Made by a program: the position numbers and the translations under genes
The notes under the pieces: model-generated
What the model saw: only the letters and a program-made list of their open reading frames with translations
The model's database searches: none
What the model was told of the DNA's origin: nothing
Part shown: in pieces, positions 1 through 64,000 of the stretch
Position numbering within the stretch: position 1 is the stretch's first letter
How the letters are laid out: each line of letters opens with the position of its first letter
Source: a virus
Taxonomy: Duplodnaviria > Heunggongvirae > Uroviricota > Caudoviricetes
IMG/VR virus record: IMGVR_UViG_3300042991_000725
Span: 59,632-123,631 of that record
Length of the DNA stretch: 64,000 nucleotides
Direction: 5' to 3' (one strand)

Positions 1-827
1 TCGCTCATTGAAATCATAGATTCCTTTTCGCCGTCGTTTAAGTCTGTCTTGCTAATAGCGTATTCAAATCTTGGTGCCGAACATGAATCAAAACCGCATT
101 GAATTTTATTCTTTAAACAGAATCCAATCAATTTTGCGTATTCATCTGGATCAATCGGATCAAAGCAGTCTTTTGCCCTACCTTTTGGTTTCACGCACAA
201 AAACACTATTGCATTCATATTGGCCAATCTTGTGTCGTTCAATCTGTCATTCAAAACCTCATAAACAAAATCAATTGTTTGCCGTGAAACCATCAAATGG
301 ATATTCGTTTGCTTGACACCCAAATCCAAAAATTTCTTGACTGTGTTGTAGCAAACATTCTTATCGGTTTTGTATGCAGATACGGCTACCGCCCCTACCA
401 ACCCGGCACAGCGTTCTGCAATTTCGTCAGTTAGATCTATTCCAGATAAAGTAAAGTTGGGAACGACCCCGCATTCTCTACAATATTCCATCATACGAAT
501 AAAATCTGGATTAGTTTGTACTCCAGTTATTCCAAACGCAACCTGTGTTAATAGACTCTTTATTTTATCTAATATCACCTTAAAAGTATCGAATGACATA
601 TTAGTTGGTGCTTCGTTGGTATTACTTTTATAACAAAATTCACACTTATTAGGACACCCATTGATAGAAATTTCAATGTCTGCTATTGTTGGACCGAACG
701 GAGAAAATATTGGGTCATCTTTTAATGTTTTACCCCACGTGAGAGTGAGACCACTCTGTTTATTGAAGTAATAATTATAATCGTCAGACCTGAAACTTTT
801 TGAAGTTGCAGTCTCATTGATCCCCAT
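1..827 (-). CDS. radical SAM domain protein (partial; runs off window start)
   Basis: Minus-strand frame from ATG at 827-825 (SD GGAG ~10 nt upstream) is open to position 1 (checked by hand; translation MNSMGINETATSK...). Contains INGCPNKCEFCY = CxxxCxxC radical-SAM cluster motif. Absent from the ORF track because no stop lies in the window. Plus-strand ORFs 71..316 and 370..633 are its antisense. Confidence 0.6.
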   Translation of the reverse strand, partial: MGINETATSKSFRSDDYNYYFNKQSGLTLTWGKTLKDDPIFSPFGPTIADIEISINGCPNKCEFCYKSNTNEAPTNMSFDTFKVILDKIKSLLTQVAFGITGVQTNPDFIRMMEYCRECGVVPNFTLSGIDLTDEIAERCAGLVGAVAVSAYKTDKNVCYNTVKKFLDLGVKQTNIHLMVSRQTIDFVYEVLNDRLNDTRLANMNAIVFLCVKPKGRAKDCFDPIDPDEYAKLIGFCLKNKIQCGFDSCSAPRFEYAISKTDLNDGEKESMISMS

Positions 828-828
828 A

Positions 829-1863
829 CTATTCATTCTCCAATAAATATTCCGGATTAATTACTTTAAAGGACATTCTGCTACCTAACACATAGCTGTA
901 TTTTTCTTCTACTGGCCTAACCACGATTCCTTCTTGCTTGCAATTCGATGGTTGATAAGTGTGTTTCTTGCAAATCTGCAGCAATTCTTCGACATTCGTC
1001 CAACTAAATGTTGCGCACCCCAGCACTGGCACACTCTGAAGTGGCCCGCCCTTCATTGTTTCGCTAAAAAATGCATAATAATTAAGGAACTTCTGCTTCG
1101 TGATATTAAAGATATTGAAGACAAACAACTCTCGTTCAGCCAGCCCCATTCTGTTCTTTTGAATACCGGGGCCTGCGATCTCGCCCTGAATTGCCCACTC
1201 GTCACCATTTTCTTCTTGCCATTGCTTCAAAATGTTTTCAATGCCGTACTTCCTAGCCATGTCAAAGTAAATAGACGGCTTGCCTTCTTTTTCCCTAAGA
1301 TGCATGTTGCGGCTACAGACATAGAATACTCCGTCTTTCAGGGCATAAGATGCCGAAGTGCCATCAATTTTCTGCGTAATATAGACCGATAATCCCTGCA
1401 TTTCTTTGAAAAGTTCTGGAAAACCATTAATTCTCAACTCATCTGTTTTGTGAATAAATGGAGTAAAGTTTCCAGCAATTTCGCCAGAAAAGAAAGCCGG
1501 AGCGGGCGGTTCATATTTCTTGATTCCAAGTCTATCGGTTAAGTCTTCTCCCTCTGTCAATTCGCTGATATTAATTCCAAAGGCAGTCGCCGTTTCAAGC
1601 GGCAAAACGAGACCTTGGGATATGCGCTTCTTGAGCCGGATTGTCTTTATGCGGATTAATACAGTATCCTCTTTGTTGTTAGACAAAAACCACGTTGGAA
1701 CTATGCTGTCAATTTCTATAAAAAGAACTAACTCGTTTTCTTTGAATAAATCTTTTTTTATGACAACGTTCCACATCTGAATATTTGCTTCTTGAATTTT
1801 ATCTGCATCGGCTATATTTCTTATATTGATTATCTTTTCTACCCTAGCCAACTTTCGTTCCAT
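829..1863 (-). CDS. ATP-dependent RNA ligase (Rnl2/Rnl5-like)
   Basis: 344 aa. Nucleotidyltransferase motif I QKIDGTSASY (KxDG lysine) in a T4 Rnl2-like context. ~140-aa N-terminal extension as in Rnl5/DraRnl-type ligases. Confidence 0.6.
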   Translation of the reverse strand: MERKLARVEKIINIRNIADADKIQEANIQMWNVVIKKDLFKENELVLFIEIDSIVPTWFLSNNKEDTVLIRIKTIRLKKRISQGLVLPLETATAFGINISELTEGEDLTDRLGIKKYEPPAPAFFSGEIAGNFTPFIHKTDELRINGFPELFKEMQGLSVYITQKIDGTSASYALKDGVFYVCSRNMHLREKEGKPSIYFDMARKYGIENILKQWQEENGDEWAIQGEIAGPGIQKNRMGLAERELFVFNIFNITKQKFLNYYAFFSETMKGGPLQSVPVLGCATFSWTNVEELLQICKKHTYQPSNCKQEGIVVRPVEEKYSYVLGSRMSFKVINPEYLLENE

Positions 1864-1864
1864 A

Positions 1865-2926
1865 TCAGTTTCCTTTCTTGTAAAATTTATTTTTCATTAA
1901 TTTTGTTTTAATCAACTCGCATATTTGTTTACCAGTTTTATTTTTAATCTCGTGTTCCCATATTTCTATAATTTTATACCCATTTTTACTGGCAAGTTTT
2001 CTCTTATATCTGTCTTTTTTCCACACATCTTTCGCTTTAAGATCGCCGCATATAATATCGTTAGCTTTATACTTTTCTTTGCATGCATGCCAATAGTCAC
2101 CTTGGACTTCTATAACAATCTTCTTTTGTAATAAGAAATCAAAATTAAATCTCCATAAAAACACATTATGGCAGTATTTGACACCTAAAATTTTCAAAGC
2201 TTTCTCAATTTTCCTCTCTGGTTTCGATATCCAGTTTCTAAATTTTTTAAAATGTCCCGCTCTGCGAGGTGCCTCTGTTCGTTTAATTTTTTCTTCATAT
2301 GATCGACTGGCCCATAATTTTTTAATAGTTTTTATCCTTTTCAATATAGCTACATTTCCAGCACCAAAATTTCTATGCCCATATTTTCTTAAGCATGTTT
2401 CCTCCATTCTATCTATGTCTTTTTTATACTTTGAAGTTTTGCGATATTTTTTACTTCCAATCAACATTCTTTTACGACAAACTTCTAAGTATTTATTGTA
2501 CGATCCATATTTTTTTGCTAAAGTTCTTTCCTTTTTCTTCTGAATAATTGGAGATGCTGACAAATTGGTAATATTCTTGCCGTATTTTTTACGAATGCCG
2601 GACAAGTATCTTTTTTTATATCTTGCTGTCTTTCTTTCTTCTTTTGATGTTCGTTTTATTTTCAATAAATTAAGTAGTTTTTTTGGACAAGCATATTTTT
2701 CCCTTATTTCATTAGTACATATTTTCTCGTTTTTATATTTTCTAATAATATTGTGCAATCTTTTTTTCCCAAAACACGTTTCCCATAAACACGACTCTTT
2801 ATCTAGATTAGTTTTAAATCTTTTGTATTCTGTGCGTGAAAAATGAATACTTAATTCTCTGATATGATTGAATTTTCTGTGACAAAAGGGGCAAATCATG
2901 CTATTCACCATAAAAGGCTCTCCCAT
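1865..2926 (-). CDS. zinc-finger + Vsr-like endonuclease domain protein (putative homing/free-standing endonuclease)
   Basis: N-terminal CPFCHRKFNHIRELSIH (C2H2-like), a long Lys-rich linker, and C-terminal IEVQGDYWH...DVWKKD...IIEIWEHE resembling the Vsr/DUF559 nuclease core. Confidence 0.45.
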   Translation of the reverse strand: MGEPFMVNSMICPFCHRKFNHIRELSIHFSRTEYKRFKTNLDKESCLWETCFGKKRLHNIIRKYKNEKICTNEIREKYACPKKLLNLLKIKRTSKEERKTARYKKRYLSGIRKKYGKNITNLSASPIIQKKKERTLAKKYGSYNKYLEVCRKRMLIGSKKYRKTSKYKKDIDRMEETCLRKYGHRNFGAGNVAILKRIKTIKKLWASRSYEEKIKRTEAPRRAGHFKKFRNWISKPERKIEKALKILGVKYCHNVFLWRFNFDFLLQKKIVIEVQGDYWHACKEKYKANDIICGDLKAKDVWKKDRYKRKLASKNGYKIIEIWEHEIKNKTGKQICELIKTKLMKNKFYKKGN

Positions 2927-3008
2927 GTAGCCGGACCGGACTAGGGATGGCCACAGAGGGGAGAGTTGAATTTATAGTGTAAATAGTCCGATCCATATTT
3001 ATATACAC

Positions 3009-3281
3009 CTAATCTGGGAATAATTGAGTGCCAGTCAGTCTGCCATTTTCCTCTAAACGTATTAAAACCGACTCAATATCCGTTGAAAAGCAGCCATACG
3101 GCCCGATTGTTTGTATTCCGAAAAACTTACTAAACATCTCGGTCCACTCTTTGCCCTTCTTTTTGAACAGAAGATCCAAGCTTTCGTTCGTCACACATCC
3201 TTCTTTAATTTCCAGCCCATATTTATGACAATACTTTAACTCATCGTTCTTGATTTCCTTTTTTATTTTCTTGGCCATCAT
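3009..3281 (-). CDS. hypothetical protein
   Basis: 90-aa ORF in the co-oriented minus block; no recognisable motif. Confidence 0.4.
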   Translation of the reverse strand: MMAKKIKKEIKNDELKYCHKYGLEIKEGCVTNESLDLLFKKKGKEWTEMFSKFFGIQTIGPYGCFSTDIESVLIRLEENGRLTGTQLFPD

Positions 3282-3287
3282 GCCCTC

Positions 3288-3914
3288 CTAGTGGTTAGAA
3301 ATATGAATATGTGAGATTTTATCAAATATTTCTCCACTCTCTAAAACGTTCTCTACTCCCCCATTGTGATCTTCGTAATCTACTACAAATAGATGCTTGC
3401 CCTCAAATTCATGCTTTATTGTGTCGTAATATTTTTCTGCTGCCTGTTTGATTAAATCAGCACGATGTTGATGCATTTGTTCTCTCAACTTTGTTATTGC
3501 TTCCCTGTCTCTTTTGGCCTCTTCGTTCTTATCTACCAAGCCGTCAGTTTCATCTGAATATACCTCCTGCACTTTATATTTTGCCATAAACTTTTTTCGC
3601 ATCTCATCGATATTTTGCCTATCTTTGTCCCCCCAATCAAAATCGGGGCGTCCTTGAAAATAGCCAGAACTAATTTCTTTAATCAAATCAGACCGAACGA
3701 TTTTTCTCATTTTACCGCCGCACAAATCTTCCCACAACCGATCAGTGATTTCGTCTATATGAGCAACTTCACCATAATGTACAATATGCTCAATCCCACA
3801 ACGTTTTCCAAAAAACAGATTTTTTAATTCTTCACGAGTCTTTGGAACTTTATCAAACCCTAGTATAAACGAACTACTGCTTGAATTGGCGACAAAACCA
3901 GTCCTAATTTTCAT
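3288..3914 (-). CDS. hypothetical protein (paralog of 43893..44354)
   Basis: 208 aa. N-terminus MKIRTGFVANSSSSSFIL is near-identical to MKIRAGFVANSSSASFIL of the ORF at 43893..44354. Confidence 0.5.
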   Translation of the reverse strand: MKIRTGFVANSSSSSFILGFDKVPKTREELKNLFFGKRCGIEHIVHYGEVAHIDEITDRLWEDLCGGKMRKIVRSDLIKEISSGYFQGRPDFDWGDKDRQNIDEMRKKFMAKYKVQEVYSDETDGLVDKNEEAKRDREAITKLREQMHQHRADLIKQAAEKYYDTIKHEFEGKHLFVVDYEDHNGGVENVLESGEIFDKISHIHISNH

Positions 3915-4021
3915 AGCCGCTCTCTTTCAAAAATAGATATTGAAAAATATTCCGTGTTATAAAAATATTCATTTCCTGCCCGAACAAACAGAACGCGATC
4001 TCAATATCTTACAAACTGTTT

Positions 4022-4150
4022 TTATTCCTCACTCATCGAAAGACTAAACCCCAATTCATCCAATGCGACAAGTGCGGCATCCTCGTCGTTATCCGCTTCA
4101 ATCTCAAAAAAATCATTCATGTCTTCGTGACTGATAACAAGATATTTCAT
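4022..4150 (-). CDS. small acidic protein (42 aa)
   Basis: ATG at 4150 preceded by GAGAGGA SD; MKYLVISHEDMNDFFEIEADNDEDAALVALDELGFSLSMSEE. Below the ORF-track size cutoff. Confidence 0.35.
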   Translation of the reverse strand: MKYLVISHEDMNDFFEIEADNDEDAALVALDELGFSLSMSEE

Positions 4151-4198
4151 TATTTTATCCTCTCTAATGATTGTCCATCGTTTCATCATAAACATCGT

Positions 4199-4459
4199 CT
4201 ATTCTCGTCTTTTCTCTTTCCATAACTGCATGACACGCCATGTGTTGCATCCCCAACATATTTCATTCCAAAGTTTTTCCGGTATGTCTTTAACCTTAAT
4301 CGGAATGCGAAACGTTTCGCTCTTTACTTCTATTTCTACCCAAGCAGAATAAACTCCCGGTTGTGAATCGTCAGCATATTTACCACGATTTTCAAATTCG
4401 AAATTAAGATTTTTGTACTGATAAAGCATTGTTTGCCCTTTCAATAAATATAAAAACAA
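4199..4459 (-). CDS. hypothetical protein
   Basis: 86-aa ORF in the minus block. Confidence 0.4.
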   Translation of the reverse strand: MFLYLLKGQTMLYQYKNLNFEFENRGKYADDSQPGVYSAWVEIEVKSETFRIPIKVKDIPEKLWNEICWGCNTWRVMQLWKEKRRE

Positions 4460-4561
4460 TATAGAAGGAACATCAATCCCTACAACATAACGGCAAGCAG
4501 GATCTTGGAGGGTGGTATTTACCGGGGCTAACCGGTCCGTTGTTTCCCGTCTTCTATGTTG

Positions 4562-5311
4562 TCAATCTTTCCAAAATAAAATGCCATGCCAACTTCGTCT
4601 GTCAAATGCATCGGTCAATTGCTGAGCCTCTACCCAAGTAGTTGCACCCTCTATCGCTTTAACATGCTTGAGTTCGTGCTTTTTAATAAACCACCATAAA
4701 AATGGGCGGATATGCAAATATTCAATCTTGGCATAACATCCATCATTATCGTAATAAAAATTCAAATAACCAAACCAATGATTAGACAATCTGCTAATTC
4801 GATTGATCTTGCCCACTTCCCATATCCAACACTTATCTATAATATTTATTTTAACTTCCATCGGTGTCCTCCTGTTTCCATACTTTTTTAACTGTTCTGC
4901 CAAACTTTCACATTCTCTTTCTATATAATCGTTGTCGTATGGCCCCGTCTTGTCTCCGTAGTGGTAGCAATCAAATCCCAAGACCCACAAGCCTTCAGCC
5001 TCCTTCACCTTGTCAGTATAATCGGAATATGTTATTGAACCATGGACATCAAACAATAAATCAATTCTTGTATTTTCTAAACTATCTGCACATATACAGG
5101 ATATAATCCCACGCTTGCCCACAGACGTATCATCCTCTAATGTAATTCCACTATTGTCTGAATATTTTTTCCCATAAAATGGATGATTTTTAGGAATGGC
5201 CACATAACCACAGCCCCAACCCGCCATATACTCGTAGTCAGAGCATCGGTTAATAAACGCAATGTAGCCAGCCTTTGTAGTCCAAACTTTTTCAGTTTTC
5301 CATTCACTCAT
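4562..5311 (-). CDS. hypothetical protein
   Basis: 249-aa ORF, Trp/Tyr-rich, no recognised motif. Confidence 0.5.
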   Translation of the reverse strand: MSEWKTEKVWTTKAGYIAFINRCSDYEYMAGWGCGYVAIPKNHPFYGKKYSDNSGITLEDDTSVGKRGIISCICADSLENTRIDLLFDVHGSITYSDYTDKVKEAEGLWVLGFDCYHYGDKTGPYDNDYIERECESLAEQLKKYGNRRTPMEVKINIIDKCWIWEVGKINRISRLSNHWFGYLNFYYDNDGCYAKIEYLHIRPFLWWFIKKHELKHVKAIEGATTWVEAQQLTDAFDRRSWHGILFWKD

Positions 5312-5561
5312 GGCTATTTATCCAAAAAGTAAAAAACAATCTTTGCTGTACAGTGTCCTATACAAACAACAAAATAAACATATATCATTCCCCAAAACAA
5401 ATCAAGCATATCTTCACAAAATGTTGCTTTCATAAAACCCTCCATCCGTTGTTTATGGTAGGCGGCCAACGAGTCGAACGTTGTGTACGAAATTATAAGT
5501 TTCGCCCTCAAAACCGTCGAGGACACCGCCTGTATTTAAATATTTATTCCTTGCAGACTTC

Positions 5562-5759
5562 TTAATCTCGTTCACATTTTTCACAATGATTTTCTAATCT
5601 GACTTCCTCTAATTTCTTCGTTAACGATTCAATCTCCTTTTTAAGCCTGAAAACTTCTCGGCCATTTGCATTAGCGCAACACACTTTGCATTCTGTGTCA
5701 CCATTTTTATGGCAACTACAGACGCAAGTAAAATTAGGATTTAAATCTTTGTCACTCAT
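5562..5759 (-). CDS. small Cys-rich protein
   Basis: 65 aa; CVCSCHKNGDTECKVCC cluster followed by a coiled-coil-like tail. Confidence 0.35.
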   Translation of the reverse strand: MSDKDLNPNFTCVCSCHKNGDTECKVCCANANGREVFRLKKEIESLTKKLEEVRLENHCEKCERD

Positions 5760-5904
5760 TTCCCGGCCTCCTCAATTTTTTGTACAATATTTTCTGCTAA
5801 TCTTAACACCGCATTCTCGCCGCCGTACCATTTATAGCCATCAGACAATCTATCTTCGTGGTCGTTGATTATATCTACTATCATTTTAACCATTTTTTCG
5901 TAAC

Positions 5905-6609
5905 TCATTTTTTTATCCTTTCATAACACTGCTTGCAGTTCAAACACGCAAGTTTATGGTCAATTTCCTCCACATCACACTGACAGAATTTTCCACTTTG
6001 CTTATATTTTTCAATTGCATTCTTTCTCTTATCTACATTGAAAATAATGTCGTAAGTTCCTTTGATTAGTGGCGAATCGAATTCTTCGTTCTTGTCCAAC
6101 GTATAAACCAATTTACTGTTTTTGTTATAAATTCTGAATTCTTTGTGCCAAGCATCTGCTTTTATCTCTTTATCAAAAGAAAGATTAATAAATACATTTG
6201 GATTCTTAATCAGCCTTTTAAGGTCATGCCGATATTTTTTGATGGTCAATGCTTTGCTAATTATTCCAAACTTTATAAAATAAAATCGGCTAAAAACCTT
6301 TTGTGCAATATCAAAATAATCATGAATATAGTCACCAAACGCGAAGCACCTTACATTATCCACACATTTTATAGCAATCTGATTTAAATCTTTTACCAAA
6401 CAATCATGATATTCATCTGGATGTTCAAGAAGAAGTTTGAAATTACGATCCAACTTTTTCTTGACCGATTTATGTATAGCCAGAATTTTTTTATTATAGC
6501 AATATTTGCAATCTTTAATACAACTTCCCAAAGTCCCCGGGGTCGCATCAAAAATAGAGACAAATGTTTTGAAATTATTCATCGCAACTTTCAGTTTTAG
6601 GTCGTGCAT
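5905..6609 (-). CDS. hypothetical protein with CxxxCxxC motif (possible radical SAM/4Fe-4S)
   Basis: 234 aa; GSCIKDCKYCY near the N-terminus fits CX3CX2C; additional C-terminal Cys pairs (CQCD, CLNCKQC). Confidence 0.4.
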   Translation of the reverse strand: MHDLKLKVAMNNFKTFVSIFDATPGTLGSCIKDCKYCYNKKILAIHKSVKKKLDRNFKLLLEHPDEYHDCLVKDLNQIAIKCVDNVRCFAFGDYIHDYFDIAQKVFSRFYFIKFGIISKALTIKKYRHDLKRLIKNPNVFINLSFDKEIKADAWHKEFRIYNKNSKLVYTLDKNEEFDSPLIKGTYDIIFNVDKRKNAIEKYKQSGKFCQCDVEEIDHKLACLNCKQCYERIKK

Positions 6610-7208
6610 AATGTCCTCTTAACAATATCATATGCCGATGGTTCTTGCAATACCATGATGATGTTCCTATGTGCTATAAGTATACGATGCAGATAGATAA
6701 AGTCAAGCGATTTTTCGGAAAAACATATTGAGGTAACTAGTTGTGGATACCGGGTTAGCAACCATGTTGTTTGATCGTACCCTATTGTGTTGACCTGTAT
6801 CGCCATCCTAATGGCGTACTTCAAGCACACAGAAATATTTGGGATACGATGAGGGGCAAAAACAGTTTCTACAGAAAAGTTCACATGATTGCGTAAGTAC
6901 CCCGCAATTTTGTCTTCTTGTTTGCAAAATCGCTTTCCATTATCTCCGCCTCTTACAGCCTTGACAATGATAGGAATGCCAAATGTATCAAGAAAATCAT
7001 ACGGAGTCACAAAACAGTTGTTTAAGCAATTGCGCGAACTTAACAAAAGATGCGGAATGCATATGCATGATATTTTTTTCTTCACAATATCTTCACGCTG
7101 TAGTTTTGTGTTTATGCTTGTTATTTCTAAACATGCCTGCCTGTCGGCAACTCTAGATGAATCGAATGTATTATCAAAGTGCTTATAGCACAGGAGAGTT
7201 GAGTCCAT
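6597..7208 (-). CDS. hypothetical protein
   Basis: 203-aa ORF. Confidence 0.45.
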   Translation of the reverse strand: MDSTLLCYKHFDNTFDSSRVADRQACLEITSINTKLQREDIVKKKISCICIPHLLLSSRNCLNNCFVTPYDFLDTFGIPIIVKAVRGGDNGKRFCKQEDKIAGYLRNHVNFSVETVFAPHRIPNISVCLKYAIRMAIQVNTIGYDQTTWLLTRYPQLVTSICFSEKSLDFIYLHRILIAHRNIIMVLQEPSAYDIVKRTLCTT

Positions 7209-7240
7209 TGGATTCTCCTATATAAGTGGAACTTCATTGA

Positions 7241-7459
7241 TTAGTTGAGCCAATATCTCACTTTTCTGTTCTTTATATCCATGTGTATGGTGATTTTGTT
7301 TCCCTTAACCAAGACCGCAGTCCCGTCTTTCAAACATGTCTCGTTTTTCTCAAAATCGAATTCTTCCAAGTGAAAATATTTTCTAACATCATCGAGCACT
7401 ACTTCATCACTGGAAGTCATTATTTTCTCCTTAACTATTTTTGTTAATAACCAGCCCAT
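7241..7459 (-). CDS. hypothetical protein
   Basis: 72-aa ORF. Confidence 0.35.
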   Translation of the reverse strand: MGWLLTKIVKEKIMTSSDEVVLDDVRKYFHLEEFDFEKNETCLKDGTAVLVKGNKITIHMDIKNRKVRYWLN

Positions 7460-7658
7460 TTTCGGTAATCTGATACCCTCTTTTCATTAATTCTCTAAAA
7501 CATCTTTCTAAAATCAGCAAATCACTCACTCCATAGCATTGCGAAACATAAATAGCGCTATGGGTAGACTGTGCTATTTTCTTTATTTTCTGTGTCGTCC
7601 AGTCCTTGAAATGTATAGAATCATTATTATATTTCTTTGTTTCAGGCGTGGTAGTCAT
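7431..7658 (-). CDS. hypothetical protein (intact copy of a duplicated gene; degraded copy near 23.8 kb)
   Basis: 75 aa; the gene and its upstream region (~7540-7700) share extended nucleotide similarity with 23790-23950. Confidence 0.4.
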   Translation of the reverse strand: MTTTPETKKYNNDSIHFKDWTTQKIKKIAQSTHSAIYVSQCYGVSDLLILERCFRELMKRGYQITENGLVINKNS

Positions 7659-7841
7659 TTATTTATCTCAACCTCCAAAAATTATTTTTGATTTCTTCCA
7701 CTTAGCCTGTTTGATAGATTCAATTAACCCGTTATATCAACCAACATGTATTTAAACCAAAAATTTCCAAGTCTGCTTACCCATATATTCACTCCTCCAA
7801 CTAATAGCTCAATTCTCATATTTATACAAATTGTTTTACTC

Positions 7842-8126
7842 CTAATATCCTCCGATTTCCTCAAAATATCTCTGCCAAATCAAAGCCCTTTCTGTCTTGT
7901 CAAAACCTGCGGCCAACAGCGCACGAGATAGGGAAATCTTTCGGCCCCGCTTCTTGCTGAAAATATCCTGCGCATTACACAAAGACATCCCCCCTCCAAT
8001 GTTCAAATCATATCGTCTGGTAGCAACATCGAAATCTGCAATAGAACAGCTGGTACAATTAACCCCACAATTCCTTCGATGCTTCCACCAAATCTTTACA
8101 ACCTTGTGACCACAATCAATAAGCAT
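7842..8126 (-). CDS. hypothetical protein
   Basis: 94-aa ORF. Confidence 0.4.
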   Translation of the reverse strand: MLIDCGHKVVKIWWKHRRNCGVNCTSCSIADFDVATRRYDLNIGGGMSLCNAQDIFSKKRGRKISLSRALLAAGFDKTERALIWQRYFEEIGGY

Positions 8127-8146
8127 GACATTCCTCCCTAAATAAA

Positions 8147-8359
8147 TTAGCCGATTTCTCCATCCGACATTAAATCAAAAATCATAAGTTCATCCATGCC
8201 CGCATTTTCATCCTTTTGTTTTTGAACCATTTGTCTGGCCTTGCCATCTGAAAGATTAGCGATTCCCCCACATGCACCGCATTTATATCGCATTATTCCG
8301 AATTGTTTTTCAATTATGACTACAACATTACAATACGGACATATCATTTTTATACCCAC
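8147..8359 (-). CDS. zinc-ribbon protein
   Basis: 70 aa; CPYC...CGAC. Confidence 0.4.
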   Translation of the reverse strand: MGIKMICPYCNVVVIIEKQFGIMRYKCGACGGIANLSDGKARQMVQKQKDENAGMDELMIFDLMSDGEIG

Positions 8360-8361
8360 GA

Positions 8362-8709
8362 TTATTGTCCTTCGGAAACAAGCGCTTCATTTTCCATCAC
8401 AATATTCCCGCACTTAAACCGAAGAATATTTTCCGGCCTTACCGAAATATAAGGATGGCCGGTTTTTTGCTTGTTTGTATCGACAAAAACTAAATATTCA
8501 GCTCCTACCGTCCGTTCGCCTCCACGGAGGAACTTTTCCATCTTGCCCTTGCATGACCTACATGTGATTTCTCCAGTAATTTTCTTAAACTTGACTGAGA
8601 AGAACCTCCCACTTTTTACCATCGTCATCATCTTATTCTTGTCAATCATAATGTAACTCCTCTCTTGATTTTGTCGGTCGTAAATTCCGTAGCATCCTTT
8701 TCTTTCCAT
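8362..8709 (-). CDS. hypothetical protein
   Basis: 115-aa ORF; CRSC...C. Confidence 0.4.
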   Translation of the reverse strand: MERKGCYGIYDRQNQERSYIMIDKNKMMTMVKSGRFFSVKFKKITGEITCRSCKGKMEKFLRGGERTVGAEYLVFVDTNKQKTGHPYISVRPENILRFKCGNIVMENEALVSEGQ

Positions 8710-8802
8710 CCATATTCATGAATATTCGTGCAAAAACAAATTGAATCGTGGTTAATTCTTTCAAAAAATGCTCTTTGCTCAATACTTTCCCTCGCCATTG
8801 AT

Positions 8803-9042
8803 TCAGATATTGTATTCATTCCTTTCATAATTTGCTATAGTTTCCATTTCCTTGTTGCCATTCGCCAAAATCTGTCTGCATATCGGACATTTATACAGAA
8901 CATTTGGAGTATTGCTTCCCACCAAAATATTTTTGCTATCCGCAATCTGTACAAATTCCGATGACGTTTTTATAACAAAATTAATCTCGTTTTTGCATCC
9001 GAAGCATATCATGCAAACCCCTCCATTAAAAACATCCTCCAC
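8803..9042 (-). CDS. zinc-ribbon protein
   Basis: 79 aa; CMICFGC...CPIC. Confidence 0.4.
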   Translation of the reverse strand: MEDVFNGGVCMICFGCKNEINFVIKTSSEFVQIADSKNILVGSNTPNVLYKCPICRQILANGNKEMETIANYERNEYNI

Positions 9043-9085
9043 AACAACCTGAATCTACATGTTTTAGGTTATTTGTCCGTTCTCC

Positions 9086-10069
9086 TTAGTTCGCAATAGC
9101 CATCGCCAAATCTAACGCCTTTGTCTTCACACCAATGCTTGGACCGTACCAAATGCGTTTAATCCTATTATTTTGCCTGAATTCATTCGTCTTTCCCCTT
9201 GTCGGCTTGAAATGATCTTCGTATTCTGCAACAGCTTGGAATGCGGCATATGTCGTCCCCTGCATTCCAGGCAAACGATTTGTGGAACTATTGAAAATTG
9301 TCTCTACGGAATTGCGGATATTTTCGGTGCGCGTATTTTTCCCCGCTTCCTTATTGTCTGGATAAATAGATTCCAGATAAGTTTTAAGTTCTCCAGAATT
9401 GATCTGCTTGCGGACAAGAACCTTCATTTGTTCCTCAAATAACTTATAATAATTCACGGTAATCCCAAGAATATGTCGAGACTGATCAATCTTCCCCTTG
9501 ATGCTCTTTGTATGTCGCACATTAATAGAATTTCCTATGTGATTCATTGCAATATTCAAGGTATTCTGACAGACAACACGCGTCGGCGTAAAACCAACGC
9601 AAACTGAACAGCTTCCATTATGGCTTGTTGAAAGCAACAGATATTTATTTATTTCATCGTTAGGAACAGCAGTTATTGGACTTCCAGAAAGTTTTGCCAT
9701 GATCCAAACACGACAACCGCGTTCCAATGCGCCTGCCGTTTCATAAATTGCCTGACCTTCTCCGACAACTCCATCAAAAAAATCAAAAGCTTCGAAGTTC
9801 TGCAAAATTGTATAATCATTTCCGACAACACCAAGAGCTTCATTTACGTCCGTGCGCACTGTTGCAAAAACATTTGGAATCGTAGTCCTTTCATCATCCT
9901 TCATAAAGGAAATATCACGTTTTTCCACAAGCCAATTAAGATGAGCTTTTTCAATAGCGTCTTGGGCCGTTAAGCATCCATCTACAACCTGGCCTAATTT
10001 GTGCCAAGGGATTTCCCGCACCGAAAACATAGACGCTACACCATTTCTGACATCAATATTCGCAGACAT
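9086..10069 (-). CDS. DUF932/TIGR03299-like phage/plasmid protein
   Basis: 327 aa; N-terminal MFSVREIPWHKLGQ matches my recollection of the DUF932 family start motif. Confidence 0.45.
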   Translation of the reverse strand: MSANIDVRNGVASMFSVREIPWHKLGQVVDGCLTAQDAIEKAHLNWLVEKRDISFMKDDERTTIPNVFATVRTDVNEALGVVGNDYTILQNFEAFDFFDGVVGEGQAIYETAGALERGCRVWIMAKLSGSPITAVPNDEINKYLLLSTSHNGSCSVCVGFTPTRVVCQNTLNIAMNHIGNSINVRHTKSIKGKIDQSRHILGITVNYYKLFEEQMKVLVRKQINSGELKTYLESIYPDNKEAGKNTRTENIRNSVETIFNSSTNRLPGMQGTTYAAFQAVAEYEDHFKPTRGKTNEFRQNNRIKRIWYGPSIGVKTKALDLAMAIAN

Positions 10070-10279
10070 TTACAATTCCTTTCAAAAGTTCAATTCTCAA
10101 TTTCCACAATTTTTGGACGCTGACAATCAGTCGCTTCCATTTCCGCTTCTAATATAGTATCAAAAACCTTCACATTTCCAGTATCTTCATCCATTACAGG
10201 AAAAGTATCTTCTGCATCTGGCCAAGTTTCTAGAACAATAAAGACCATTAGTTTCCCTCCGAAGATAAAACTACAGACA

Positions 10280-11056
10280 TTACCCGAAGATACTTAGGTT
10301 TTGTGAATTTCCCATATGCGGGGATATAGGCATAGAAAAAGTCTTGTTTTGAGCCACAACCGTTTTTGGCTTTTCCTGTAATATGGCCATACATCTCCTT
10401 TCAAAAAATATCGGTTCTATAAAAGAATAATTGTTTTGAATATTAATCTCGTGTTGCGTACCCAAAACGCTCGCCCACTTATTCTTACCGACACACTTTA
10501 GCAAAGAAATAACCTTTCCGTCCTGAGTTTTTATTGGAAAATACAGCTTAATGCATTTTCCTTTTGTCGGCTTTCTCCAAATCTCTCCTTCCTCTATTTT
10601 TGCATCGCTTTCTACGATCCATTCGTGTATGCCAGCTCCTGTTTGATAAGTATGCCTTTTTACTTGAGATAAAAAATTATTTGCAGACCTGCTATAACTC
10701 AAAACAGGCCATTCGCCAATAGACAAAAGCTTCAAAAATAAATTGTTTTCTGCCCTTCTGTAAGCTTTAGTCTTAAGGCAAAAGAGAACTGGCCGACTTG
10801 CTTCCGACAAGCAGACATGATAGAAAAATGCATCGTTTGTTTTAGTGCAATGCAGATCTCGATCAATTTTATTTAATATGTTGGCTTTACAAATGCTTGG
10901 AAATAAACCTGTATATCCTCCCAACTCTTCTTCTACTATCATGTCCGTACAATATTGCGTAAGTAACTTCTTTAAATCATAGTCTGGACTGCTTCTATTG
11001 ACAGTCAAGAAAAAACCATGTGTTGCGCGTTCTTTTATGGTCATGGCATACCTCAA
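10280..11056 (-). CDS. hypothetical protein
   Basis: 258 aa; last gene of the operon 14130->10280; overlaps upstream gene by 4 nt. Confidence 0.5.
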   Translation of the reverse strand: MRYAMTIKERATHGFFLTVNRSSPDYDLKKLLTQYCTDMIVEEELGGYTGLFPSICKANILNKIDRDLHCTKTNDAFFYHVCLSEASRPVLFCLKTKAYRRAENNLFLKLLSIGEWPVLSYSRSANNFLSQVKRHTYQTGAGIHEWIVESDAKIEEGEIWRKPTKGKCIKLYFPIKTQDGKVISLLKCVGKNKWASVLGTQHEINIQNNYSFIEPIFFERRCMAILQEKPKTVVAQNKTFSMPISPHMGNSQNLSIFG

Positions 11057-11982
11057 ATAACAGGTTTAAATTGAGGAATAGCTCCAGTTTCTTCAGACAA
11101 TTCGGCATTTGCTTCGTCGTGTTCAACTTGACTATAAATTTTTCTCTCGTTTTCAGCAGACTCAATTTCCATAAGCCACTCTTTTTCCTCCTCGGTCAAT
11201 CCGGCATATTCATCATCTTCTGCGTCAATATCGGCCAAATCTTTTGAGAAATTGCGTGTATCTTTTGGATCATTTTTTGGATTGTCCCAATAACCATCAT
11301 ATTCATATGTCCCATTTTTCTTGAAATAACTTGCAGCATAATCGTAATCGCGAAACGGATAGACGCCAGAATAATCACCATAACTCCAAGCCTTTGTTTT
11401 GTACCCATCGTTAGAATAAAAAATTCCCTCATCTTCAATCCAATTACCGACTTTGTAAATAAACTTTGAAGTGAAAATAATTACCTTGCTTCTGCTTTCC
11501 TTTATAAAAAGCTCGATAAACTTTCTGGCTGAAGCGTACTTGGCCTCATCCTTTATCACATTGCTCAAAACATTTTTACAGAAAATCATGGTGTCTGACA
11601 CTTCGTTCTTTCTATCATTGAAAATTCCGAAGATTCCGTTATGCATAAGAAGATAGTCGTATGAACCAGACAATTTTTCCATTGTATCAAAGCGATTTGT
11701 TATTGGAAAAGGATGGGTGTGCTTCTCATTCGTCTTCCCGCTTGTTCCAATCCGTGCATGAAATGCGAACGCCGTACTTTTCATATCAACCTTTTCGCTA
11801 ATTCTTTTAATTGCACCAATTACTCCCTCTTTTGTTCTAAATCCCTTTTCAAAATAAATGCGCCCCTTCAAATAATACATGAAACCCGCACCGTCTCGAT
11901 TCGAACTCATCATATTTTCTACCTGCTTTTCCCAATCTTTGGGCATTTCTTTCTCAGACGGCTTGTACATAATTACGCACAT
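11053..11982 (-). CDS. class-II glutamine amidotransferase-like (Ntn-hydrolase, Cys2 nucleophile) protein
   Basis: Begins MCVIMYK (Cys directly after initiator Met); AFHARIGTSGKTNEKHTHPFPI fits the GATase-II HxRxxTxG...N.HPF motif; LMHNGIFGIF fits HNGxI. Confidence 0.5.
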   Translation of the reverse strand: MCVIMYKPSEKEMPKDWEKQVENMMSSNRDGAGFMYYLKGRIYFEKGFRTKEGVIGAIKRISEKVDMKSTAFAFHARIGTSGKTNEKHTHPFPITNRFDTMEKLSGSYDYLLMHNGIFGIFNDRKNEVSDTMIFCKNVLSNVIKDEAKYASARKFIELFIKESRSKVIIFTSKFIYKVGNWIEDEGIFYSNDGYKTKAWSYGDYSGVYPFRDYDYAASYFKKNGTYEYDGYWDNPKNDPKDTRNFSKDLADIDAEDDEYAGLTEEEKEWLMEIESAENERKIYSQVEHDEANAELSEETGAIPQFKPVI

Positions 11983-12881
11983 TACAGACCCCTTCCAGTA
12001 AAATAACTATTTAGTTCAACAAACTGTTGTTTGAAACAAAAATCCTTAAAAGTCTCCCATTTTGCCTCCGCAATTTTGTAAACATTATTGCTCATTACAA
12101 ATTTTCTCATGCAATGAATCAATTGAAGTGAAGCAATAAAATCGAAATGGTTCATTGTTCCCTTAAAAATTCTGAATTCGACCGTGCCTCTATTGGCAAT
12201 ATTTATGCAAATATACCTATCAATACATCTATTCTTAATGAGCTTCAAATCATAACGAGCAATTGCGCGTTTGCAATAAGAAAGTAAAGTTGGCTTGCGC
12301 CGAGAGAAAACAATCATTTGTTTCCAGAATTTTTGCATCAACCATACAAGTTTCAGAATATTTAATTGCTTGCCAGGTTCCGCACCTCCAAGAGATTCCG
12401 TCCCAAGATGAATATGTAATCCACACGTATTTTCTGCCGAACATCCTGCGTCGATTGTCAAATATTCAAAAATTTCCTTCCAATTAAATTCTTTATGAAA
12501 AGATAATGACGCTGGATTGCTTACCATTTCCATCCCGTTTCTAAGACTTCCATCATTCTTGAAGAAAATGAAATCGTGATATGCACTCAAAGATATAATA
12601 TTCTTCCTTATTTCTTTTTTCATCGAGTCATTTTCACATTCGAACTCTATTTCAACACCAAAAAATTCTTTATTTCTGACGAAACTGCGCTCTAATGGCT
12701 CTTTTCCAGTTTTAAAAAAGTAAAGGTCCAATTTTTTGTAATTATGCGGGAATAACTGAACAAAAAACTCGAAACAACCGCTGCATAAGCAAGTCCCATT
12801 CCTTAGTTTATACAACAGAGGGCTGTTTCCGCAAGAGCATGTTCCACCAAAGTCCTCGTTTTGGTAAAAAATCCTGTTCAT
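11982..12881 (-). CDS. amidoligase-like protein (Pfam Amidoligase_2-like, glutamine-synthetase-like fold)
   Basis: 299 aa; FGVEIEFE, CGLHIHLG, TVEFRIFKGT motifs shared with the paralog 12898..14130; the amidoligase assignment is from motif recall, not verified. Confidence 0.4.
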   Translation of the reverse strand: MNRIFYQNEDFGGTCSCGNSPLLYKLRNGTCLCSGCFEFFVQLFPHNYKKLDLYFFKTGKEPLERSFVRNKEFFGVEIEFECENDSMKKEIRKNIISLSAYHDFIFFKNDGSLRNGMEMVSNPASLSFHKEFNWKEIFEYLTIDAGCSAENTCGLHIHLGTESLGGAEPGKQLNILKLVWLMQKFWKQMIVFSRRKPTLLSYCKRAIARYDLKLIKNRCIDRYICINIANRGTVEFRIFKGTMNHFDFIASLQLIHCMRKFVMSNNVYKIAEAKWETFKDFCFKQQFVELNSYFTGRGL

Positions 12882-12897
12882 ATTCCCTCCAGCGGAT

Positions 12898-14130
12898 TTA
12901 TATTTTCTTTTCGCTAAATGGCGGCAACAGTCTTTTTTCGTCTAAATATTTGAATAGCATTTTAAATTCATATTTTGCCGCAAACTTCAAATAATCCTGC
13001 CATTGCATCTTGCTGATTTTCTTAACCGGAGTGGCTCTGACAAAATGACAAAAGGTGTGAACAAATTCCAATGTGGCTATTAGCGTAGAATATCTCAGTG
13101 TTCCATTAAAGATTCTGAATTCGGATGTTCTGCTCGGTGTTATATTAATACAGAAAAACTTCCCGTATTCACTACACTTATTTTTTACTTTTTGCAGATT
13201 GGTTATTGAATCATAACGGCGACAAAAGGTGTCAATCTGGCCGCTTTTTCGTCTGGAGAATTTTACAATTTCTGGCCAAAATTTTTGTGCCATCAAAATT
13301 AATTTCAAATCAGATATATCTTGGCCGCCACTATTCTTAGCAAAAAAGTCCTTGTTCACATGAACATGGAGGCCACAATTCCCTGCGTCATGGGACGTGC
13401 ATCCATTTTTTTCCAAATATGAAACAATCTCCTCCCAGCAAAAAAACTTGTGAAAATTTAATGTTCCCGGGTGAGACACGGCCTCAATTCCACAGCGAAG
13501 GCTCTCGTCTTCTTTGTAATACAAAAAATCGCTATCTTTTCTTTTCATCCAATCTACAATAGAGTGTCGGTCTCCATCCACTTCAAATTCCAATTCGACG
13601 CCAAGAAACAATTTTCTCGCAACGCCAAAATCTTCTTTGGTCTCTTTAAAGTTTGGGCTTGGCTTGTAATCGTGATTAAAGAGGGAGGAGCATTCTTCGG
13701 ACGCATCTGCACAATTATTGCAAAGGCAAGAGTTAGAACTAGAACAATCATCATTATGATAAGTTTCTCTGCAAGAATCGCAAACAAAATAGTCGTTTTC
13801 ATAACAATAATCACAAAGAAGTTTAGATCCATGAAAGCAAGCGTATTCGCTAATTCTGTCACTATCAAAAGAAATCTGACCACAATTCTCGCAAGTGATG
13901 GCTTTTTCTTTTGCACAAGCCGTGCAGGCTAAATTGCCATCACTATCTTTTTCAAGTTCGCTCATTGGGAATAATTCAGAACACAAAAAACATTGTATCA
14001 AATCATTGTAACACTTTTTGCAGTAAAACTTTCCGTTGGTACTGCCCGTTTCTTCTACGCAAGAAATCTCGTCGCACATAGCACACTGAATACCATGCTC
14101 CTCAATTGTATCGACATTCTGTTCGGCCAT
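12898..14130 (-). CDS. multi-zinc-ribbon + amidoligase-like protein
   Basis: 410 aa; N-terminal ~150 aa holds >10 CxxC pairs; C-terminal half is paralogous to 11982..12881 (LGVELEFE, CGLHVHV, TSEFRIFNGT). Confidence 0.4.
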   Translation of the reverse strand: MAEQNVDTIEEHGIQCAMCDEISCVEETGSTNGKFYCKKCYNDLIQCFLCSELFPMSELEKDSDGNLACTACAKEKAITCENCGQISFDSDRISEYACFHGSKLLCDYCYENDYFVCDSCRETYHNDDCSSSNSCLCNNCADASEECSSLFNHDYKPSPNFKETKEDFGVARKLFLGVELEFEVDGDRHSIVDWMKRKDSDFLYYKEDESLRCGIEAVSHPGTLNFHKFFCWEEIVSYLEKNGCTSHDAGNCGLHVHVNKDFFAKNSGGQDISDLKLILMAQKFWPEIVKFSRRKSGQIDTFCRRYDSITNLQKVKNKCSEYGKFFCINITPSRTSEFRIFNGTLRYSTLIATLEFVHTFCHFVRATPVKKISKMQWQDYLKFAAKYEFKMLFKYLDEKRLLPPFSEKKI

Positions 14131-14302
14131 TTTCTTCTCCTATGAAATATGGGATCTTGTTTATCCAATTAAAATCTTGTAAAGAAGATAATTGGCAGAA
14201 ACTAACAGAACGATTGCATTCAATACAGCAATAAAAAAATCTTTCCATAAAACACAATGATTTGGCTTCAAGGCCGGAGCCCTCCATAAAAAAATGATAA
14301 AA

Positions 14303-14383
14303 TGCCGATGGCGGGAGTCGAACCCGCATGGGAAATCCCGGCGGCTTTTAAGGCCGCTGTGTCTGCCATTCCACCACATCGGC
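14303..14383 (-). tRNA. tRNA-Leu (anticodon UAA)
   Basis: Cloverleaf on minus strand: acceptor GCCGATG/CATCGGC+A, anticodon loop CU-UAA-AA, long variable arm (type II), T-arm GGGTTCGACTCCC. Confidence 0.75.
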
Positions 14384-14811
14384 TAAAACTTTAGTCTTTT
14401 GTCCAAAGCCAAACTATAGAAAAAAAGAAAAGATATATAAATGCTGCCGATTGAACTTGGTAAATATCCTTCAAAACTTCTAAAATTTCTTTATCCACGG
14501 TGGTCCCTCCCTGATCGAGTACTTATACGGTTTTCTCCAATCACGGCTCCTTTATTTCTTCCATTTTAATCAAAACTACACCATAACCCAGCGGAACAGC
14601 GCGCAGTTGCCTGATTATTCCCGCGTATATTACGCGGTCCCTGTCGTTCAGCAAAACTTGCTTCCAATTTTGTGTCGTCATCCTTTGTGTGTACCGCTCT
14701 CCCAACAGACAAAATCCTTGAAGGTCTACGCTCTCGCTCATTTTGCGGTCTCCTTCCCAAGTATAACTGTTTCAATCAGTTCTTCCCATCCGCCGTTTCC
14801 CCGAAATAAAA

Positions 14812-15381
14812 TTAATAGATTAATTCCGTCGCCTTCGTGTGTTGCTCCCAAAGGTCAATGATCATTTTTTTGTGCGTCTTCCACCATGGCAACGTATCTT
14901 TGCACATTGCCGATATTTGCTGGTCCGTAAACGCGAACCACTTCGCGGCATCATGGATTTGGTACCCGATTTGAATATGTTTTTCGGTTATACATATTGG
15001 CCACTTGAGTCCCAAGATTTGAACCGGAGCCTTTTTTATTTCTTCTCCGTACAGGATTGCGCCGTACAGGCTAGCACCGCATAGGTTTGTACAGGAAACG
15101 TCTACACAGGAAAAGTTTGCGCCGTACAAGCTTGCATAAGACAGATTTACGTAAGACAAATTTGCATAGGAAAAATTTGCATAGGAAAGGTTTGCACAGG
15201 AAAAGTTTACACAGGAAAGGTTTCCGCCGTACAGGTTTATGTTGCACAGATTTGTGTAAGACAGATTTGCACCGTACAGGCTTACGCGGGATCTTATCGC
15301 TATTTCGACAGCCTCCTTGACCGATTCCGCATCACACTCGAAAATTACCAAATCAAGGTGATTGAATATCTGGATATTCAT
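14812..15381 (-). CDS. pentapeptide-repeat protein
   Basis: Start at internal ATG 15381 with GGAGG SD; ~20 consecutive A(N/D)LSx pentapeptides (ANLSYTNLCNINLYGGNLSCVNFSCANLSYANFSYANLSYVNLSYASLYGANFSC...). Confidence 0.7.
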   Translation of the reverse strand: MNIQIFNHLDLVIFECDAESVKEAVEIAIRSRVSLYGANLSYTNLCNINLYGGNLSCVNFSCANLSYANFSYANLSYVNLSYASLYGANFSCVDVSCTNLCGASLYGAILYGEEIKKAPVQILGLKWPICITEKHIQIGYQIHDAAKWFAFTDQQISAMCKDTLPWWKTHKKMIIDLWEQHTKATELIY

Positions 15382-15647
15382 TTTCCGGCCTCCTTCCACT
15401 GGCCTATCAGTCTCTGGCCAAATGCCCATAGAATTTCAATTTTTCCATCTTCTTCTAAAAGCTGCATTGCGTCGGCATAGGACGAGAGGCCGTTGGAATC
15501 CAATTTGCCTTTGCAAAAACACGCCTGATTTATTGTCCCGATCAGTGCCTCCTGATACTTTTCCAGTTCCGATTTGAGCCGGGAAATCTCGTTTTCCAAA
15601 TCAGAAACACACCGACAATCATTCACAGATTCACATATTTCGATCAT
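15378..15647 (-). CDS. hypothetical coiled-coil protein
   Basis: 89 aa; overlaps downstream gene by 4 nt. Confidence 0.4.
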   Translation of the reverse strand: MIEICESVNDCRCVSDLENEISRLKSELEKYQEALIGTINQACFCKGKLDSNGLSSYADAMQLLEEDGKIEILWAFGQRLIGQWKEAGK

Positions 15648-15703
15648 TTTGCGGCCTCCTTGTAGTGTTCGCGCCGAACTTCCAAAATTTCTTTATCCAT
15701 TAT

Positions 15704-15949
15704 TCATACCTCTACTATTTTAATCTTTGGATTATTGAGTTTCGACCACTGTTTATTGTCAATCTTATATGCTTTAATTCTGTAAATCATGGTGCACTTT
15801 CTATTTTCTGCATCCGAAATTTTGCCAAAGAACCTTGCATCTCTTGCGGCTCCTACCAAACTAATTCTTCCATAAAACGGGCCAAAGTCTGAGCGAGAAA
15901 CATACTTATTTCTGCCCACTTTGATAGCATATCTTTTCTTATTATCCAC
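15704..15949 (-). CDS. hypothetical protein
   Basis: 81-aa basic ORF. Confidence 0.35.
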   Translation of the reverse strand: MDNKKRYAIKVGRNKYVSRSDFGPFYGRISLVGAARDARFFGKISDAENRKCTMIYRIKAYKIDNKQWSKLNNPKIKIVEV

Positions 15950-16143
15950 GGCTACGGCCCCCTGAAAGAAGCCCGCGACTTTTCAGATAATAAAAAATAT
16001 TCGAAAAATCAACCATTGATCTTTTGGCCCGAACAAACTTTTCATCTTTTGGAATTGGCACAAACTGTTTTTGCTGCGAGCCACGAACGAATAGAGCGTT
16101 TATTTTCAGAGTTTTCATGAAACGACCTTTCAATAAAAACAAA

Positions 16144-16482
16144 TCATTCCTGATCTGAAAAGACGGGCTCTTCGTCTTTTATCCCCAGAGATTCCACAAA
16201 ATCAGCATCTTTTTGCAAAGACTGATTAACAGTAAATGAGGCCAACGCGATATTTGTAAATCCAACTTCATCCAGCGAAATTTCCATAGGATTTCCCATA
16301 GAGTCCTGCCTATAAATCCAGACTAACGAATGGAGGCCGGAGGATTCACGGCATCGGAAACAAAATCTGTCATCATCTTCTGTGATACTCCTTACATCAT
16401 TCTCAAAAAGACGGTAGGCCACGCCATAAATATCCTTGAAACTCTCTTCGGAACGGCCAGCGAAACTGATTCCGTAACGCAT
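16144..16482 (-). CDS. hypothetical protein
   Basis: 112-aa ORF. Confidence 0.4.
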   Translation of the reverse strand: MRYGISFAGRSEESFKDIYGVAYRLFENDVRSITEDDDRFCFRCRESSGLHSLVWIYRQDSMGNPMEISLDEVGFTNIALASFTVNQSLQKDADFVESLGIKDEEPVFSDQE

Positions 16483-16509
16483 AAGAAATCCCCTTCAAAT
16501 GATTGGCTT

Positions 16510-16869
16510 TTACGCTACTTTTTCGGTATTTTCCGCCATGATAGAATCAATTTCTTTTAATGCTTGTTCTGTAGATAACGCCGCATAATTCCGAAATTCA
16601 TCTGGGCTCATTTTGTATTTGATAGTATCCACATACAACTTTCCAATTGCCACACAAAGATTATGCAGAGCATCACTACGAATTGTAGAAATAATTTTTC
16701 CGTGAATATTTGTTGCCATGATATCCAGAACATAAACGCAAAGTTTGGGCAAATCTTCGCTAATTTCGTCAAGAAATATAGATATTGTTTCCCCTTTTTT
16801 TGTAGTAACTTTGCCAAAATGCACGACGAAACTTTCCGCGCCCGCCTTAATTAATTGGTCACGCGTCAT
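16510..16869 (-). CDS. hypothetical protein
   Basis: 119-aa ORF. Confidence 0.4.
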   Translation of the reverse strand: MTRDQLIKAGAESFVVHFGKVTTKKGETISIFLDEISEDLPKLCVYVLDIMATNIHGKIISTIRSDALHNLCVAIGKLYVDTIKYKMSPDEFRNYAALSTEQALKEIDSIMAENTEKVA

Positions 16870-16874
16870 GATTT

Positions 16875-17231
16875 TTATTCTTTCTCATTAAAAGGTTTTA
16901 CTGTTTTTGAAAAATCAGCTCCCAATTCAATATAGTGGTCGCATCTTTTATCGTCTCTGCCAACCAAATAAACATTTCCTGCACTTCCTTTTTCGATTCT
17001 CGTAAAAACTACACAAACATTGCCTTCTAATCTCCCAGATAAATCGTGATCGTTAACAATAAATTTTTGTTTAGAATCAATAAGTTTTTTTGCTTCCTTC
17101 GCAACGAACTTGGTCAAATCACTGTATTTATCTATTAGTTTGCTCTGGATATGCAAACTCTTTATTACTTTTTCGTATGATGTTATCTGTTCAAACTCCA
17201 TTTTCACTTTTTCATCTACAATTTTGGTCAC
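16875..17231 (-). CDS. hypothetical protein
   Basis: 118-aa ORF. Confidence 0.4.
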   Translation of the reverse strand: MTKIVDEKVKMEFEQITSYEKVIKSLHIQSKLIDKYSDLTKFVAKEAKKLIDSKQKFIVNDHDLSGRLEGNVCVVFTRIEKGSAGNVYLVGRDDKRCDHYIELGADFSKTVKPFNEKE

Positions 17232-17261
17232 GGCTATTGCCCCTTAAAAAGATGGGAAAAA

Positions 17262-17531
17262 TTAATAGTCACTACTTTCGTCGAAATCTACAACGCCGTT
17301 ATTAGAATTTGAAAGGGAAACGATTTTCCACTCGCTTTCTGGGTAGATAAAAGATCTATCTTCCTTCTCTAACCATCCTTTTACCTTAGATACCGCATCG
17401 TCCTTAGAGTCTGCAATAATGGTTACACTTTTTAGGTACGGATTAAAATAACTCCCACATTTCGACCAACACAAAATCTTAAACATTTCCATATTATCGC
17501 CCTTCAAAAAATCAACTTTCCAGCATTTCAT
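17262..17531 (-). CDS. hypothetical protein
   Basis: 89-aa ORF. Confidence 0.35.
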   Translation of the reverse strand: MKCWKVDFLKGDNMEMFKILCWSKCGSYFNPYLKSVTIIADSKDDAVSKVKGWLEKEDRSFIYPESEWKIVSLSNSNNGVVDFDESSDY

Positions 17532-17877
17532 AAGGGAACCGATATTTCCCCTCTTCCATCATAATCCTTGCTGTTTCTGCATGTATTTTATAAGAGAAAA
17601 GGATGGAATCAATGAGTTTGTTGGCAAAAGCGACCTCTGACTTGTTTTCAGAATTACAAATTGTTTTTAGTGCATTTTTGTAACAAATTAGAAGGTGAGA
17701 AGCTCTATCTCGATGATACTGCAAAGTTTCGGCGTTCTTAACTTCATCTGAAAGATCGTCAATCCAATAATTCCAAGGGGATGAAAATTCAAAAATATCT
17801 CTGTCAATTCCAGAATCATTTACTGGTTCAGTCTTGAACTTGCCAATCAAATCGGCGGCATTATAAATTCTTGTCAT
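17512..17877 (-). CDS. hypothetical protein
   Basis: 121-aa ORF. Confidence 0.4.
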   Translation of the reverse strand: MTRIYNAADLIGKFKTEPVNDSGIDRDIFEFSSPWNYWIDDLSDEVKNAETLQYHRDRASHLLICYKNALKTICNSENKSEVAFANKLIDSILFSYKIHAETARIMMEEGKYRFPYEMLES

Positions 17878-17985
17878 TTGTAAGTCCTTTTAAGACAAAG
17901 ACATAAGTGGGAAACATTAAATACAAGAAATTACGGTGTATATTATAGTAGTTAACGGGCAATTGTGGTGTTTCATAAAATCATA

Positions 17986-18027
17986 AAAAGCCAGACGAAT
18001 CAACGCCCGTTGACGCTGGCTTTTTTA
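17986..18027. terminator. bidirectional rho-independent terminator
   Basis: AAAAAGCCAGACGAATCAACGCCCGTTGACGCTGGCTTTTTT: GC-rich hairpin flanked by an A-run upstream and a T-run downstream. Confidence 0.5.
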
Positions 18028-18338
18028 TTTTCTGAGTGAAGTAAAAGTTTTCAAATATGTCCAACTATAAGACAGGAGAGGTTTTCCATTTATGGCCTTT
18101 TGCCACGGCTAAGATTCATAGTCAAAAAAATGGCCATTGAGATACAAGACGAAACAGAATTTTCCAGACTAAACATCTGGTTTTTCCGGGCATCTGAGTG
18201 GGTAGTGGAGGGCGACATTTCGCTCCCGGTTGATAAGATCGGCCCACAAAACCAGCGCATCCCGGTCCGCAAGTGATAAAGAAAAAAATTCTGGAAATTA
18301 AATTTTGTAATTCTCTCTAATTCCTGTTATATATATTA

Positions 18339-18674
18339 TCACGAAGGGGGCTGGTCTAAAGTAGATGTGTGTAAAAAAGAAACACTTTTTAATTTTTCTA
18401 ATCTTTCTCTTTTCCTCTTGTTCCTTCTGGTCTTAAAATCGCAATCAGTATCATTCAAAATAACTCTGTGAATCTCTGCGAAATCACGATGATCAATACC
18501 GTCACCTTTATCATTTCTGTTCGGATTATTCCATCCACGAAAATTGGCAAGAACTTCAAAATTGTTTTGGATAAAATTGTGAGCACGTCTGGCATTGGCA
18601 AAGGCAAGATAGGTTTCTTTACGTCCACATTCTGTTTCATAAGAAATCTTTACAATCCAAACTTTCATTTTCAA
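18339..18674 (-). CDS. hypothetical protein
   Basis: 111-aa ORF. Confidence 0.4.
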   Translation of the reverse strand: MKMKVWIVKISYETECGRKETYLAFANARRAHNFIQNNFEVLANFRGWNNPNRNDKGDGIDHRDFAEIHRVILNDTDCDFKTRRNKRKRERLEKLKSVSFLHTSTLDQPPS

Positions 18675-18883
18675 TCTCCTTAATTTTTTCTTTCTTCTAA
18701 TCTCTTTCGTTCAAAAAATCAAGAGAAAGAATAGATGCTTTTTGTTTTTTAAGCGGAAGCATCTAAAACCGCGCTAAAGTTGAGGCATCACGCCTTTCAA
18801 ACTCTCATTATTTTGGTGGCGAGAGATACCACGCAACAAATTAAATCTTAGGGCGGGTCCATGGCTGATCCCTTTCAAAAAAA

Positions 18884-19099
18884 TTACGCTCCCAAATTTT
18901 CATTCATCTTTTTAACCTGTTCTGAAACATTAATCCCTTCACAAATTAAATCTCCGTTTGGCCGGACAACAATATCATAAATCTGATTGCCCACCCAAAT
19001 ATCCGCATAAACAATCGCGGATTCGCTGTTTCCGTCTTGGATATCAATTGTATAACCCTTGCGAATTACTGTGATTACATTATCATTTGGGTCAGTCAT
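18884..19099 (-). CDS. hypothetical protein
   Basis: 71-aa ORF. Confidence 0.35.
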   Translation of the reverse strand: MTDPNDNVITVIRKGYTIDIQDGNSESAIVYADIWVGNQIYDIVVRPNGDLICEGINVSEQVKKMNENLGA

Positions 19100-19246
19100 T
19101 TTTCTTTTCCCTTCAATTTTCGGTCACAATCGGCCAGAATTTCCAAAATGAATTTCGAAATCCGCGCAAGCTGTTTTTGCTCCGCCTAATCCGCACAATA
19201 AAAACGGCTGGAACAAAATTGTTGTCAGCCGTCTGAATTGCGTAGA

Positions 19247-19477
19247 TTATGCAAAAACAGGGTCTCTAATAATCCGCGAAACCTTGAGAGATACCGCCTT
19301 TTTCTTCAGTTCTCTTTCTTCCTCTTGGGTAATCACACAAGCCAGATCGTATTTCCCGCCACAGATTTCACATGGAACTTCAGGATCATTTATGCAATAT
19401 CCTGTCAGCATCGTGAATTTCTTCCACGGCTTTCTCTCTGTTTCGTTCTGGATGATGCAGTTCCTACAGACTAACAT
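19247..19477 (-). CDS. zinc-ribbon protein
   Basis: 76 aa; CRNC...CEIC. Confidence 0.35.
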   Translation of the reverse strand: MLVCRNCIIQNETERKPWKKFTMLTGYCINDPEVPCEICGGKYDLACVITQEEERELKKKAVSLKVSRIIRDPVFA

Positions 19478-19519
19478 GACATGGTCCTTCCAAAATTAGA
19501 TAATTGGCATTTTCAAAAA

Positions 19520-19702
19520 CTACACTTTGAAAATAAAATTGCATTTGCGACAAACATACGTCTGTTTTGTGAGAAAAAGCAGAAGTCCGACAGGGAAAAG
19601 CAGAAAAGCGAAAATAATAAGAGCACAACCAAATCCGCCATCTGCAATTCCATTACATTTTGGACAAGATAATTGACTGCAAGCCATAAAAAATCCTTTC
19701 AA
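19520..19702 (-). CDS. small membrane zinc-ribbon protein
   Basis: 60 aa; CPKC...CRKC flanking a hydrophobic helix. Confidence 0.35.
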   Translation of the reverse strand: MKGFFMACSQLSCPKCNGIADGGFGCALIIFAFLLFPVGLLLFLTKQTYVCRKCNFIFKV

Positions 19703-19715
19703 TAAAGGTAAAAAA

Positions 19716-19788
19716 TGACGGCGGAGGGAATTGAACCCTCGACCCCCGGATTAAAAATCCGATGTTCTGCCAACTGAACTACGCCGTC
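19716..19788 (-). tRNA. tRNA-Lys (anticodon UUU)
   Basis: Minus-strand cloverleaf: acceptor GACGGCG/CGCCGTC+A, anticodon loop UU-UUU-AA, T-arm GGGTTCAATTCCC. Confidence 0.75.
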
Positions 19789-19814
19789 TTTTCGTCAAAA
19801 AACGTTTTCCATTT

Positions 19815-20048
19815 TTATTCATAAATACTTTTTATTTCCCATCCGACAATAACACCTTTTCCGTCGTAAATCTGGACGGCTCCTAACGTCCCCGAAAGAC
19901 GAGGTTCTACATTTAAGGTGTAATCGTCGTGCTCCGTTCTCTCGTAATTCCTGTTTATGTACATCTTATTTCTCCTGTAAAAAATCCGGGCAACCCCCTT
20001 TATAAGAGAAGAACCATTAGGTTTTGGTGTTTCCCATAATTTAATCAA
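19815..20048 (-). CDS. hypothetical protein
   Basis: 77-aa ORF. Confidence 0.35.
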   Translation of the reverse strand: MIKLWETPKPNGSSLIKGVARIFYRRNKMYINRNYERTEHDDYTLNVEPRLSGTLGAVQIYDGKGVIVGWEIKSIYE

Positions 20049-20050
20049 TG

Positions 20051-20443
20051 TTATTTTTGGTTTTTAAGGAGGGTAAACAATGCAGTATCGCGAACTTTTT
20101 CATACACATCTTGAGCAGAACCGCAAACTTTGGCATACTCTGTCCAAGCGGCATACCCCGCCCAAGTAGAATCACAAACCTTGCAATACTCTACCCAAGC
20201 AGCATTATAAACTTTTTCATGTACCTCCCAAGCAGAATCGCGAATTTTGGTATACTTTGCCAAATTTCTCGGACTCAAAAATTTCGCGCAAAACAATACA
20301 TCCAACTCCACGCCCTTCGCCTTTTCCCAATTGCCCCTTGTTATTTTTGCACCATCTGGGAACATCTTCCTGAACAAAGAGGTTTGTTTTCTACAGGCTT
20401 TTCCCGCCTTCAGCATTTCGGCGGTGATCTTCGTTATTTTCAC
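20051..20443 (-). CDS. tandem-family paralog 7 (AWAEY 11-residue-repeat protein)
   Basis: GTG start (VKITKITAEML) set by the invariant 25-nt spacer and AAGGG SD; same architecture as the other six copies. Confidence 0.55.
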   Translation of the reverse strand: MKITKITAEMLKAGKACRKQTSLFRKMFPDGAKITRGNWEKAKGVELDVLFCAKFLSPRNLAKYTKIRDSAWEVHEKVYNAAWVEYCKVCDSTWAGYAAWTEYAKVCGSAQDVYEKVRDTALFTLLKNQK

Positions 20444-20468
20444 CGGAATTCCCTTTCGATGTAAAAGA

Positions 20469-20843
20469 TTATTCTTGGTTTTCGAGAAGGATAAACAATG
20501 CGGAATCGCAAACTTTTTCATACTCTGTCCAAGTAGAACCGAGAGCTTTGGTATAATCTGCCCAAGCAGAACCGCAAATTCCGGCATACTCTACCCAAAC
20601 AGAATCGCGAATTTTGTTATACTCTTCCCAAGCAGAATTGCGAATTTTAATATACTCTGCCAACTTTCCCGGACTCAAAAATTTCACGCAAAATGAAATA
20701 TTCAAGCCCGCGCCCTTTGCCTTCTCCCAATTGGCCCTTGTGATTTTTGCGCCATTCGGGAAAATCTTTTTGAACAAAGCGGCTTGCTGTCCAGAGATTT
20801 TTCCCGCTTCCAGCATTTCGGCGGTGATCTTCGTTATTTCCAC
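20469..20843 (-). CDS. tandem-family paralog 6
   Basis: MEITKITAEMLEAGK...ALFILLENQE; 124 aa. Confidence 0.6.
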   Translation of the reverse strand: MEITKITAEMLEAGKISGQQAALFKKIFPNGAKITRANWEKAKGAGLNISFCVKFLSPGKLAEYIKIRNSAWEEYNKIRDSVWVEYAGICGSAWADYTKALGSTWTEYEKVCDSALFILLENQE

Positions 20844-20868
20844 TGAAGTCCCCTTTCAATGTAAAAGA

Positions 20869-21177
20869 TTATTCTTGGCTTTCAAGAAGAGTAAATAAGG
20901 CAGAAACGCAAACTTTTTCATATTCTGTCCAAGTAGAACCGAGAGCTTTGGTATAATCCGCCCAAGCAGAATCGCGAATTTTGTTATACTCTGCCAACTT
21001 TTCCGGGCTCAAAAATTTCACACAAAAAAAGACACTCAAGCCCGCGCCCTTTGCCTTCTCCCAATTGGCCCTTGTGATTTTTGCGCCATCTGGGAAAATC
21101 TCTTTGAATAAAGTAGCTTGCTGTCCACAGACTTTTTCAGCTTCCAGCATTTCGGCGGTGATCTTCGTTATTTTCAT
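20869..21177 (-). CDS. tandem-family paralog 5
   Basis: Internal ATG start (MKITKITAEMLEAEK) 25 nt after the upstream stop; 102 aa, shortest copy with two repeats. Confidence 0.55.
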   Translation of the reverse strand: MKITKITAEMLEAEKVCGQQATLFKEIFPDGAKITRANWEKAKGAGLSVFFCVKFLSPEKLAEYNKIRDSAWADYTKALGSTWTEYEKVCVSALFTLLESQE

Positions 21178-21202
21178 GAGAGTTCCCTTTCGATGTAAAA
21201 GA

Positions 21203-21676
21203 TTATTCTTGGCTTTCGAGGAGGGCAAATAAGGCAGAAACGCAAACTTTTTCATACTCTGTCCAAGTAGAATTCCAAACTTTGTCGTACTTTGCCCTGG
21301 CAGGACCGCAAATATTGTTGTACTCTACCCAAGCAGGGTTGTTACCTTTGTTATACTCTGGCAAATTAAAACCGCAAACTTTGGCATACTCTGCCCAAGC
21401 AAGACAGAGGATTTTATCATACTTTATCCGGGCAAGTTCGCAAACTTCGTCATACTCTGCCCAAGCAGAATCGCGAATTTTGGAAAACTCTGCCAACTTT
21501 TTCGGGCTCAAAAATTTCACACAAAACCAGACATCCAACTCCACGCCCTTTGCCTCTTCCCAATTGCCCCTTGTAAGTTTTGCGCCATCTGGGAAAATCT
21601 TTTTGAATAAAGCAACTTGCTGTCCACAGGCATTTTCCGCTTCCAGCATTTCGGCGGTGATCTTCGTTATTTTCAC
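21203..21676 (-). CDS. tandem-family paralog 4
   Basis: GTG start VKITKITAEML; 157 aa with ~7 repeats. The ORF-track extension to 21928 is an out-of-frame read through the upstream paralog. Confidence 0.55.
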   Translation of the reverse strand: MKITKITAEMLEAENACGQQVALFKKIFPDGAKLTRGNWEEAKGVELDVWFCVKFLSPKKLAEFSKIRDSAWAEYDEVCELARIKYDKILCLAWAEYAKVCGFNLPEYNKGNNPAWVEYNNICGPARAKYDKVWNSTWTEYEKVCVSALFALLESQE

Positions 21677-21701
21677 GGGAGTCACCTTCCAATGTAAAAG
21701 A

Positions 21702-22109
21702 TCATTCTTGGTTTTTGAGAAGATCAAACAAGGCAGAAACGCAAACTTTTTCATAATCTGCCCAAGTAGAATCGAGGACTTTGATATAATCTTCCAAAGT
21801 AGGATAGCGAATTTTTCCATACTCCGCCCAAGCAGTTCTGTCAACTTTGTTGTACTCTGCCATAGCAGAATCGCAAATTTTGGAATACTTTGCCCAAGCA
21901 GGACCGAGGACTTTGTTATATTCTGCAAAATTCTCCGGACTCAAAAATTTCACGCAAAACAAGACATCCAAGTCCGCCTTCTTTGCCTTCTCCCAATTGG
22001 CCCTTGTGAATTTTATGCCATTCGGGAAAATCTCTTTGAACAAAGCGGTTTGCTGTCCACAGGCTTTTTCCGCTTCCAGCATTTCAACGGTGATCTTTGT
22101 TACTTTCAT
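21702..22109 (-). CDS. tandem-family paralog 3
   Basis: MKVTKITVEMLEAEK...ALFDLLKNQE; 135 aa. Confidence 0.6.
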   Translation of the reverse strand: MKVTKITVEMLEAEKACGQQTALFKEIFPNGIKFTRANWEKAKKADLDVLFCVKFLSPENFAEYNKVLGPAWAKYSKICDSAMAEYNKVDRTAWAEYGKIRYPTLEDYIKVLDSTWADYEKVCVSALFDLLKNQE

Positions 22110-22134
22110 GAGAGTCCCCTTTTAATGTAAAAGA

Positions 22135-22509
22135 TCATTCTTGGTTTTTGAGAAGATCAAACAATGCAATATCGCGGACTTTCCCATACACATCTCGAGC
22201 AGAACCGAGAGTTTTGATATATTCTGTCCAAGCAGGGCCGCAAGCTTTGGAATACTTTGCCCAAGCAAGTTCGCGGATTTTGTTATGTTCTGTCCGAGCA
22301 GAATCGCGAACTTTGATATAATCTGCCAAATTCTCCGGGCTCAAAAATTCCACGCAAAACAAGATATCCAACTCCGCATTCTTTGCCTTCTTCCAATTGG
22401 CCTTTGTGAATTTTGCGCCATCTGGGAAAAGTTCTTTGAACAAAGCGACTTGCTCCTTACAGGCTTTTCCCGTCTTCAGCATTTTGGCGGTGATCTTTGT
22501 TACTTTCAT
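22135..22509 (-). CDS. tandem-family paralog 2
   Basis: MKVTKITAKMLKTGK...ALFDLLKNQE; 124 aa. Confidence 0.6.
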   Translation of the reverse strand: MKVTKITAKMLKTGKACKEQVALFKELFPDGAKFTKANWKKAKNAELDILFCVEFLSPENLADYIKVRDSARTEHNKIRELAWAKYSKACGPAWTEYIKTLGSARDVYGKVRDIALFDLLKNQE

Positions 22510-22534
22510 TTAAATTCCCTTTCAGTGTAAAAGA

Positions 22535-23014
22535 TTATTTTTGGTTTTCGAGGAGGGCAAACAAGGCAGAATCGCGAACTTTTTCATACTCTGTCTGAGC
22601 AGAATCGCGAACTTTGATCTGCTCTGCCCAAGTAGCTCTGCAAATTTTGTCGTACTTTCTGAAACGACTCTCTGACGAATAAGGGATTGAAACGTACTCC
22701 GCCCAAGTAGCTCTGGAAATTTTGTTGCGCTTTATCCGAGCAAGTTCACAGATTTTGGCAACCTCCCAAGCAGAATCACAAATTTTAGTACATTCCGCCC
22801 AAGCAGAGCCGTCGATTTTGTTATATTTTGCCAAATTCTCCGGGCTCAAAAATTTCATGCAAAATAAGACATCTAAGCCTGCCCTTTTCGCTTTCTCCCA
22901 ATTATCCCTTGTGAATTTTGCACCATCTGGAAACATCTTCCTGAACAAAGCGGTTTGTTTTTTACAGGCTTTTCCCGCCTTTAACATTTTAATAGTGATC
23001 TTTGTCATTTTCAT
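22535..23014 (-). CDS. tandem-family paralog 1
   Basis: MKMTKITIKMLKAGK...ALFALLENQK; 159 aa. Confidence 0.6.
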   Translation of the reverse strand: MKMTKITIKMLKAGKACKKQTALFRKMFPDGAKFTRDNWEKAKRAGLDVLFCMKFLSPENLAKYNKIDGSAWAECTKICDSAWEVAKICELARIKRNKISRATWAEYVSIPYSSESRFRKYDKICRATWAEQIKVRDSAQTEYEKVRDSALFALLENQK

Positions 23015-23026
23015 TTAAATTCCCTT

Positions 23027-23347
23027 TTAATAAGGATAAGATTTTGATTTAATCCGACCTGTATAACCAAGGCGGATTGGATAATATTTCTTTGGAGAGG
23101 TTTCGGCGTGTCTTGTAAATGGCGAATAAGACCACCCGTTAATCCAGGCGGATCGGTTCCAGAAAACAAGGATAGAGCGAAAACTTCTCTCGTTCCGTGC
23201 CCATAACCCATCTTTATAAAAGAACTTGCCTTCTTTGTAAACTGAATATTCAAATTTCTTGGTATTCGGCATCTTGGACCTAAAAAACTCTGTGCTTATT
23301 TTGTTGTCCATAATGATGAAACCTCGTCGAAAATTGATAGTTGGCAT
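23027..23347 (-). CDS. hypothetical protein
   Basis: 106-aa ORF ending 12 nt upstream of paralog 1. Confidence 0.35.
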   Translation of the reverse strand: MPTINFRRGFIIMDNKISTEFFRSKMPNTKKFEYSVYKEGKFFYKDGLWARNERSFRSILVFWNRSAWINGWSYSPFTRHAETSPKKYYPIRLGYTGRIKSKSYPY

Positions 23348-23699
23348 TCTGGGAGTATCTTGCTACCACCCACTTTTTTCATTCATTTTTTGGGCCGAAT
23401 CCGCCATTATTTACCATCAACAGGGGGGAGGCAAACAATGGTCCATTGAGACGGAAGAATCTCGGATTATATCGTAACCCGTTTGGTGTCAACAGGCTAT
23501 GTTTGTTCGGTGGACGTTACTTGCAGACATTTTTGATAGGTATTTCCCTTTTCTAATACCTTAAAAGATGAGATAAGATAATGAGGACGATGTTGAAGCC
23601 TCGATGAGACGGGAAAAAGGGGGGGAAAAATCGTTTTCATCGTAGTTAATATACAATAATGTATACTAACTGCAACGGTTTTGATTCCCCCAATGAAAA

Positions 23700-23945
23700 A
23701 TTTGTGAATGAACACTCACTAATCCCCTCTTTTTGCCATTAAAAAGCCGTCTGTATGCCTGGACGTGCTCCCATTCTCTCTTTTGTAGCGCGCTGTCATA
23801 CAACCAATATCGCAAGCAGATTCCGCCAATTTCTTTATTTTCTGTGCCGTCCAGCCCCCAAAATGATAGAATCATCCTTGTATTCCTTTGTTTTAGGCAT
23901 GGTAGCCATTTGTTTGTCTCAACCCCTAAAAATGATTTTTGACTT
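23700..23945 (-). pseudogene. degraded (frameshifted/truncated) paralog of gene 7431..7658
   Basis: Reverse complement reads MATMPKTKEYKDDSII... (cf. MTTTPETKKYNNDSIH...) then stops after 25 codons; similarity resumes in another frame (DGTENKEIGGICLRYWLY vs DWTTQKIKKIAQSTHSAIY). The upstream ~50 nt is also conserved with 7650-7700. Confidence 0.4.
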
Positions 23946-24332
23946 CTTCTTTTTGGCCAATTCAACGAATTCGATGAGGCCGTTATACCAATTGACGTAA
24001 AATTCATGATTCTTCTTCCCCAGCTTTTCCCCTCTTGGCCCAAAAGACCTGTCTATCCCATCTACTTTTCCCTTTGCCTTCAAAACATATGACATAAATG
24101 TATCAAGACCAGAAACTTTCAAGTTGCCCTCAGTATTAAAACAATCTTTATTTGTTTCCCGAAACCCCCACCACGAATATTCGTAGCCAGTATTGCGAGT
24201 CAGCCAAGCGAACAAACCTCCCTCGTTATAACAATCGCGGAAATACCCAAGATTACGCGCCTTGTCTGGAACTCCGAATCCAGTATACTGTGCGTCTTCA
24301 TCCATTTTCTCGATATACAAATCAGCGCCCAT
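23919..24332 (-). CDS. hypothetical protein
   Basis: 137-aa ORF. Confidence 0.4.
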   Translation of the reverse strand: MGADLYIEKMDEDAQYTGFGVPDKARNLGYFRDCYNEGGLFAWLTRNTGYEYSWWGFRETNKDCFNTEGNLKVSGLDTFMSYVLKAKGKVDGIDRSFGPRGEKLGKKNHEFYVNWYNGLIEFVELAKKKKSKIIFRG

Positions 24333-24441
24333 GGCTCCGCCCTCTCAAAAAATAATTGAATTAAAAGCTTTTCGCGTGATTGGCCGAACAAACAGAATGA
24401 ATTTCCAGATTCTCACAGACCTTAATTCCTCTTTTATGCTA

Positions 24442-24702
24442 TCAAAAAGCCATTTGTGTCGGGGGGCGTGCCTGCATAATCGCCACGAAATTCTCATGTC
24501 TGCAATCATCGCAGGAAAGGAACTCACTTTCTTCCATTTCTCTCCCACAAGTTTCGCATACTTGCACGGGAAGAGAACTCATTATTCTTTCTGTCAAATT
24601 GATCCCTGCTTCCTTGAACATGATAAGGGAAGAAATTATCCCCTCGTTATCCGTGATCCCGGCCATATCATCAATCAATTCATCGTTTTGGATGGTCTTC
24701 AT
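24442..24702 (-). CDS. zinc-ribbon protein
   Basis: 86 aa; CETCG...CDDC. Confidence 0.35.
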   Translation of the reverse strand: MKTIQNDELIDDMAGITDNEGIISSLIMFKEAGINLTERIMSSLPVQVCETCGREMEESEFLSCDDCRHENFVAIMQARPPTQMAF

Positions 24703-25010
24703 CGGTTTTTCTCCAAAAAAACATCAAAAGGTTTTAGCGTTCTTTCTTTCCCAATAATAAACGTTCATTCGGCGTATCTTAAACATCCTATGCCGTTGCT
24801 TATTTTACATTTATTTAATATATTAAACAATACCCCGCGCTTTTTGGCATATTTGTTTAATATAGTAAACAAAAACGGCATGACATTAACGGTCGGCCCT
24901 TGAAAGGGGATAAGGGAAGGGATTGCCTTCGGCTTGTGGACCGCTAGGACAATCCGTTCCGTTATGCTCTCTCTGAAATGCCTCCCTGACGGCTAGGGGA
25001 TTGAAACGTG

Positions 25011-25442
25011 TTATTCGCCCTGTTCTGCACACGATGAGCCAACGCCTTTGAAATATCTCTCTGGCGGATAAGGGACTTCGTATCCGGTACAGTCCCAGCC
25101 TAACTTTCTCCAAGCATTGTTTTCCACAATTGTCTCCGCCTGGACGACCGCTTTTTTGATGCGATCCACATCCCCCGGTTGAGCGGAGCAACAGACCGCG
25201 ATTTCCCCGCTCGGATGGATATGAAACGACACCTTTTTTCCATCAACTCCGGACGAAGACATCCAAAGGTAGAACTCGGTCGCGACCTCCGCGATCTTTC
25301 GCAACTCCGCCAGCTTCTTCAAATCACCTTCTGTATCCACTTCTGAAAATCTGTCAACATAAATCTCTACAGAAGGACTTTCCCCACACCATTGTGCTAA
25401 AGTGCAAATCTCCCCTGCCTTATTCTTCAAATTTACTATCAT
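25011..25442 (-). CDS. hypothetical protein (tandem paralog A)
   Basis: 143 aa; GGAGG SD; paralogous to 25542..25922 (NKAG.ICTLAQWCGE.PS.EI...GIAVCCSAQPG..DRIKKAV.QAE.IV.NN.WR). Confidence 0.45.
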   Translation of the reverse strand: MIVNLKNKAGEICTLAQWCGESPSVEIYVDRFSEVDTEGDLKKLAELRKIAEVATEFYLWMSSSGVDGKKVSFHIHPSGEIAVCCSAQPGDVDRIKKAVVQAETIVENNAWRKLGWDCTGYEVPYPPERYFKGVGSSCAEQGE

Positions 25443-25541
25443 TGTAATCCTCCTTAAAAAGATGAATAAAGAATTGAAACATCCGGGAAAAGCTCTTTAA
25501 ACAAAGCGGCTTGCTCCTTCTCTGAAACACCTCCCTGACGG

Positions 25542-25922
25542 CTAAAGGGTCGGAACTTCGTATTCGGTAGAATCCCAACACCAAGCCCTCCAAACATTGT
25601 TTTTCACAATTGCCTCCGCCTGAATGACCGCTTTTTTGATGCGATCCTTCTCTCCCGGTTGAGCGGAGCAACAGACCGCGATTCCCCCACTTGAATGGAT
25701 GCTCAATTTCACCTTTTTTTCGTCGACTCCGCACGAAGTTTCCCACAATTCGAAACCGATGGCTATTTGTGCGATCTTTTGCAACTCTGCCAACTTTATC
25801 ATGTCTTCTATCGGATTTGTTTCCGAAAATCTGGCTGCGTTAATCTCGATAGAAGGTCTTTCTCCACACCATTGTGCTAAAGTGCAAATCCTTCCTGCCT
25901 TATTCCTCAAAGTCACCATCAT
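25542..25922 (-). CDS. hypothetical protein (tandem paralog B)
   Basis: Start at internal ATGATG (25922) with GGAGG SD; ~126 aa; tandem ~530-bp duplication including downstream sequence. Confidence 0.45.
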   Translation of the reverse strand: MMVTLRNKAGRICTLAQWCGERPSIEINAARFSETNPIEDMIKLAELQKIAQIAIGFELWETSCGVDEKKVKLSIHSSGGIAVCCSAQPGEKDRIKKAVIQAEAIVKNNVWRAWCWDSTEYEVPTL

Positions 25923-26244
25923 CGCGTTCCTCCTTAAAGTCCGGTTTGTCCATGCCGACTTCTTCCCATGTCTGGGGGGAGCTTGATTCACAAAGGAAAG
26001 CGTAATCCTCTCCCTCCTTGTCGTAGCCATTATATCGGCAACAGACTTCTACATAGTTCCCGAAGTCATGGGGAAAAGTCTTCATGCAAAGTTTCGCCGT
26101 TCCGACTTCCGGCCCTAACTTCTTCCGGATTGCTTTAATAAATGCCCTACATTCAATTCTCGACTTCCGCACATAGTCTTCTTCTCCTACTTGCACACAA
26201 TCTTCCCCGTATGGGGCTGAACCAATATTTACAAAATCCATCAT
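25900..26244 (-). CDS. hypothetical acidic protein
   Basis: 114-aa ORF. Confidence 0.35.
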   Translation of the reverse strand: MMDFVNIGSAPYGEDCVQVGEEDYVRKSRIECRAFIKAIRKKLGPEVGTAKLCMKTFPHDFGNYVEVCCRYNGYDKEGEDYAFLCESSSPQTWEEVGMDKPDFKEERDDGDFEE

Positions 26245-27344
26245 TGCGATTCTCCTTGAAAAATTGAAAATTCTTCACATTGTCTTGATAACTGAATCCT
26301 TGGGGATGTAAACAACTTCATTCCCCAGAATCCAGATTTCCAGCATTTCCGGGAACACGTTCGCGACCGTCCCGAAAATCTTTTGGCCATTCAACCAAAA
26401 CCAAATACTGTTACCCCGCGCCATAATGTGCCCTCTCTTAAAAAGTTGAAACACGGCTTTTTCTGTTTATACAACCGTCTATCCTTCAATGCTTTGCAAC
26501 TATTCTTTTTTTCTTTCAACAAAACGCATTCTCGCGAAGTACTTATATAAGATAAGTGAAAAAGGTTTTTTGTGGCTTCGCACATAGACTTTTGCATCGC
26601 AAAAGACGAAGACTATAAGAGAAGCAGTATTATTTTCTCAGAATAACCCGAATTCTCCAGCAAAGCTCATCCGTTGGATTCGCAGTCTTCTGGAGTGAAT
26701 TAAAGCAAAATAGACGGGTTATTGTTTCAAAAATGGGAAAACTGGCGGGATTTAGCCAATTCCCCCTATGAAAAATAATACTCCAGTTTATTATCTGCAT
26801 TTGTCGAATATCTTGATAACAACCGACAAAAGCAAAGTGCTTCGTGCCAGATTGAATATCCGTCTTTATTCTACCGTCTGTCATTTTCAGGCAGTAGGAG
26901 AAAGAAGATTGATTTTTAATTATCGGGGAATCAATCAAAAACCCCGCTTTAATGGCTATCCAGATCAAGCAAGCATAGGCAGATTTTTTCCCAAATTAGC
27001 CACGGATTCGGTTTTAACGGACATTCTTGCCCGGTCTTTTATGGCAGGCAAGCGGAATCCCATTAATAATCTGTCTACTTCATTATATAAGACAAGTTGT
27101 CCTCATATACATGGGAGTTGGCTTGCGCCCTTGCTCTCCCATATTTTGCCATTCTGGAAGCCCCCCTCGGATATGGCGGACCGGATAATAGATTGTTTTA
27201 CATATTTCTTCCTTTCCAAAAAACGTTTATGAAAAAACCCTTTTGCTTTCAGATGACCAGGGCGACCCCCCGATTCATCCGAAAACACAATTAAATCTGT
27301 CCGAATCCTTTTTTCCCTTTTTGGAGCGGATATTCGGGCTTAAC

Positions 27345-27668
27345 TCAAACAACAAGCCCATCGCATGCAACCGGATTCCCCTTGTCGTCACGGATCAAAT
27401 CCCCTGGGGAAACCAAATCGGTTCTATCCGGGCAAAAGTCTCTCACCATTCTTGGGACGATATAAATATTATTATGATATTTGTCTCGCTTTGGGAGATC
27501 CTCAACATCTCCGTATGTGTTATTGTTTATCGCGATTCCGTTAAAAACATCAATCGTTTGTGTCCTGACTTTTACCCTGGCAACCTTCCCGCTTTTCGGG
27601 AAAGTCACAAACTCCCCGTCTTGCCGCTTCACCACGATGTCGTGCGGGGTCAGATTAATGAAATTCAT
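27345..27668 (-). CDS. hypothetical protein
   Basis: 107-aa ORF. Confidence 0.4.
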   Translation of the reverse strand: MNFINLTPHDIVVKRQDGEFVTFPKSGKVARVKVRTQTIDVFNGIAINNNTYGDVEDLPKRDKYHNNIYIVPRMVRDFCPDRTDLVSPGDLIRDDKGNPVACDGLVV

Positions 27669-27818
27669 AGTGTTCCCCTTCCTATAAGATTTCTACTTGA
27701 AAGCGGATACCCGGAATGGGCGCCGCTATAATTAAAAACGGTCCGTCCGCATTTAAGCAGAACGGACCTTATCGAAATGCGGCCACACTAACCGATGGCC
27801 GCCTTCTACCTTCTCCTT

Positions 27819-27965
27819 TTAAATCTCCCCGTCAAACGTCAACGGGAAAAACTCGTCACAATCCGAACAATGGAACTCTTCCGGAAGCTCATCCTCCCCG
27901 GAAAAGTCCCAGGTCGTTGTCAATTGCTTTCCACAAAACGGGCAATCCGGGTTATCGTATTCCAT
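27819..27965 (-). CDS. small zinc-ribbon protein (48 aa)
   Basis: MEYDNPDCPFCGKQL...HCSDCDEFF; AAGGAAG SD; below the ORF-track cutoff. Confidence 0.35.
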   Translation of the reverse strand: MEYDNPDCPFCGKQLTTTWDFSGEDELPEEFHCSDCDEFFPLTFDGEI

Positions 27966-28127
27966 TGTTCTTCCTTTGACAAAGGTCGTTTTTATCCAAA
28001 ATACCCTGAAAAGACCCGGGATTCGGCGATTTTTTCCGAATCTTTCCAGGATACTTTGAATCTCTCTGGAATCCCCTATCTTCCCTCTTATAACCGGGAT
28101 AGGGCAAAACTTCTTTAATGGCCGGGA

Positions 28128-28502
28128 TCATTCCTTCATTCCGTCCATGATTTCTACATACTCGAAAGCCGTCATGCCTTTAACGGCTTTCGCATAATCC
28201 CCGCAAATATCCGGGGAGAAATTAATCTTGTCTCCCATAACGGAAGAATGTCCCGCTTTACAATAAAGACAAGACCTTGTAGCCCCGGAGGCTGTTCTAT
28301 GCTCTTGAAAGAATGAATGGACACACTTTTTACAGCTTTTCATGGATTTCGCTTCGACTTCTTGTGTCGATTCGCGGAGGAGTTTGATCTCTGCTTCCTG
28401 CTCCGTCCCCTTCTCCGCTTCCCTTATTTTGGTTAATTCGGCAAGGCGTTTGATCAGTTCCAGGGGAATCAAATCCATGTCATTCCCTTTCGAAAATTGC
28501 AT
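28128..28502 (-). CDS. hypothetical protein
   Basis: 124 aa; lies in the GC-elevated island 27.7-29.7 kb. Confidence 0.4.
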   Translation of the reverse strand: MQFSKGNDMDLIPLELIKRLAELTKIREAEKGTEQEAEIKLLRESTQEVEAKSMKSCKKCVHSFFQEHRTASGATRSCLYCKAGHSSVMGDKINFSPDICGDYAKAVKGMTAFEYVEIMDGMKE

Positions 28503-28720
28503 CTTGCATTGTTATATTCTTCCGCTTCTTTCATATCCTTTTGATACTTAATCCAAACAACACAATCCGAACAATACTTTTCGCCCGCTTCGGGGCAATT
28601 CATGCAACGCCTTTCAAAAACTTTCAAGGCAATTGCATATCTTCTCATTTCCGTTTTCAATTCTCTGGTGAAATTCTTTTGGATATCCATTCTATTGCCT
28701 TTCCTGGAAAATAATGGCAT
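28469..28720 (-). CDS. zinc-ribbon protein
   Basis: 83 aa; CMNCPEAGEKYCSDC. Confidence 0.35.
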   Translation of the reverse strand: MPLFSRKGNRMDIQKNFTRELKTEMRRYAIALKVFERRCMNCPEAGEKYCSDCVVWIKYQKDMKEAEEYNNARCNFRKGMTWI

Positions 28721-28740
28721 TGTTGCAAAGACCTTGCCGA

Positions 28741-29049
28741 TTACAAAATAAATGCAAGGCGCTTCTTGTAAACTTCAAGCCGCCGTTCCAAATTCGCTTC
28801 TTCTTTGCGGATTTTCTCCGCGTAGAAGTCAATTCGTGCCGCCTTCCCCTCCGAAGATAGTTGCGCTTCGAGGGCGCTAATCTCCGCCTGGCATTGCTCC
28901 ATCTCTCTCCGGGAGTAGGCGGACACGGCCAAATCCGCCAAAAACTCCTTATGTCCTTTTTCTTCTCTTGCCAATTTCTTCGCACCTACTTCCCGCTCTA
29001 TGCCGACAATATCTATCGGCACGATCGCGCCAAAGCTTAAAATACCCAT
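28741..29049 (-). CDS. hypothetical protein (MGILSF-family paralog)
   Basis: Start at internal Met (MGILSFGAIVPIDIV...) matching the N-terminus of 29134..29436. Confidence 0.4.
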   Translation of the reverse strand: MGILSFGAIVPIDIVGIEREVGAKKLAREEKGHKEFLADLAVSAYSRREMEQCQAEISALEAQLSSEGKAARIDFYAEKIRKEEANLERRLEVYKKRLAFIL

Positions 29050-29133
29050 GAGACCCCCTTTCCGGTTAAGGTCATTAAACGACAACAAAAAAAGCCCCCT
29101 CCTGTATTAGCGAGGGGGGAAATTTTGGTGCTG

Positions 29134-29436
29134 TTAACTTTTCTTTTCGGCCGGGATCATGGCCGCAAGATACGCGGCGTATTCCTCGTCTAGCGAAGCG
29201 GCGGCAACCCCCGCGTTGGCGGCCGCCAATGTCGCGACAAGTGATATGGCCAAATTTTGGCAGGTGGGAAAATCGCCCTTCCCGTATGCCTCTCTGATGC
29301 GCTTCTCGACGCCAATCACGGCGTCACGATAGCTTTTCGCGGAGGCCAAGGCCCTTCCCGCCGTCCGCCGTGCAACCTCTTTATCCGACACGATGCCCGA
29401 TTCCACATTCACGCTGGCAAAACTCAGAATTCCCAT
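29134..29436 (-). CDS. hypothetical Ala-rich protein (MGILSF-family paralog)
   Basis: 100 aa; MGILSFASVNVESGIV... Confidence 0.4.
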   Translation of the reverse strand: MGILSFASVNVESGIVSDKEVARRTAGRALASAKSYRDAVIGVEKRIREAYGKGDFPTCQNLAISLVATLAAANAGVAAASLDEEYAAYLAAMIPAEKKS

Positions 29437-29439
29437 GAC

Positions 29440-29720
29440 AGCCTACCTTTCCGGGGATCTCTCCCCTGACTCTCCCCTATTCCCGCGGTATTGCGGGATT
29501 ACAGGGCACTACAGACAATAGTCTCTTCGTCTCACAGCGCCGACACTCCCACATCGGCCCCTCTCCCCTCATCCCCTTGCAACGTACAACTTCCCGCACA
29601 TTTCTATCACATACCGGGCACCTCGCATTGGAGATGACATCTCCGTTCTTCATTTTACCTTCCCGGGGATCTCTCCCCTTCATTCTCCTGTTCCCCGCGG
29701 CATGCGGGGTTGTATTCTTT
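29440..29720. repeat. two copies of a ~60-bp GC-rich element with a hairpin
   Basis: CCGGGGATCTCTCCCCT...TTCCCGCGGTATTGCGGG at ~29445 and CCGGGGATCTCTCCCCT...TCCCCGCGGCATGCGGGG at ~29658; each ends in a CCCGCGG-loop-CCGCGGG hairpin. Confidence 0.6.
29477..29683 (-). CDS. zinc-ribbon protein
   Basis: 68 aa; CPVCDR...CRRCE; flanked on both sides by copies of a GC-rich hairpin element. Confidence 0.35.
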   Translation of the reverse strand: MKGRDPREGKMKNGDVISNARCPVCDRNVREVVRCKGMRGEGPMWECRRCETKRLLSVVPCNPAIPRE

Positions 29721-30001
29721 CTTTCGCTGTCAATGATTATACCGGCTCCTCCCCCGGATTACAAGGCCTTTTTTTATTTTCATGTCGCTGTAACGTGCTT
29801 GTTGATAGTAGGTTATGACAATTCCGAAAATAGTCCATAAATTATTTCGATCTCATTGTAACCCGTTGATTGACACAAGGTTATGAGCATTTTGAATGTT
29901 GGAAGGGGGCGAAAGACAGCTTGCCATTTTCTATTTTCCGTTTTTTCGCACGTGCATATGTTGTTATACAGCAAGAGTTTACGATTTGATATGGCGTTCC
30001 T

Positions 30002-30036
30002 GGGACTATCGCCCTGGAGGGGACTATCGCCCTGGA
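30002..30036. repeat. direct repeat 2 x 17 bp (GGGACTATCGCCCTGGA), period 18
   Basis: Seen directly; followed by long G-runs (GGGGGGCGGGAGGGGCGC at 30050-30070 and GGGGGG/GGGGGGGGG at 30090-30140). Confidence 0.7.
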
Positions 30037-30497
30037 TTGTCACCACGGGGGGCGGGAGGGGCGCAATGCAATTGATAATGATTCTTGATAAGGTCTTGGG
30101 GGGTATTTCGATTTTGAGGGGGGAATGTGGGGAGAGAGGGGGGGGGTGGTCCTCCCTCAACATTTTCGATTTGCTCATTGCAACGCCGAATCTATCTGAT
30201 TATTGAGGGAAAGTGATGGGACATCTAATACATGTAGTGATAGAGTAATTGATCATATCACTTAAAATATTAAGAATCTATTTGTTTGGTCTTCTCTCAA
30301 CTCCAAGCCCTCAAGCATCGTAACATTGAAATTGTTAGTGTGCAACAAGCCTGTTAGTTTCTGGGAAAATACCGGACCCCCATCCCACCTTGTGCAACGC
30401 CTAATCCTTGGATAAATAGTCTGCGAAGCCGCCGGATCCTAACAATTATAGGCACTCATATATACTATGCCAACATTTTATAGACGAAGCGGCCACC

Positions 30498-30540
30498 CTG
30501 TCCAAAGACATACTGTCCAAAGACACACTGTCTAAGATGG
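30498..30540 (+). promoter_or_regulatory. three 15-bp-period iteron/operator-like direct repeats overlapping a start codon
   Basis: CTGTCCAAAGACA (30498), CTGTCCAAAGACA (30513), CTGTCTAAGATGG (30528). Confidence 0.45.
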
Positions 30541-30734
30541 GGGAATGTACTATTGGCTCTTTTTGCCATTTTTGCCAATGGGCAGCACCATTATTATATA
30601 GCGTGTTATATCATCTTTTGCAACGAAAACTATTTTATTTTCCCAACAGCAAATGGCGGCCTTTTCTATCTATATATATGTTGACAAATGGGCGAAAGAA
30701 GCGGAATAAGCGGAAGAAACGTTATGAGGACTTT

Positions 30735-30968
30735 ATGACTACCCTATCTACGTCTGTTATAGTAGTAGCGACTAGGCAGAATCAGGTAACTGGCAGACTT
30801 TATGGTAAATCGCATATAATGGTGGGCGACCGTACTGCTTGCAAAATTGATTTGCGCAGGGGCTATTGGAATATAAAATATGAAAAAGACATGGCGTGTA
30901 ATTGTAAAATATGCAACGACACTATTAAAGAAGTGAAAGGAGAATCAAATGCCCAAGATTCTTGGTAA
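30735..30968 (+). CDS. hypothetical protein
   Basis: Shorter version of ORF 30537..30968 starting at ATG 30735 with GAGGA SD; C-terminal CNCKIC. Confidence 0.3.
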   Translation: MTTLSTSVIVVATRQNQVTGRLYGKSHIMVGDRTACKIDLRRGYWNIKYEKDMACNCKICNDTIKEVKGESNAQDSW

Positions 30969-31059
30969 ATGCGGCAAGGCTATTGGCAAGCGGATTTGTA
31001 AGAAGTTCAAGCGGCTTTCGCGTTGTCCGAATAAGAATTGTAAGGGAAAGATGGCTTAA
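30949..31059 (+). CDS. small basic Cys-containing peptide (36 aa)
   Basis: MPKILGKCGKAIGKRICKKFKRLSRCPNKNCKGKMA; AAAGGAG SD; its 3' part shares a ~22-bp motif with 34528-34549. Confidence 0.3.
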   Translation: MPKILGKCGKAIGKRICKKFKRLSRCPNKNCKGKMA

Positions 31060-31083
31060 TAAAAATATTTTGAGGATTTATAT

Positions 31084-31401
31084 ATGATTAAGAAATTTGT
31101 TACGCTGATCGAAATTTTATTTATTGTTTCTATTTTTTTAATTATCACAAGTATGATTCTTAGAGGAATTGCAAAAAGTCTAGACAAACCTCCTTTGGGA
31201 ACCATAACGCTGTGTACAAACGAAGGATCTATTTCGCAAGAATATAAAGTAGACGCCCCATTGATAATCAGCCCTGACGGAACAGTCAATTTCAAGTCTC
31301 GCGGGAAAACAATCATTTTTAAGGGTAGTTATATTTATACAGAATACAAGGAAAATAACACTAACAAAGAAAGGGACAAAGGCCATGATCAGAGTCATTG
31401 A
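31084..31401 (+). CDS. membrane protein with prepilin-like N-terminal segment
   Basis: N-terminus MIKKFVTLIEILFIVSIFLIITSM resembles a class-III (type IV pilin) signal/hydrophobic stem (xTLIE), but lacks the canonical Gly at -1. Confidence 0.4.
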   Translation: MIKKFVTLIEILFIVSIFLIITSMILRGIAKSLDKPPLGTITLCTNEGSISQEYKVDAPLIISPDGTVNFKSRGKTIIFKGSYIYTEYKENNTNKERDKGHDQSH

Positions 31402-31510
31402 AATGATCGTATTGATGTCATGTATTGGAGTTTCAACAGCTTTTATTTATTATGCAGCGAAGTCAACCAATAACTCCAAGGAGGACAAAGGCCATGATCA
31501 GAGTCATTGA
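31385..31510 (+). CDS. small single-TM peptide (41 aa), tandem copy 1
   Basis: MIRVIEMIVLMSCIGVSTAFIYYAAKSTNNSKEDKGHDQSH; AAGGAGG SD lies inside the 3' end of the previous gene. Confidence 0.45.
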   Translation: MIRVIEMIVLMSCIGVSTAFIYYAAKSTNNSKEDKGHDQSH

Positions 31511-31604
31511 AATGGTTATATTGATGTCATGTATCGGGGTCGCGTCAGCTTTTATTTATTGTGCTATAAAGTCAAACAATAGCTCTAAGGAGAACAAAGA
31601 ATGA
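31494..31604 (+). CDS. small single-TM peptide (36 aa), tandem copy 2
   Basis: MIRVIEMVILMSCIGVASAFIYCAIKSNNSSKENKE; its stop overlaps the SPFH gene start (ATGA). Confidence 0.45.
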   Translation: MIRVIEMVILMSCIGVASAFIYCAIKSNNSSKENKE

Positions 31605-32416
31605 ATGATACTCGAAAGATCATTGGAATCAGTTGTGCATTTGTTGGTATCGTTGCCCTTCTTGTCGTTATTTTCTGCTCATGGGGTACGATTGACGCCG
31701 GACATAGGGGCGTTGTCCTAAGTATGGGCAAAGTCACGGGAGAGATAAAAGGCGAAGGATTTTATACAAAGATCCCGTGGATAGTTTCTGTTGTTGAAGC
31801 GGATATCAGGATGCAAAAAGAGCAGGTCGAAACAGAAGGTGCGAGTAAAGACTTGCAAACAGTCAAGGCTGATATTGCTTTGAATCTATCAATTGAACCT
31901 TCTAAATGCGCAGATCTTTATCAGTCAATTGGGAGGGACTATTTGGATAAATTTGTGGCCCCGTCAATGCAAGAGTCCATAAAGGCCGTTCTCGCTCAAT
32001 TTACTGCAGAAGAGCTTATTTCAAAAAGGGAGTGTGTGCGCGAATCAATGGGGAATCTTTTATCTTCCAAGCTGGCCCCTGTTGGTATCAAAACCTCTGC
32101 ACTAAATATTGTGGATCTTGATTTTAGTCCATCGTTCAATAGCGCGATTGAGGCCAAAGTCACAGCGGAACAAAACGCGCTTGCCGCAAAAAACTTATTG
32201 GCACAGAAGGAATTTGAGGCACAGCAGCTTATTGCTACGGCTAAGGGCAAGGCCGAAGCCATGCAAATTGAAAGTGCGGCGTTGGCAAAAAATCCACAGG
32301 TACTTCAACTCCGTGCTCTTGAAAAGTGGAACGGCGTTCTACCGCATGTTATGAGCGGCGATGTGGTTCCATTTATTGACATCACAGAAAAACAAGATAA
32401 TGTTATTAAGCGGTAA
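31601..32416 (+). CDS. SPFH/band-7 (prohibitin/HflC-like) membrane protein
   Basis: N-terminal TM helix, then GHRGVVLSMGKV...EGFYTKIPWI...DIRMQ SPFH signature, and a C-terminal Ala/Gln-rich coiled coil. Confidence 0.8.
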   Translation: MNDTRKIIGISCAFVGIVALLVVIFCSWGTIDAGHRGVVLSMGKVTGEIKGEGFYTKIPWIVSVVEADIRMQKEQVETEGASKDLQTVKADIALNLSIEPSKCADLYQSIGRDYLDKFVAPSMQESIKAVLAQFTAEELISKRECVRESMGNLLSSKLAPVGIKTSALNIVDLDFSPSFNSAIEAKVTAEQNALAAKNLLAQKEFEAQQLIATAKGKAEAMQIESAALAKNPQVLQLRALEKWNGVLPHVMSGDVVPFIDITEKQDNVIKR

Positions 32417-32553
32417 TTCGCAAGAGGGAATTTTGATTAAAAATCGTGGAGTGCCGCCAAACAATGGAGATTTCGCCTGTATTCTTGTTCTTATAGGGGC
32501 GCATCTCCTAATTATAGCCATAGCTTCCGTATTATATTGGGGGTTTATGTAAA

Positions 32554-32997
32554 ATGGACAAATGTTCGAATCCAAAATGCAAAAATGGATTTGTAAAGAC
32601 GTGTGTACTTGTGCATTCAGGCGGCAATTATTATGTTAAATGCGCTATTTGTAATTCTCAAAAAGAAGATGCTGATAGGAAGTTGTGTGAAAAATGTTCC
32701 CATTTCAACAAATGTGCTATGTGTATAAATCAAAGCAATCATAATGAAATTTTGTCTCGCAGCTCGTCTAAAAGCGAATATATAACAGAGGCTTGGCCAC
32801 GCTGTAGAATTGATGAATATGAAACTCTTGATCATTTGGCCTTTAAGTCCCCCCATGGAAATATTTATCAAATTAATTTTACACACCCGTTTGGTCGTTA
32901 TGGAGATTATTTGTTTGTGAAATTTAATAAAACAGGAAATTTTGCAAATGGGGCTGTAGAAAGTGTTGATATGCTAAAGATAAAGCAAATTATTTGA
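32554..32997 (+). CDS. Cys-rich hypothetical protein
   Basis: 147 aa; N-terminal CxxC x4 (CSNPKC, CAIC, CEKC, CAMC). Confidence 0.45.
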   Translation: MDKCSNPKCKNGFVKTCVLVHSGGNYYVKCAICNSQKEDADRKLCEKCSHFNKCAMCINQSNHNEILSRSSSKSEYITEAWPRCRIDEYETLDHLAFKSPHGNIYQINFTHPFGRYGDYLFVKFNKTGNFANGAVESVDMLKIKQII

Positions 32998-33021
32998 ATT
33001 TATTCTAAGGGCTGTTAAAGA

Positions 33022-34230
33022 ATGAAGTATTATAATGGAAATGACGCACTTGTAATAAAAAGTTGGTGCAATAATCCAGAAGATTCGGCCCTTGATCAAG
33101 CCAAGAATTTAGCCAAATTGCCGTTTGCTTATGGCAGTATTTGTTTGATGCCAGATACACATGCTGGTTACGGAATGCCCATAGGTGGAGTTCTCGCCAC
33201 CAAAGATGTTGTAATTCCTAATGCTGTTGGGGTAGATGTGGGATGTGGAATGTGTGTAGCAAAAACAAATTTACATGATTTATCAACGGATACTATCAAA
33301 CGTATTGTGGGAGAAATTAGAAAGGTTGTTCCGCTTGGATTTAACCATCACAAAGAGCCTCAACCAAAATCGCTGATGCCAGAAGGAGACTTGTATTATC
33401 AAGAATACTACAATAATTATTTTGATAAAATGTTTATTTGTGAAAGAAATCATGACAAGGCAAGAGAGTCTCTTGGAACGCTGGGCGGAGGCAATCATTT
33501 TATTGAGATACAAAAAGACAGCAGAGGGATTGTATGGATTATGATTCATTCTGGATCTCGTAATTTAGGCAAACAGGTTGCCGATCATTACAATAGGTTG
33601 GCGATAGAATTAAATGAATCATATTATAGCAATGTTCCAAAAGAATGGCAATTGGCTTTTTTGCCTATAAATTTTGAAGAAGGCGAAAAATATATACAGG
33701 AAATGGATTATTGCGTCAAGTACGCCAAGGCTAATAGAAAGTTGATGATGACAAGAATAATGCAGTGTTTTGTTGATATTATTCCTGATTGCTTATTTTC
33801 TTCTATTGACGGGAACACTGTTCTTGATGTTGTTCATAATTATGCTAGAATGGAAAATCATTTCGGACACAATTTAATGGTTCATCGAAAAGGTGCTACT
33901 TCTGCAAGAAAAGACGAATATGGGATTATACCGGGATCACAAGGGACTGCGAGCTATATAGTCAAGGGGCTTGGCAATCCAGATAGTTTCATGTCTTGTT
34001 CCCATGGCGCTGGCCGTAAAATGGGCAGGAAAGAAGCCAAGCGAACCCTTAATTTGGATTCAGAAAAGAAGAAGCTTGACGATTTGGGAATTGTCCACGG
34101 CATACGCAGCGTTGACGATTTAGAAGAGGCTTGTAGTGCATATAAAGATATTGATGTGGTTATGGAAGAGCAAAAAGATCTTGTGGAAATCGTTGAGCGT
34201 CTTAAACCTCTTGGCCTTATTAAGGGATAA
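33022..34230 (+). CDS. rtcB: RNA-splicing ligase RtcB (3'-phosphate/5'-OH RNA ligase)
   Basis: 402 aa; CLMPDTHAGYGMPIGGV, GGGNHFIEIQ, IHSGSRNLGKQ and CSHGAGRKM match the RtcB metal/GTP-binding motifs. Confidence 0.85.
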   Translation: MKYYNGNDALVIKSWCNNPEDSALDQAKNLAKLPFAYGSICLMPDTHAGYGMPIGGVLATKDVVIPNAVGVDVGCGMCVAKTNLHDLSTDTIKRIVGEIRKVVPLGFNHHKEPQPKSLMPEGDLYYQEYYNNYFDKMFICERNHDKARESLGTLGGGNHFIEIQKDSRGIVWIMIHSGSRNLGKQVADHYNRLAIELNESYYSNVPKEWQLAFLPINFEEGEKYIQEMDYCVKYAKANRKLMMTRIMQCFVDIIPDCLFSSIDGNTVLDVVHNYARMENHFGHNLMVHRKGATSARKDEYGIIPGSQGTASYIVKGLGNPDSFMSCSHGAGRKMGRKEAKRTLNLDSEKKKLDDLGIVHGIRSVDDLEEACSAYKDIDVVMEEQKDLVEIVERLKPLGLIKG

Positions 34231-34233
34231 ATA

Positions 34234-34473
34234 ATGAAAGCCTACGTTTCGCTTATTATTCTTTTAGACGACGACTACAGTGAGGCCACAAAAAAAATGA
34301 CAGTAGAGCAGAACAGTAGGATTTATGAATCAGAAGCTTGTGTTTTTGAAGATGACGAAATTGAAACTATGATAAAGACTATGCAAAAAATGGCGTCTGA
34401 TGCCTTGAATGTAGCAAAAGAAGAGGCTGGATTTAGGGAGCAAGAAAGATTAAATCATCTTGGGTTGATATAA
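34234..34473 (+). CDS. hypothetical acidic protein
   Basis: 79-aa ORF starting 4 nt after the rtcB stop. Confidence 0.4.
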   Translation: MKAYVSLIILLDDDYSEATKKMTVEQNSRIYESEACVFEDDEIETMIKTMQKMASDALNVAKEEAGFREQERLNHLGLI

Positions 34474-34600
34474 AATATTATCGGTATGCGGATTTATAAG
34501 AAGTCCAAGCGTAATATGCGGCGCTCGGATAAGAATTGCAAGGAAAAGAGCAAATGGAGCTTCTGTCTATGTCAATGATATGTGTTAAGGATAAGTCCCT

Positions 34601-35422
34601 TTGATGGTTATGGAGAATCCAAATAGCTTATCCACCAAATGTGTTTTCCGAGACGATGAATCTGGCATTTGGCTTTATCAGACCAATTGCATTGAATTTA
34701 TGGATATACTTGCTGCTAAATTCCCTGAAGGCAAGTTCGATATGATTTTTGCCGATCCGCCATATTTTTTATCTAACGGAGGGTTTACCTGCCACACGGG
34801 GAAGATGGTGGCGGTCAATAAGGGGGAATGGGATAAATCCAATGGACCGGAGATGAATCATAAATTTAATATGGAGTGGCTTTCAAGGTGCCAGAATGTT
34901 CTAAAACCAAATGGAACCTTATGGGTGTCTGGGACACACCATGTGATCCATTCTGTAGGTCATGCCATGCAACAACTGGGGATGAAAATCCTTAATAACA
35001 TTACTTGGTTGAAACCAAATCCGCCTCCGAACCTTTCTTGCCGCTATTTTACTCATTCTACGGAAACAATAATCTGGGCTGCGAAAACAGAAAAATCAAA
35101 GCATTGTTTCAATTATGGAGAAATGCGTGAAAGCAATAATGGCAAACAGATGAAATCCGTATGGTCTTTCTCTGTGCCTAACAAAAAGGAAAAGGAATTT
35201 GGGAAACATCCTACTCAAAAGCCGATTGCTCTCTTAGAAAGAATTATCCTATCATCAACGAGTGAAGGCAATTTAATCTTTGATCCTTTTGCAGGCAGTT
35301 CTACTACTGGTGTATCAGCAATACAAACACATCGTAAATTTGTAGGGACGGAACTTAAAACAGAATTTATCAATCTGTCTATTGCTCGATTAAAACATGC
35401 GATAGGTATCCGCGAAAGATAA
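34601..35422 (+). CDS. DNA N6-adenine/N4-cytosine methyltransferase (beta-class amino-MTase)
   Basis: DMIFADPPY (motif IV) precedes the C-terminal FDPFAGSSTTG (motif I), the beta-class order. Confidence 0.8.
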   Translation: MMVMENPNSLSTKCVFRDDESGIWLYQTNCIEFMDILAAKFPEGKFDMIFADPPYFLSNGGFTCHTGKMVAVNKGEWDKSNGPEMNHKFNMEWLSRCQNVLKPNGTLWVSGTHHVIHSVGHAMQQLGMKILNNITWLKPNPPPNLSCRYFTHSTETIIWAAKTEKSKHCFNYGEMRESNNGKQMKSVWSFSVPNKKEKEFGKHPTQKPIALLERIILSSTSEGNLIFDPFAGSSTTGVSAIQTHRKFVGTELKTEFINLSIARLKHAIGIRER

Positions 35423-35514
35423 CGCAATACCCAGGGATCAAGCATGATAATGCAGAACCACGACCCGTAGCTAATCAATGGATGTTACGACGATAGTAAA
35501 AGGAATGATTCATC

Positions 35515-36189
35515 ATGAACACTGGAAAAGGCAAGTCTATAATAACGAATTTTGGATGTGATAAGTCGTGTCATTATTGTATTTGGAAATATTCACAACT
35601 GAGGAATTACAAAACTACAATAGACAATACAGACTGGGAAAAGCTATCGAAGTTCATAAAGGGCTCGGATAGCATAAGTATTTCTGGTGGCGGCGACCCT
35701 CTTTATAATATTGACGGAAATTGGGCATGGTTCAAGGAGTTCTTTACCAGGGCTAAATCCTATCATGTCAAACTTCACACCGCAGTTATTTTGCCACAAG
35801 ACAAAAGTTTTTATTATGGTAGCTTTAATAAGATTGCACTGCATCTGAATTATAAAGAATTCAAACACAATCTTGACAGGGTTTTTTCTCTACATGAGAA
35901 TATTAGGCTAGTTTTCGTATTGTCGGAGAACGATTTGTCCAAGAACAGGGTAAGTGAGATATGCGAAATATGTGCTGATAAGTCTGTTCAGTTAAGTTTT
36001 AGAGAATTGTTTATCCCTGATAAGACAAAGTCTAGATTGCAGAGTGTGCTTGAAATTAATACGAAGGAAATAGTTAAGAGCAAATACAGTTCTTTCGCCA
36101 AATTTGTCGAACAGGCCGACTATAATATTTATTATATGCCAGACAATTCTATAAGAACAAAATTTTTGGAGAATGCCCATGCAATTTAA
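35515..36189 (+). CDS. QueE-like radical SAM protein (7-carboxy-7-deazaguanine synthase family, B. subtilis type)
   Basis: 224 aa; FGCDKSCHYC (cf. QueE GCDYSCSWC) and ISISGGGDPL (cf. VTISGGNP SAM-binding loop). Confidence 0.5.
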   Translation: MNTGKGKSIITNFGCDKSCHYCIWKYSQLRNYKTTIDNTDWEKLSKFIKGSDSISISGGGDPLYNIDGNWAWFKEFFTRAKSYHVKLHTAVILPQDKSFYYGSFNKIALHLNYKEFKHNLDRVFSLHENIRLVFVLSENDLSKNRVSEICEICADKSVQLSFRELFIPDKTKSRLQSVLEINTKEIVKSKYSSFAKFVEQADYNIYYMPDNSIRTKFLENAHAI

Positions 36190-37165
36190 GAATGCTTTTT
36201 ATCTCCCAAGCGGTAGGGTATTTTTGCTTGATTGTGACGGATTTCCTGTTGAATGTACAGAAATGAGAGATGTTACTGTCGGTGGGAAGGACCATGAAGA
36301 AGTACGAACATCTAACGACCCGCATGTGATTTGGAATCACTTAAAGCCATATAATGAAAAATGGCTGCTTACAGTATCTACGCAGAAGGGCTGCCCACAT
36401 AAATGCAAGTTTTGTGATGTCGCAGGGCTTGGCTTTAGCGGCAATTTAACTGTTGAACAAATCTTGGAGCAAGTTTCTTTCATCCTGGATGCTTCTCCGT
36501 ATGTGCAAAATTGCTCTAAAGTCAAAATAGGATTTGCTAGAATGGGAGAGCCGTCACATAATTTGACAAATGTTCTTAATGCCATGAAGATGCTACCATC
36601 AATCTCTTCTAGCAAAAGTAGAGTTTTCACATGGCTGCCATGCTTTAATAGTATTCTGCCCAAGAAAACAATAGATGGACGGTCAGCATACGATGTGATA
36701 GAAAGAGTTTTAGCTATGAAGGATTGGTATAATGGATTCCTCCACTTCCAAATCTCGGCAAATTCTACAGACGAGAATATTAGGAAGCAGCTTTTCGGTG
36801 GTGCCGATGTCTTGGGCTTGGAAGAAATTGTCAAATATATCAATGGAAAGTCGATTACTAATAGGACAATTACGCTGAATTTTATAGTAATAGATGGAGT
36901 CCCTATTGATGTAAAATATCTAAAGAGTATTGGCGTTAATGGCAGCAAATTTAACATTAAGCTGATCCCATTAAACAATACGGAGCGCGGGATCATCAAT
37001 AACTTGAAGACATATGCCAATTATACCAATTATGATAAACTGATTGATTTGGGAGATGAAATACGGAAGGAAGGCATTCCTGTTGTCGTAGATGCTATAG
37101 CAAAATGTGAAGAGGCCGGGTTATGTTGCGGACAGTTGGCTCATATATATGCGAAAAATAATTAA
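36173..37165 (+). CDS. RlmN/Cfr-family radical SAM RNA methyltransferase
   Basis: STQKGCPHKCKFCDVAGLGFSGNLTVEQILEQV parallels RlmN [33 protein letters not shown]; C-terminal CCGQLA parallels the RlmN ACGQLAG (second catalytic Cys). Confidence 0.7.
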   Translation: MPMQFKNAFYLPSGRVFLLDCDGFPVECTEMRDVTVGGKDHEEVRTSNDPHVIWNHLKPYNEKWLLTVSTQKGCPHKCKFCDVAGLGFSGNLTVEQILEQVSFILDASPYVQNCSKVKIGFARMGEPSHNLTNVLNAMKMLPSISSSKSRVFTWLPCFNSILPKKTIDGRSAYDVIERVLAMKDWYNGFLHFQISANSTDENIRKQLFGGADVLGLEEIVKYINGKSITNRTITLNFIVIDGVPIDVKYLKSIGVNGSKFNIKLIPLNNTERGIINNLKTYANYTNYDKLIDLGDEIRKEGIPVVVDAIAKCEEAGLCCGQLAHIYAKNN

Positions 37166-37174
37166 TTTTTTCTA

Positions 37175-37202
37175 TTGACAAAATCTGGTTTAGGTGTATA
37201 CT
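37175..37202 (+). promoter_or_regulatory. sigma70-type promoter (TTGACA-16-TATACT)
   Basis: TTGACA at 37175-37180 and TATACT at 37197-37202. Confidence 0.55.
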
Positions 37203-37208
37203 AATAAT

Positions 37209-37409
37209 AGCTTCTTACTCTTTTATAGGGGTGCGCTTTCCGTGAGATTGAAGCAATCCATATTTACCTATCTCGATATGGCCATTACGTCCCCCGGACT
37301 AGGGGAACGAACATGGTCAGTCCATCGAAATTTGGGTAGGAGAGTGATGGTGGGCTGAGGAAAACGGGAAAACCGAATTCCTCAACTCACCCACGAAAGT
37401 GGGTTTTTT
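37209..37409 (+). ncRNA. candidate ~200-nt structured small RNA / tRNA-operon leader
   Basis: No ORF; bounded by the promoter above and an intrinsic terminator. Internal hairpin CCCCGGACTAGGGG and long-range pairing CCTATCTCGATATGG / CCATCGA...GGTAGG. Confidence 0.4.
37386..37409 (+). terminator. rho-independent terminator
   Basis: CACCCACGAAAGTGGG + TTTTTTG. Confidence 0.6.
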
Positions 37410-37428
37410 GTTTGTAGTAAAAAATCGT

Positions 37429-37504
37429 TCTGGGGTAGCTCAGCTGGTAGAGCGACGGACTGTTAATCCGTTTGTCGCAGGTTCAAATCCTGCTCCCAGA
37501 GCCA
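37429..37504 (+). tRNA. tRNA-Asn (GUU)
   Basis: Acceptor TCTGGGG/TCCCAGA, anticodon loop CU-GUU-AA, T-arm GGTTCAAATCC, CCA encoded. Confidence 0.8.
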
Positions 37505-37511
37505 AAATTAT

Positions 37512-37583
37512 CAGGGTGTGGGCCAATGGCTGGCCACCAGTCTTGGGCACTGGGTCATGCAGGTTCGACTCCTGTCACCCTGA
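37512..37583 (+). tRNA. tRNA-Pro (UGG)
   Basis: Acceptor CAGGGTG/CACCCTG, anticodon stem CCAGT/ACTGG, loop CU-UGG-GC. Confidence 0.75.
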
Positions 37584-37595
37584 TTTAATATGTGC

Positions 37596-37666
37596 GTCCC
37601 TGTGATCTAATGGCAGGATACCAGATTTTCAGTCTGGGTGCAAGGGTTCGATCCCCTTCAGGGATA
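37596..37666 (+). tRNA. tRNA-Glu (UUC)
   Basis: Acceptor GTCCCTG/CAGGGAT, anticodon loop UU-UUC-AG; D-arm TCTAATGGCAGGA homologous to bacterial tRNA-Glu. Confidence 0.75.
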
Positions 37667-37684
37667 TTTGTTCTTTGAAAATGT

Positions 37685-37758
37685 AGCCCATTAACTCAAC
37701 TGGCTAGAGTGCCACTTTTACACGGTGGAAGTTGAAGGCTCGAATCCTTCATGGGCTA
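37685..37758 (+). tRNA. tRNA-Val (UAC)
   Basis: Acceptor AGCCCAT/ATGGGCT, anticodon loop UU-UAC-AC, T-arm GAAGGCTCGAATCCTTC. Confidence 0.7.
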
Positions 37759-37764
37759 TTTAAT

Positions 37765-37838
37765 GCTCGGTTAGTGTAGTGACAACACGCGACACTGTCG
37801 ATGTCGAGTCAGGAGTTTAATTCTCCTACCGAGTGCCA
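37765..37838 (+). tRNA. tRNA-Asp (GUC)
   Basis: Anticodon stem CGACA/TGTCG, loop CU-GUC-GA; CCA encoded. Confidence 0.8.
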
Positions 37839-37865
37839 TTTTTTTCGGGCTATGTGCCCACCAAT

Positions 37866-37936
37866 GGGGACATAACATAATGGGAATGTGTTACCCTTGC
37901 AAGGTAAAAATGTGGTTTCGACTACCACTGTCTCCA
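37866..37936 (+). tRNA. tRNA-Ala (UGC)
   Basis: Acceptor GGGGACA/TGTCTCC with G3:U70 identity pair; anticodon loop CU-UGC-AA. Confidence 0.8.
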
Positions 37937-37985
37937 TTATCTTTTATTTTTTGCTCTTTGACAATATTGCTGTAAAACGTAACAC

Positions 37986-38073
37986 AGAAGCGTAGCCTAA
38001 CGGTAAGGCAGCACTTTGCTAAAGTGCCATGCGTCCACAAGGCGTATTGAGAGTTCAATTCTCTCCGCTTCTG
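37986..38073 (+). tRNA. tRNA-Ser (GCU)
   Basis: Type II; acceptor AGAAGCG/CGCTTCT+G, anticodon loop UU-GCU-AA, long variable arm. Confidence 0.8.
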
Positions 38074-38095
38074 CTTTATAAAACTAGGAGCCCAT

Positions 38096-38815
38096 ATGCA
38101 AACTAATACAATGAAGTGCGAATATGGATGTGGGAATAACGCTTTATACAAGTTGCCTAAAGGCAGATGGTGTTGTTCGACGAGCTTTAATTCGTGTCCT
38201 GCTTCCAGAGAAAAAAACAGAATAGCCGTTCTCGATAGCTATAAAAATGGAAGATCTGGTTATTGGAAAGGCAAAAGTTATCCAAGTTTTGGCAAAAAAT
38301 ATGAAGAAATGTACGGCAAGGACAGGTCTGAAATAATCAAAGATAAAATATCAAAGTCTTTGATTGGCGTTTCTCCGGGCAGAGCAAGTACGGACGAGAA
38401 AGAACAAATAAGAAGATCTCGCATTTCTGCAAAAATGATTCTTAATAAATGTGGCGGGTATAGGTACGGTAGCGGCAGAGGTAAAAAGGGAACATATAAG
38501 GGGTATTGGTGTGATAGTAGTTGGGAGCTAGCCTATGTTATTTATTGTTTAGATCATAGTATCAAAATAAGTAGAAATTGGACAAGGTTTCCTTATGTTT
38601 ATAAAGGCAAGCAGCGTTTTTGGATTCCAGACTTTGTTAAAGAAGATACCTATATCGAGATTAAAGGATATGAGACAAAAAAGGATGAAGCAAAATTCAA
38701 TTATTTTAAAAAGAGCTTGATTATTCTTAAAGAAAAAGAAATGCGTTTTATACTAAGTTATGTTACTGATAAATACGGAAAGGACTATATTTCAATGTAC
38801 GAAAGGAAGAGTTGA
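38096..38815 (+). CDS. zinc-finger + PD-(D/E)xK nuclease domain protein (putative homing endonuclease inside the tRNA array)
   Basis: 239 aa; AGGAG SD; N-terminal CEYGCG...CCSTSFNSC zinc cluster; C-terminal WCDSSWE...PDFVKEDTYIEIKG (D...E-x-K); stop overlaps the 5' end of tRNA-Ser(UGA) by 11 nt. Confidence 0.5.
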   Translation: MQTNTMKCEYGCGNNALYKLPKGRWCCSTSFNSCPASREKNRIAVLDSYKNGRSGYWKGKSYPSFGKKYEEMYGKDRSEIIKDKISKSLIGVSPGRASTDEKEQIRRSRISAKMILNKCGGYRYGSGRGKKGTYKGYWCDSSWELAYVIYCLDHSIKISRNWTRFPYVYKGKQRFWIPDFVKEDTYIEIKGYETKKDEAKFNYFKKSLIILKEKEMRFILSYVTDKYGKDYISMYERKS

Positions 38816-38896
38816 CCACAGTGGGTGCGTGGCCTTGTCTTGAAAACAAGTGCCCATGAAAGTGGGCTGAGAGTTCAAATCTCTCCTCTTCCTCCA
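38805..38896 (+). tRNA. tRNA-Ser (UGA)
   Basis: Type II; acceptor GGAAGAG/CTCTTCC, anticodon stem CTTGT/ACAAG, loop CU-UGA-AA, T-arm GAGAGTTCAAATCTCTC; end taken with encoded CCA. Confidence 0.7.
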
Positions 38897-38898
38897 CT

Positions 38899-38968
38899 GC
38901 CCCGTGGTGTAATTGGAAACGCGCTGGCCTTTGGAGCCGGAGTCTCCCGTTCAAATCGGGACGGGGCA
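38899..38968 (+). tRNA. tRNA-Gln (UUG)
   Basis: Acceptor GCCCCGT/ACGGGGC+A, anticodon loop CU-UUG-GA. Confidence 0.7.
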
Positions 38969-38977
38969 ATTTTATAC

Positions 38978-39049
38978 TGCCCAGTGGTGTAATAGAAACA
39001 TATCGGACTCTGACTCCGAAGACTTCAGGTGCAAGTCCTGACTGGGCAA
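38978..39049 (+). tRNA. tRNA-Gln (CUG)
   Basis: Acceptor TGCCCAG/CTGGGCA+A, anticodon stem TCGGA/TCCGA, loop CU-CUG-AC. Confidence 0.7.
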
Positions 39050-39058
39050 TTTTTATTC

Positions 39059-39142
39059 GCAAGTGTAGCCCGTTATGGAGGCGGATGAGCCTGTAGAGCT
39101 CATATCTTCGGATCATAGAAGGTTCGATTCCTTCCACTTGCA
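39059..39142 (+). tRNA. tRNA-Tyr (GUA)
   Basis: Type II; acceptor GCAAGTG/CACTTGC+A, anticodon stem TGAGC/GCTCA, loop CU-GUA-GA. Confidence 0.8.
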
Positions 39143-39153
39143 TTTTATATTGT

Positions 39154-39226
39154 CGCAGGGTCGCCAAATGGTAAGGCTCCAGACTCATAATCTGGCAATT
39201 TGCTGGTTCGATTCCGGCCCCTGCTA
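39154..39226 (+). tRNA. tRNA-Met or Ile2 (CAU)
   Basis: Anticodon stem CCAGA/TCTGG, loop CU-CAU-AA. Elongator-type (no 3 G-C pairs in anticodon stem); a C1:U72 mismatch is read at the acceptor end, so termini are approximate. Confidence 0.65.
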
Positions 39227-39237
39227 TTTATTTTTAT

Positions 39238-39310
39238 GGTGGCTATAGTGTAGAGGACTGCACGTCTGACTGTGGCTCAGGAAGTCTGGGATCGTTACCC
39301 AGTAGTCACC
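39238..39310 (+). tRNA. tRNA-His (GUG)
   Basis: Encoded extra G(-1) opposite discriminator C73 (His hallmark); acceptor GTGGCTA/TAGTCAC, anticodon loop CU-GUG-GC. Confidence 0.8.
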
Positions 39311-39321
39311 CCATTTTTCTT

Positions 39322-39394
39322 GCGAGTGTAGCTGAATAAGACTAGCACCGGATTTTTAATCCGGGATATGTGGGTGCGAATCCCATCACTCGCA
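39322..39394 (+). tRNA. tRNA-Lys (UUU)
   Basis: Acceptor GCGAGTG/CACTCGC+A, anticodon stem CCGGA/TCCGG, loop UU-UUU-AA. Confidence 0.8.
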
Positions 39395-39399
39395 CTTTT

Positions 39400-39472
39400 G
39401 CGTCTGTAGCTCAATTGGCAGAGCATTTGGTTCTTACCCAAGGGGTTGGAGGTTCAAGTCCTCCCAGACGCA
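39400..39472 (+). tRNA. tRNA-Lys (CUU)
   Basis: Acceptor GCGTCTG/CAGACGC+A, anticodon loop UU-CUU-AC. Confidence 0.7.
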
Positions 39473-39480
39473 TTTTATTT

Positions 39481-39553
39481 GCTGGTGTAGCTTAATGGTT
39501 AAAGCGTCAGCCTTATAAGCTGAAAATCGGTGGTCCAATTCCACCCACCAGTA
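39481..39553 (+). tRNA. tRNA-Ile (UAU)
   Basis: Acceptor GCTGGTG/CACCAGT+A, anticodon stem TCAGC/GCTGA, loop CU-UAU-AA (AUA decoder). Confidence 0.65.
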
Positions 39554-39560
39554 CCATTCT

Positions 39561-39636
39561 GCGCTCATGGTGTAATGGATAACATTTCTGACTACGAATC
39601 AGAAGAGTGCAGGTTCGAGTCCTGCTGGGCGTACCA
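39561..39636 (+). tRNA. tRNA-Arg (ACG)
   Basis: Anticodon stem TCTGA/TCAGA, loop CU-ACG-AA; CCA encoded. Confidence 0.75.
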
Positions 39637-39637
39637 T

Positions 39638-39709
39638 GTGCCTGTGGTGTAATGGATAACATGTCACGGTCCTAACGTGTCGATTTGGGTTCAATTCCCA
39701 ACGGGCATA
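39638..39709 (+). tRNA. tRNA-Arg (CCU)
   Basis: Anticodon stem CACG/CGTG, loop GU-CCU-AA; T-arm TTGGGTTCAATTCCCAA. Confidence 0.65.
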
Positions 39710-39735
39710 TTTACTTTGAAAGGCGGTGATAACCA

Positions 39736-40326
39736 ATGGTTCTAAATGACGCAACTCTTGTTTTGAATAAAGGATGGGTCCCAATCGGCTTCGCTTCAGT
39801 GCGCAGGGCTATGGAACTGTTGGTTACTGATAGGGCACAGGCGATTCTCCCAGACGACTATTCTGTCCATAATTTTGATTCTTGGGCAGATTTAAGGCTG
39901 TTAGACGATGAGATACGAATCCGTACTGTAAGTTTGGAAATAAAAGTTCCTGAGATCATCAGGCTAAATACATATACCGGAGTTCCGCAACACAAACTCA
40001 AGCTTTCTAGGCGCAATCTTTTCCGCAGGGATAATTGTACGTGTCAGTATTGCGGCAAACAACTCAAGAGCGAGGATGCAACTATTGACCATGTCATTCC
40101 GAGAGCATTGGGTGGTAAAACGACTTGGCTCAATTGTGTTATCGCCTGTCTCAAGTGCAATAGCAAAAAAGACGACAAGACGCTGGCTCAGTGTGGGATG
40201 AGATTGATAAAAATTCCTGTTGCACCTAATGGAATGGCAAGTATACGGATTCCTGTATTTAAGAAGAGGATCAGTTGGGATAAGTTTATTTCAGAAGCGT
40301 ATTGGAATATTGAACTTCTTGAATAG
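39736..40326 (+). CDS. HNH endonuclease (putative homing endonuclease inside the tRNA array)
   Basis: 196 aa; CQYCGK...DHVIPRALGG...N...CLKCN HNH motif with flanking zinc-ligand Cys pairs. Confidence 0.75.
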   Translation: MVLNDATLVLNKGWVPIGFASVRRAMELLVTDRAQAILPDDYSVHNFDSWADLRLLDDEIRIRTVSLEIKVPEIIRLNTYTGVPQHKLKLSRRNLFRRDNCTCQYCGKQLKSEDATIDHVIPRALGGKTTWLNCVIACLKCNSKKDDKTLAQCGMRLIKIPVAPNGMASIRIPVFKKRISWDKFISEAYWNIELLE

Positions 40327-40358
40327 GAGTTAAGCAGACAAACGTTTCGAATAAGCAC

Positions 40359-40431
40359 ATGCCCATAGTCTAATTGGATAGGCGCCAGACTTCTAATCTG
40401 GTTTATGAGGGTCCGAGTCCCTCTGGGCATA
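40359..40431 (+). tRNA. tRNA-Arg (UCU)
   Basis: Acceptor ATGCCCA/TGGGCAT+A, anticodon stem CCAGA/TCTGG, loop CU-UCU-AA. Confidence 0.75.
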
Positions 40432-40433
40432 TT

Positions 40434-40507
40434 GCGGGTGTGGCTCAGTGGTAGAGCGCGACGTTGCCATCGTCGATGCGAGGGTCCGATTCCCTTCACT
40501 CGCTCCA
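40434..40507 (+). tRNA. tRNA-Gly (GCC)
   Basis: Acceptor GCGGGTG/CACTCGC, anticodon stem CGACG/CGTCG, loop UU-GCC-AU; CCA encoded. Confidence 0.8.
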
Positions 40508-40508
40508 A

Positions 40509-40582
40509 GCGCCTGTGGTGAAATGGCATCACGAGAGTCTTCCAAACTCTAGTCCCGGGTTCAATCCCCGGTAGGCGCTCCA
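40509..40582 (+). tRNA. tRNA-Gly (UCC)
   Basis: Anticodon stem AGAGT/ACTCT, loop CU-UCC-AA; CCA encoded. Confidence 0.8.
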
Positions 40583-40594
40583 TTTTTTTTATAC

Positions 40595-40665
40595 GCTTGG
40601 ATAGCTCAACGGTAAGGCATCTGGTTGAAGCCCAGAAAATGCAAGTTCAATTCTTGCTCCAAGCA
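40595..40665 (+). tRNA. tRNA-Phe (GAA)
   Basis: Acceptor GCTTGGA/TCCAAGC+A, anticodon stem TCTGG/CCAGA, loop UU-GAA-GC. Confidence 0.8.
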
Positions 40666-40670
40666 TTTAT

Positions 40671-40744
40671 ACGGGTGTAGTGTAGTGAAAACATTTCAGA
40701 CTCCAAATCTGAAGACAGGGGTTCGATTCCTCTCGCCCGTGCCA
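40671..40744 (+). tRNA. tRNA-Trp (CCA)
   Basis: Anticodon stem TCAGA/TCTGA, loop CU-CCA-AA; CCA end encoded. Confidence 0.75.
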
Positions 40745-40847
40745 TGCTATAAATCGTATGTGGGGAGAATAAAAATGATCGTTAGAGCTGGAATGAATTA
40801 TGCCGATGCTGGAAGAATTGGATATTTGAAAGGGAAAAGTTATTAAT

Positions 40848-40919
40848 GCCCGATAAGCGTAGATGCCGACGCAGGACCCTTGTAAGGTTCAGAGGCTGGT
40901 TGAAGTCCAGCATCGGGCT
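40848..40919 (+). tRNA. tRNA-Thr (UGU)
   Basis: Acceptor GCCCGAT/ATCGGGC, anticodon stem GGACC/GGTTC, loop CU-UGU-AA, T-arm GCTGGTTGAAGTCCAGC. Confidence 0.7.
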
Positions 40920-40930
40920 TTTATTTATAC

Positions 40931-41001
40931 GCTGTTATAGCTTAGTGGCAAAGCAGGGCTTTCGTAAAGCTCAGACGTTGGTTCGATTCCAACTAGCAGC
41001 T
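40931..41001 (+). tRNA. tRNA-Thr (CGU)
   Basis: Acceptor GCTGTTA/TAGCAGC, anticodon loop UU-CGU-AA. Confidence 0.7.
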
Positions 41002-41006
41002 TTTGT

Positions 41007-41079
41007 GCCGCCATAGCTCAGTTAGAAGAGCGCATTCTTGGTAAGAATGAGGTCGTGAGTGCAAATCTCGCTGGTGGCT
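41007..41079 (+). tRNA. tRNA-Thr (GGU)
   Basis: Acceptor GCCGCCA/TGGTGGC, anticodon stem CATTC/GAATG, loop UU-GGU-AA. Confidence 0.75.
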
Positions 41080-41084
41080 TTTAT

Positions 41085-41156
41085 GCACGAGTAGCCAAGT
41101 GGCTAAGGCGGCAAGCTGCAACCTTGCTAATATGGGTTCGATTCCCATCTCGTGCT
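41085..41156 (+). tRNA. tRNA-Cys (GCA)
   Basis: Acceptor GCACGAG/CTCGTGC, anticodon stem GCAAG/CTTGC, loop CU-GCA-AC. Confidence 0.8.
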
Positions 41157-41163
41157 TATTTGT

Positions 41164-41249
41164 GGCCAAGTGGCGGAATGGCAGACGCGAGAGTTTCAAA
41201 AGCTCTTGTCCATACACGGACACTGTGGGTTCAAGTCCCACCTTGGCTA
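41164..41249 (+). tRNA. tRNA-Leu (CAA)
   Basis: Type II with long variable arm; anticodon stem AGAGT/GCTCT, loop UU-CAA-AA; T-arm GTGGGTTCAAGTCCCAC. Confidence 0.7.
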
Positions 41250-41255
41250 TTTTAT

Positions 41256-41329
41256 GGCGCCATAGCCCAACGGCAGGAGGCATCTCGCTTAGAACGAGAG
41301 CAGTGCTGGTTCGAGTCCGGCTGGCGTTA
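41256..41329 (+). tRNA. tRNA with anticodon UAG (Leu-type anticodon, atypical short variable arm)
   Basis: Anticodon stem TCTCG/CGAGA, loop CU-UAG-AA; variable region only 5 nt (GCAGT); T-arm GCTGGTTCGAGTCCGGC; acceptor has two G:U pairs. Confidence 0.55.
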
Positions 41330-41342
41330 TTTTTTCAAATCT

Positions 41343-41414
41343 GCGGATATAGCTCAGCAGTAGAGTTCTTGTCTGATAAGCAAGAGGTCGAAGGTGCGAT
41401 TCCTTCTATCCGCA
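41343..41414 (+). tRNA. tRNA-Ile (GAU)
   Basis: Acceptor GCGGATA/TATCCGC+A, anticodon stem CTTGT/GCAAG, loop CU-GAU-AA. Confidence 0.8.
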
Positions 41415-41495
41415 TTTTATATTTTGTAATAGTGGCAGCGATTGCCTTTAACTATATCAATGCTACTTGTGGCACCAGTGAATTGCCAACTGCCA

Positions 41496-41765
41496 TCAGT
41501 TGATCTTTAACCATTCGTCCGGGAAGCCCATTAACCACAGGCTTAATCTCGGATTGATGATATCAGACCTGGGAGGAGATTTCTCTCTGTAGTAGATTGC
41601 ACGTAGCAACGCGTCCGTCCGTTTGCGTTTCCCGCTTTGTTTCGCCATTCCGGGAGTGTTTTCCCAGTCTCGAGCTTTGTCATTGACGCCGTCGTTCTTC
41701 TGGATCAATTGGAGAAGGGCATTGAGGGATTCACACATTGAAAAGCTCCATCGTTTGTTCACCAT
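41496..41765 (-). CDS. hypothetical protein with C-terminal GFPD motif (possible C5-MTase C-terminal remnant)
   Basis: ORF 41496..41867 overlaps the upstream MTase; likely starts at an internal Met; ends ...NPRLSLWLMGFPDEWLKIN resembling the (E)CxRLMGFPDxF segment of C5-MTases; GC-rich (~50%). Confidence 0.3.
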   Translation of the reverse strand: MVNKRWSFSMCESLNALLQLIQKNDGVNDKARDWENTPGMAKQSGKRKRTDALLRAIYYREKSPPRSDIINPRLSLWLMGFPDEWLKIN

Positions 41766-42717
41766 TCGCCTTTGCATGCGATATCTTTTGTTCGCTGAGA
41801 CTATTTCTTTCCCAAAACACACCGTCAGAATACCCTTGAATGCTCGAATCTGCTTTAGCTGCTTCAAGTCGCTTATGCGTCCAGCAGCAATACTCCCGGT
41901 TCAGTTCTATGCCGCAATACCGGCGTCCGAGTTTCTTTGCAGCGACAGCCGTTGTGCCGCTTCCGAGGAAGGGATCGAAAACAAAATCGCGGGGGAGTGA
42001 ACTGGCGAGAATTAGTTTCGCGATCAATTTCTCAGGCTTCTGTGTGGGATGGTCCGTGTTTTCCGGCATGGACCAGAAGGGTATCGTTATGTCAGACCAC
42101 AAGTTCGATGGATGGGTGAGTCTGTAGTTCCCATTGTCCGATTCTTCCCAATCCTTTGGTTGCCCGTCCTCGTGCCGATACGGTGCGATAACTTTCCGTT
42201 TTAGCTTAACGGCGTCCACGTTAAAGGTGTAATCGTCGTCCCGTGTGCAGAACCAGATGTCCTCTGTGTTGTTCTTCCAGTTTGCTTTTGCGCCACGACC
42301 CTTTTCGCGTTCCCACGTAATCCTGTTGCGGACATGTAGATGTCTGTCCAGAACAGGGAAAACCAGCGTGGAGGTGCGCCAATCACTGCATACGTACACG
42401 GACGACCTTGCTCGGAGTAAGGGCGTCATGGCTGACAACATACTCTCGAACCATGACGCATACTCCTCCGACTCCTGTGCGTGGAACACATGCCCGTTGA
42501 AATCCTTTGTCAGATTGTACGGGGGGTCAAGGATGAGGAGATCTACAAAGGCACGGGGAAGCAACGGGCACGCATCCCGGAAATCCTGATTGATCACGCG
42601 GTCCGTCACGTCTTCTACGGTAGCGGGGTGCGACAAGTGCAGTAGCGTGGAGGACAAATCAGACAACTCCTCCGCAGTGCATGTCAGCGTTCTATTCCGT
42701 GGTGAGCGTGTCTTCAT
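41731..42717 (-). CDS. DNA N6-adenine/N4-cytosine methyltransferase (beta-class), GC-rich foreign-looking gene
   Basis: LILDPPYNL (motif IV) then FDPFLGSGTTAVAA (motif I); ~50% GC against a ~37% background; overlaps the upstream dcm-like gene by 4 nt. Confidence 0.75.
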   Translation of the reverse strand: MKTRSPRNRTLTCTAEELSDLSSTLLHLSHPATVEDVTDRVINQDFRDACPLLPRAFVDLLILDPPYNLTKDFNGHVFHAQESEEYASWFESMLSAMTPLLRARSSVYVCSDWRTSTLVFPVLDRHLHVRNRITWEREKGRGAKANWKNNTEDIWFCTRDDDYTFNVDAVKLKRKVIAPYRHEDGQPKDWEESDNGNYRLTHPSNLWSDITIPFWSMPENTDHPTQKPEKLIAKLILASSLPRDFVFDPFLGSGTTAVAAKKLGRRYCGIELNREYCCWTHKRLEAAKADSSIQGYSDGVFWERNSLSEQKISHAKANGEQTMELFNV

Positions 42718-43676
42718 AATTTTCTGGGCTTTGGTTGTACAATCTGGGCTTTTACAGGTTGCTTTTTTCCCAGAGCATTGATCATTTCATGAGCTATAGA
42801 TTTTATTACAGGGACTGCGACTGAATTTCCTGCAACCTTTCTCACCTGTGAATAAGGAATGTTTATAATAAAATCATCAGGGAATCCTTGTAATCTAAGC
42901 ATTTCTCTTCCTGTTAGCCTTCTCGTTCCATTAACAACAAGATAGTTGTAGCTCCCACCAGCTCTTAATGCACACGAGTACGGGAGTGCTGAGATGTTCC
43001 CGCCAATATTTTCGTGCCATATAGAAGGATATGGAGGGGTTCCTTTTACGGCTTGAAGTCTTTTCTCCTTCAACCTTTCAGAAATAAAATAATTTGATGG
43101 GACATCTATTTCTTTTTCAAGAAATTCTGTAAGGGGCCTATAAAATCCTATTGGTTTTGGAAAATCCAAATGGATTTTATCTTTAAATCCTACAATGTAA
43201 ATTCGTTCCCTTTTTTGAGGTACACCGAAGTCAAGCGCGTTCAAAACCTTGTGGTAAACGGTATACCCTATCTCATTGAGTTTTTCTAAAATTATTTTAA
43301 ATGTTCTCCCTGAATCATGTGTTGTTAAACGTTTTACATTTTCAAGTAAAAAGGCTGTTGGTTTTTTGACTTTCAAAATCGACTCAATATTAAAGAACAA
43401 TGTTCCTCTTGTATCAGAAAAACCTAATCCTTTACCTGCTATGCTAAATGGTTGGCATGGGAAACCAGCAAGTAGAATGTCATGGTCAGGAATGTCTTCA
43501 GGTTTAATCAAATTTATATCACCGAAGGGTTTTTCTTTAAAATTTGCTTCGTACATAGCCTGTGCGTATTTATCCCATTCAGATGAAAAAACATTCTCGC
43601 AATCATAACATTGAAATCCTAAGCGAATTCCGCCAATACCGGCAAAAAGGTCTATAGTTCTATATTTATTCGTCAT
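42714..43676 (-). CDS. DNA (cytosine-5)-methyltransferase
   Basis: DLFAGIGG (I), GFPCQPFS (IV), ENV (VI), QKRERIYIVG (VIII), RLQGFPDDF, GNSVAVPV (X). Confidence 0.85.
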   Translation of the reverse strand: MTNKYRTIDLFAGIGGIRLGFQCYDCENVFSSEWDKYAQAMYEANFKEKPFGDINLIKPEDIPDHDILLAGFPCQPFSIAGKGLGFSDTRGTLFFNIESILKVKKPTAFLLENVKRLTTHDSGRTFKIILEKLNEIGYTVYHKVLNALDFGVPQKRERIYIVGFKDKIHLDFPKPIGFYRPLTEFLEKEIDVPSNYFISERLKEKRLQAVKGTPPYPSIWHENIGGNISALPYSCALRAGGSYNYLVVNGTRRLTGREMLRLQGFPDDFIINIPYSQVRKVAGNSVAVPVIKSIAHEMINALGKKQPVKAQIVQPKPRKL

Positions 43677-43833
43677 GTTTCGTTCGTTTTTCTTTTCTTT
43701 TTCTGCCTAACATCCCATTGCACATCATGCCCGATATTGGCAAAACTTCTGAGGATTGAGTAGCAAGTGCAAACCCGCCAATTCCCGAAAAGAGGTCAAG
43801 AACCGAGAATGTGGTCGTGGATGATAAGCCCAT
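43666..43833 (-). pseudogene. remnant N-terminus of a second C5-MTase (55-aa ORF with motif I)
   Basis: MGLSSTTTFSVLDLFSGIGGFALATQ... carries FxGxGG motif I, then ends; overlaps the start of the intact C5-MTase in another frame. Confidence 0.4.
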
Positions 43834-43892
43834 ATTTTATTTGTGATTCATAATAATGGTGAAGTTACAGTATGGCACAAACAAGACTTTTG

Positions 43893-44354
43893 TCAATCGT
43901 TGTTTATAATTTCGAGACTGGTTTGTATCCCAGACGCCGTACATATTGAATTTATAATTGCTATTATCTCGTGAATACTACTGGCATCGTTATACATTAT
44001 GGTCCATGCTGATAGTGTCATTTGCTTTGGATTGAAGACAACCCCCTCATAATCTAATATAGCACAAACTAAATCTTTTTTATTTTTGGCCTTTGATATT
44101 TTAGATCTATGTGTTTTTAATGTTTTTAATCTAGTTTTATAAAATTCTTTGAAAAAAGTCTTGTGGTCTTCTTTGCTTGCACTCTCTTCTCTTTTTATTT
44201 CTTTGTCTAAAGTCTCTATTGTTCTAGATTTGTCTAGCGTTAAAGAGAATTGTTCTATTAAAAATTGCACAAACGATTCTGGACTTTGACCAATAATCTT
44301 GAGTATAAAGCTTGCGCTGCTAGAATTAGCAACAAATCCAGCTCTTATTTTCAT
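43893..44354 (-). CDS. hypothetical protein (paralog of 3288..3914)
   Basis: MKIRAGFVANSSSASFIL N-terminus shared with 3288..3914. Confidence 0.5.
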   Translation of the reverse strand: MKIRAGFVANSSSASFILKIIGQSPESFVQFLIEQFSLTLDKSRTIETLDKEIKREESASKEDHKTFFKEFYKTRLKTLKTHRSKISKAKNKKDLVCAILDYEGVVFNPKQMTLSAWTIMYNDASSIHEIIAIINSICTASGIQTSLEIINND

Positions 44355-45052
44355 TGCGATTTCCCTTTAGATTTAGCCGACTTTATAAGATCTTCCAAGC
44401 TACTAAGTTTAGCAAGCTTTATTTTCCCGCTTTTAATATCCCTAACCCTCTTTTGCATTTCGTTTCTTGTCTTTATAACTTTTTCTGGTGTTCCAAAAAA
44501 TGATAATTCGTAAAATATGGCCGATATTACTTCTTTTAAAGTAAAGTTACAATGAACGTCTTTGGCTATTATGTTGCTACTAATAATTTTATATTTATTA
44601 TCATATTGTACGTGAGTGAAGTTGTATTTGTTCTGTATCACTATCGGCAAATGATCTATTTCATTAACAATTGTAAAGTCAAGCCCGAATCTATTTTCGT
44701 CATCCCCAATGCCATCAAAAATATTATAAAATTGCAGATCGTCTTCATTCCCCAGTTGTGTTTCTAAACAAGCTATCTTCTCAATATTAAGACTTTTTAT
44801 ATTTTTTGATTTTTCAAATTTTCCGACATTAGTTTTCCAAAAATGCAATGTGGGCACCAGGCACCCGTCTCCAAGGATATCTATAAACAACATATCTTTA
44901 TATATGGCCTCAAGAAAATTTCTGAACACTGCGCCCTTTTCTATGATCAGCATTTTGAATGAAAGGCTGAGAATCTGTCCTGTTCCACAGATGTTCTTGT
45001 TTTTATACAACAGCTTCGACGATTTAGTCAGTGTTACAGCTTCATTATACAT
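44351..45052 (-). CDS. hypothetical protein
   Basis: ORF 44351..45106 trimmed to an internal Met to limit overlap with the upstream gene. Confidence 0.4.
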   Translation of the reverse strand: MYNEAVTLTKSSKLLYKNKNICGTGQILSLSFKMLIIEKGAVFRNFLEAIYKDMLFIDILGDGCLVPTLHFWKTNVGKFEKSKNIKSLNIEKIACLETQLGNEDDLQFYNIFDGIGDDENRFGLDFTIVNEIDHLPIVIQNKYNFTHVQYDNKYKIISSNIIAKDVHCNFTLKEVISAIFYELSFFGTPEKVIKTRNEMQKRVRDIKSGKIKLAKLSSLEDLIKSAKSKGKSQ

Positions 45053-45365
45053 TTGTCTTCCTCCCAAGTTTAACAGCCATATCAACAATAAGCGTCTGTT
45101 CGTCAATGTTCATTTCAAATATTTTAGACAGTTTTTTAGCTATTTTGTTTTTTTCGACATCGTTAATACATATTTCAAAAAAATCACCAACACTAGAAAG
45201 GTCCGTGATTAAAGAACATTCCGCGTGTTCTATACCACACATTTTACCTATTGTTTTTAGCACACGTTCTATAGCCTTGGCATGCTTCTTGACTATTCCT
45301 CTATTTGCTACAGTAATTTTTTTCCTCATTGGCTCTCCATTAAATATCAAAGGTTTCTGCATCAT
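45045..45365 (-). CDS. hypothetical protein
   Basis: 106-aa ORF. Confidence 0.4.
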   Translation of the reverse strand: MMQKPLIFNGEPMRKKITVANRGIVKKHAKAIERVLKTIGKMCGIEHAECSLITDLSSVGDFFEICINDVEKNKIAKKLSKIFEMNIDEQTLIVDMAVKLGRKTNV

Positions 45366-45529
45366 CTATATATTCATCTAACTCCTCTTTATATATAGAT
45401 CGTTGATATTCAACAATCCTGTTGGTTTTTTTCTTAAATTTTTCGGTTTTATCAAAAAAAACAATCTCTTTTAGCCTCTTCTCTTTCTTCGTGCTTTGTT
45501 TAACGTGCTCTCTGTCGTCACATTCCATC

Positions 45530-45802
45530 TTAACCGCTCCTACGAATAATATTAATGTAATTACGCTTAGTCTTTAAGCACTCGTCGCACACAAGAATCT
45601 CTATCCGTTCAATTCCCCCATCACTTCCGCGCCTATTTCCCATGTGATCCATTAATGTGTCATACAGCGCAGAGCCATAATTCCCGGCATCTTGGAAAAT
45701 AACTGTACTTGCTGGCGCTTCCCAAGTATCAATCCCTTTACCAGCAGGTTTTATTTTTTTAGAACAAACAATACACTTTGGATTACTTTTTAGTGTCTTC
45801 AT
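45530..45802 (-). CDS. zinc-ribbon protein
   Basis: 90 aa; CIVC...CDEC. Confidence 0.4.
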   Translation of the reverse strand: MKTLKSNPKCIVCSKKIKPAGKGIDTWEAPASTVIFQDAGNYGSALYDTLMDHMGNRRGSDGGIERIEILVCDECLKTKRNYINIIRRSG

Positions 45803-46100
45803 TTTCCGTCCTCTTTTTTCTTATCCATAATTTGCATATTCCAAACTGATTAATTCGTCTTCCGTTTGTCCAATGTTCCCACATGGCCCTTTGTTCTTTA
45901 AGCATCTGTTGCTCTGCCCTATTAAACGGTTCATTCATTTCTACTGATCCGCATAATGGACGCTCTCCGTTGTTTGCTGAACAAAAACACTTGCTATTTA
46001 TATCTAGGTCTTTGTATTCAAAAAACCACTTACAATTCCAACAGCCATCTTGTTTTTTATACGACCTATCTAATTTATAGAGCTTTGTTTGTTTTGCCAT
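45783..46100 (-). CDS. Cys-rich hypothetical protein
   Basis: 105-aa ORF. Confidence 0.4.
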   Translation of the reverse strand: MAKQTKLYKLDRSYKKQDGCWNCKWFFEYKDLDINSKCFCSANNGERPLCGSVEMNEPFNRAEQQMLKEQRAMWEHWTNGRRINQFGICKLWIRKKRTENEDTKK

Positions 46101-47319
46101 AATTTAAAAACCTTTCAGCTATTTGTGGTTTAACATATGATTTAAGTCCTCTTCGTATGCCATTGATTAATACATCGGTTAGTTCTGGACCTCCACGTTT
46201 AAGTGCCATAAGAAGCCTATATGTAGTTTCTGTTTGCCCACAACGCCCAAAGCAATTGTATTCGATAAAACGCTTAGCGTCTTTAATAAACCCATTATCT
46301 TGCAGTACTGTCGCCCATCGAATAACAAATTCTTTTTTGGCGTCAAAGTCGACCAGCGGCGCGTTTTCAAGCGGCGTTCTTGAAGATGGTTGAAAGTTGG
46401 TAATGCTGAAATCAATACGTATGTTGTGGGAGCAACCTTTTCTCATTTGTCCGATGATATTTACCCAATTATACCATTCTTGATAATTGTCGTTTGGCAG
46501 TCCGTATATGAGATAAAAATGCAGAGTTGTCATATATGACATCATTTTTTGTATAGAATCTAACATAAAATCATTAGTAAAACCTTTCCCGATGCGCTTA
46601 CGCGTTTGTTCATCGAAGCTTTCTATTCCAGTGCGAACATTCTTTTGTAAATAATTTTGATATTTTATAATATTATTAATATAGAACATACATGTGTCTG
46701 AGTTAGCGACGAATATTTTTTTTGACATGGCATACTGGATAAGTTCATCAAACTTCGAGTAACCGGCAAAATTGGCAGACATAAAATTTACCGTCCTTGC
46801 CCCGTTTTTTACAAGCCAATCTATTTGTTTTTTGGCAAGATTCAGTTGTTTTTCTCTGTACTTGCACGTATTCCAAGAATATTCACAAAATGCACACTTA
46901 AGCCTGCAGCCTCTGGTTAATTCTATAATGCCGTTTTTATTGTTATTAATGAACGGATTCGTTACTATTTCATCTTTATTTTCTTTGTAATCATATTCGC
47001 CGCAAAACGTGCTATCAACAATGTCTTTTAATATCCAGTTATTGCCTATGCCTTGACCTCCAGCGATAATAACCGGCAGTCCATTGCGCCTATTTTTGAG
47101 AGGCTCAATCTTATTAATTCGTAAAAACGCCATTGCATTTATTATTTGTAATGGATAAAATATGTTAAATCCAATTGCGCTATATTGTTCCCAGTTTACT
47201 TTTTTGCTCCATTTTATTACATCGGCATTCCAAGAATCTTTTACTATTTGTAGGCCGAAATTTACTGTGTTTACTTGTTCAAGGTCGTATGGAGTTGTGT
47301 CTACTATTAGTGTTTTCAT
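46075..47319 (-). CDS. radical SAM protein with N-terminal B12-binding-like domain
   Basis: 414 aa; N-terminal ~150 aa Rossmann-like (VIIAGGQGIGN); core ELTRGCRLKCAFCEY = CxxxCxxC. Confidence 0.55.
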   Translation of the reverse strand: MKTLIVDTTPYDLEQVNTVNFGLQIVKDSWNADVIKWSKKVNWEQYSAIGFNIFYPLQIINAMAFLRINKIEPLKNRRNGLPVIIAGGQGIGNNWILKDIVDSTFCGEYDYKENKDEIVTNPFINNNKNGIIELTRGCRLKCAFCEYSWNTCKYREKQLNLAKKQIDWLVKNGARTVNFMSANFAGYSKFDELIQYAMSKKIFVANSDTCMFYINNIIKYQNYLQKNVRTGIESFDEQTRKRIGKGFTNDFMLDSIQKMMSYMTTLHFYLIYGLPNDNYQEWYNWVNIIGQMRKGCSHNIRIDFSITNFQPSSRTPLENAPLVDFDAKKEFVIRWATVLQDNGFIKDAKRFIEYNCFGRCGQTETTYRLLMALKRGGPELTDVLINGIRRGLKSYVKPQIAERFLNYGKTNKAL

Positions 47320-47489
47320 AAGAAAGGCTGGTGATCAGGTCGCTATGTCGTATGATGGTGTCCCGACGGTATTGAGCGGGCTTCCGCCTGTCGGTGAGTC
47401 TTGACTTATAGCCAAGAGCGCCTCATACAAACGTCTTAGTGACGAACACCCCTCATTGCGCCAGCCGCTATTATATACACTCAAATTCA

Positions 47490-48053
47490 TTATTTGTTTT
47501 TTGACCATAAACCAATGCCCTTGTCTTTGGCTACACATTCTTCTTTAATATATTCCGACCTATGCTTGAAATTAAATTTTGTATAAGCAAGAGCATAGCC
47601 GTATCTTATAAGATTAAGATTCAAACAATCTCCATTTTCGTCATAAACATACGCAAGGGTTCTTCCAAACATGTCTGTTTTTTTGTCTCCAAATTCTAAA
47701 TAAAGATTTTTATTGTATGTAAATGTTTCAGTATATATTTTTGCCTCTTCTGCCATATATTCTGGGCGGTGACTATTGCTTTTCATTTCTGGCGTATCCA
47801 CACCTATTAGTCGTACCTTTATAACTTCTCTGTTGTTCGTTATTCTAACCTCTATCGTGTCTCCGTCTATACTTCTAGTCATTTTTGCTTTTGTAAGACT
47901 TTCTTGAAAGGGGGTTGTAGCAATCTTAGCAGACTTTGTTTTATATTCTTTTGTTGTGTCATTGTTCTCTACACAAATATTAATTATTATGCTTGAAAAA
48001 AGTCCAGCTACAAAGCAAAAAAAATACATAAACGTTGTGATTGTTTTATTCAT
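47490..48053 (-). CDS. secreted thermonuclease (staphylococcal-nuclease/SNc family)
   Basis: N-terminal hydrophobic signal/TM; DGDTIEVR...RLIGVDTPE...GDKKTDMFGRTLAYV...NLNLIRYGYALAY...GLW matches the SNase catalytic core. Confidence 0.8.
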   Translation of the reverse strand: MNKTITTFMYFFCFVAGLFSSIIINICVENNDTTKEYKTKSAKIATTPFQESLTKAKMTRSIDGDTIEVRITNNREVIKVRLIGVDTPEMKSNSHRPEYMAEEAKIYTETFTYNKNLYLEFGDKKTDMFGRTLAYVYDENGDCLNLNLIRYGYALAYTKFNFKHRSEYIKEECVAKDKGIGLWSKNK

Positions 48054-48288
48054 TTTTTCCCATATCTACTGTTGTATTATATACACATCCGTTTATTACT
48101 AAGCAAAGTTTTACAAGATCGTCTAACTTTCCGTTAAAAATAACTTTTGCATTTTCAATACAATCCGGTGTGGGCTCGGCCACAAACCCTATTATACACA
48201 TATTTGTTCTTTTAACAAGTTCAGCAGAAAGCTCTTCATTTGTATATATCTCTATACCAACAGAACGTTTGCAATTGTTTTTTTTCAC
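48046..48288 (-). CDS. hypothetical protein
   Basis: 80-aa ORF. Confidence 0.35.
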   Translation of the reverse strand: MKKNNCKRSVGIEIYTNEELSAELVKRTNMCIIGFVAEPTPDCIENAKVIFNGKLDDLVKLCLVINGCVYNTTVDMGKNE

Positions 48289-48491
48289 TTTTTGCCCCCG
48301 TCTGTATGCTTTAATACAAGTGCATTATAAATAGAGTCGTTATTAATGTCTGAACTATAGTTCAAATATTCCTTCTTCGTCCGCTTATAGAATAGCTTTA
48401 TATTATCCCCATATATTTTTCTAATATCGCTGGAAACGCTCCATAACTTTTTAACAGCTTTTCTAATTATCTTTGCTTTTTTTTCGTTCAT
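48285..48491 (-). CDS. hypothetical protein
   Basis: 68-aa basic ORF. Confidence 0.35.
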   Translation of the reverse strand: MNEKKAKIIRKAVKKLWSVSSDIRKIYGDNIKLFYKRTKKEYLNYSSDINNDSIYNALVLKHTDGGKK

Positions 48492-48993
48492 TTAGTTCTC
48501 CAAAGTAGGCATTGCTAAGATTTAAGACTTTGTTGTTGTGTTTTTTGTTCTTTGGATATAACACAACACGGCACCCTTCTTTGTTGCTGGGATCAATGAA
48601 ATAAGTAGCCATATCCTCTATTACTTCCTCTGGCACCTTCTCGGAAATGTCGCACCTTTTGTTATTTTCAAAGCATTTTTTTATAGTTGTTGTGACCCAC
48701 ACTATGGTTGTTTTCGCCCCATAATCCTGTCCTATATTTATCCATTTGGCCCTTATTCTTCTGCTTATGTTTGTTTCGTCTATGATGACAGAAGATCCCT
48801 GCATCAACAAGAGTCTAGCTAACGACTCAGCTACTGCCCATACAAACATTTCGGCATTCTCGTGATATTGATGGCCAAAGATTGTTCTGCGAATTACATC
48901 TTTAGAAACAACAATTTCGTTCTTTTTTTTATTTTTTTTAATCCATGTAGATTTGCCAGACCTTGGGAGCCCACACATTATTATTAAGTTCAT
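48463..48993 (-). CDS. polynucleotide 5'-kinase (T4 Pnk kinase-domain-like)
   Basis: GLPRSGKSTW P-loop, VSKDVIRRTI, VIIDETNISRRIRAKW, NNKRCDISEKVPEEVIEDM closely parallel the T4 Pnk kinase domain (GCPGSGKSTW...INRDDYRQSI...VIISDTNLNPERRLAW...RNSKRGTKAVPIDVLRSM). Confidence 0.7.
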   Translation of the reverse strand: MNLIIMCGLPRSGKSTWIKKNKKKNEIVVSKDVIRRTIFGHQYHENAEMFVWAVAESLARLLLMQGSSVIIDETNISRRIRAKWINIGQDYGAKTTIVWVTTTIKKCFENNKRCDISEKVPEEVIEDMATYFIDPSNKEGCRVVLYPKNKKHNNKVLNLSNAYFGELNERKKSKDN

Positions 48994-49394
48994 TGGATGC
49001 TACCCACACAGTCTTTGCATAGGGTTGTGTACCATCCATTTTGACAAATAAGCTCTCCGTCTTTGCCACAAAATTCACATATTCTTGCACTATCTTTTTC
49101 AGCCTCTCTTATAAGATTTTCCATTTCATCTGTGCTTGTGGACATATAGAAGCGCAATGTACCAAATTTACTTTTAACTTGAGAAGCTATTGGATAAAAA
49201 TCTTCGTTGCAATCTTCTGCTTTGTATCCAATAATAAGTTTTTCTAATTTTGACGACAAATTATAAATAAGATCATACCATCCAGATCCGCATTCGAATC
49301 TTAAACAATTTAGATTTTGCTCGATTGTCATATTTTTTCCCATATACAGATTTGGGAAATTATTGATTAATTTTTTTTCTAATTTTGAATACAT
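48990..49394 (-). CDS. hypothetical protein
   Basis: 134-aa ORF; C-terminal CEFCGK...CKDC. Confidence 0.4.
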   Translation of the reverse strand: MYSKLEKKLINNFPNLYMGKNMTIEQNLNCLRFECGSGWYDLIYNLSSKLEKLIIGYKAEDCNEDFYPIASQVKSKFGTLRFYMSTSTDEMENLIREAEKDSARICEFCGKDGELICQNGWYTTLCKDCVGSIQ

Positions 49395-49450
49395 TGTGCG
49401 TCTTGCAACAAATGTGTTTTATTTTATTGATAAATTGGCCATATTGGAAG

Positions 49451-49708
49451 TCAGACTTTATCGTTTGTCTCTAAAAAATTTATCATTTCTTCTTGAGTAT
49501 TATTATTCAATATTATTTCTTGGAAACAGCCATAGGTGCATTTGTAGCCAAACACATATCTTATTGCAATCCATAATCTTTGCAAGAGCCGAAGATGCGT
49601 TAAATGAATCTCTACATAAACTTCTGGCTCACCATCTATTTTGCGCAGGATTAACTGATGTTCTGGAGAAGAGCAGGCGCAAAAGAAAATAATGTCTTTG
49701 TTTTTCAT
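49451..49708 (-). CDS. hypothetical protein
   Basis: 85-aa ORF. Confidence 0.35.
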   Translation of the reverse strand: MKNKDIIFFCACSSPEHQLILRKIDGEPEVYVEIHLTHLRLLQRLWIAIRYVFGYKCTYGCFQEIILNNNTQEEMINFLETNDKV

Positions 49709-49986
49709 TGTTTGGCTATCTTATATCCGATTTTATTTTTTATCAATTCTTCGTGTCTTTTTGCTATGCTTTCAATTTTTCTATGTAAAATACGTGCGAG
49801 CCTATCTTTTGCCGTTATTATATAATAATTTAAAATAATGGCGTCTTCTTCCTCGGTAAACAACTTACCACAACCACAGTTTTTCTTTTTGGCGGTTTCC
49901 AATAACTCTAACGTCTGCCTGTCTATTTTTACAACTTTATAATTTTTGCTTCCTGCGCCTGAACCCTTGCAAGTTTCGGCTTCCAT
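49705..49986 (-). CDS. hypothetical protein
   Basis: 93-aa ORF. Confidence 0.35.
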   Translation of the reverse strand: MEAETCKGSGAGSKNYKVVKIDRQTLELLETAKKKNCGCGKLFTEEEDAIILNYYIITAKDRLARILHRKIESIAKRHEELIKNKIGYKIAKQ

Positions 49987-50753
49987 GTGTACTCTCCCTT
50001 ATCAGAAATGGTAAAAATAACAAAACCGATATCTATTGTTGTCGAACAGCGTCTAGCACCATACTTGGACCCCATTGCTTGCATCCCGGGGAGTGTCATT
50101 GCCAACCAGTCAGAGTCTCCACAATATGCATACTTGTGTACGTGTGCGCGTACAATAATATCTGCTTTAGGTTGTTCTCCGTGTATATTCCAAAGCACGT
50201 TTTGCAGACGTTCTTTTGCAACAGGAGTCATTCTGCCATAGGGGACAGAAGATCCACCAATATGATGCTTTAGATCAAATAATACTCCATTTATTTCTAC
50301 AAACTCCTGACTACCTATTGATTTTGCTCCAACCTTAGCCGCTATTGTGTCCTCTAAATCTTCATAAGTCCCTGAGTGGTAAGGAGTCCCATACACAATG
50401 CTTATGCTTTTCGCATTGATTGTTTTGATAACCTCTATAGCCATATCGCATTGTTCATCACGATCAACGGTAATTAATTCCGTACTTCCAGACTTCTCTC
50501 CTCTGCCGTCTATGCAATCTCCGCCAATAAGGGCAAAGTCTAGTCCTCCGTAATGCCGCTTAATGTCTTTAATTTCGTTTTTGAACCAATTCCAGATTTC
50601 TTTTTGTATCTTGGCAAACTTGTCACGCTTATGTTCAGAAATCGTTCCTGTGCCGCTTTCTATCACTCGATAATGATAATTTGAAGGCGTAAGTCCACTA
50701 CGGTGTCCGCAATGAAAATCTGCTATAGCTATTCCAACTTTTTGTTTTCCCAA
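49929..50753 (-). CDS. calcineurin-like metallophosphoesterase
   Basis: IADFHCG (DxH), GGDCIDGRG (GDxxDRG), RAHVHKY (GHxH). Confidence 0.7.
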   Translation of the reverse strand: MGKQKVGIAIADFHCGHRSGLTPSNYHYRVIESGTGTISEHKRDKFAKIQKEIWNWFKNEIKDIKRHYGGLDFALIGGDCIDGRGEKSGSTELITVDRDEQCDMAIEVIKTINAKSISIVYGTPYHSGTYEDLEDTIAAKVGAKSIGSQEFVEINGVLFDLKHHIGGSSVPYGRMTPVAKERLQNVLWNIHGEQPKADIIVRAHVHKYAYCGDSDWLAMTLPGMQAMGSKYGARRCSTTIDIGFVIFTISDKGEYTWKPKLARVQAQEAKIIKL

Positions 50754-50926
50754 TTCAAGGCTCCTTTAAAACGTTGGTTTAATATGCTACTTGACATGAT
50801 AATAGATATAAAACATCTGAATATACTGTCAACTTTTTTATTTTTCCTGTAGATTGACCGTATATAATATACAAGACAGGGGGGTATTTGGCGTTTCATA
50901 TGCGGCGCACCCGTGCTCAAACTTTA

Positions 50927-51010
50927 GAAAAAGAAAGAAGAAAAAAGAGAAAGAAAGAAAAGAAAGAAGCAAAGAAAAGAAAGAAAGAGAAAAAAGAATA
51001 AAGAAAAAGA
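50927..51010. repeat. polypurine (AAGAAAGA)n low-complexity tract
   Basis: ~85 bp of A/G only on the plus strand in the divergent intergenic region. Confidence 0.7.
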
Positions 51011-51325
51011 TTGCAATTACTTATTATATAAAGATTTAAAGGAGTAGTAATTGCTCGAACTTCAAAATCTGCATTTTGACGGCAATTCTTGAATTCAAAC
51101 GAACGTTTGTATGCCCTCCCAGATGGCCGTTTTTACACACATACGCACACCGCCTTTATAAATAAGACAATATTATATCTGGGCGACCCGATAATTCTAT
51201 ATCCGCTTGTGATTGATAATAAAAAAATTTTGTTGACAGTATTTTCGGGTCTTGACAATCTATATTGGTATGCATGCATCTTTGCCAATCAATAACTTTA
51301 AGCGTTTCATACCACGGAGGGGACA

Positions 51326-51550
51326 ATGGGCGATTCTAAAAAAACTAGGATTAAGGCTTCTATCAACGTTAAACCGACCAAAAGAATGCTTGATGAGATT
51401 GCTGCAAACGAGGAGGCTATGGCGGCGCTTAAACACAAAGATGGTCACGAAGACAAGTCTGATTGTTTTATTTGTATTGACAAGTGCAAATGTGATGATA
51501 TAATTTCAAAGAACATTAAAAACAAAAAGCGTATAAAAAAGGATAACTAG
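51326..51550 (+). CDS. hypothetical protein
   Basis: 74 aa; CFICIDKCKCDD. Confidence 0.4.
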   Translation: MGDSKKTRIKASINVKPTKRMLDEIAANEEAMAALKHKDGHEDKSDCFICIDKCKCDDIISKNIKNKKRIKKDN

Positions 51551-52227
51551 TGCGCATTGTTGCCGTATCAATAAACAATAAAAAGTATTATTTTTTTGAT
51601 AAAAACCAAGACAAGAGCATCAGCCTTGCTAACGCCTGTTACGGCAAGTTTGAAGAAATTATCGAGTTTATTATCAACAAAAAGGCAATGCTTTATTTGG
51701 ACATGTTGCCCACATATGAAAAAGGAGATATAGCCCAGGAGATGCGGATAATCGCTTTAAATTCATTCAAAGATTTTGATGTCAGTGTTGTTTTTGGTAA
51801 AAAGAAAAATATACCAGCTAAAGATTGTGAAAATCTTATTTATATGTTTGTTCTTAAAGCAATAACGTGGCGGATGTTTAACATCAGGAGAGATAAATTA
51901 GTTAGAACCTCGGACCCGTGTTATTACTGCAAAAAGAAAACAAAAAACAAAAATGGGACATGTTCTATAAAATGTAAAAATATCCATAACAAGGTTGTTG
52001 ACGACAAGATCAAGATGAATCTATTGCTCCCATATTCTATTTTTGACGACAACTACAAACAAAAAAGAGTAGTTAAAAACAACGATGTTCAATTGCTTAA
52101 TATCATGGTGAAAGAGGCGTTTGATTACAATATAGATGATTTAAATAATTTTATTTATAAAGGTGAAATGCCATATGATAAGCGAGCCAGGCTCAAAAAA
52201 AAGCTCAGAAAATATTTTTTCAAGTAA
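51550..52227 (+). CDS. hypothetical protein
   Basis: 225 aa, GTG start; CYYCKKK...CSIKCKN. Confidence 0.4.
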   Translation: MRIVAVSINNKKYYFFDKNQDKSISLANACYGKFEEIIEFIINKKAMLYLDMLPTYEKGDIAQEMRIIALNSFKDFDVSVVFGKKKNIPAKDCENLIYMFVLKAITWRMFNIRRDKLVRTSDPCYYCKKKTKNKNGTCSIKCKNIHNKVVDDKIKMNLLLPYSIFDDNYKQKRVVKNNDVQLLNIMVKEAFDYNIDDLNNFIYKGEMPYDKRARLKKKLRKYFFK

Positions 52228-53047
52228 TTTTGGTGGAGAGTTTTTGTCCGACGAAACTAAAGGGGAAGGGAAAGAAGATAGCGATAAGTCGGTTAAGATA
52301 AGCAGGCCAAAGATTTCGAGGAAAATAACGGACTTTGACAAAGACTACATCAAGCGAAACTATCTTGTTATGTCTGATGAAGAAATAGCAGATGCGCTTG
52401 GCAAGACTGCCGCATCGGTATATAAGGCAAGGAAGGCTCTTGGATTTCTAAAAGATTCTGCATCTATTGAAAAAAACAAAGACGTTTTTGATAAAGACAA
52501 ACAAGACTCAATTTCTGCATTAAGTGACCACGACAGGGCGACTTTAGCCATTGCAGAACTTAAAAGGTCTGGCCATTACAAGTGGATAGAAACAGAACTT
52601 ATAGAAAACGAAAAAGATATTTATTTGCGAGAATTTGCGGATCAAATAGCACAACTTGAGGGTATAACCCCAGCAGAAGTCCATTCACTTCATATCATGT
52701 TAATGGAAAGAATTAAGCAACACAGAATAAACGAGCTTAAGGCGGACAAACTCCGTGAGGCCAGAGCGCAGGGTGGCTCTATAGACACAGATGCTCTTCT
52801 TACGCTTGAGAAAGAGTATAGTGAGAGTGTCAAAAACTATAGGGAGATACAAAAAACACTTATGTTAGAAAGGAGAGAAAGAAAAGATATTGCTAAAAAC
52901 AAGTATGATCTTATCAGTCTTATAAAGAAGTTGTCTGAAAGAAAGTCTAGAGACGAGATTGGTAAAGAAATAGTAGAAACAAATTTGGCGACGATAGAGT
53001 ACAGGAGTACAATAGCAGCTAATGCTGTTTTTGGCGACCAACAATAA
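52163..53047 (+). CDS. HTH protein (sigma-70 region-4-like) with C-terminal coiled coil
   Basis: MSDEEIADALGKTAASVYKARKALG resembles sigma region 4 / small-terminase-type HTH; true start probably downstream of 52163. Confidence 0.4.
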   Translation: MKCHMISEPGSKKSSENIFSSNFGGEFLSDETKGEGKEDSDKSVKISRPKISRKITDFDKDYIKRNYLVMSDEEIADALGKTAASVYKARKALGFLKDSASIEKNKDVFDKDKQDSISALSDHDRATLAIAELKRSGHYKWIETELIENEKDIYLREFADQIAQLEGITPAEVHSLHIMLMERIKQHRINELKADKLREARAQGGSIDTDALLTLEKEYSESVKNYREIQKTLMLERRERKDIAKNKYDLISLIKKLSERKSRDEIGKEIVETNLATIEYRSTIAANAVFGDQQ

Positions 53048-53069
53048 ATCAAGAACGGAGGATTTTTAT

Positions 53070-53537
53070 ATGATGTATAATAAGATAGCACTGGCCGGAA
53101 ATCTTACGAGAGACGTAGAGATTAAGCAGACAAAAGACGGGGAGACATTTGGTGTTTGCTCTATGGCTGTTCGTAATGGCTATGGAGATAATGCGGAGGT
53201 TTTTTTTGTTGATTTTATAATGTTTAATAAAACAGCCGAGGTTATAGCTTCTACGTGTGGGAAAGGGTCTACGATTTTAATTGATGGCCGCTTGGATCAA
53301 GATGTTTGGGAAACAGGAAACGGGGAAAAGCGAACAAAGTTTAAGGTGGTTGTTAATAATGCGCAGATTGTGAGAAGCAAGAGAGATATTGCCAACGGAC
53401 AACCTGTTGCTGGTGTAGTAAATAGTGTTAAAGTAAAAGACGAGCCCAAAAGAGGAAGACCTCCGAAGCAGCAACCGGCACCAGTTGAAGACGCGGTCGA
53501 GAACAATCCAACAACAGAAAATGAGCTCCCATTTTAA
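53070..53537 (+). CDS. ssb: single-stranded DNA-binding protein
   Basis: Start MMYNKIALAGNL with GGAGG SD; OB-fold SSB pattern; acidic C-terminal tail ending ENELPF. Confidence 0.8.
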   Translation: MMYNKIALAGNLTRDVEIKQTKDGETFGVCSMAVRNGYGDNAEVFFVDFIMFNKTAEVIASTCGKGSTILIDGRLDQDVWETGNGEKRTKFKVVVNNAQIVRSKRDIANGQPVAGVVNSVKVKDEPKRGRPPKQQPAPVEDAVENNPTTENELPF

Positions 53538-53546
53538 TGGTGGACA

Positions 53547-55985
53547 ATGTCAAATATGAAACATATCGACTATCCAGAGGTTTTAACAAATTTTTCTCCA
53601 AATGCACTAAAGATAATGGAGCAGCATTATTATCTCAAGGACCATAGCGGAAAATTAACAGAAAGGTGTCCGTCAGAGGTTTTTAAGAGAATTTGTGGTT
53701 TTTATCATAGAAACGGAATGGAGGTAGAGAAGTGCAAGTTTTTATATAAGCTGTTAATGAAACAAATTGTGGCATTAAATAGTCCAATTTATTACAATGT
53801 AAGAAACGATAAAAACTCAGCCCAGTGTTTGGCGTGTTTTATGGGGCAGTTTGAGGATTCTATAGACAGCATTAATTCAGAAATATCTAAGGCCGTCAAG
53901 ATATTTAAGCGCGGAGCTGGATTTGGCCATAACTATGGTGACTTGAGGCCGTCCAGCGCATCAATTGGAGATGGCGGCAAGAACATAGACAAATTCGGCG
54001 GAAGTTCTGGCCCACTGTCGTTCTTGAAGGTCGTGAACGTTTGGGCGAGAGAGATGAAGTCTGGAGGGCATCGTAGAGCAGCATACTTGGCCACATTGGA
54101 TTGTACACATCCAGACATAGAGAAATTTATAAAATGCAAGAGCATTGGAGACGAGAGAGAGTCTTATGTGTACGCGAACCTGTCGGTGTTTTTAACAAAT
54201 GACTTTATGTTGAAGGTTGTCAACAACGAGCAGGTTGATTTAGAGTGGGGCGGTGTTGTATACAAGACGGTGAACGCAGCAGATTTGTTTTATCAAATAT
54301 GCGAAGGTGCCAAGACTTCTGGAGATCCGGGCGTTTTGTTTGGTGACACAGCTCAAGAATACAATACGCTTGAAGAGTTTAATGGGAAGCCGACAAAGGT
54401 TAGAACAACCAATGCTTGTAGCGAACTTGTTGCATATGCTCCGCATTTTTGTTGTAACCTAGGCCATATTAATTTATATAAGCTGTATTTGTTTTGTCAA
54501 GAAGAGAATCTTAATTTGGTCACAGAGGTTGGTAAAATCTCCTCATTTCTTTCAGATTTCTTAGACAAAAACATAGATATTACAGAATATCCAGACGAAG
54601 TATTTGAGGTAACGGCGAAAAGAACTAGGCCGATAAGTATTGGCGTTATGGGCTTTGGTGAGATGTTGATGGCTGCAAAAATTAGATACGGTTCTATCAA
54701 ATCTATTGATTTGGCAGAAGAAATTTCAGAAGAGTTAACGCTTAGCGCTCTTGAAAGGGCCACAGAAACACAATCGTCCTATGAGGAATTGAGCAATAGT
54801 AAGAATAGGTTGCGGCTTGTGGGCGTATTACGGAAATATGAAGAACGGTCGTCTATTAAGAAAGACAGATGGACACACATTATAAGCCATATCCTATCGG
54901 GTGGACATTTTAGAAACTGTGCTGTATCCTCTGTTGCGCCAACTGGGAATAGTGGTCTTATTTCCGATTCTGGCACAACCGGTATTGAACCGGCATTTGC
55001 CTTGTATCACACAAGGAACGTGGCTGGCCAGTCCGAGCCGTTGAGGGTTGTTGACTTTGAATTAGAAAAGTTTATGAAAGAAAATAAATACGAAAACGTT
55101 TTTGATATACAGGGCATGCCAGATCACTTTATTTCCGCACATGACATAGATCCTATAGGTAGAATCAAGGTTCAGGCTGCTTTTCAAAAATTTATTATGT
55201 TTGGTATTTCGTCAACTATTAATTTGGCCAAAGACACTCCGGCAGATAAAATTAGAGATATTTATTTGACTGCTTGGAAGTCTGGCCTAAAAGGTATAAC
55301 CGTTTTTGTGGACGGGTGCTTGAAAAGTTTTGGTGGCAGTCAGGTTCTTGAGAGAGAAGAAAGCAAGATGTTAGACTCTGATATAGAAATATGCTTAGAC
55401 GGAAAGGAAATAAAAGAACAGAATAGGATATTGAAGATCACATTAACAAAAACAAGGCAGAAGGTGCAGGGATTGGAAGATAAATTAAAGATTGTCGATG
55501 GAGGATTTAAGCGTCCAATCAATGTAAAATCAGAAACTTTTTGCTTTAAGCTTCAACATAACAGGGGCGTTCATGAATTTTTGGTTACTGTTGGCGAAAT
55601 AAATGGGAAGCCGATAGAGGTTATTATTACGCTCGGCAAAAGCGGGACCGATGAGCATGCGTGGGCAGAGGCTGTTGGTCGTCTTATTTCAATGGCTCTA
55701 CAAACAGAAATACCTCTAGATCGTATTTGTAAAAAGATCAGAGACATTAAAGGCGATCTTTCTAATTTTGTAAAGTTCGAAGATAAACAGGAGCGGTCTG
55801 TGATGATTTATAGCATACCGGACTTAACGGCGAGGTTATTAGAATATAAGTATTTATTAAAAGACAAAATTGAAATAGAGGGCGCTCAAGAATGTTCTGA
55901 GTGTAACAACTTAACGCTTGTTTTTGAGGCTGGGTGTCAGATATGTAAAAATCCAGAGTGTGATTACAAGAAGGCTTGTGGATGA
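53547..55985 (+). CDS. ribonucleotide reductase catalytic subunit, class I/II type (probably class II, B12-dependent)
   Basis: 812 aa; NSPIYYN, AQCLACF, RRAAYLATLDCTHPDIEKFI, TNACSELV and CCNLGHINL match the RNR active-site/thiyl motifs. No ATP cone, no NrdB in the window, and a C-terminal CxxC...CxxC zinc ribbon favour class II. Confidence 0.7.
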   Translation: MSNMKHIDYPEVLTNFSPNALKIMEQHYYLKDHSGKLTERCPSEVFKRICGFYHRNGMEVEKCKFLYKLLMKQIVALNSPIYYNVRNDKNSAQCLACFMGQFEDSIDSINSEISKAVKIFKRGAGFGHNYGDLRPSSASIGDGGKNIDKFGGSSGPLSFLKVVNVWAREMKSGGHRRAAYLATLDCTHPDIEKFIKCKSIGDERESYVYANLSVFLTNDFMLKVVNNEQVDLEWGGVVYKTVNAADLFYQICEGAKTSGDPGVLFGDTAQEYNTLEEFNGKPTKVRTTNACSELVAYAPHFCCNLGHINLYKLYLFCQEENLNLVTEVGKISSFLSDFLDKNIDITEYPDEVFEVTAKRTRPISIGVMGFGEMLMAAKIRYGSIKSIDLAEEISEELTLSALERATETQSSYEELSNSKNRLRLVGVLRKYEERSSIKKDRWTHIISHILSGGHFRNCAVSSVAPTGNSGLISDSGTTGIEPAFALYHTRNVAGQSEPLRVVDFELEKFMKENKYENVFDIQGMPDHFISAHDIDPIGRIKVQAAFQKFIMFGISSTINLAKDTPADKIRDIYLTAWKSGLKGITVFVDGCLKSFGGSQVLEREESKMLDSDIEICLDGKEIKEQNRILKITLTKTRQKVQGLEDKLKIVDGGFKRPINVKSETFCFKLQHNRGVHEFLVTVGEINGKPIEVIITLGKSGTDEHAWAEAVGRLISMALQTEIPLDRICKKIRDIKGDLSNFVKFEDKQERSVMIYSIPDLTARLLEYKYLLKDKIEIEGAQECSECNNLTLVFEAGCQICKNPECDYKKACG

Positions 55986-56956
55986 GACCAGAATTAAGCA
56001 CTCATATTCCAGTAAATATTGCGCAAAAAAGGGCCATAATAATACCCACATGCAATAGGCACATATATTTAACAGAGTGTCTTAATAGTTTGTCTAAATG
56101 CAGGGGGGCGATACTGTTTGATGTTTTTGTTTTTGTTGATGCTCCTGCGAAGCTTGATTTGTGTAAAAAGACAATAGATGTTTTAGATAAATTCGACAAG
56201 AATGCTTTTGCGTCCTTTAATATTATAAAAAGAGAGTGTAATTATGGCATAACAAAGAATATTTTATTTGCTATGAAGTACATTTTTGACAACAACTATG
56301 ATTATTTGGTGACAATAGAAGACGATCTTATTCTGTCGAAAGACGCTCTAGAGTTTATGATAACGCTTAACCAGAGAGAAACGTGGCTTGACGACAAGAA
56401 GGTTTTTAGTCTATGTGGGTGCGGAATATCGGACCATGTTAATGACAAATATTTAGACATGACATTTATGTTAAATTGGAACAAATCAATTTTTGTTAGC
56501 TATAGAAAGAGTGTGTGGAATCTTATAGAGCCGTATTTGTGCAGAGAGTATCTTGGAGACATTAATACTCGGACACACGAAGAGAAGATGAAAGAGTATA
56601 TCTATAAGAACTTTAGCGGAAAAATAGCATCAACCAAATACGCACAATATCATGCCGACAGATTTTGGGTAGGAGGTAAGGCCAGATACCCGCTACAGGC
56701 AGGGCTTCTTAACTGCATCAGAGCCGCTAATGAAATGTATCAGGTGTGTGCCTATCACAGCAGAGCCAAGCACATTGGCGTTGTTGGCTGGAACCAAACA
56801 TTTAAGACTCTTGACAGGGCACCGAAGGCCGTTCTTGATAATATGCTAAAAAATCCAGATTCATTTGTTCATATTGTCGGGAATGGTACATGGAAAGATG
56901 ACTTTAAGTGGAACTATATTATTAATGGCAACAATGTAGAAGGGGTGGTTAGATGA
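55982..56956 (+). CDS. glycosyltransferase (GT-A/GT2-like)
   Basis: ATG overlaps the RNR stop; AIIIPTCNR resembles the GT2 N-terminal motif. Confidence 0.45.
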   Translation: MRPELSTHIPVNIAQKRAIIIPTCNRHIYLTECLNSLSKCRGAILFDVFVFVDAPAKLDLCKKTIDVLDKFDKNAFASFNIIKRECNYGITKNILFAMKYIFDNNYDYLVTIEDDLILSKDALEFMITLNQRETWLDDKKVFSLCGCGISDHVNDKYLDMTFMLNWNKSIFVSYRKSVWNLIEPYLCREYLGDINTRTHEEKMKEYIYKNFSGKIASTKYAQYHADRFWVGGKARYPLQAGLLNCIRAANEMYQVCAYHSRAKHIGVVGWNQTFKTLDRAPKAVLDNMLKNPDSFVHIVGNGTWKDDFKWNYIINGNNVEGVVR

Positions 56957-58071
56957 ACAAATACGCCTTTGTTGTTGGCGCTAGACCAAACTTTATGAAA
57001 ATCGCCCCCATATTAAGGTGTATTGACGAAACAAAGGCAGACATTCAGTATATCCTTGTTCATACGGGTCAGCACAAAAGTGTGGTGATGTCTGATGTTT
57101 TTTTTAATGATCTTGGAATAAAACATCCAGACTATATTTTTGATACAGATAGCGACAGGTTTGTTAGGGCTGGTCCAATTATGTCTGCGTTTAGTGATGT
57201 TATTGATAAAGAAAGGATAACACACACGTTTGTTGTCGGTGATGTTGACTCTACGTTTCTGTGTGCTTTCGTAGCCAAAAACAAAGGCTGTTTTGTTATG
57301 CATGCAGAGGCTGGACTTAGAAGTTTCGATACGGGAATGCCAGAAGAGCTTAATAGGGTTCTGACAGACTCTATTTCTGACAAATTTTTTGTTACAGAGA
57401 GTTCTGGTGTAAATAATTTAGTTAAAGAGGGACGGAGGTTGGCAGAGATTCATCTCGTTGGGAACCTAATGATCGATAGCCTTATTTATCAGTTAAACAA
57501 GCTCAATGGGGCAGATCTGTCTGCCAGTACAAAAATAAAAAGTATTATCGGTGATAAATATGTTGTTTTAACAATGCATAGACCGAGCAATGTTGATTCA
57601 AAGCCACAACTTGAAAGAATTATAAGCAAGCTTTTGTGTGTTGCTATAGATATTCCAATTGTGTTTTGTTGCCATCCAAGAACCGCCAACAAGATAGACG
57701 AGTTCGGTTTTAGTAATCTATTTGCCCGTATCCCCCAGCCAAACAGCGACAAGATACTTATTACAGACCCGCTGGGATACAACGACTTCATAAATATCTT
57801 AAAGGACGCAACTGCTGTAATAACTGATAGCGGTGGGATACAAGAAGAGCTTGTATATCTTAATGTTCCATGCATTACAATTAGGAATAGCACCGAGCGG
57901 CCATCTACGATTCAATCTGGAGGCAATATACTTATTGGTAAAAACTACGACCTAATAAGACAATATGTTTCGTTGGCTATACATAAAAAGTGGCCAGAGA
58001 TAAAGACTCCCGAATTATGGGATGGTAATTCGTCATCTAGAATACTTAATATATTGACGGGGCTCGCATGA
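56953..58071 (+). CDS. wecB: UDP-N-acetylglucosamine 2-epimerase (non-hydrolysing)
   Basis: LVHTGQHKSVVMSDVFFNDLGI, HAEAGLRSFD and DSGGIQEE match the 2-epimerase family. Confidence 0.8.
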   Translation: MNKYAFVVGARPNFMKIAPILRCIDETKADIQYILVHTGQHKSVVMSDVFFNDLGIKHPDYIFDTDSDRFVRAGPIMSAFSDVIDKERITHTFVVGDVDSTFLCAFVAKNKGCFVMHAEAGLRSFDTGMPEELNRVLTDSISDKFFVTESSGVNNLVKEGRRLAEIHLVGNLMIDSLIYQLNKLNGADLSASTKIKSIIGDKYVVLTMHRPSNVDSKPQLERIISKLLCVAIDIPIVFCCHPRTANKIDEFGFSNLFARIPQPNSDKILITDPLGYNDFINILKDATAVITDSGGIQEELVYLNVPCITIRNSTERPSTIQSGGNILIGKNYDLIRQYVSLAIHKKWPEIKTPELWDGNSSSRILNILTGLA

Positions 58072-58901
58072 GAAATATTACAATATGTACTACATTTAAA
58101 AACAGGGCGAATTATTTGCGTAATCATTTTAATTTTGTTCTTATGCAGGACTATGACCACAAAAAAATATCATATATTATTGCAGATGGCGGAAGTTCCG
58201 ATCACGTTCTAGATATTGTAAAAGAGTACTACGGTAGATTCAAGCAAGTGTGTTTTTTTGTTAGCGATAGAAATAAGTTGCCTTTGAAGTTGAAATATGG
58301 CAATCCGGCGATAGATTATAATGTTAGCGTTTCTCAATCAGAAGACGATCTTGTATTGAGATGCGACCCTGAAGTCGTATTCAGGAATAAGGATATGTTG
58401 AGGTTTGTTTCTAGTGTTTATGATAATAATTGTGACTATTTGCTTCATTTTAACACAATAAAAGTAAATAAAGAATTCAATCCAAGTAGCGATGTACACA
58501 TGGAGTTTGTAGACAGGTTCGCCTTAAAGGGCAAGCCATATCAAACAGATGCTAGTTTTTGTGTGTCTTATAGTAAGCGGTTTTTTATGGAAAAAATGAG
58601 GGGTTATGATGAGCGTTTTGCTTACAATTATTACTGTGGAGAGGACACATACGCTAGTCACTGGGTCAGGATAAATTACAAGTTTATAACTGCGCCATTC
58701 GAATATTCTCCGATTCATTTATGGCACGAGGAACAGATGTGCCGTGAGGATCGCGAAAGAGTCGTTACAACAGAAACTGTTCCATTTATAAGGATGTTGC
58801 AGTCGAAGAACGAAAATGCGAACTGCGGTATTGACAATTGGTGGCATCCAGAAATTATTACAAACAAGATAATTTTTAATGCTGGGGGTGGTAATGAATG
58901 A
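58068..58901 (+). CDS. glycosyltransferase (GT-A-like)
   Basis: ITICTTFKNRANYL N-terminal motif; translationally coupled to wecB. Confidence 0.4.
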   Translation: MRNITICTTFKNRANYLRNHFNFVLMQDYDHKKISYIIADGGSSDHVLDIVKEYYGRFKQVCFFVSDRNKLPLKLKYGNPAIDYNVSVSQSEDDLVLRCDPEVVFRNKDMLRFVSSVYDNNCDYLLHFNTIKVNKEFNPSSDVHMEFVDRFALKGKPYQTDASFCVSYSKRFFMEKMRGYDERFAYNYYCGEDTYASHWVRINYKFITAPFEYSPIHLWHEEQMCREDRERVVTTETVPFIRMLQSKNENANCGIDNWWHPEIITNKIIFNAGGGNE

Positions 58902-59709
58902 ACTGTGTGTGCATATACTTGCGCGTTATGAACCGTTTATTGTCTATGCTGTCGAGAGTGTTGTTAAATATGCCAATAAGATATTGTTATATGATACTGG
59001 GTCTAGGGATGCAGAATTTCCTGACTATACTATTAGCGATTGCGAAATGTTGGCTAACAAGTATCCAGACAAAGTTGTTTTTAAGGAATTTAAGACAGAG
59101 GATGAGACTCCATGGAATTTGGATACTCTAGGAGATTTTAAGGCTCGTATGGCAGGGAAGTCAGGCAAGGGGGCCGTTAGAAAAAAACATATAGAAGACA
59201 CAGACCCAAATGAATTTTCTCATTTTCTAGTTGTCGATGCAGACGAAATTTATTATGAAGAAACAATAGCTAAGATAAAAAACACAATAATCAACGAGAA
59301 TTGGGGAAAAATTTTGAATTATCGTGTTCCGCTTATATGGTATTATGACAAGGATACCTATTTTGACATTGGCCATACTGGACGAATTTTTATCACAAAA
59401 AAGACAGATATGCATATTGGTTCTCCGGGCGAAATGCATTGTGAAAAAGGAACCGGCAGTGTATTCAACTATTCAGATGGAACGTTGAAGGTAAGAGAAG
59501 ACTTGAAGTATGTTACGCACTGGGAGACTTATTTGAAAAGATGGAGAAGGCCGGTTGACAAATCTCTAATGCGTAGTCGTAAAGAAGAATTGCCAGAGGT
59601 TATGATTGATGATATGTCTTATTTTGAGAGATTTGAAAAAGAGCTCAAGGGGCCGCGTGAGGAGTATTATAAAGAGAAGCAGAAAAAATTATTCGGGAGC
59701 TTTCGATGA
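58894..59709 (+). CDS. hypothetical protein, possible GT-A glycosyltransferase
   Basis: Start MNELC overlapping the upstream stop; LVVDADE (DxD-like). Confidence 0.35.
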   Translation: MNELCVHILARYEPFIVYAVESVVKYANKILLYDTGSRDAEFPDYTISDCEMLANKYPDKVVFKEFKTEDETPWNLDTLGDFKARMAGKSGKGAVRKKHIEDTDPNEFSHFLVVDADEIYYEETIAKIKNTIINENWGKILNYRVPLIWYYDKDTYFDIGHTGRIFITKKTDMHIGSPGEMHCEKGTGSVFNYSDGTLKVREDLKYVTHWETYLKRWRRPVDKSLMRSRKEELPEVMIDDMSYFERFEKELKGPREEYYKEKQKKLFGSFR

Positions 59710-60536
59710 AAATCAAAAGAGTCGGCATGATTACCGGCTATACCATTAGTCAAGTGCGGATGGTAGAGGCCGTTAAGAAGCTGTGCAAAATTATTGGAGC
59801 GGAATTTGTTACTAGGTGTTTGTTTAATGAATTAAGTCCAGAACTTGACACTTGTGACTTGGTTATTGATGGGAACCGTGCTTATAAGAGGGCATTTAAG
59901 GATCAGAAAATCGTTTTTTTCTTTACCGGATGTGGCGATTTAACATCTAACGCTAGAAATGAAAGGCAGTTTTGTGAAAATATAGATTTTATTATTCTAC
60001 CTAAAAACAGAAGCTTAAAAAATCCAAAGGTATACTATAAATATAAAGAGATTGGGAATATAACGCAGTTATATTTTGAGGATTTTTATGTAGATGTTAC
60101 AAGTTATCCTAAAAAAGATATTGTTTTAGTGCCAGACGAAAACTGTTTTCAGATGGATAATATACTGGGCGTCGCTAGAAAGTTTGCCGAAGAGGAAGGT
60201 TTGGATGTCAGTTATAAGAGCAGGCAGAATGACGAGCCAATTGACAAGGTTATGTTGTTTTTGCGTGAGGCTAAATATATATTCACCGGATTTTCTACAA
60301 TGGCATTTGAGGGTTTATACTTTAATATTCCGTGCTGCATGTTAGACGGACTTACTGCCAAAAACATTACAAACAATAACGACCTATTTTATAAAGAAAT
60401 GAAAGAAATGTATCCTGAGATTGTAATTAAAAGCCATAAAGACGTAAAAAATATAAAGCCAGAAGTTTATAAGCAAATACGTTCCGAATTTTACAATCCC
60501 AACTTTGTCGATGACTTTGTAAATCTTTTTGAATAA
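59706..60536 (+). CDS. hypothetical protein
   Basis: 276 aa, coupled within the sugar operon. Confidence 0.4.
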   Translation: MKIKRVGMITGYTISQVRMVEAVKKLCKIIGAEFVTRCLFNELSPELDTCDLVIDGNRAYKRAFKDQKIVFFFTGCGDLTSNARNERQFCENIDFIILPKNRSLKNPKVYYKYKEIGNITQLYFEDFYVDVTSYPKKDIVLVPDENCFQMDNILGVARKFAEEEGLDVSYKSRQNDEPIDKVMLFLREAKYIFTGFSTMAFEGLYFNIPCCMLDGLTAKNITNNNDLFYKEMKEMYPEIVIKSHKDVKNIKPEVYKQIRSEFYNPNFVDDFVNLFE

Positions 60537-60546
60537 GGAGTTCGGC

Positions 60547-61311
60547 ATGTCGGGAAAAATGGGCATTATTGTTGTTTCTAGACTTTCATCAACCAGATTG
60601 CCAAGGAAGGCCATTCTTAATATAGGTAAAAAAAGAGCTATAGAGTATGTTTTTGAAAGAGCTGTCAATACTATCGGCGTCTCTGGTGTTTGTTTGGCTA
60701 CGTCTTATTTTAATGAAAATAGCATTTTGTGCGACATTGCTAAGGAATATGGGATTACATCTTATAAGGGTAGCGATTCAGATAAGGCTTTGCGTATATG
60801 TGAAGCAGCAGAACTTTGTGGGTTTGATTTCTTTGTCACATATGACGGAGATGATCTTTTCGTTTCAGAAGAGCTGGCAGAAATTGCCTTCGATAGATAC
60901 AAGAAGGAGCATTTCGATTTTATAGAATCTGATTATGATTTGGCTGTTGGTGCGTTTAGTTATGGATTCAAGACCAGCGCCTTAAGGACAATTTGTAATC
61001 TAAAGGACTCAGAAGATACAGAAATGGTTTTTAATTTTTTTGAAGCCAAGCGAGACATTTTTAATCTGGCGAAACTTACCGATGTCGATAGAGTTTATTA
61101 TAATGGCAAGGTTAGAGCTACACTGGACTATTATGAAGATCTTTTATTTTTCAAAAATATAGTTGAAAATATAGGTGTGGAAAGGTTTACCATGCGAGAT
61201 GTTTTGAATTATATAAGTTGCCATCCTGAAGTCATCAATATAAATTTCCAACGCAATTTAGATTGGATTAGGAATAGAGAAAATCACAAAAAAGTAGAAT
61301 TTAAGGTGTAA
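60547..61311 (+). CDS. CMP-sugar cytidylyltransferase (NeuA/KdsB/PseF family)
   Basis: AAGGAG SD; GIIVVSRLSSTRLPRKAILNIGKKRAIEYVFERA matches the CTP_transf_3 N-terminal motif. Confidence 0.65.
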   Translation: MSGKMGIIVVSRLSSTRLPRKAILNIGKKRAIEYVFERAVNTIGVSGVCLATSYFNENSILCDIAKEYGITSYKGSDSDKALRICEAAELCGFDFFVTYDGDDLFVSEELAEIAFDRYKKEHFDFIESDYDLAVGAFSYGFKTSALRTICNLKDSEDTEMVFNFFEAKRDIFNLAKLTDVDRVYYNGKVRATLDYYEDLLFFKNIVENIGVERFTMRDVLNYISCHPEVININFQRNLDWIRNRENHKKVEFKV

Positions 61312-61312
61312 G

Positions 61313-62188
61313 ATGAATATACTCATCACTGGATGTAGTGGTTTTGTTGGGTCTTATTTGACAAAGGCTTTGCACAAACTTGGTCATACAATCATAGGTA
61401 TTGACATAAACGACCTTGGCCCAACATGTGACAGTAAAAGTGTGGATATTTTTTTTAAGCACGACCTAACAAAGCCATTTTATAACTATATTGGCAACAT
61501 AGACTTATGCATACATTTGGCAAGTTCTGTTGGTGGCATTTTATTTAATGTTGACAAGCCTAACATTGTGGTGTATAATAAGATAGTGAATGAGAATGTT
61601 TTGAATCTGTGTGTGAGGGCAAGATGTGACAGGTTATTGTTTTTTTCAAGCATAAATGTGTTCGAAGACCGTTGTCAATTTTCTCACGAACCTCTTTATA
61701 AGCTTACGCCATATGCGGAGTCGAAGGTTGAAGGTGAGCGATTGTTCGAAAGTGCCTGTGAGAATTTAATGGTTATTAGACCAACCAATATTTTTGGGAA
61801 GAATCAGAATAGGCACGGCGGGTTTGGAGAATCTCATGTGATCCCAGACCTTTTGAAAAAAATAGACGAAAGCGACATATTGGAAGTCTGGGGAGACGGG
61901 AAACAGATGCGAAACTTTGTTCATGTTGTTGATTTATGTAATTTTATTCTGGAGGGTCTTAATTTTAATGGCAAGCTGTATTTCAACATCAGGTCGGATT
62001 TGACAATTTCAATAACCTCGTTGGCTAATTCGCTTATGGAGTTCAAGGGGAAGGCGCTGCCAATCGTTTATAAAAAAGAATATTTACAGCATGAGCGGAT
62101 GAAACTTGTTGATTTTGATATGTCGTTGCCTATTGCTTTTGGATGGAAACAGTCTATTCGTAGTATTGGCGAAGGGCTTTTGATATGA
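61313..62188 (+). CDS. NAD-dependent epimerase/dehydratase (extended SDR)
   Basis: ILITGCSGFVGSYL Rossmann motif; YAESK catalytic YxxxK. Confidence 0.7.
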   Translation: MNILITGCSGFVGSYLTKALHKLGHTIIGIDINDLGPTCDSKSVDIFFKHDLTKPFYNYIGNIDLCIHLASSVGGILFNVDKPNIVVYNKIVNENVLNLCVRARCDRLLFFSSINVFEDRCQFSHEPLYKLTPYAESKVEGERLFESACENLMVIRPTNIFGKNQNRHGGFGESHVIPDLLKKIDESDILEVWGDGKQMRNFVHVVDLCNFILEGLNFNGKLYFNIRSDLTISITSLANSLMEFKGKALPIVYKKEYLQHERMKLVDFDMSLPIAFGWKQSIRSIGEGLLI

Positions 62189-62370
62189 ATCACGACGACA
62201 CCATTGTTGTATTTGGTTCTTCTGGTATGGCCGGATCTGCTATTTCGGAACAGCTTCGTGGAAATGGACATCTTTTCGTTGTTAAGCCCAATAGGACTCA
62301 TGCTGATTTGATGAATTATGATTCAACTATTGATTTTTTGAGAATGTCTGAGCCTAGGAAGGGAAAATAA
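62185..62370 (+). pseudogene. truncated GDP-L-fucose synthase (Fcl/GMER)-like N-terminal fragment
   Basis: 61 aa TIVVFGSSGMAGSAISEQLRGNGHLFVVKPNRTHADLMNYDSTIDFL aligns with the Fcl N-terminus, then stops. Confidence 0.45.
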
Positions 62371-62372
62371 TT

Positions 62373-63569
62373 ATGGACAGGTTCTTCGGTAACGAATCTA
62401 ACTATTTAACGAAGGCCCTTTATTTGGGCGAGCAGTATGTACGGAAGTTTGAAGAAGAGTTAATTAAATACACTGGTTGTAAATATGCCGTGTTATTTAA
62501 TAGCGGAACGGCTACATTGCACACCGCACTATTGGCCGCTGGTGTAGAAAAGAATGATGCCGTTATTACACCAGCCCTTGCCCCATTTATGTGTACAAGT
62601 TCTATTTTTCATGCTGGAGCAGTCCCTTATTATTGTGATATAGACGAAAAGACGTTTACGATGTCATATGATCATTTTATTAAGCTCGTTGAGAGCGATA
62701 AAAAGAAATACGATAGCAAACATCATATTTCTGCGGCAATTTTAGTTTCGCTTTATGGCAATCCTGTTGATTTACGAATTATTAATTATGCGAAAGAAAA
62801 TGATATTGCTGTCATTCTTGATGATGCGCAGGGCTTTGGTGGGAGAATCTGTGGGAAGCATAGCTGCATATATGGAGACATTACGTCATATAGTTTTGAG
62901 AATTCGAAATTGGTAAATGTGTCGGAAGGTGGGGCTATAGTCACAGATAATGAAGAGCTTGCTACTAAGTGTAGACTTATAGGCAATCATGGATTTAAAA
63001 ACTCAACGGCGATTATGGGTAAAACGAAATTAAACAAGAGCGTTTTCCAAGACCCAGACTACATCAGACATTCTCATATTGGTTATAATTTCAGAATGAG
63101 CAACTATCTTGCTGCTATTGGCTTGGCCCAGATGGAAAACGTAGAGAAGCTTCTTGAATATAGGCGTTTGTCGGCTGAAAAACTTGACGATGTTGCTATA
63201 AGCAGCAATTGCCTGACGCCGCAAGTTATCAGTCTTACCAACACTCATGCCAATTATATTTATGCTTGTTTGTACAATCCAGAAGTCACTGGAATTCCAT
63301 GGAAGGAGTTTAGAGAGCTTTATATTCAAAATGGTGGAGAATCTCTTTATTCTGCCTGGATGAATCCATATTTTGAAGCAGCCATGGTTAATGAAGAATA
63401 TATTCGTTTTAATAGCGAGTATATTACCCCGGGCAGAGGCAGTTGTCCAACGGCTGAGCGTCTTCAAAAAAATATCATGCAATTCCAAACTAATGCAACC
63501 ACACAAGAAGAGGCTGACGTGAAAGCTAGAGCTCTTTACAAAACACTTTGTCAGGTGGGCGCAATATGA
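62373..63569 (+). CDS. DegT/DnrJ/EryC1/StrS-family PLP-dependent sugar aminotransferase
   Basis: 398 aa; LIKYTGCKYAVLFNSGTATLHTALLAAGVEKNDAVITPALAPF typical of DegT aminotransferases. Confidence 0.7.
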   Translation: MDRFFGNESNYLTKALYLGEQYVRKFEEELIKYTGCKYAVLFNSGTATLHTALLAAGVEKNDAVITPALAPFMCTSSIFHAGAVPYYCDIDEKTFTMSYDHFIKLVESDKKKYDSKHHISAAILVSLYGNPVDLRIINYAKENDIAVILDDAQGFGGRICGKHSCIYGDITSYSFENSKLVNVSEGGAIVTDNEELATKCRLIGNHGFKNSTAIMGKTKLNKSVFQDPDYIRHSHIGYNFRMSNYLAAIGLAQMENVEKLLEYRRLSAEKLDDVAISSNCLTPQVISLTNTHANYIYACLYNPEVTGIPWKEFRELYIQNGGESLYSAWMNPYFEAAMVNEEYIRFNSEYITPGRGSCPTAERLQKNIMQFQTNATTQEEADVKARALYKTLCQVGAI

Positions 63570-64000
63570 AAGAGACTGTTATAGTAACTGGTTCTAAGGG
63601 GTTGGTAGGGAGGGCCGTAACGAATAGGCTTAAGAATGTTGGGTGTCGTGTTATTGAGGCCGACATCGTTGACGGTGATGATTTTAATGACGAAGATTAT
63701 GTTAAGTCTTTTTTCAAGAAGAACATTGGCACAGCCCTTGTCAATCTCTTTGCTATGAATGACCATGTTGATGGTGGCGCAAGAGGAAATAGACTGATGG
63801 ATATTTCTCTTGATAGTTTTGACAACTATCTTAAGGTCAATGTAACTTCGCTTTTTTCTGTTTGTAGGGAGTTTGCACGCAATAGTATGAACGGCTCTAT
63901 TGTCAACTTTACATCAACGTATGGTGTTGTTTCTCCTGATCCTCTACTCTATGACAACGGAGAGAAGCATATAGCCTATGGAGTTTCTAAGGCCGCAGTA
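63566..64000 (+). CDS. short-chain dehydrogenase/reductase (partial, runs off window end)
   Basis: ATG overlaps the upstream stop; VIVTGSKGLVGRAV glycine motif and YGVSKAAV (YxxxK). Confidence 0.6.
   Translation, partial: MKETVIVTGSKGLVGRAVTNRLKNVGCRVIEADIVDGDDFNDEDYVKSFFKKNIGTALVNLFAMNDHVDGGARGNRLMDISLDSFDNYLKVNVTSLFSVCREFARNSMNGSIVNFTSTYGVVSPDPLLYDNGEKHIAYGVSKAAV

What the first reader, a model, noticed from the sequence alone, without database searches (positions are those of the whole stretch)
829..50753. Dispersed RNA end-healing and sealing toolkit next to a complete tRNA complement
The window encodes four enzymes of RNA repair: RtcB (33022..34230), an Rnl-type ATP-dependent RNA ligase (829..1863), a T4-Pnk-like 5'-kinase (48463..48993) and a calcineurin-type metallophosphoesterase (49929..50753, candidate 2',3'-phosphate/cyclic-phosphate end-healing enzyme). 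Together with 34 tRNAs covering all 20 amino acids, this matches the established phage counter-defence against host anticodon nucleases (PrrC/RloC/colicin-like). Having both ligation chemistries plus separate kinase and phosphatase genes is an unusually complete and redundant set.
Basis: partly seen in the sequence, partly recalled or inferred. Interest (0 to 1): 0.7.

Follow-up and report, generated by a model that had tools for sequence, protein, structure and literature searches.

The report
Phage RNA-repair genes beside tRNA array
A large uncultivated phage carries about 32 tRNA genes plus three genuine RNA-repair enzymes (RtcB, an Rnl5-type RNA ligase and a polynucleotide-kinase-like kinase), a combination already described for big phages; the fourth proposed member, a metallophosphoesterase, looks like a DNA-nuclease-type enzyme unrelated to RNA repair.

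Summary
All four ORFs exist at the stated coordinates.

- **RtcB (33022-34230):** it has every catalytic residue.
- **ATP-dependent RNA ligase (829-1863):** it belongs to the DraRnl/NgrRnl (Rnl5) nick-sealing family.
- **Kinase (48463-48993):** it is a stand-alone 176-aa P-loop kinase. Its closest sequence and fold relatives are all polynucleotide or tRNA kinases (CthPnkp, PSTK, T4 Pnk). None is an NMP or dNMP kinase.
- **Fourth gene (49929-50753):** it has a calcineurin-like metallophosphoesterase (MPE) fold, but it sits nearest the PolD-DP1/Mre11 nuclease clade. It belongs to a family present on at least 201 viral contigs. There it pairs with an overlapping HTH-like ORF and is never near RtcB, ligase or kinase genes, with only one tRNA in 80 loci. 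Its role as an RNA 3'-end healer is unsupported.

The genes lie in three separate transcription blocks. Only RtcB shares a block with the tRNA array.

Jumbo-phage surveys already describe tRNAs combined with RtcB, ATP-dependent ligases, kinases and phosphoesterases. This is therefore a new member of a known kind, not an unusually complete set.

Counter-defence against host tRNA nucleases is the most likely role, but that is inferred.

The parts
33022..34230 (+). RtcB RNA ligase (joins 3'-P or 2',3'-cyclic-P ends to 5'-OH ends); 402 aa
   Evidence: PF01139 E 1.9e-111. phrog_1075 'tRNA splicing ligase' E 4.6e-119. All active-site residues align with P. horikoshii RtcB. It lies 3.2 kb upstream of the tRNA array on the same strand.
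37429..41415 (+). tRNA array of 30 genes. It is interrupted by a 239-aa ORF (38096-38815) and an HNH endonuclease (39736-40326).
   Evidence: ARAGORN finds 29 in this range and Rfam tRNA scores run 40-74 bits. One extra gene, tRNA-Thr(UGU) at 40848-40919, scores 45.5 bits and folds as a cloverleaf. HNH domain: Pfam.
14303..14383 (-). Isolated tRNA-Leu(UAA)
   Evidence: ARAGORN; Rfam 60.4 bits.
19716..19788 (-). Isolated tRNA-Lys(UUU), a second copy
   Evidence: ARAGORN; Rfam 73.9 bits.
829..1863 (-). ATP-dependent RNA ligase of the DraRnl/NgrRnl (Rnl5) family: N-terminal OB domain plus C-terminal nucleotidyltransferase domain
   Evidence: PF21189 plus PF09414. TIGR02306 scores above its equivalog cut-off. 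Full-length match to NgrRnl at E ~5e-36 with the KxDG lysine conserved. phrog_968 E 8.4e-62.
48463..48993 (-). Stand-alone P-loop kinase of the polynucleotide-kinase/PSTK/KTI12 clade (176 aa); candidate RNA 5'-OH kinase
49929..50753 (-). Calcineurin-fold MPE of an unannotated viral family. It is listed because the finding names it, but it is probably NOT part of the RNA-repair set.
49705..49986 (-). 93-aa HTH-like ORF overlapping the MPE 3' end by 58 nt; conserved partner of the MPE family
   Evidence: 72 of 77 related viral loci have an equivalent out-of-frame ORF, and the overlap is exactly 58 nt in 39 of them. The same arrangement is seen.
36173..37165 (+). RlmN/Cfr-like radical-SAM RNA methyltransferase, directly upstream of the tRNA array (possible tRNA/rRNA modifier; its association with the repair set is inferred)
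   Evidence: TIGR00048 RlmN E 5.7e-17 (below the equivalog cut-off) and Cfr models. Radical_SAM Pfam. C-terminal CCGQL motif read from the translation.

Best explanation
The window comes from a large, uncultivated tailed phage. The contig is at least 154 kb and there is no close cultured relative. The phage carries its own near-complete tRNA set and three RNA-repair enzymes.

Proposed roles:
- RtcB can directly rejoin RNA broken by metal-independent RNases, which leave 2',3'-cyclic-P or 3'-P ends and 5'-OH ends. It sits in the same rightward gene block as the tRNA array.
- The stand-alone Pnk-clade kinase would phosphorylate 5'-OH ends.
- The Rnl5-type ligase would seal 3'-OH/5'-P nicks in base-paired RNA, such as tRNA stems or nicked tRNAs held together by their structure.
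- Replacement tRNAs and repair would together keep translation running when host defences or toxins cut tRNAs.

What is shown: the enzyme family assignments, the intact catalytic motifs and the gene layout. What is inferred: the RNA substrates, cooperation between kinase and ligase, and the counter-defence purpose.

A 3'-end-healing enzyme for the ATP-dependent branch was not identified in the window. The nearby MPE belongs to a widespread viral DP1/Mre11-like family. It most likely acts on DNA, or has some other role, together with its overlapping HTH partner.
For: Family assignments and motifs:
- RtcB.
- Rnl5 ligase.
- Kinase.

tRNA set: 32 credible tRNAs covering 20 amino acids.

Recurrence of the associations:
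- Two of the 12 IMG/VR loci matched by this RtcB (50-60% identity over the full-length matches) have tRNA arrays within 10 kb.
- In Streptomyces phage Wofford, the gene matched by this kinase is annotated as a 295-aa polynucleotide kinase. It lies about 650 nt from an RNA ligase gene and 1.3 kb from a tRNA array.
- The kinase also matches the N-terminal part of a 757-aa protein of a Mammaliicoccus phage that is annotated polynucleotide kinase (RNA ligase in a sister record), and the N-terminus of phrog_8238 'RNA ligase'.

Published framework:
- Jumbo phages combine tRNAs, RtcB, ATP-dependent ligases and Pnk (PMC7824862).
- Phage tRNAs counter tRNA-cleaving defences (PMC10264068, PMC11555353, PMC11464382; listed).
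- Rnl5 biochemistry and its occurrence in phages (PMC4408790).

Viral origin: relatives of RtcB and of the MPE lie on viral contigs beside tail, lysis and portal genes.
Against: - The genes are dispersed over 50 kb in three differently oriented blocks, so co-regulation is not shown.
- None of the 12 RtcB-related loci carries the kinase or the Rnl5 ligase within 10 kb.
- Rnl5 enzymes are poor on single-stranded RNA. They are widespread in phages that show no annotated kinase or phosphatase nearby, such as PAK_P1.
- Two metagenomic homologues of the kinase sit among nucleotide-metabolism genes: Pribosyltran, dUTPase, dCMP deaminase, MazG, NUDIX.
- No archease, RtcA, 2H, HAD, HD or cRec 3'-end healer was detected in the window.
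- The host and any host tRNA nuclease are unknown.
Confidence: 0.6

Rival explanations
1. The four genes are functionally unrelated passengers of a large phage genome. RtcB, the ligase and the kinase each serve separate purposes, and the tRNAs serve codon-usage or translation autonomy rather than counter-defence. There is no toolkit.
For: The genes lie in three separate blocks, up to 31 kb apart. None of the 12 RtcB-related loci has the kinase or ligase nearby. Rnl5 occurs alone in many phages. The MPE is clearly unlinked.
Against: RtcB lies next to tRNA arrays here and in two related viral loci. A kinase-ligase-tRNA neighbourhood occurs in phage Wofford. The literature reports that Pnk-type enzymes and ATP-dependent ligases occur together in jumbo phages.
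Confidence: 0.2
2. The kinase is not an RNA 5'-kinase. It would act either in nucleotide or modified-nucleotide metabolism, or as a PSTK/KTI12-like enzyme on aminoacyl-tRNA or tRNA.
For: The best sequence matches are PSTK (1.6e-22; TIGR03574). The lid region resembles PSTK. Homologues in loci L004 and L006 sit beside Pribosyltran, dUTPase, dCMP deaminase, MazG and dGTP diphosphohydrolase genes.
Confidence: 0.2
3. One reading: the MPE is the missing 2',3'-cyclic-phosphate/3'-phosphate end healer. Working with the kinase 1 kb away, it would form a split analogue of bacterial Pnkp (kinase plus calcineurin-type phosphatase).
For: The MPE fold is confident, and metal-binding motifs I, II, IV and V are invariant. 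The gene lies 0.9 kb from the kinase on the same strand. The kinase's best structural match is the kinase domain of CthPnkp, and I recall that this enzyme uses an MPE phosphatase. Iyer et al. note calcineurin-like phosphatases in a few jumbo phages. I recall that some small MPEs (MJ0936, YfcE) are generic phosphodiesterases.
Confidence: 0.1

Closest known systems
RNA-repair and tRNA provisioning systems of jumbo phages (Iyer, Anantharaman, Krishnan, Burroughs & Aravind 2021, PMC7824862)
   Same: Large phage genome; many tRNAs; RtcB plus an ATP-dependent RNA ligase plus a polynucleotide-kinase-type P-loop kinase; genes scattered rather than in one operon.
   Different: The ATP-dependent ligase here is Rnl5 (DraRnl type), not the Rnl1 or Rnl2 emphasised in that survey. 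The kinase is a bare kinase domain without the usual fused HAD phosphatase. No 2H, cRec, HAD or RlaP partner was detected in the window.
Phage T4 Pnkp + Rnl1 pathway against the PrrC anticodon nuclease
   Different: There is no fused HAD 3'-phosphatase. The ligase is a nick-sealing Rnl5, not Rnl1. This phage additionally has RtcB, which makes end healing unnecessary. A PrrC-like host nuclease is not known here.
Caulobacter phage phiCbK and relatives
   Same: RtcB at 39.6% identity. An SPFH/Band-7 gene sits immediately upstream of RtcB in both genomes. DraRnl homologues are reported in Caulobacter phages (PMC4408790).
   Different: No DNA-level similarity. I did not locate the phiCbK Rnl5 gene or any Pnk-clade kinase in the 41 kb examined.
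Deinococcus radiodurans DraRnl / Naegleria gruberi NgrRnl (Rnl5 family)
   Same: Same two-domain architecture and motif I lysine; full-length alignment; score above the NCBIfam equivalog cut-off.
   Different: About 30-37% identity only. Activity is untested. The biological substrate of the family is unknown even for the type enzymes.
Clostridium thermocellum Pnkp (bacterial Pnkp/Hen1 RNA repair)
   Different: From memory, CthPnkp is a single kinase-MPE phosphatase-ligase polypeptide working with Hen1. Here the kinase stands alone, the nearby MPE belongs to a different (DP1/Mre11-like) clade, and no Hen1 was found.
Archaeal PolD small subunit DP1 (Mre11-like 3'-5' exonuclease)
   Different: The match covers the phosphoesterase core only. 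There is no DP1 N-terminal or OB region and no PolD large subunit. Motif III differs. Identity is 13-17%.

Membership tests
RtcB (PF01139) | Full-length match above the Pfam gathering score | tested here: met
   373.8 bits against a cut-off of 27, covering profile positions 1-426.
RtcB (PF01139) | Metal-binding Asp/Cys/His residues and the His that forms the covalent GMP adduct | tested here: met
   The residue identities are recalled. The corresponding conserved blocks all align to PDB 1uc2 with the residues retained: GVDVGCG, GGGNHF, MIHSGSR, VHNY, SHGAGR.
RtcB (PF01139) | GTP/Mn-dependent ligation of 3'-P or 2',3'-cP ends to 5'-OH ends | not testable with these tools
   Needs a biochemical assay.
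Rnl5 (DraRnl/NgrRnl) RNA ligase | N-terminal OB domain followed by C-terminal NTase domain (reverse of the order in DNA ligases) | tested here: met
   PF21189 covers residues 5-89 and PF09414 covers 160-335. The alignment to NgrRnl is collinear over residues 3-326.
Rnl5 (DraRnl/NgrRnl) RNA ligase | Motif I KxDG lysine nucleophile (NgrRnl Lys170) | tested here: met
   ITQKIDGTS aligns to VTVKLDGSS. The role of Lys170 is from PMC4408790.
Rnl5 (DraRnl/NgrRnl) RNA ligase | Score above the curated equivalog cut-off of TIGR02306 | tested here: met
   160.9 bits against 151.15. The Rnl2 model scores only 19.5 bits against 197.
Rnl5 (DraRnl/NgrRnl) RNA ligase | Seals 3'-OH/5'-P nicks in duplexes when the 3'-OH strand is RNA | not testable with these tools
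   Needs a biochemical assay.
T4-Pnk-like polynucleotide 5'-kinase clade | P-loop GxxxxGK[ST], plus a catalytic Asp and an Arg three residues later (D-x-x-R) | tested here: met
   GLPRSGKST and SKDVIR. G8, K14, S15, D32 and R35 are invariant in 29 homologues. They align to CthPnkp SSDFCR and PSTK GSDLIR.
T4-Pnk-like polynucleotide 5'-kinase clade | Closest relatives are polynucleotide kinases rather than nucleotide kinases | tested here: met
   [not shown]
T4-Pnk-like polynucleotide 5'-kinase clade | Fused 3'-phosphatase domain (bifunctional Pnkp, as in T4, mycobacteriophage and mammalian enzymes) | tested here: not met
   The protein is 176 aa and is a kinase domain only. It matches only the first half (positions 2-149 of 295) of phrog_505, and homologues are 137-260 aa.
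T4-Pnk-like polynucleotide 5'-kinase clade | Score above the curated cut-off of a named Pnkp/PSTK model | tested here: not met
   TIGR03574 56 bits against 290; TIGR04075 41 against 750; TIGR01663 27 against 503. Membership is therefore at clade level only.
Calcineurin-like metallophosphoesterase superfamily | Beta-sandwich MPE fold | tested here: met
   [not shown]
Calcineurin-like metallophosphoesterase superfamily | Metal-binding motifs DxH, GDxxD, GNH[D/E], H, GHxH | tested here: inconclusive
   D12-x-H14, GD72xxD and H204-x-H206 are invariant and match motifs I, II and V; invariant H163 probably corresponds to motif IV. Motif III is G122-T-x-Y-H126, with no Asn.
Calcineurin-like metallophosphoesterase superfamily | Pfam PF00149 match | tested here: not met
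   No hit for this sequence even at E 10. Only some homologues carry a precomputed PF00149 assignment.
Pnkp-type MPE 3'-phosphatase (lambda-phosphatase-like; CthPnkp) | Closest structural and sequence affinity to the lambda-phosphatase/Pnkp phosphatase clade, and genomic linkage to an RNA ligase or kinase | tested here: not met
   [not shown]
Phage counter-defence against anticodon nucleases (T4 paradigm) | A host-encoded tRNA nuclease whose damage the phage enzymes reverse | not testable with these tools
   The host is unknown. The phage has no close cultured relative.

The most novel reading that the evidence does not exclude
The stand-alone Pnk-clade kinase and the neighbouring DP1/Mre11-like MPE could together form a split end-healing pair that feeds the Rnl5 ligase. 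That would be an RNA 3'-end healer recruited from a nuclease-type MPE clade. The clade has no Pfam or PHROG model and is present on hundreds of viral contigs. If true, this widespread viral MPE plus HTH module would be an RNA-end-processing system rather than a DNA enzyme.
Probability: 0.08. Interest if true: 0.5.

Novelty: new member of a known kind. Interest (0 to 1): 0.3.

Why it matters
The window adds one more uncultivated large phage to the known pattern of carrying both spare tRNAs and the tools to mend broken ones. It shows that the DraRnl/Rnl5 ligase type and a bare kinase domain can fill the ATP-dependent branch of that pattern.

There are two practical gains. First, a correction: the MPE should not be annotated as an RNA-repair phosphatase. 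Second, a lead: the MPE represents an unannotated, widespread viral family resembling PolD DP1, with a strictly conserved overlapping partner gene. That family deserves its own study.

Tried and rejected
- Megablast of the RtcB gene against 50,697 phage records found nothing. The phage has no close cultured relative, and the best protein identity is 41%.
- Pfam, PHROGs, NCBIfam and PDB sequence and profile searches with the MPE gave no usable hit. Only structure prediction resolved it.
- I looked for an archease or other RtcB cofactor in the flanking ORFs 32554-32997 and 34234-34473. There was no family hit and no homologue in the 12 RtcB-related loci, so the idea was dropped.
- The ORF upstream of the ligase (1865-2926) was considered as a repair partner. 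It carries a homing-endonuclease-like or Vsr-like C-terminal domain, so it is probably a mobile endonuclease.
- The Metallophos protein near a kinase homologue in locus L004 was tested as a recurrence of the kinase-MPE pair. It is unrelated to the window MPE, and the 293-aa neighbour is unrelated to the ligase.
- A scan of IMG/VR with the kinase found nothing. An exact-sequence look-up of the MPE protein was not on record.
- The ARAGORN tRNA-Ile(UAU) at 5456-5531 was rejected.
- The tRNA-Ser(UGA) at 38805-38896 scores 42 bits on the tRNA-Sec model, below its gathering score. ARAGORN gives its anticodon as UGA, whereas tRNA-Sec carries UCA (recalled). I therefore did not pursue a PSTK/selenocysteine link.
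- PADLOC gave nothing for the four genes.
- Bordetella phage PHB04, the best RtcB match, was inspected as a possible precedent carrying the full set. Its first 50 kb shows RtcB but no Rnl5 or kinase homologue.

Full report
**Observation**

ARAGORN finds 32 tRNA genes and Rfam finds 30 at gathering score. A more permissive Rfam scan of the array adds a tRNA at 40848-40919 (45.5 bits). It folds as a cloverleaf, and its anticodon loop CUUGUAA gives Thr(UGU). The ARAGORN-only tRNA-Ile(UAU) at 5456-5531 has no Rfam match even at E<=1, so I discount it.

That leaves 32 credible tRNAs: 30 in one array at 37429-41415 (+), plus Leu(UAA) at 14303-14383 and a second Lys(UUU) at 19716-19788. All 20 amino acids are represented.

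**RtcB (33022-34230, +)**

- It matches PF01139 over the full profile at E 1.9e-111 and phrog_1075 'tRNA splicing ligase'.
- Aligned to P. horikoshii RtcB, the conserved blocks that I recall carrying the metal ligands and the guanylylated histidine are all retained: GVDVGCG, GGGNHF, MIHSGSR, VHNY, SHGAGR.
- It is 3.2 kb upstream of the first tRNA of the array, on the same strand and in the same rightward gene block (30.5-41.5 kb).
- That block also holds an SPFH/Band-7 gene, a DNA methylase and two radical-SAM genes.

**Ligase (829-1863, -)**

- It has an N-terminal OB domain (PF21189) and a C-terminal RNA_ligase nucleotidyltransferase (NTase) domain (PF09414).
- It scores above the curated equivalog cut-off of TIGR02306, the Deinococcus DRB0094/DraRnl model: 160.9 against 151.15 bits.
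- It aligns end to end with Naegleria gruberi NgrRnl at E ~5e-36, including the motif I lysine.
- It is therefore an Rnl5-family enzyme.
- Published biochemistry for this family shows sealing of 3'-OH/5'-PO4 nicks in duplexes whose 3'-OH strand is RNA, with feeble activity on single-stranded RNA. The same paper notes homologues in Aeromonas, Caulobacter, Mycobacterium and Sinorhizobium phages (PMC4408790).
- In the phage database, 323 records carry a relative, mostly Pseudomonas pakpunaviruses and Aeromonas phages. In the two contexts I inspected there was no annotated kinase next to it.
- In this phage, a gene with a homing-endonuclease-like C-terminus precedes it. Just beyond the left end of the window, a radical-SAM gene follows it.

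**Kinase (48463-48993, -)**

- It is a 176-aa stand-alone P-loop protein matching AAA_33 (E 6e-24) and KTI12.
- Against solved structures, the single sequence hits PSTK, the kinase domain of C. thermocellum Pnkp, T4 Pnk, Capnocytophaga Pnkp1 and mammalian PNKP.
- A profile of 29 homologues sharpens this:

| Match | E-value |
|---|---|
| PSTK | 1.6e-22 |
| CthPnkp kinase | 4.7e-18 |
| Pnkp1 | 1.9e-16 |
| T4 Pnk | 8.6e-16 |
| Mammalian PNKP | 1e-10 |
| Next enzyme class (PFK-2) | 1.9e-5 |

- The P-loop, Asp32 and Arg35 (the D-x-x-R element of Pnk enzymes) and Asp72 are invariant in the family.
- Membership holds at clade level only. No curated Pnkp or PSTK model is passed, and the protein lacks the fused 3'-phosphatase that defines bifunctional Pnkp enzymes.

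Comparative context for the kinase is mixed.
- In Streptomyces phage Wofford, the matching gene is annotated as a 295-aa polynucleotide kinase. It lies close to an RNA ligase gene and a tRNA array.
- In a Mammaliicoccus phage, the match covers the N-terminal part of a 757-aa protein annotated polynucleotide kinase (RNA ligase in a sister record).
- Two metagenomic homologues sit among nucleotide-metabolism genes.

**Metallophosphoesterase (MPE; 49929-50753, -)**

No profile library recognises it, and neither does a PDB sequence or profile search. It nevertheless has 355 homologues, and a few of them carry PF00149.

In the alignment, D12-x-H14, GD72xxD, H163 and H204-x-H206 are invariant. Motif III reads G-T-x-Y-H rather than GNH[D/E].

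The family occurs on at least 201 IMG/VR contigs.
- In the 80 best loci (1.13 Mb with flanks) there is no homologue of the window's RtcB, ligase or kinase and only one tRNA.
- These are mostly contigs or genomes under 70 kb. The gene sits after lysis or tail genes, or at the end of a replication module.
- In 72 of 77 evaluable loci, an out-of-frame 83-130-aa HTH-like ORF overlaps its 3' end. The overlap is exactly 58 nt in 39 of them, and the window shows the same 58-nt overlap (49705-49986).
- In L010, the closest relative, the MPE, the HTH ORF and a homologue of the window's 134-aa protein (48990-49394) recur as a module without any kinase.

So the calcineurin-type fold is confirmed. The proposed role in 2',3'-phosphate end healing has no support, and the proximity to the kinase looks incidental.

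**How the pieces fit together**

The window has three transcription blocks: leftward at 1-30 kb (ligase), rightward at 30.5-41.5 kb (RtcB and tRNAs), and leftward at 41.5-50.9 kb (kinase and MPE). The set is therefore not an operon.

The association with the best comparative support is RtcB with tRNA arrays. Of the 12 IMG/VR loci matched by this RtcB (50-60% identity over the full-length matches), two carry arrays of 8-11 tRNAs within 10 kb.

The most likely mechanism is the established one. Metal-independent RNases leave 2',3'-cyclic-P and 5'-OH ends. RtcB reseals these directly. The kinase and the Rnl5 ligase provide a second, ATP-dependent route for nicks that remain base-paired. The phage tRNAs replace what cannot be repaired. 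The 3'-end healer needed for the ATP-dependent route was not found in the window. It may lie in the other ~90 kb of the 154-kb contig, or the route may act only on 3'-OH breaks.

**Comparison with what is known**

- Iyer et al. 2021 (PMC7824862) describe this arrangement for jumbo phages. They report tRNAs supplemented by RtcB and/or ATP-grasp ligases in any combination, giving two Burkholderia phages (BcepSaruman and BcepSauron) as examples with all three ligase types. These come with polynucleotide kinases and HAD, 2H or cRec phosphoesterases, and in a small number of phages calcineurin-like ones.
- Recent experimental work shows that phage tRNAs neutralise tRNA-cleaving defences (PMC10264068, PMC11555353, PMC11464382).
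- The finding is therefore a new member of a known kind.
- Its particular features are the Rnl5 ligase type and the unfused kinase. These are modest variations.

**Provenance**

There is no DNA-level match to any deposited phage. The same genome appears in two Logan contigs from run SRR35210686 and in a 154-kb JGI contig. Viral origin is supported by the relatives of RtcB and the MPE on viral contigs, by HNH and homing-endonuclease genes inside and beside the tRNA array, by three DNA methylases, and by SSB and a class II ribonucleotide reductase.

**Verdict**

Interest is low to moderate.

Noticed in passing
[not shown]
   Followed up: partly
window 31601-32416 (+) and 33022-34230 (+); L109 18811-21203; L096 1807-4990: An SPFH/Band-7 gene lies just upstream of RtcB. 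Caulobacter phage phiCbK has the same arrangement (gp238 band-7, gp240 RtcB; the band-7 proteins match at E 1.9e-13). One IMG/VR RtcB relative has a band-7 homologue 1.3 kb downstream. SPFH genes are common in phages generally (583 records), so the link may be coincidental.
   Followed up: partly
window 35515-37165 (+): Two radical-SAM-type genes sit directly upstream of the tRNA array. The second (36173-37165) matches RlmN/Cfr RNA methyltransferase models (E 5.7e-17, below the equivalog cut-off) and ends in the CCGQL motif. It may be a phage-encoded tRNA/rRNA adenine methyltransferase.
   Followed up: partly
window 40848-40919 (+): tRNA-Thr(UGU), missed by ARAGORN and by the first Rfam pass. 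It forms a good cloverleaf but the T-loop is unusual (GUUGAAGUC).
   Followed up: yes
window 5456-5531 (-): ARAGORN calls a tRNA-Ile(UAU) here, overlapping ORF 5314-5526. Rfam finds nothing even at E<=1, so this is probably a false positive.
   Followed up: yes
window 38096-38815 (+) and 39736-40326 (+): Two protein genes interrupt the tRNA array: a 239-aa ORF with no family match and an HNH endonuclease (PF14279/PF01844). Both look like mobile insertions.
   Followed up: no
L096 937-2835; L099 8987-11113: In two IMG/VR relatives the RtcB reading frame is split into two matching pieces separated by about 0.7-0.8 kb. This suggests an intein, an intron or an inserted endonuclease gene.
   Followed up: no
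window 55976-63569 (+), continuing in L106 to about 21 kb: A long sugar-biosynthesis cluster: glycosyltransferases, UDP-GlcNAc 2-epimerase, a cytidylyltransferase, NAD epimerases, a DegT aminotransferase and, beyond the window, NeuB, PIG-L and methyltransferase genes. It resembles a nonulosonic-acid pathway and is unusually large for a phage.
   Followed up: partly
window 53547-55985 (+) and 53022-53537 (+): A ribonucleotide reductase with a C-terminal TSCPD domain (which I take to be class II) and a bacterial-type SSB.
   Followed up: no
window 34601-35422 (+), 41731-42717 (-), 42714-43676 (-): Three DNA methyltransferases: two of the N6/N4 type and one C5-cytosine.
   Followed up: no
window 11982-14130 (-) and 9086-10069 (-): Two paralogous Cys-rich proteins with Amidoligase_2 domains lie next to each other, and a DUF932 protein is nearby. 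Their function is unknown.
   Followed up: no
window 20051-23014 and 25011-26030 (-): Tandem families of paralogous small ORFs: three copies beginning ...KITKITAEMLKAGK... and two copies sharing NLKNKAGEICTLAQWCGE. They lie in a stretch of raised GC (0.42-0.44 against 0.36).
   Followed up: no
window 46075-48053 (-): Between the kinase and the methylases lie a B12-binding-type radical-SAM protein (weak PADLOC pVip hits, E 2.5e-6) and a staphylococcal-nuclease homologue (PADLOC 'SNc+LTD', E 3.1e-26).
   Followed up: no
window 3288-3914 (-) and 43893-44354 (-): Two proteins share the N-terminal sequence MKIR(T/A)GFVANSSS(S/A)SFIL. They are paralogues of unknown function in different gene blocks.
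   Followed up: no
L107 3190-4257 (left of window position 1): A 355-aa radical-SAM gene follows the ligase gene with a 1-nt gap. It is the fourth radical-SAM-type gene in this part of the genome.
   Followed up: no

Follow-up and report, generated by a model that had tools for sequence, protein, structure and literature searches.

The genes between positions 10,280 and 14,130 almost certainly constitute a phage copy of an amidoligase and class-II glutamine amidotransferase (GATase) pair. Phages, prophages and other mobile elements commonly carry this pair in conserved form; in the present copy the ligase is duplicated, and the pair is followed by a lineage-specific orphan gene. The genes lie in the 64,000-nucleotide stretch of a Caudoviricetes genome analyzed here (the window; positions 59,632 to 123,631 of IMG/VR record IMGVR_UViG_3300042991_000725). 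Genome analysis had earlier led to the prediction of an amidoligase and GAT-II pair on phages and mobile elements (Iyer, Abhiman, Burroughs & Aravind 2009, Mol Biosyst 5:1636), and the locus is a correctly identified copy of that kind of module, not a new kind of system. Our literature search found no biochemical or experimental characterization of any member of the module and no report of an enzyme assay for any member of Pfam PF12224. The original prediction, namely a class-II-GATase-like protein beside two amidoligase-like paralogs, is supported: both ligases match the amidoligase profile, and the nucleophilic cysteine of the GATase is conserved among its homologs.

That prediction placed four overlapping genes here. 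Four tightly packed open reading frames indeed occupy the minus strand from 10280 to 14130 at exactly those positions and are adjacent as claimed, but not all of them overlap, the two ligases for example being separated by a 16-nt gap. The features are as follows.

12898..14130, minus strand: amidoligase paralog 1 (410 aa), in which a carboxylate-amine ligase domain of the GS/GCL fold comes after an acidic zinc-ribbon array at the N-terminus
13711..14085, minus strand: zinc-ribbon array of paralog 1 (residues 16-140), with 8 CxxC motifs
12931..13623, minus strand: catalytic ligase domain of paralog 1 (about residues 170-400), marked by residue conservation in homologs
11982..12881, minus strand: amidoligase paralog 2 (299 aa), sharing the catalytic domain of paralog 1 but with its zinc array down to one CxxC
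11053..11982, minus strand: stand-alone class-II (Ntn, Cys1) glutamine-amidotransferase-type amidohydrolase (309 aa), beginning MCVIMYK
11392-11982, minus strand: Ntn domain of the GATase (residues 1-197), AF2 pLDDT >90
11056-11391, minus strand: acidic, aromatic-rich C-terminal tail of the GATase, predicted to be disordered
10280..11044, minus strand: co-oriented orphan gene (254 aa; 10280-11056 and 258 aa in the open reading frame listing)

The stop codon of paralog 2 and the start codon of the GATase share one nucleotide (TAATG), with translational coupling between this pair of genes; the paralog 2 gene itself has the ribosome-binding site GGAGGG. The public JGI gene call starts the GATase at Met5, yielding a 305 aa protein in which Cys2 is missing. 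The MC start is supported as the true one by a ribosome-binding site, GGAAGGGG, and by the alignment of homologs, in which M1 is invariant. Of 23 aligned homologs, 22 keep Cys2, whose conservation the original prediction had set beforehand as a check on itself; the one without it is N-terminally truncated. Even crude open reading frame calling recovers an MC start in 44 of the 54 members of the GATase cluster. Placement of the locus in a phage early-like region is plausible given the long run of small minus-strand genes. A tRNA-Leu gene stands directly upstream of the operon, and the window holds 32 tRNAs, RtcB, an RNA ligase, three DNA methyltransferases and radical-SAM enzymes.

Both ligases score above the gathering threshold of Pfam Amidoligase_2 (PF12224; 25.5 bits for paralog 1 and 35.2 bits for paralog 2, gathering score 22) and match phrog_16683 (1e-49 and 1e-36, respectively), with further matches to the 'amidoligase enzyme' PHROGs 2443 and 7469. 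Across 44-48 homologs, the family motifs are invariant, as are paralog 1 residues G177, E179, E181, D208, S210, G214, E216, P221, G253, H255, R293, R294, E337 and R339. Paralog 2, whose best BLAST match is paralog 1 (38% identity), keeps every invariant catalytic residue, and the assignment of both proteins to Amidoligase_2 holds. The motifs first noticed in the locus are all present, far above chance: GVELEFE/GVEIEFE, CGLHVH/CGLHIH and TSEFRIFNGT/TVEFRIFKGT in the ligases, HARIGTSG...HTHPFP and HNG in the GATase. E179, E181, D208, E216, H255, R293, R294, E337 and R339 correspond to the conserved acidic, His and Arg residues of the metal, ATP and acyl-phosphate site, the ligand of each being a putative assignment, and the predicted activity of both paralogs is ATP-dependent amide-bond formation. 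The ligase fold is of the glutamine-synthetase/gamma-glutamylcysteine-ligase type. Among the closest structures YbdK and gamma-glutamylcysteine ligases rank above glutamine synthetases, with gamma-glutamylmethylamide synthetase and 1-naphthylamine GS as other near folds, and a viral structure library is rich in proteins that match the ligase model and bear the label 'Amidoligase enzyme' or the label 'LIM domain containing protein'.

The fusion of the larger paralog to zinc ribbons proves real and family-wide, the conserved array comprising 3-7 zinc ribbons. The original count of more than ten CxxC pairs was too high: residues 1-176 contain 21 cysteines and 8 CxxC motifs (at residues 16, 37, 47, 69, 80, 106, 117 and 137), consistent with about four putative Cys4 units, and these motifs align with array cysteines that are near-invariant across homologs. 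Paralog 2 retains a remnant of one CxxC and five cysteines. Paralog 1 gives no Pfam zinc-finger match and only weak LIM matches in a PDB profile search (E 0.003-0.005); the close homologs P0029-31 carry precomputed LIM and DZR domains (PF00412, PF12773), which score above threshold on rescanning of P0029 (LIM 38.8 bits, DZR 37.2 bits). The array of paralog 1 has a net charge of -14 against a family median of -22.5; 94% of family members carry an array of negative net charge, and the median pI is about 4.1. Such strongly acidic arrays argue against nucleic-acid binding, and acidic charge alone is no proof of protein binding. Some homologs, all of them distant (26-28% identity), are fused to an entire ribosomal protein S6 domain (E 3e-14); S6 serves as substrate for RimK, an unrelated glutamate ligase.

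Structure and catalytic residues support the class-II GATase reading of the MCVIMYK protein. Its modelled N-terminal domain has the four-layer alpha-beta-beta-alpha Ntn fold of glutaminases. Foldseek ranks GFAT-1/GlmS glutaminase domains first (E 5e-7 to 5e-5, probability 1.0) and PurF next, and hhalign against E. coli GlmS (92%) equates Cys2 with Cys1, Arg77 with Arg73, and Asn115-Gly116 with Asn98-Gly99. Arg77, Asn115-Gly116 and Asp130 (SDT motif) are invariant among homologs, Asp130 being assigned to GlmS Asp123 by position only since it lies outside the hhalign range. In GlmS and PurF, this Arg and Asp pair binds the free alpha-carboxylate and alpha-amino group of the glutamyl moiety. The protein does not reach the gathering threshold of Pfam GATase_2, GATase_4, GATase_6 or GATase_7 (GATase_4 18.3 bits, cut-off 23), and its best match in a sequence-level PDB search, 1te5, which we take to be YafJ-like, is marginal (profile E 0.005). 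Partner enzymes of a second clade (GAT2) pass GATase_6 with 30.9-54.2 bits (threshold 27). Like EgtC and the YafJ-type stand-alone class-II GATases, the window enzyme is a Cys1-type Ntn domain lacking a fused synthase, and the ligase is encoded by the adjacent gene; it differs from them in its marginal GATase_4 match and its acidic, aromatic-rich tail. EgtC hydrolyzes a gamma-glutamyl amide and supplies no ammonia.

The conserved unit is a ligase followed directly by a GATase. This order was found in 65 of 83 loci on viral contigs with crude open reading frame calling and, after corrections, in about 73 of 80 informative loci (about 90%), while in bacterial genomes, mostly gut Clostridia, the GATase adjoins the ligase in about 69 of 73 loci (about 95%), which confirms in numbers the amidoligase/GATase-like neighborhood named in the original prediction. 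IMG/VR contains at least 578 relatives, and most carriers of the module are bacterial islands and small temperate phages. Known phage and mobile-element pairs of PF12224 and GAT-II include those of phiEco32, the LUZ24-like phages and phage tf, mycobacteriophage Marvin (gp105-gp106) and the OM43 phages MEP401/402. They resemble the present locus in both families, in gene order and in phage setting, and Marvin gp105/gp106 is a direct homolog pair. The locus departs from them in its duplicated ligase, one copy of which lacks most of the zinc array, in a GATase of a divergent clade below Pfam thresholds, and in the appended orphan gene. Loci with two ligases make up only about 10%, and the duplications arose independently. 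Some family members have no adjacent GATase, and close ligase relatives are paired with either of two GATase clades. The Pfam description of PF12224 also mentions a gamma-glutamyl cyclotransferase (AIG2) partner. Such a partner occurs in another Amidoligase_2 clade (PMC11318856) and was not seen among the zinc-ribbon-clade loci examined. In C. difficile phage AR1086-1 the ligase adjoins RlaP, with KptA nearby. A scan of the four proteins against the anti-phage defense models of PADLOC-DB 2.0 gave no meaningful match, and NCBIfam gave none.

From these folds, catalytic residues, gene linkages and distributions we infer, with rather less than even confidence, an ATP-dependent gamma-glutamyl-type ligation onto a target amine, with the Cys1 enzyme trimming or reversing the product. 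The ligases would activate a carboxylate as an acyl-phosphate with ATP; analogy with the enzymes nearest in structure makes the gamma-carboxylate of free glutamate the most probable choice. The activated carboxylate would then be joined to an amine of a target held by the acidic zinc-ribbon array, most likely a protein lysine or other cationic amine rather than nucleic acid. The Cys1 Ntn enzyme, which keeps the residues for the nucleophile, alpha-carboxylate binding and oxyanion hole as in GlmS and PurF, would hydrolyze the terminal gamma-glutamyl amide, such trimming or reversal making the two a writer/eraser pair. The second ligase, with its reduced array, may form a heteromer with the first or add a second residue. 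The module would serve an accessory role in conflicts between hosts and mobile elements, such as host takeover, counter-defense or competitor exclusion.

Gamma-glutamyl chemistry is supported by YbdK and the gamma-glutamylcysteine ligases as nearest structures, by the invariant Arg77 and Asp130 that correspond to the glutamyl-binding pair, by the cyclotransferase partner of the other clade, which can only cleave gamma-glutamyl amides and supplies no ammonia, and by the members without an adjacent GATase; the acidic arrays and the S6-fused homologs support a protein or cationic target. Co-encoded ligases and hydrolases have precedents in PuuA/PuuD, PafA/Dop, BtrJ/BtrG and Cap2/Cap3. PuuA/PuuD, the aniline enzymes AtdA1/AtdA2 and the isopropylamine enzymes IpuC/IpuF each combine a GS-fold ATP-dependent ligase with a GATase-type cysteine amidohydrolase acting on gamma-glutamyl amides, the chemistry proposed here. 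Unlike the present pair, however, their hydrolases are class-I (triad) GATase homologs rather than Ntn class-II enzymes, their ligases are true GS-family members with no zinc ribbons, and they belong to catabolic operons with oxidizing enzymes between the two steps. PafA and Dop, unlike the window pair, are a writer and eraser paralogous to each other, in a system with a Pup tag gene and a proteasome; no tag-like gene or conserved C-terminal Gln/Glu was found at the window locus. Some points count against the writer/eraser mechanism. With two genes only, a ligase and a hydrolase acting on the same bond would cycle futilely unless they served a transient or regulatory mark; the subunits of one amidotransferase would just as typically be tightly linked and translationally coupled; and the cyclotransferase pairing was seen only in a different clade, and the S6 fusion only in distant homologs.

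The main rival, possible though on balance unlikely, is just such a two-subunit glutamine-dependent amidotransferase, in which the Ntn enzyme would free ammonia from glutamine and the ligase would amidate a phosphorylated target carboxylate, which could belong to a peptidoglycan precursor (D-iso-Glu or meso-DAP) or to a protein (Glu, Asp or the C-terminus). In its favor, all the catalytic residues of a glutaminase are conserved, many GAT2-clade partners score above threshold on GATase_6, a generic class-II glutamine-amidotransferase model, the near-obligatory ligase-to-GATase order and translational coupling are as expected for subunits of one enzyme, and the net reaction would be productive with two genes alone. 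Peptidoglycan amidation by MurT/GatD and AsnB/LtsA, which combine a carboxylate-activating ATP-dependent enzyme with a glutaminase, provides the model. Those systems, however, contain no GS-fold ligase: MurT, of the Mur-ligase fold, works with the class-I GATase GatD, and AsnB-type enzymes fuse a class-II GATase to a PP-loop synthetase, in contrast to the GS-fold ligase and class-II enzyme of the present locus. We know of no GS-fold enzyme that is fed channelled ammonia by a GATase. The prediction of a cell-wall and superinfection-exclusion function is on record in the secondary literature, Iyer et al. 2009 having proposed cell-wall amidation by phiEco32 as a block to superinfection (via PMC10580990; PMC11318856). 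Against an amidotransferase stand the cyclotransferase partner of related clades, unable to deliver ammonia, the missing GATase beside some members, and the finding of no ligase-GATase fusion among the roughly 160 loci examined. Because close ligase relatives pair with either GATase clade, the two genes give no evident sign of having strictly co-evolved around an ammonia tunnel, and the acidic multi-zinc-ribbon domain has no obvious role on a small cytoplasmic peptidoglycan precursor.

More doubtful is a small-molecule pathway, in which the ligases would act in sequence, like gamma-glutamylcysteine ligase and glutathione synthetase, or would gamma-glutamylate a free amine, for instance a polyamine, like PuuA, giving a peptide-like metabolite, signal or toxin that the Ntn enzyme would process or recycle. 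The closest folds (YbdK, GCL, GS, gamma-glutamylmethylamide synthetase and 1-naphthylamine GS) are small-molecule ligases, the PuuA/PuuD, aniline and isopropylamine pathways use a GS-like ligase with a GATase-like hydrolase, and acidic surfaces would attract polyamines. Operon-linked peptide ligases also frequently carry out successive ligations (PMC4431377), a point that bears equally on the second ligase of the writer/eraser mechanism. Since two ligases occur in only about 10% of loci, through independent duplications, a fixed two-step pathway is not the ancestral design; moreover, the neighborhoods examined show no conserved gene for a transporter, tailoring enzyme or precursor peptide near the module, and small-molecule enzymes do not usually carry an array of 3-7 zinc ribbons such as the one conserved here.

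Nucleic-acid modification, in which the ribbons would bind DNA or tRNA and the enzymes would attach or amidate a base side group (giving, for instance, a hypermodified thymine of glutamyl type, or turning Glu-tRNA(Gln) into Gln-tRNA(Gln) as GatCAB does), accords with the tRNA-Leu gene upstream, the tRNA, RtcB, RNA-ligase, methyltransferase and radical-SAM content of the window, and RlaP and KptA in AR1086-1, but is very improbable given the strongly acidic arrays, the prevalence of the module in bacterial islands and small temperate phages, with no tRNA or base-modification genes in the neighborhood gene tables examined, and the finding of no conserved hydroxymethylase, kinase or glycosylase-like gene near the module in the neighborhoods examined.

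The fourth gene, originally counted as part of the cluster, falls outside the conserved system. Its product has no match in Pfam, PHROGs, PADLOC or NCBIfam and no homolog among 5.8 billion clustered proteins or 1.84 billion representatives, and the gene is absent at the 94 related loci examined for it. Although not a conserved component of the module, it is probably co-transcribed with it, and its start is most likely the ATG at 11044, 8 nt past the GATase stop, which yields 254 aa in agreement with the JGI call.

The locus comprises four tightly packed genes on the minus strand, and it encodes, as a coupled unit, two competent-looking ligases of the GS/GCL fold together with an equally competent-looking Cys1 Ntn amidohydrolase.

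12898-14130, minus strand: ligase 1 (ORF of 410 residues)
11982-12881, minus strand: ligase 2 (ORF of 299 residues)
11053-11982, minus strand: GATase, a class II glutamine amidotransferase-type amidohydrolase (ORF of 309 residues)
10280-11056, minus strand: fourth gene (ORF of 258 residues)
14303-14383, minus strand: tRNA-Leu(UAA), directly upstream of the ligase operon

All motifs cited for this locus in the original prediction are found in the window translations. Its description of four overlapping genes holds for the tight packing and for the ligase 2 and GATase genes, whose stop and start codons overlap in TAATG, with GGAAGGGG in front. It does not hold for the two ligase genes, which lie 16 nt apart with a GGAGGG ribosome-binding site inside the gap, nor, likely, for the fourth gene, whose start is most probably the ATG at 11044, 8 nt past the GATase stop and with a GAGG site in front. 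Two small upstream ORFs (14102-14329 and 14161-14379) overlap the tRNA gene and are almost certainly spurious.

Both ligases exceed the Pfam gathering score of 22 for Amidoligase_2 (25.5 bits for the 410-residue protein and 35.2 bits for the 299-residue protein) and match phrog_16683 strongly, as well as PHROGs labelled 'amidoligase enzyme', in agreement with their proposed identity as amidoligase-like paralogs. The two share 38% identity. Residues G177, E179, E181, D208, S210, G214, E216, P221, G253, H255, R293, R294, E337 and R339 are invariant in 44-48 aligned homologs, and because the short paralog retains every one of them, both enzymes look catalytically competent. In structural comparisons the closest relatives of the ligases are gamma-glutamyl ligases, led by YbdK at 13.9 and gamma-glutamylcysteine ligases at 10.8-12.7, ahead of glutamine synthetases at about 10-11.8 and Dop or PafA at about 10. 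A megablast search of GenBank phages with window positions 9000-15500 returned no match, and the region therefore has no annotated close phage relative.

The third protein scores 18.3 bits against Pfam GATase_4, under threshold. Despite this, homolog alignment, profile search, structure search and pairwise profile alignment concur in the class II glutamine amidotransferase assignment made at the outset. A PDB profile search recovers 1te5, GFAT and PurF, and Foldseek with the AlphaFold model, which is confident for residues 1-197, retrieves the glutaminase domains of GFAT/GlmS (E 5e-7, probability 1.0) and then PurF. In an hhalign alignment to Escherichia coli GlmS (92%), Cys2 corresponds to Cys1, Arg77 to Arg73, and Asn115-Gly116 to the oxyanion hole formed by Asn98-Gly99. 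Among 23 aligned homologs M1, H75, R77, H90, P91, P93, H114, N115, G116, D130, S190 and N191 are invariant; the proposed nucleophile, C2, is kept in 22, the sole exception being a truncated sequence. The public JGI call for this protein (P0001, 305 residues) begins at Met5 and so loses the catalytic Cys2 (window 11971-11982, minus strand); since the aligned homologs begin with MC, the true start lies four codons earlier, and annotation pipelines may mis-start the family systematically.

Residues 200-309 of the GATase are predicted to be disordered, and past a conserved YSN motif the tail is acidic and aromatic-rich, as it is in the homologs. Near the C-terminus both GATase clades described below carry a short acidic motif resembling LLxxG[FM]xxxEIEExLY, exemplified at L006:8240-9016, L025:7032-7967, L031:7098-8021 and L046:7042-7950 in the related loci compared here. 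The comparable stretch in the window protein is AGLTEEEKEWLMEIE (window about 11100-11200, minus strand). This motif may serve in docking. A Pup-like tag was rejected, as GATase C-termini have no conserved terminal residue.

The larger ligase carries the multi-CxxC N-terminal domain originally described, with 8 CxxC motifs at residues 16-140 rather than more than 10, and with 21 cysteines in residues 1-176. Across 88 tabulated family members the CxxC count is mostly 6-14 and most commonly 8, and the array cysteines are near-invariant in homologs; the array is thus family-wide and not particular to this phage. Precomputed Pfam LIM and DZR domains are present in the closest homologs, and one homolog that was rescanned exceeds both thresholds. 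The family arrays are strongly acidic (median net charge -22.5, 94% net negative, median pI 4.1), a composition that speaks against direct nucleic-acid binding and points to a protein or cationic ligand.

Homologs of the GATase and ligase are adjacent to each other in phage contigs with terminase, portal or integrase genes. Relatives number at least 578 in IMG/VR viral contigs, and a class II GATase is the very next gene in 65 of 83 viral loci with a full-length ligase under crude ORF calling, or in about 73 of 80 once missed cases are added and truncated loci removed. A narrower alignment retrieved 236 relatives from GTDB species genomes, with search patterns that bias the list to close relatives. 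The best 80 of these 236 are almost all from gut or rumen Clostridia (Oscillospiraceae, Ruminococcus and Agathobaculum, for example), and they provide 73 informative loci, about 69 of which have a GATase downstream of the ligase. The predicted amidoligase/GATase neighbourhood is thereby borne out, with a conserved unit of exactly two genes. The initial observation is confirmed, and its interpretation is supported.

The partner GATases fall into two clades, the window type beginning MC[VI]I... and a more canonical type with MCGLFG...RGTDATG that passes Pfam GATase_6; either can partner close ligase relatives. No ligase-GATase fusion was seen in the loci examined. About one locus in ten has a second ligase paralog. 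In several of these pairs the two copies are reciprocal best hits inside the same genome, so the duplications are independent. In the window and in three other loci (L024, L056 and L064), the zinc array of one copy is reduced. A close ligase-GATase pair also lies among RHS-repeat toxin, SocA/Panacea, VbhA and GGDEF genes (L006-L008, the loci of homolog P0049) in an apparent chromosomal island of a bacterium, so phages are not the only carriers of the module. Some family members have no GATase. In the 130-kb Clostridioides difficile phage-plasmid AR1086-1 (L094, 4716-6905 and 111-722), an amidoligase is followed by RlaP, an RNA-repair nucleotidyltransferase, without a GATase, and the RNA 2'-phosphotransferase KptA lies 4 kb off.

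The fourth gene was rejected as a component of the system: it matches nothing in Pfam, PHROGs, PADLOC, NCBIfam or a PDB sequence search, and no homolog emerged from a search of 5.8 billion proteins or from phmmer against 1.84 billion representatives. Three further neighbours were considered as partners.

9086-10069: DUF932 protein
5905-6609: GP88
14812-15429, minus strand: pentapeptide-repeat protein, just upstream of the module (Pfam 1.8e-16)

Only 2 of 94 loci have DUF932 close to the module, and sequence searches place neither GP88 nor the pentapeptide-repeat protein, whose fold includes the DNA mimics Qnr and MfpA, near it in any of the 94. One locus (L013) has the order ligase, GATase, DUF932, GP88, as in the window; this points to an accessory region common to both, not to a functional link. 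Apart from the two enzymes, the genes that recur beyond a few loci are limited to serine recombinases, DUF960 and an uncharacterised 220-residue protein. A 208-residue product of window 3288-3914 (minus strand; phrog_7397, unknown function) has weak homology (E 2.4e-5) to L002:9123-9644, which directly follows the second of two amidoligase paralogs in that locus; a radical-SAM/SPASM gene is nearby.

What might this pair catalyze? In GlmS and PurF an arginine and an aspartate bind the substrate through its free alpha-carboxylate and its alpha-amino group. The GATase keeps the arginine, and its aspartate is assigned by position only; on these grounds the expected substrate is either glutamine in free form or a terminal gamma-glutamyl amide. 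We tentatively prefer a model in which the zinc array would hold a target, the ligase would link the gamma-carboxylate of glutamate to an amine of that target, and the Ntn enzyme would trim or reverse this gamma-glutamyl mark. The model draws on the gamma-glutamyl ligases found as nearest structures and on the members that have no GATase. It also draws on several precedents, both of GS-like ligases paired with GATase-like hydrolases and of co-encoded writers and erasers, and we know of no GS-fold enzyme that is fed by a GATase. In addition, PMC11318856 describes another Amidoligase_2 clade whose partner is a gamma-glutamyl cyclotransferase. Such an enzyme is able only to cleave gamma-glutamyl bonds.

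A two-subunit glutamine-dependent amidotransferase, the main rival, which we judge possible if somewhat unlikely, accounts better than the preferred model for the near-obligatory coupling of the genes, yields a productive net reaction from two genes alone and agrees with an older prediction of cell-wall amidation; the members that have no GATase, and a GS fold that to our knowledge is never GATase-fed, argue instead for the preferred model. A small-molecule pathway is improbable. Nucleic-acid modification is very improbable, and the net charge of the zinc array disfavours nucleic-acid binding.

Extended to its full scope, gamma-glutamyl ligation and trimming would become a mobile-element system of reversible protein gamma-glutamylation, in which the zinc-ribbon amidoligase and Ntn amidohydrolase write and erase a new post-translational mark, and with which phages and other elements of gut Clostridia and Actinobacteria reprogramme or disarm host proteins; we offer this as speculation that is more probably wrong than right by a wide measure. 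Natural ligase fusions hint at the translation apparatus as one possible target. Four distant phage homologs of 597-600 residues (P0068, P0071, P0072 and P0073) match ribosomal protein S6, and the C-terminal S6 domain is complete in both homologs rescanned, each above the Pfam threshold at E values of 3e-14 to 4e-13. S6 is a substrate of RimK, an unrelated glutamate ligase. The fusions are suggestive only; in the one homolog's neighbourhood examined (P0071, L009:7001-8800 and L010:6934-8733), an FtsK/HerA-type ATPase, not a GATase, follows.

The locus belongs to a previously predicted, uncharacterised kind of module. The pairing of Amidoligase_2 proteins with GATase-like thiol amidohydrolases on phages was reportedly described, computationally, by Iyer et al. 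in 2009. PMC10580990, PMC11318856 and PMC3517423 repeat those predictions and call the function unexplored, and our literature search found no experimental study of Amidoligase_2/PF12224 proteins, including any link to defence. Many matching viral proteins are named 'Amidoligase enzyme' or 'LIM domain containing protein' in UniProt. NCBIfam holds no model for the module proteins, and a known defence system was rejected since PADLOC gives no match. CfmP of Klebsiella, a literature lead, proved to be an unrelated ATP-grasp enzyme. The window locus has only two local peculiarities: its ligase is duplicated, and its fourth gene is an orphan.

Novelty is thus low, and the interest of the locus comes mainly from the spread of the module, its untried chemistry, and the constraints and culturable relatives found here. 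These pairs are abundant yet no published test of them was found; their chemistry would give function to much viral 'dark matter' and could uncover a new modification of proteins or metabolites that serves in phage-host conflicts. The two-gene unit, the family-wide acidic zinc array, the repeated independent ligase duplication and the S6 fusions narrow the hypotheses. Culturable relatives include C. difficile phage-plasmids and Marvin-like mycobacteriophages (Marvin gp105/gp106), which we take to be cluster S; the reading of Marvin gp105 as a GATase is a mis-annotation of a ligase.

The window derives from a 154-kb contig that looks like a large phage, given its 32 tRNA genes, RtcB, RNA ligase, ribonucleotide reductase, methyltransferases, radical-SAM proteins and several PHROG-only proteins; no phage structural gene lies within the 64-kb window.

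37429-41415, plus strand: array of 29 of the 32 tRNA genes
5456-5531, 14303-14383 and 19716-19788, minus strand: remaining tRNA genes
33022-34230: RtcB
829-1863: RNA ligase with a PHA02142 OB domain
34601-37165 (plus strand), 41731-43676 and 46075-47319 (minus strand): two N6/N4 and one C5 DNA methyltransferase, two radical-SAM proteins
35515-36189: weak QueE-like match
53547-63569, plus strand: ribonucleotide reductase with a TSCPD domain, then a sugar-nucleotide and glycosyltransferase cluster (GT2 glycosyltransferase, UDP-GlcNAc 2-epimerase, DegT-type aminotransferase)

Together, the tRNAs, RtcB and RNA ligase resemble a set of tools for supplying and repairing tRNAs in the face of anticodon nucleases, and the methyltransferases, radical-SAM proteins and QueE-like match may represent DNA-modification functions unrelated to the module.

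What the first reader, a model, noticed from the sequence alone, without database searches (positions are those of the whole stretch)
20051..23014. Seven tandem paralogs with variable numbers of an 11-residue AWAEY repeat
Seven co-oriented genes separated by an invariant 25-nt spacer (giving consistent ATG/GTG starts) share a conserved ~65-aa N-terminal domain (MK(I/V)TKITAEMLxAGKACxxQxALFKxIFPDGAKxTRxNWEKAK...FCVKFLSPENLAEY) and C-terminus (ALFxLLxNQE). They differ in carrying 2 to 8 copies of an 11-codon repeat (~DSAWAEYxKIx), i.e. ongoing repeat expansion/contraction plus whole-gene duplication. Eleven-residue periodicity suggests amphipathic helices. This is a rapidly diversifying phage gene family of unknown function (candidates: decoy/anti-defence, host-interaction or assembly scaffold). 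I do not recognise the N-terminal domain.
Basis: seen in the sequence. Interest (0 to 1): 0.75.

Follow-up and report, generated by a model that had tools for sequence, protein, structure and literature searches.

The report
Seven tandem head-plus-coiled-coil phage genes
A large uncultivated phage carries seven diverged side-by-side copies of a small gene, each encoding a compact 58-residue head and a helical tail of 4 to 9 eleven-residue units; they belong to a very large phage protein family that no curated database describes and whose function is unknown.

Summary
Seven co-oriented genes lie on the minus strand at 23014-20051, encoding 102-159 aa, and each of the six gaps is exactly 25 nt. 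Each protein has a 58-aa head followed by 4-9 units of 11 residues (about SAWAEYxKVCD) and ends in SALFxLLxNQE.

The copies are old and distinct. Heads are 73-90% identical in DNA, with mean dN/dS of 0.27, so this is not an assembly artefact. Terminal units correspond between copies, while middle units are gained or lost as whole 33-nt blocks.

AlphaFold2 (pLDDT 93) gives a small four-helix head and two long helices folded into a hairpin. The sequence has the 11/3 amphipathic pattern of hendecad coiled coils.

The head matches nothing significant in Pfam, PHROGs, NCBIfam, PADLOC, PDB or BFVD. An exhaustive profile search nevertheless finds 4,451 cluster representatives, most with the same 11-residue tail.

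All 11 relative contexts examined are phage-like, in runs of small ORFs, often close to replication or recombination genes. They carry one to three copies each; one has three adjacent copies with 4, 6 and 7 units. The same tail is also fused to at least three other head types.

My best inference, at low confidence, is early-expressed target-binding proteins with an oligomerising stalk of variable length, diversified by duplication.

The parts
22535..23014 (-). G1, 159 aa, ATG start. Head 23014-22841; tail of about 8-9 units with indels (one 25-residue and one 10-residue unit). Most basic head (+10.5).
   Evidence: head profile E = 9.6e-26
22135..22509 (-). G2, 124 aa, ATG start. Head 22509-22336; 6 units.
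   Evidence: E = 9.4e-26
21702..22109 (-). G3, 135 aa, ATG start. Head 22109-21936; 7 units.
   Evidence: E = 2.3e-26
21203..21676 (-). G4, 157 aa, GTG start. Head 21676-21503; 9 units. The modelled protein: helix 58-101, loop 102-113 at the degenerate unit FNLPEYNKGNN, helix 114-155.
   Evidence: E = 1.1e-25
20869..21177 (-). G5, 102 aa, ATG start. Head 21177-21004; 4 units, the minimal form. Equivalent to G6 without its units 2-3.
   Evidence: E = 9.9e-26
20469..20843 (-). G6, 124 aa, GTG start. Head 20843-20670; 6 units. Carries A16I and C17S at the two most conserved head positions.
   Evidence: E = 8e-24
20051..20443 (-). G7, 130 aa, GTG start. Head 20443-20270; 6.5 units (one 6-residue partial unit, STWAGY).
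   Evidence: E = 6e-26
22510..22534 (-). 25-nt spacer G1/G2, TCTTTTACACTGAAAGGGAATTTAA, with a Shine-Dalgarno-like AAGGG.
22110..22134 (-). 25-nt spacer G2/G3
21677..21701 (-). 25-nt spacer G3/G4
21178..21202 (-). 25-nt spacer G4/G5
20844..20868 (-). 25-nt spacer G5/G6
20444..20468 (-). 25-nt spacer G6/G7
23015..23030 (-). Leader of G1. Its last 13 nt (AAAGGGAATTTAA) are identical to the end of the G1/G2 spacer, which marks the 5' edge of the duplicated unit. The preceding ORF ends only about 12 nt upstream of the G1 start codon, so the array sits inside a longer minus-strand transcription unit.
   Evidence: no terminator-like site between the genes

Best explanation
The seven genes are diverged tandem paralogues of one small cytoplasmic phage protein. 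They belong to a very large, uncatalogued family found almost only in uncultivated phages.

Shown:
- Each protein is a compact 58-residue head (beta-alpha-alpha-beta-alpha-alpha, with a conserved I-T...L....A-C..Q...F core).
- The head is followed by a tail of 11-residue (hendecad) amphipathic units, consensus [P/A/S]-A-[W/L/R]-A-E-Y-x-[K/R]-[V/I]-[R/C]-[A/D/G], and a C-terminal A-(L/F)-F-x-L-L cap.
- The array grew by duplication of a unit made of ribosome-binding site, gene and short trailer.
- Afterwards, recombination between paralogues and between the 33-nt units shuffled tail ends and added or removed whole units.
- Purifying selection kept the head fold while its surface and net charge drifted widely (-0.5 to +10.5).

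Inferred:
- The genes are co-transcribed, probably early in infection.
- The head is the specificity module that binds a host or phage macromolecule.
- The hendecad tail forms a coiled-coil stalk, as an intramolecular hairpin and/or between chains, that oligomerises the heads and sets their spacing.
- The seven variants cover several targets or target variants, as in host takeover or counter-defence.
For: Anatomy and coordinates.

The copies are real and diverged. Heads are 73-90% identical in DNA, with mean dN 0.155, mean dS 0.574 and a ratio of 0.27. Paralogue variation falls preferentially at family-variable head positions (Spearman 0.30, p = 0.026).

Unit-level evolution and mosaicism. First, penultimate and last units match across genes at up to 97% (G5.2 = G6.4, G4.8 = G5.3 = G6.5). 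G1's head is closest to G7's (82%), yet its last unit is closest to G4's (91%). G2's head is closest to G3's, yet its penultimate unit is closest to G7's.

Structure. AF2 on G4 gives pLDDT 93.3 and pTM 0.78; the head alone gives pLDDT 86.7. The hydrophobic moment at 11/3 periodicity is 0.45-0.67 in G3-G6, above the heptad value. The only profile echoes are weak ones to other non-heptad coiled coils: Scy, ATP synthase b and V-ATPase E.

Family size. The head profile finds 4,451 representatives at E <= 1e-3 and 1,587 at E <= 1e-10 among 1.84 billion proteins. Of the 134 best hits with a tail of at least 25 aa, 84 have an 11- or 22-residue period. A profile built from the window copies alone recovers the relatives at E down to 7e-17.

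Phage context. The window has 32 tRNAs, ribonucleotide reductase, RtcB, an RNA ligase and a DNA methyltransferase. Eleven independent relative loci are phage-like and place the gene in runs of small ORFs. Most lie near replication, recombination or integration genes: DnaB, DNA polymerase A, the beta clamp, a RecA-dependent nuclease, RecT, a Holliday-junction resolvase, Ant, PrimPol, UvrD or an integrase. For L008 and L016 the phage-like reading rests only on the run of small ORFs.

Recurrence of the theme. L014 has three adjacent paralogues with 4, 6 and 7 units. L001, L002 and L008 have two dispersed copies each. Proteins P0067-P0075 contain 2-4 fused head-plus-tail modules. L009 has near-perfect 33-nt repeats.

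The tail is an independent module, fused to other heads that begin with M-C.
Against: No experiment or characterised homologue supports any function.

Expression timing is inferred only from gene position. The promoter and terminator scans were uninformative.

The AF2 hairpin may be what a monomer prediction does with a helix that really pairs between chains. G5, with four units, is too short for the same hairpin.

Mean dN/dS of 0.27 does not indicate an arms race. The values near 1 in the closest pairs rest on 57 codons and may reflect gene-conversion patches that lower dS.

No partner gene is conserved next to the family, and there is no match to known defence-system components.

G6 has lost the nearly invariant A-C motif, so not all copies need be equivalent or functional.
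Confidence: 0.4

Rival explanations
1. Nucleic-acid-binding regulators or nucleoid-associated proteins. The basic head binds DNA or RNA and the coiled-coil tail dimerises or polymerises it, an H-NS-like logic with the domain order reversed. The seven copies would then tune transcription, translation or genome compaction.
Confidence: 0.2
2. Virion or assembly proteins, such as decoration fibres, whiskers, scaffolds or length rulers, in which tail length sets a distance.
For: The architecture is a coiled-coil stalk of variable length carrying a small terminal knob. There are weak sub-threshold echoes to tape-measure and coiled-coil profiles (P0033 against phrog_1533, E = 1.8e-4).
Against: The gene usually lies close to replication, recombination or integration genes and inside runs of small ORFs; only L002 also has lysis and tail-fibre genes within a few kilobases. 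There is no significant PHROG structural hit for the window proteins. Copy number of 1-7 and strongly varying head charge are odd for a stoichiometric structural part.
Confidence: 0.1
3. Lipid- or surface-binding amphipathic 11-mer proteins, resembling group-3 LEA proteins, apolipoproteins, perilipin or alpha-synuclein. They would coat membranes or protect macromolecules during infection.
For: The 11-residue period has an 11/3 amphipathic pattern, and proline opens 28% of family units, as in proline-punctuated apolipoprotein repeats (the apolipoprotein comparison is from general knowledge). Relative P0019 gives a sub-threshold LEA_4 hit (27.7 bits, E = 2.5e-6, cut-off 51.1).
Against: The window proteins give no LEA_4 hit even at E <= 10. 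On the 11/3 wheel the hydrophobic stripe (V9, A2, Y6, C10, W3) is flanked by Glu (positions 5 and 7), with Lys8 in the middle of the polar face. That is the reverse of lipid-binding class A helices (wheel computed from the consensus; helix classes from general knowledge). AF2 packs the helices against each other with high confidence. The globular head has no counterpart in those families.
Confidence: 0.1
4. Assembly artefact or decaying selfish repeat: the array is a mis-assembled single gene, or non-functional duplicated DNA.
For: Repetitive regions are prone to mis-assembly, and no reads were available. G6 has lost the conserved A-C motif.
Against: All seven copies differ from one another by 10-27% in the head, and every junction is unique. 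All reading frames are intact with the same 25-nt spacing and a ribosome-binding site. Heads are under purifying selection (ratio of mean dN to mean dS 0.27). An independent contig has a three-gene array.
Confidence: 0.03

Closest known systems
Hendecad (11-residue, non-heptad) coiled coils: Streptomyces Scy/FilP, the peripheral stalks of rotary ATPases (subunit b, E/G), tetrabrachion
   Same: Both have an 11-residue period with a hydrophobic stripe at 11/3 spacing and form long uninterrupted helices. They give the only, very weak, profile echoes: Scy NF041483, ATP synthase b and V-ATPase E. A precomputed weak hit to PF28068 'Scy' exists for a relative.
   Different: All scores are far below the curated cut-offs (for example 16-26 bits against 1040 for Scy), and the window proteins themselves give none of these hits in the curated family libraries. 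The unit is Trp/Tyr-rich (AWAEY). The proteins are 100-160 aa with a globular head, are phage-encoded, and vary in unit number between adjacent paralogues.
Group-3 LEA proteins (Pfam LEA_4), apolipoprotein A-I and alpha-synuclein 11-mer amphipathic repeats
   Same: Tandem 11-residue amphipathic units in variable numbers, with proline often at unit boundaries.
   Different: No LEA_4 match for the window proteins. The charge arrangement around the hydrophobic face is opposite. A folded N-terminal domain is present. The context is viral and cytoplasmic.
Viral 'genomic accordions': tandem amplification of counter-defence genes, such as poxvirus K3L (own knowledge) and T-even phage segmental amplification (PMC13096335, abstract only)
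   Same: An accessory gene of a virus is present as a head-to-tail array, produced by recombination between repeats.
   Different: Accordion copies are recent and nearly identical. Here the copies are 73-90% identical, with dS up to about 2, and each has its own tail length. This is therefore a long-retained, diversified multigene family, not a transient amplification.
SAM / helix-hairpin-helix-like small helical domains

Membership tests
Uncatalogued phage 'A-C..Q..F head + hendecad tail' family (defined here by profile A3) | N-terminal domain of about 55 residues matching the head profile (I-T, L, A-C, Q, F, W-A-A..L-L) | tested here: met
   All seven copies score E = 8e-24 to 2e-26. A profile made from the window copies alone finds about 35 independent relatives at E between 7e-17 and 3e-5. 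There are 4,451 representatives in the exhaustive search.
Uncatalogued phage 'A-C..Q..F head + hendecad tail' family (defined here by profile A3) | Tail of 11-residue units x-A-[W/L/R]-A-E-Y-x-[K/R]-[V/I]-x-x, ending in an A-(L/F)-hydrophobic cap | tested here: met
   4-9 units per window protein. 84 of 134 top family members have an 11- or 22-residue period. The family consensus comes from 299 units.
Uncatalogued phage 'A-C..Q..F head + hendecad tail' family (defined here by profile A3) | Encoded by phages, in runs of small ORFs, usually near replication or recombination genes | tested here: met
   Window. Relatives. In 185,579 species genomes, only 5 MAG contigs carry two adjacent AWAEY-type units.
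LEA_4 (PF02987) | Score above the Pfam gathering threshold (51.1 bits) | tested here: not met
   No hit for any window protein at E <= 10. Relative P0019 reaches only 27.7 bits.
Scy / FilP coiled-coil proteins (NF041483, PF28068) | Profile score above the cut-off; very long rod built of 51-residue repeats | tested here: not met
   The three window proteins scanned (G1, G4, G5) give no hit. Relatives score 10-26 bits against a cut-off of 1040. The proteins are 102-159 aa.
YdhT_N (PF27195) | Significant Pfam match | tested here: inconclusive
   This model is not in the local Pfam copy. It appears only as a precomputed 'faint' hit on relatives P0029, P0045 and P0230, and 'faint' means no single hit reaches E = 0.001. 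None is recorded for the window proteins.
Known anti-phage defence system components (PADLOC-DB) | Profile match | tested here: not met
   No hit at E <= 1 for three window proteins and seven relatives.
Known anti-defence proteins (Acr, Ocr, sponges and others) | Homology to, or demonstrated inhibition of, a defence system | not testable with these tools
   No anti-defence profile library was available, and the literature search found no description of this family.
Recent gene amplification ('accordion') | Near-identical tandem copies | tested here: not met
   Head nucleotide identity is 73-90% and dS is 0.11-1.99.

The most novel reading that the evidence does not exclude
The AWAEY hendecad tail is a portable assembly or docking module that uncultivated phages fuse to at least four unrelated heads: the A-C..Q..F head seen here and three heads that begin with M-C. 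In this phage the seven paralogues, which keep nearly identical first, penultimate and last tail units but differ in head surface and stalk length, would co-assemble through those shared units. The result would be mixed coiled-coil bundles that display several different heads at different heights. That would make a combinatorial, multivalent binder of host targets, and a previously unrecognised class of phage counter-defence or host-takeover platform.
Probability: 0.12. Interest if true: 0.75.

Novelty: new variant of a known kind. Interest (0 to 1): 0.45.

Why it matters
Small early phage proteins are where most inhibitors of host machinery and host immunity have been found, and most remain unannotated. 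This work defines a family with thousands of sequence clusters that is absent from Pfam, PHROGs, NCBIfam, the PDB and 50,697 GenBank phage records at the sensitivities used. It has a confident predicted fold and a modular architecture (interchangeable heads on one hendecad tail), and its length changes by whole 11-residue units.

The seven-gene array is a natural allelic series: same fold, different surfaces and different stalk lengths. That makes the family experimentally tractable, since one can ask which copy binds what and whether stalk length matters. It is also a clean natural example of Trp/Tyr-rich hendecad coiled coils for protein-design work. If the family proves to be an ordinary structural or regulatory accessory, the value is mainly in annotation.

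Tried and rejected
Profile libraries:
- Pfam, PHROGs, NCBIfam and PADLOC gave nothing significant on the window proteins and relatives. The best results were noise-level hits such as DUF5717 (E = 0.029) and phrog_34645 (E = 0.0034) on the repeat region.
- The precomputed Pfam ids seen on relatives turned out to be 'Scy' (weak) and 'YdhT_N' (faint), not a family for this head.

Structure comparisons:
- PDB by sequence gave no hit for the head and only E > 0.1 coiled-coil echoes for the whole protein.
- The AFDB50 library was not available.

Searches for relatives:
- tblastn of G5 and two typical relatives against 50,697 GenBank phage records found no match.
- IMG/VR returned one distant locus.
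- The JGI metagenome contig scan found no confirmed relative, not even the source contig.
- An exact look-up of G5 found it was not on record. Copy number in close relatives of this phage therefore could not be compared.
- A word-indexed search with the head profile recovered few sequences and no names. Cluster look-up gave no informative names.

Literature: three searches found no paper describing the motif or the family.

Other readings considered and dropped:
- DNA mimic: rejected, because the proteins are neutral to strongly basic.
- Secreted or membrane protein: dropped, because the sequences show no hydrophobic N-terminus or hydrophobic segment (read directly).
- Conserved partner gene: none found. 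The only shared neighbour type is a pentapeptide-repeat protein, in 2 loci.
- RNA element or regulatory signal in the spacers: Rfam found nothing, there is no terminator, and the promoter-like matches are weak (9 of 12) and simply repeat with the spacer.
- Plus-strand ORFs in the array: rejected as antisense shadows.
Full report
**1. What is there**

The region 20051-23014 holds seven open reading frames on the minus strand:

| Gene | Coordinates | Length | Start |
|---|---|---|---|
| G1 | 23014-22535 | 159 aa | ATG |
| G2 | 22509-22135 | 124 aa | ATG |
| G3 | 22109-21702 | 135 aa | ATG |
| G4 | 21676-21203 | 157 aa | GTG |
| G5 | 21177-20869 | 102 aa | ATG |
| G6 | 20843-20469 | 124 aa | GTG |
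| G7 | 20443-20051 | 130 aa | GTG |

- The six gaps are each exactly 25 nt. Fifteen of the 25 columns are invariant (TCTTTTACA at the 5' end and an AAGG core 7-9 nt before the start codon), so the length is invariant but the sequence is not.
- The 13 nt before the G1 start are identical to the end of the first spacer. The preceding ORF ends about 12 nt upstream of the G1 start codon.
- No terminator-like site separates the genes, and the promoter-like matches are weak and merely recur with the spacer. The array therefore looks like part of one longer minus-strand operon.
- Rfam finds no RNA family in the array. The only hit in 15-30 kb is the tRNA-Lys at 19716-19788, just downstream.
- The long plus-strand ORFs across the array are antisense shadows. 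All homology and all selective constraint lie on the minus strand.

**2. Anatomy of the proteins**

- All seven share a 58-residue N-terminal domain without indels. The rest is built of 11-residue units: a first degenerate unit (xxLAEYxKIRD), internal units close to SAWAEYxKVCD, and a terminal unit SALFxLLxNQ(E/K).
- Unit totals are about 8-9 in G1 (with indels) and 6, 7, 9, 4, 6 and 6.5 in G2-G7.
- Pooling 299 units from the family gives the consensus [P/A/S]-A-[W/L/R]-A-E-Y-x-[K/R]-[V/I]-[R/C]-[A/D/G].
- On an 11/3 helical wheel, positions 9, 2, 6, 10 and 3 (V, A, Y, C/R, W) form one stripe. The hydrophobic moment at that periodicity is 0.45-0.67 for G3-G6 and exceeds the heptad value.
- AlphaFold2 with a 45-sequence family alignment models G4 at mean pLDDT 93.3 and pTM 0.78. 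The head has two two-residue strands and four short helices (residues 1-55). One helix then runs 58-101, a loop falls at the degenerate unit FNLPEYNKGNN, and a second helix runs 114-155. I read the two long helices as a hairpin; the tool returns no coordinates to confirm the packing.
- The head alone models at pLDDT 86.7.
- The hairpin could be a monomer-prediction surrogate for pairing between chains. G5, with four units, cannot form the same hairpin.

**3. How the array evolved**

- Head DNA identity between copies is 73-90%. Nei-Gojobori estimates give mean dN 0.155 and mean dS 0.574, a ratio of 0.27. Pairs involving G1 range 0.09-0.18, while the closest pairs (G2-G3, G3-G6, G4-G5) range 0.8-1.1.
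- The latter values rest on 57 codons and could partly reflect gene conversion, so I treat them as relaxed or possibly diversifying, not proven.
- Replacements among paralogues fall preferentially at positions that also vary across the wider family (Spearman 0.30, p = 0.026). G6 is the exception: it has replaced the two most conserved head residues (A16I, C17S).
- Each 33-nt unit usually has its best match in another gene at the corresponding position, not within its own gene. First, penultimate and last units correspond across paralogues at up to 97% identity.
- G5 equals G6 without units 2-3.
- Head and tail-end similarities disagree: G1's head is nearest G7's, but its last unit is nearest G4's. 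This shows recombination among copies.
- Within-gene unit identity is only 67-77%, so no recent expansion is visible here.
- With every copy distinct and every junction unique, assembly collapse or expansion is very unlikely, though reads were not available to check.

**4. What family it is**

- Nothing significant came from Pfam, PHROGs, NCBIfam or PADLOC for the window proteins or their relatives.
- The Pfam ids precomputed on a few relatives are 'Scy' (weak) and 'YdhT_N' (faint), that is, repeat-driven or noise-level hits.
- PDB by sequence gives nothing for the head and only E > 0.1 echoes of ATP synthase b and V-ATPase E for the tail.
- Foldseek against PDB and BFVD gives nothing at E <= 1e-3. 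One uncharacterised metagenomic siphovirus protein is a probable head relative (probability 0.99, 30% identity over 53 columns).
- In contrast, the word-indexed search found 59 non-self relatives.
- The exhaustive profile search with the head alone found 4,451 cluster representatives at E <= 1e-3 and 1,587 at E <= 1e-10.
- Their median length is 120 aa. Of the 134 best with a tail of at least 25 residues, 84 show an 11- or 22-residue period, and many of the rest show degraded versions of it.
- Some proteins contain 2-4 complete head-plus-tail modules in one chain.

**5. Where the family lives**

- The window is from a large phage: 32 tRNA genes, ribonucleotide reductase, RtcB, an RNA ligase, a DNA methyltransferase, amidoligases and a radical SAM protein. 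The source contig is 154 kb.
- Eleven independent loci with relatives are all phage-like and place the gene in runs of small, often overlapping ORFs. In nine of them replication, recombination or integration genes lie nearby:
  - DnaB and DNA polymerase A (L001);
  - a RecA-dependent nuclease (L002);
  - the beta clamp, an SNF2 protein and a methyltransferase (L003);
  - DNA polymerase A and a primase (L007);
  - a RecT-like annealing protein, a Holliday-junction resolvase and Ant (L014);
  - PrimPol and UvrD (L015);
  - DnaB (L017);
  - an integrase and Sipho_Gp157 (L018).
- For L008 and L016 the phage-like reading rests only on the run of small ORFs. L009 is an IMG/VR viral contig whose flanks I did not annotate.
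- tblastn of three members against 50,697 GenBank phage records found nothing.
- A DNA pattern for two adjacent AWAEY-type units hit only five MAG contigs among 185,579 species genomes.
- The family is thus essentially confined to uncultivated phages, at these sensitivities.
- Copy number elsewhere is one or two dispersed copies. The exception is L014, which has three adjacent paralogues with 4, 6 and 7 units. The seven-copy array is the largest seen here.
- L009 carries a member with near-perfect 33-nt repeats, so unit expansion is active in the family.
- No neighbouring gene is conserved across loci. Only a pentapeptide-repeat protein recurs, in the window at 14812-15429 and next to the L001 member.

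**6. The tail is a module of its own**

- Among the first 59 relatives, the same AWAEY tail follows at least three other N-terminal domains that begin with M-C (MCEFVSWIEKDG..., MCxGFGVIVTKDG..., MCRMISILVSR...).
- It also precedes a different C-terminal domain in a few proteins.
- None of these heads matches a curated family.

**7. Function**

Nothing here tests function directly, so the following is inference.

- Two observations argue for a non-structural accessory role: the gene's position in small-ORF regions next to replication genes, and the absence of hits to structural families.
- A conserved fold with a free-running surface fits a binding module whose target varies. Head net charge runs from -0.5 to +10.5 within the array, and the family-wide median is -1.4, with 44% below -2.
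- That same charge spread argues against a conserved nucleic-acid-binding role, although the window's own heads are mostly basic.
- The tail has the signature of hendecad coiled coils and is reused with other heads, which fits an oligomerisation or docking stalk.
- I therefore favour early-expressed target-binding proteins with a coiled-coil stalk of variable length, diversified by duplication (confidence about 0.4 for the functional part; the descriptive part is well supported).
- Rivals are:
  - DNA- or RNA-binding regulators (0.2);
  - virion or assembly parts (0.1);
  - LEA- or apolipoprotein-like surface binders (0.1);
  - artefact or decay (0.03).

**8. Verdict**

It is a diversified phage multigene family with an unrecognised head, but the copies are old and mostly constrained rather than rapidly diversifying. 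The array is also one instance of a very large, uncatalogued family rather than an isolated oddity. It is a new variant of known kinds of things (hendecad coiled-coil repeat proteins, tandem viral accessory gene families), of moderate interest.

Noticed in passing
window 37429-41415 (plus 5456-5531, 14303-14383, 19716-19788): The window holds 32 tRNA genes. Twenty-nine of them lie in one plus-strand cluster interrupted by a few ORFs, and a lone tRNA-Lys(UUU) sits directly downstream of the paralogue array.
   Followed up: no
window 33022-34230 (+), 829-1863 (-), 1865-2926 (-): An RtcB-type tRNA-splicing ligase, an RNA ligase and a neighbouring endonuclease-like protein are present. Together with the large tRNA set, this looks like an RNA-repair kit against host anticodon nucleases.
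   Followed up: partly
window 14812-15429 (-); L001 7525-8346: A pentapeptide-repeat protein (Pfam E = 1.8e-16) lies about 5 kb from the array. A 48%-identical relative sits immediately upstream of the family member in phage contig L001. This is the only neighbour type shared between loci.
   Followed up: partly
window 11982-14130 (-), 9086-10069 (-), 46075-47319 (-), 56953-58071 (+): Other accessory genes in the window: two adjacent amidoligase-like genes, a DUF932 protein, a radical SAM protein, and a UDP-GlcNAc 2-epimerase-like gene that matches cyanophage and Staphylococcus/Listeria phage records at about 30% identity.
   Followed up: no
L014 5369-6668 (Acidobacteriota MAG contig JANNUT010000018.1): Three adjacent family paralogues with overlapping stop and start codons and 4, 6 and 7 tail units. 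They sit in a temperate-phage early region with a RecT-like protein, a Holliday-junction resolvase and an anti-repressor.
   Followed up: yes
L009 8001-8633 (IMGVR_UViG_3300037240_000024): A family member whose tail is a run of near-identical 33-nt repeats (SASAEYERVCA / PAYAEYKRVCA, at least 9 copies). This is evidence of recent unit expansion.
   Followed up: partly
proteins P0018-P0057; L010 4116-4874; L012 1-426: The same AWAEY hendecad tail is fused to at least three other head domains that all start with Met-Cys (MCEFVSWIEKDG..GHGAI..ECTDFS; MCxGFGVIVTKDGRYLFCEPD..SHSEIL; MCRMISILVSRSG..DGVHSH). In P0039, P0050 and P0060 it precedes a different C-terminal domain. None of these domains matches a curated family.
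   Followed up: partly
proteins P0067-P0075, P0101, P0110: Polypeptides of 212-636 aa that contain 2-4 complete head-plus-tail modules in series. These are either fused tandem paralogues or read-through gene calls.
   Followed up: no
window 20469-20843 (G6): G6 alone has replaced the nearly invariant Ala-Cys of the head with Ile-Ser. It may be a functionally divergent or decaying copy.
   Followed up: partly
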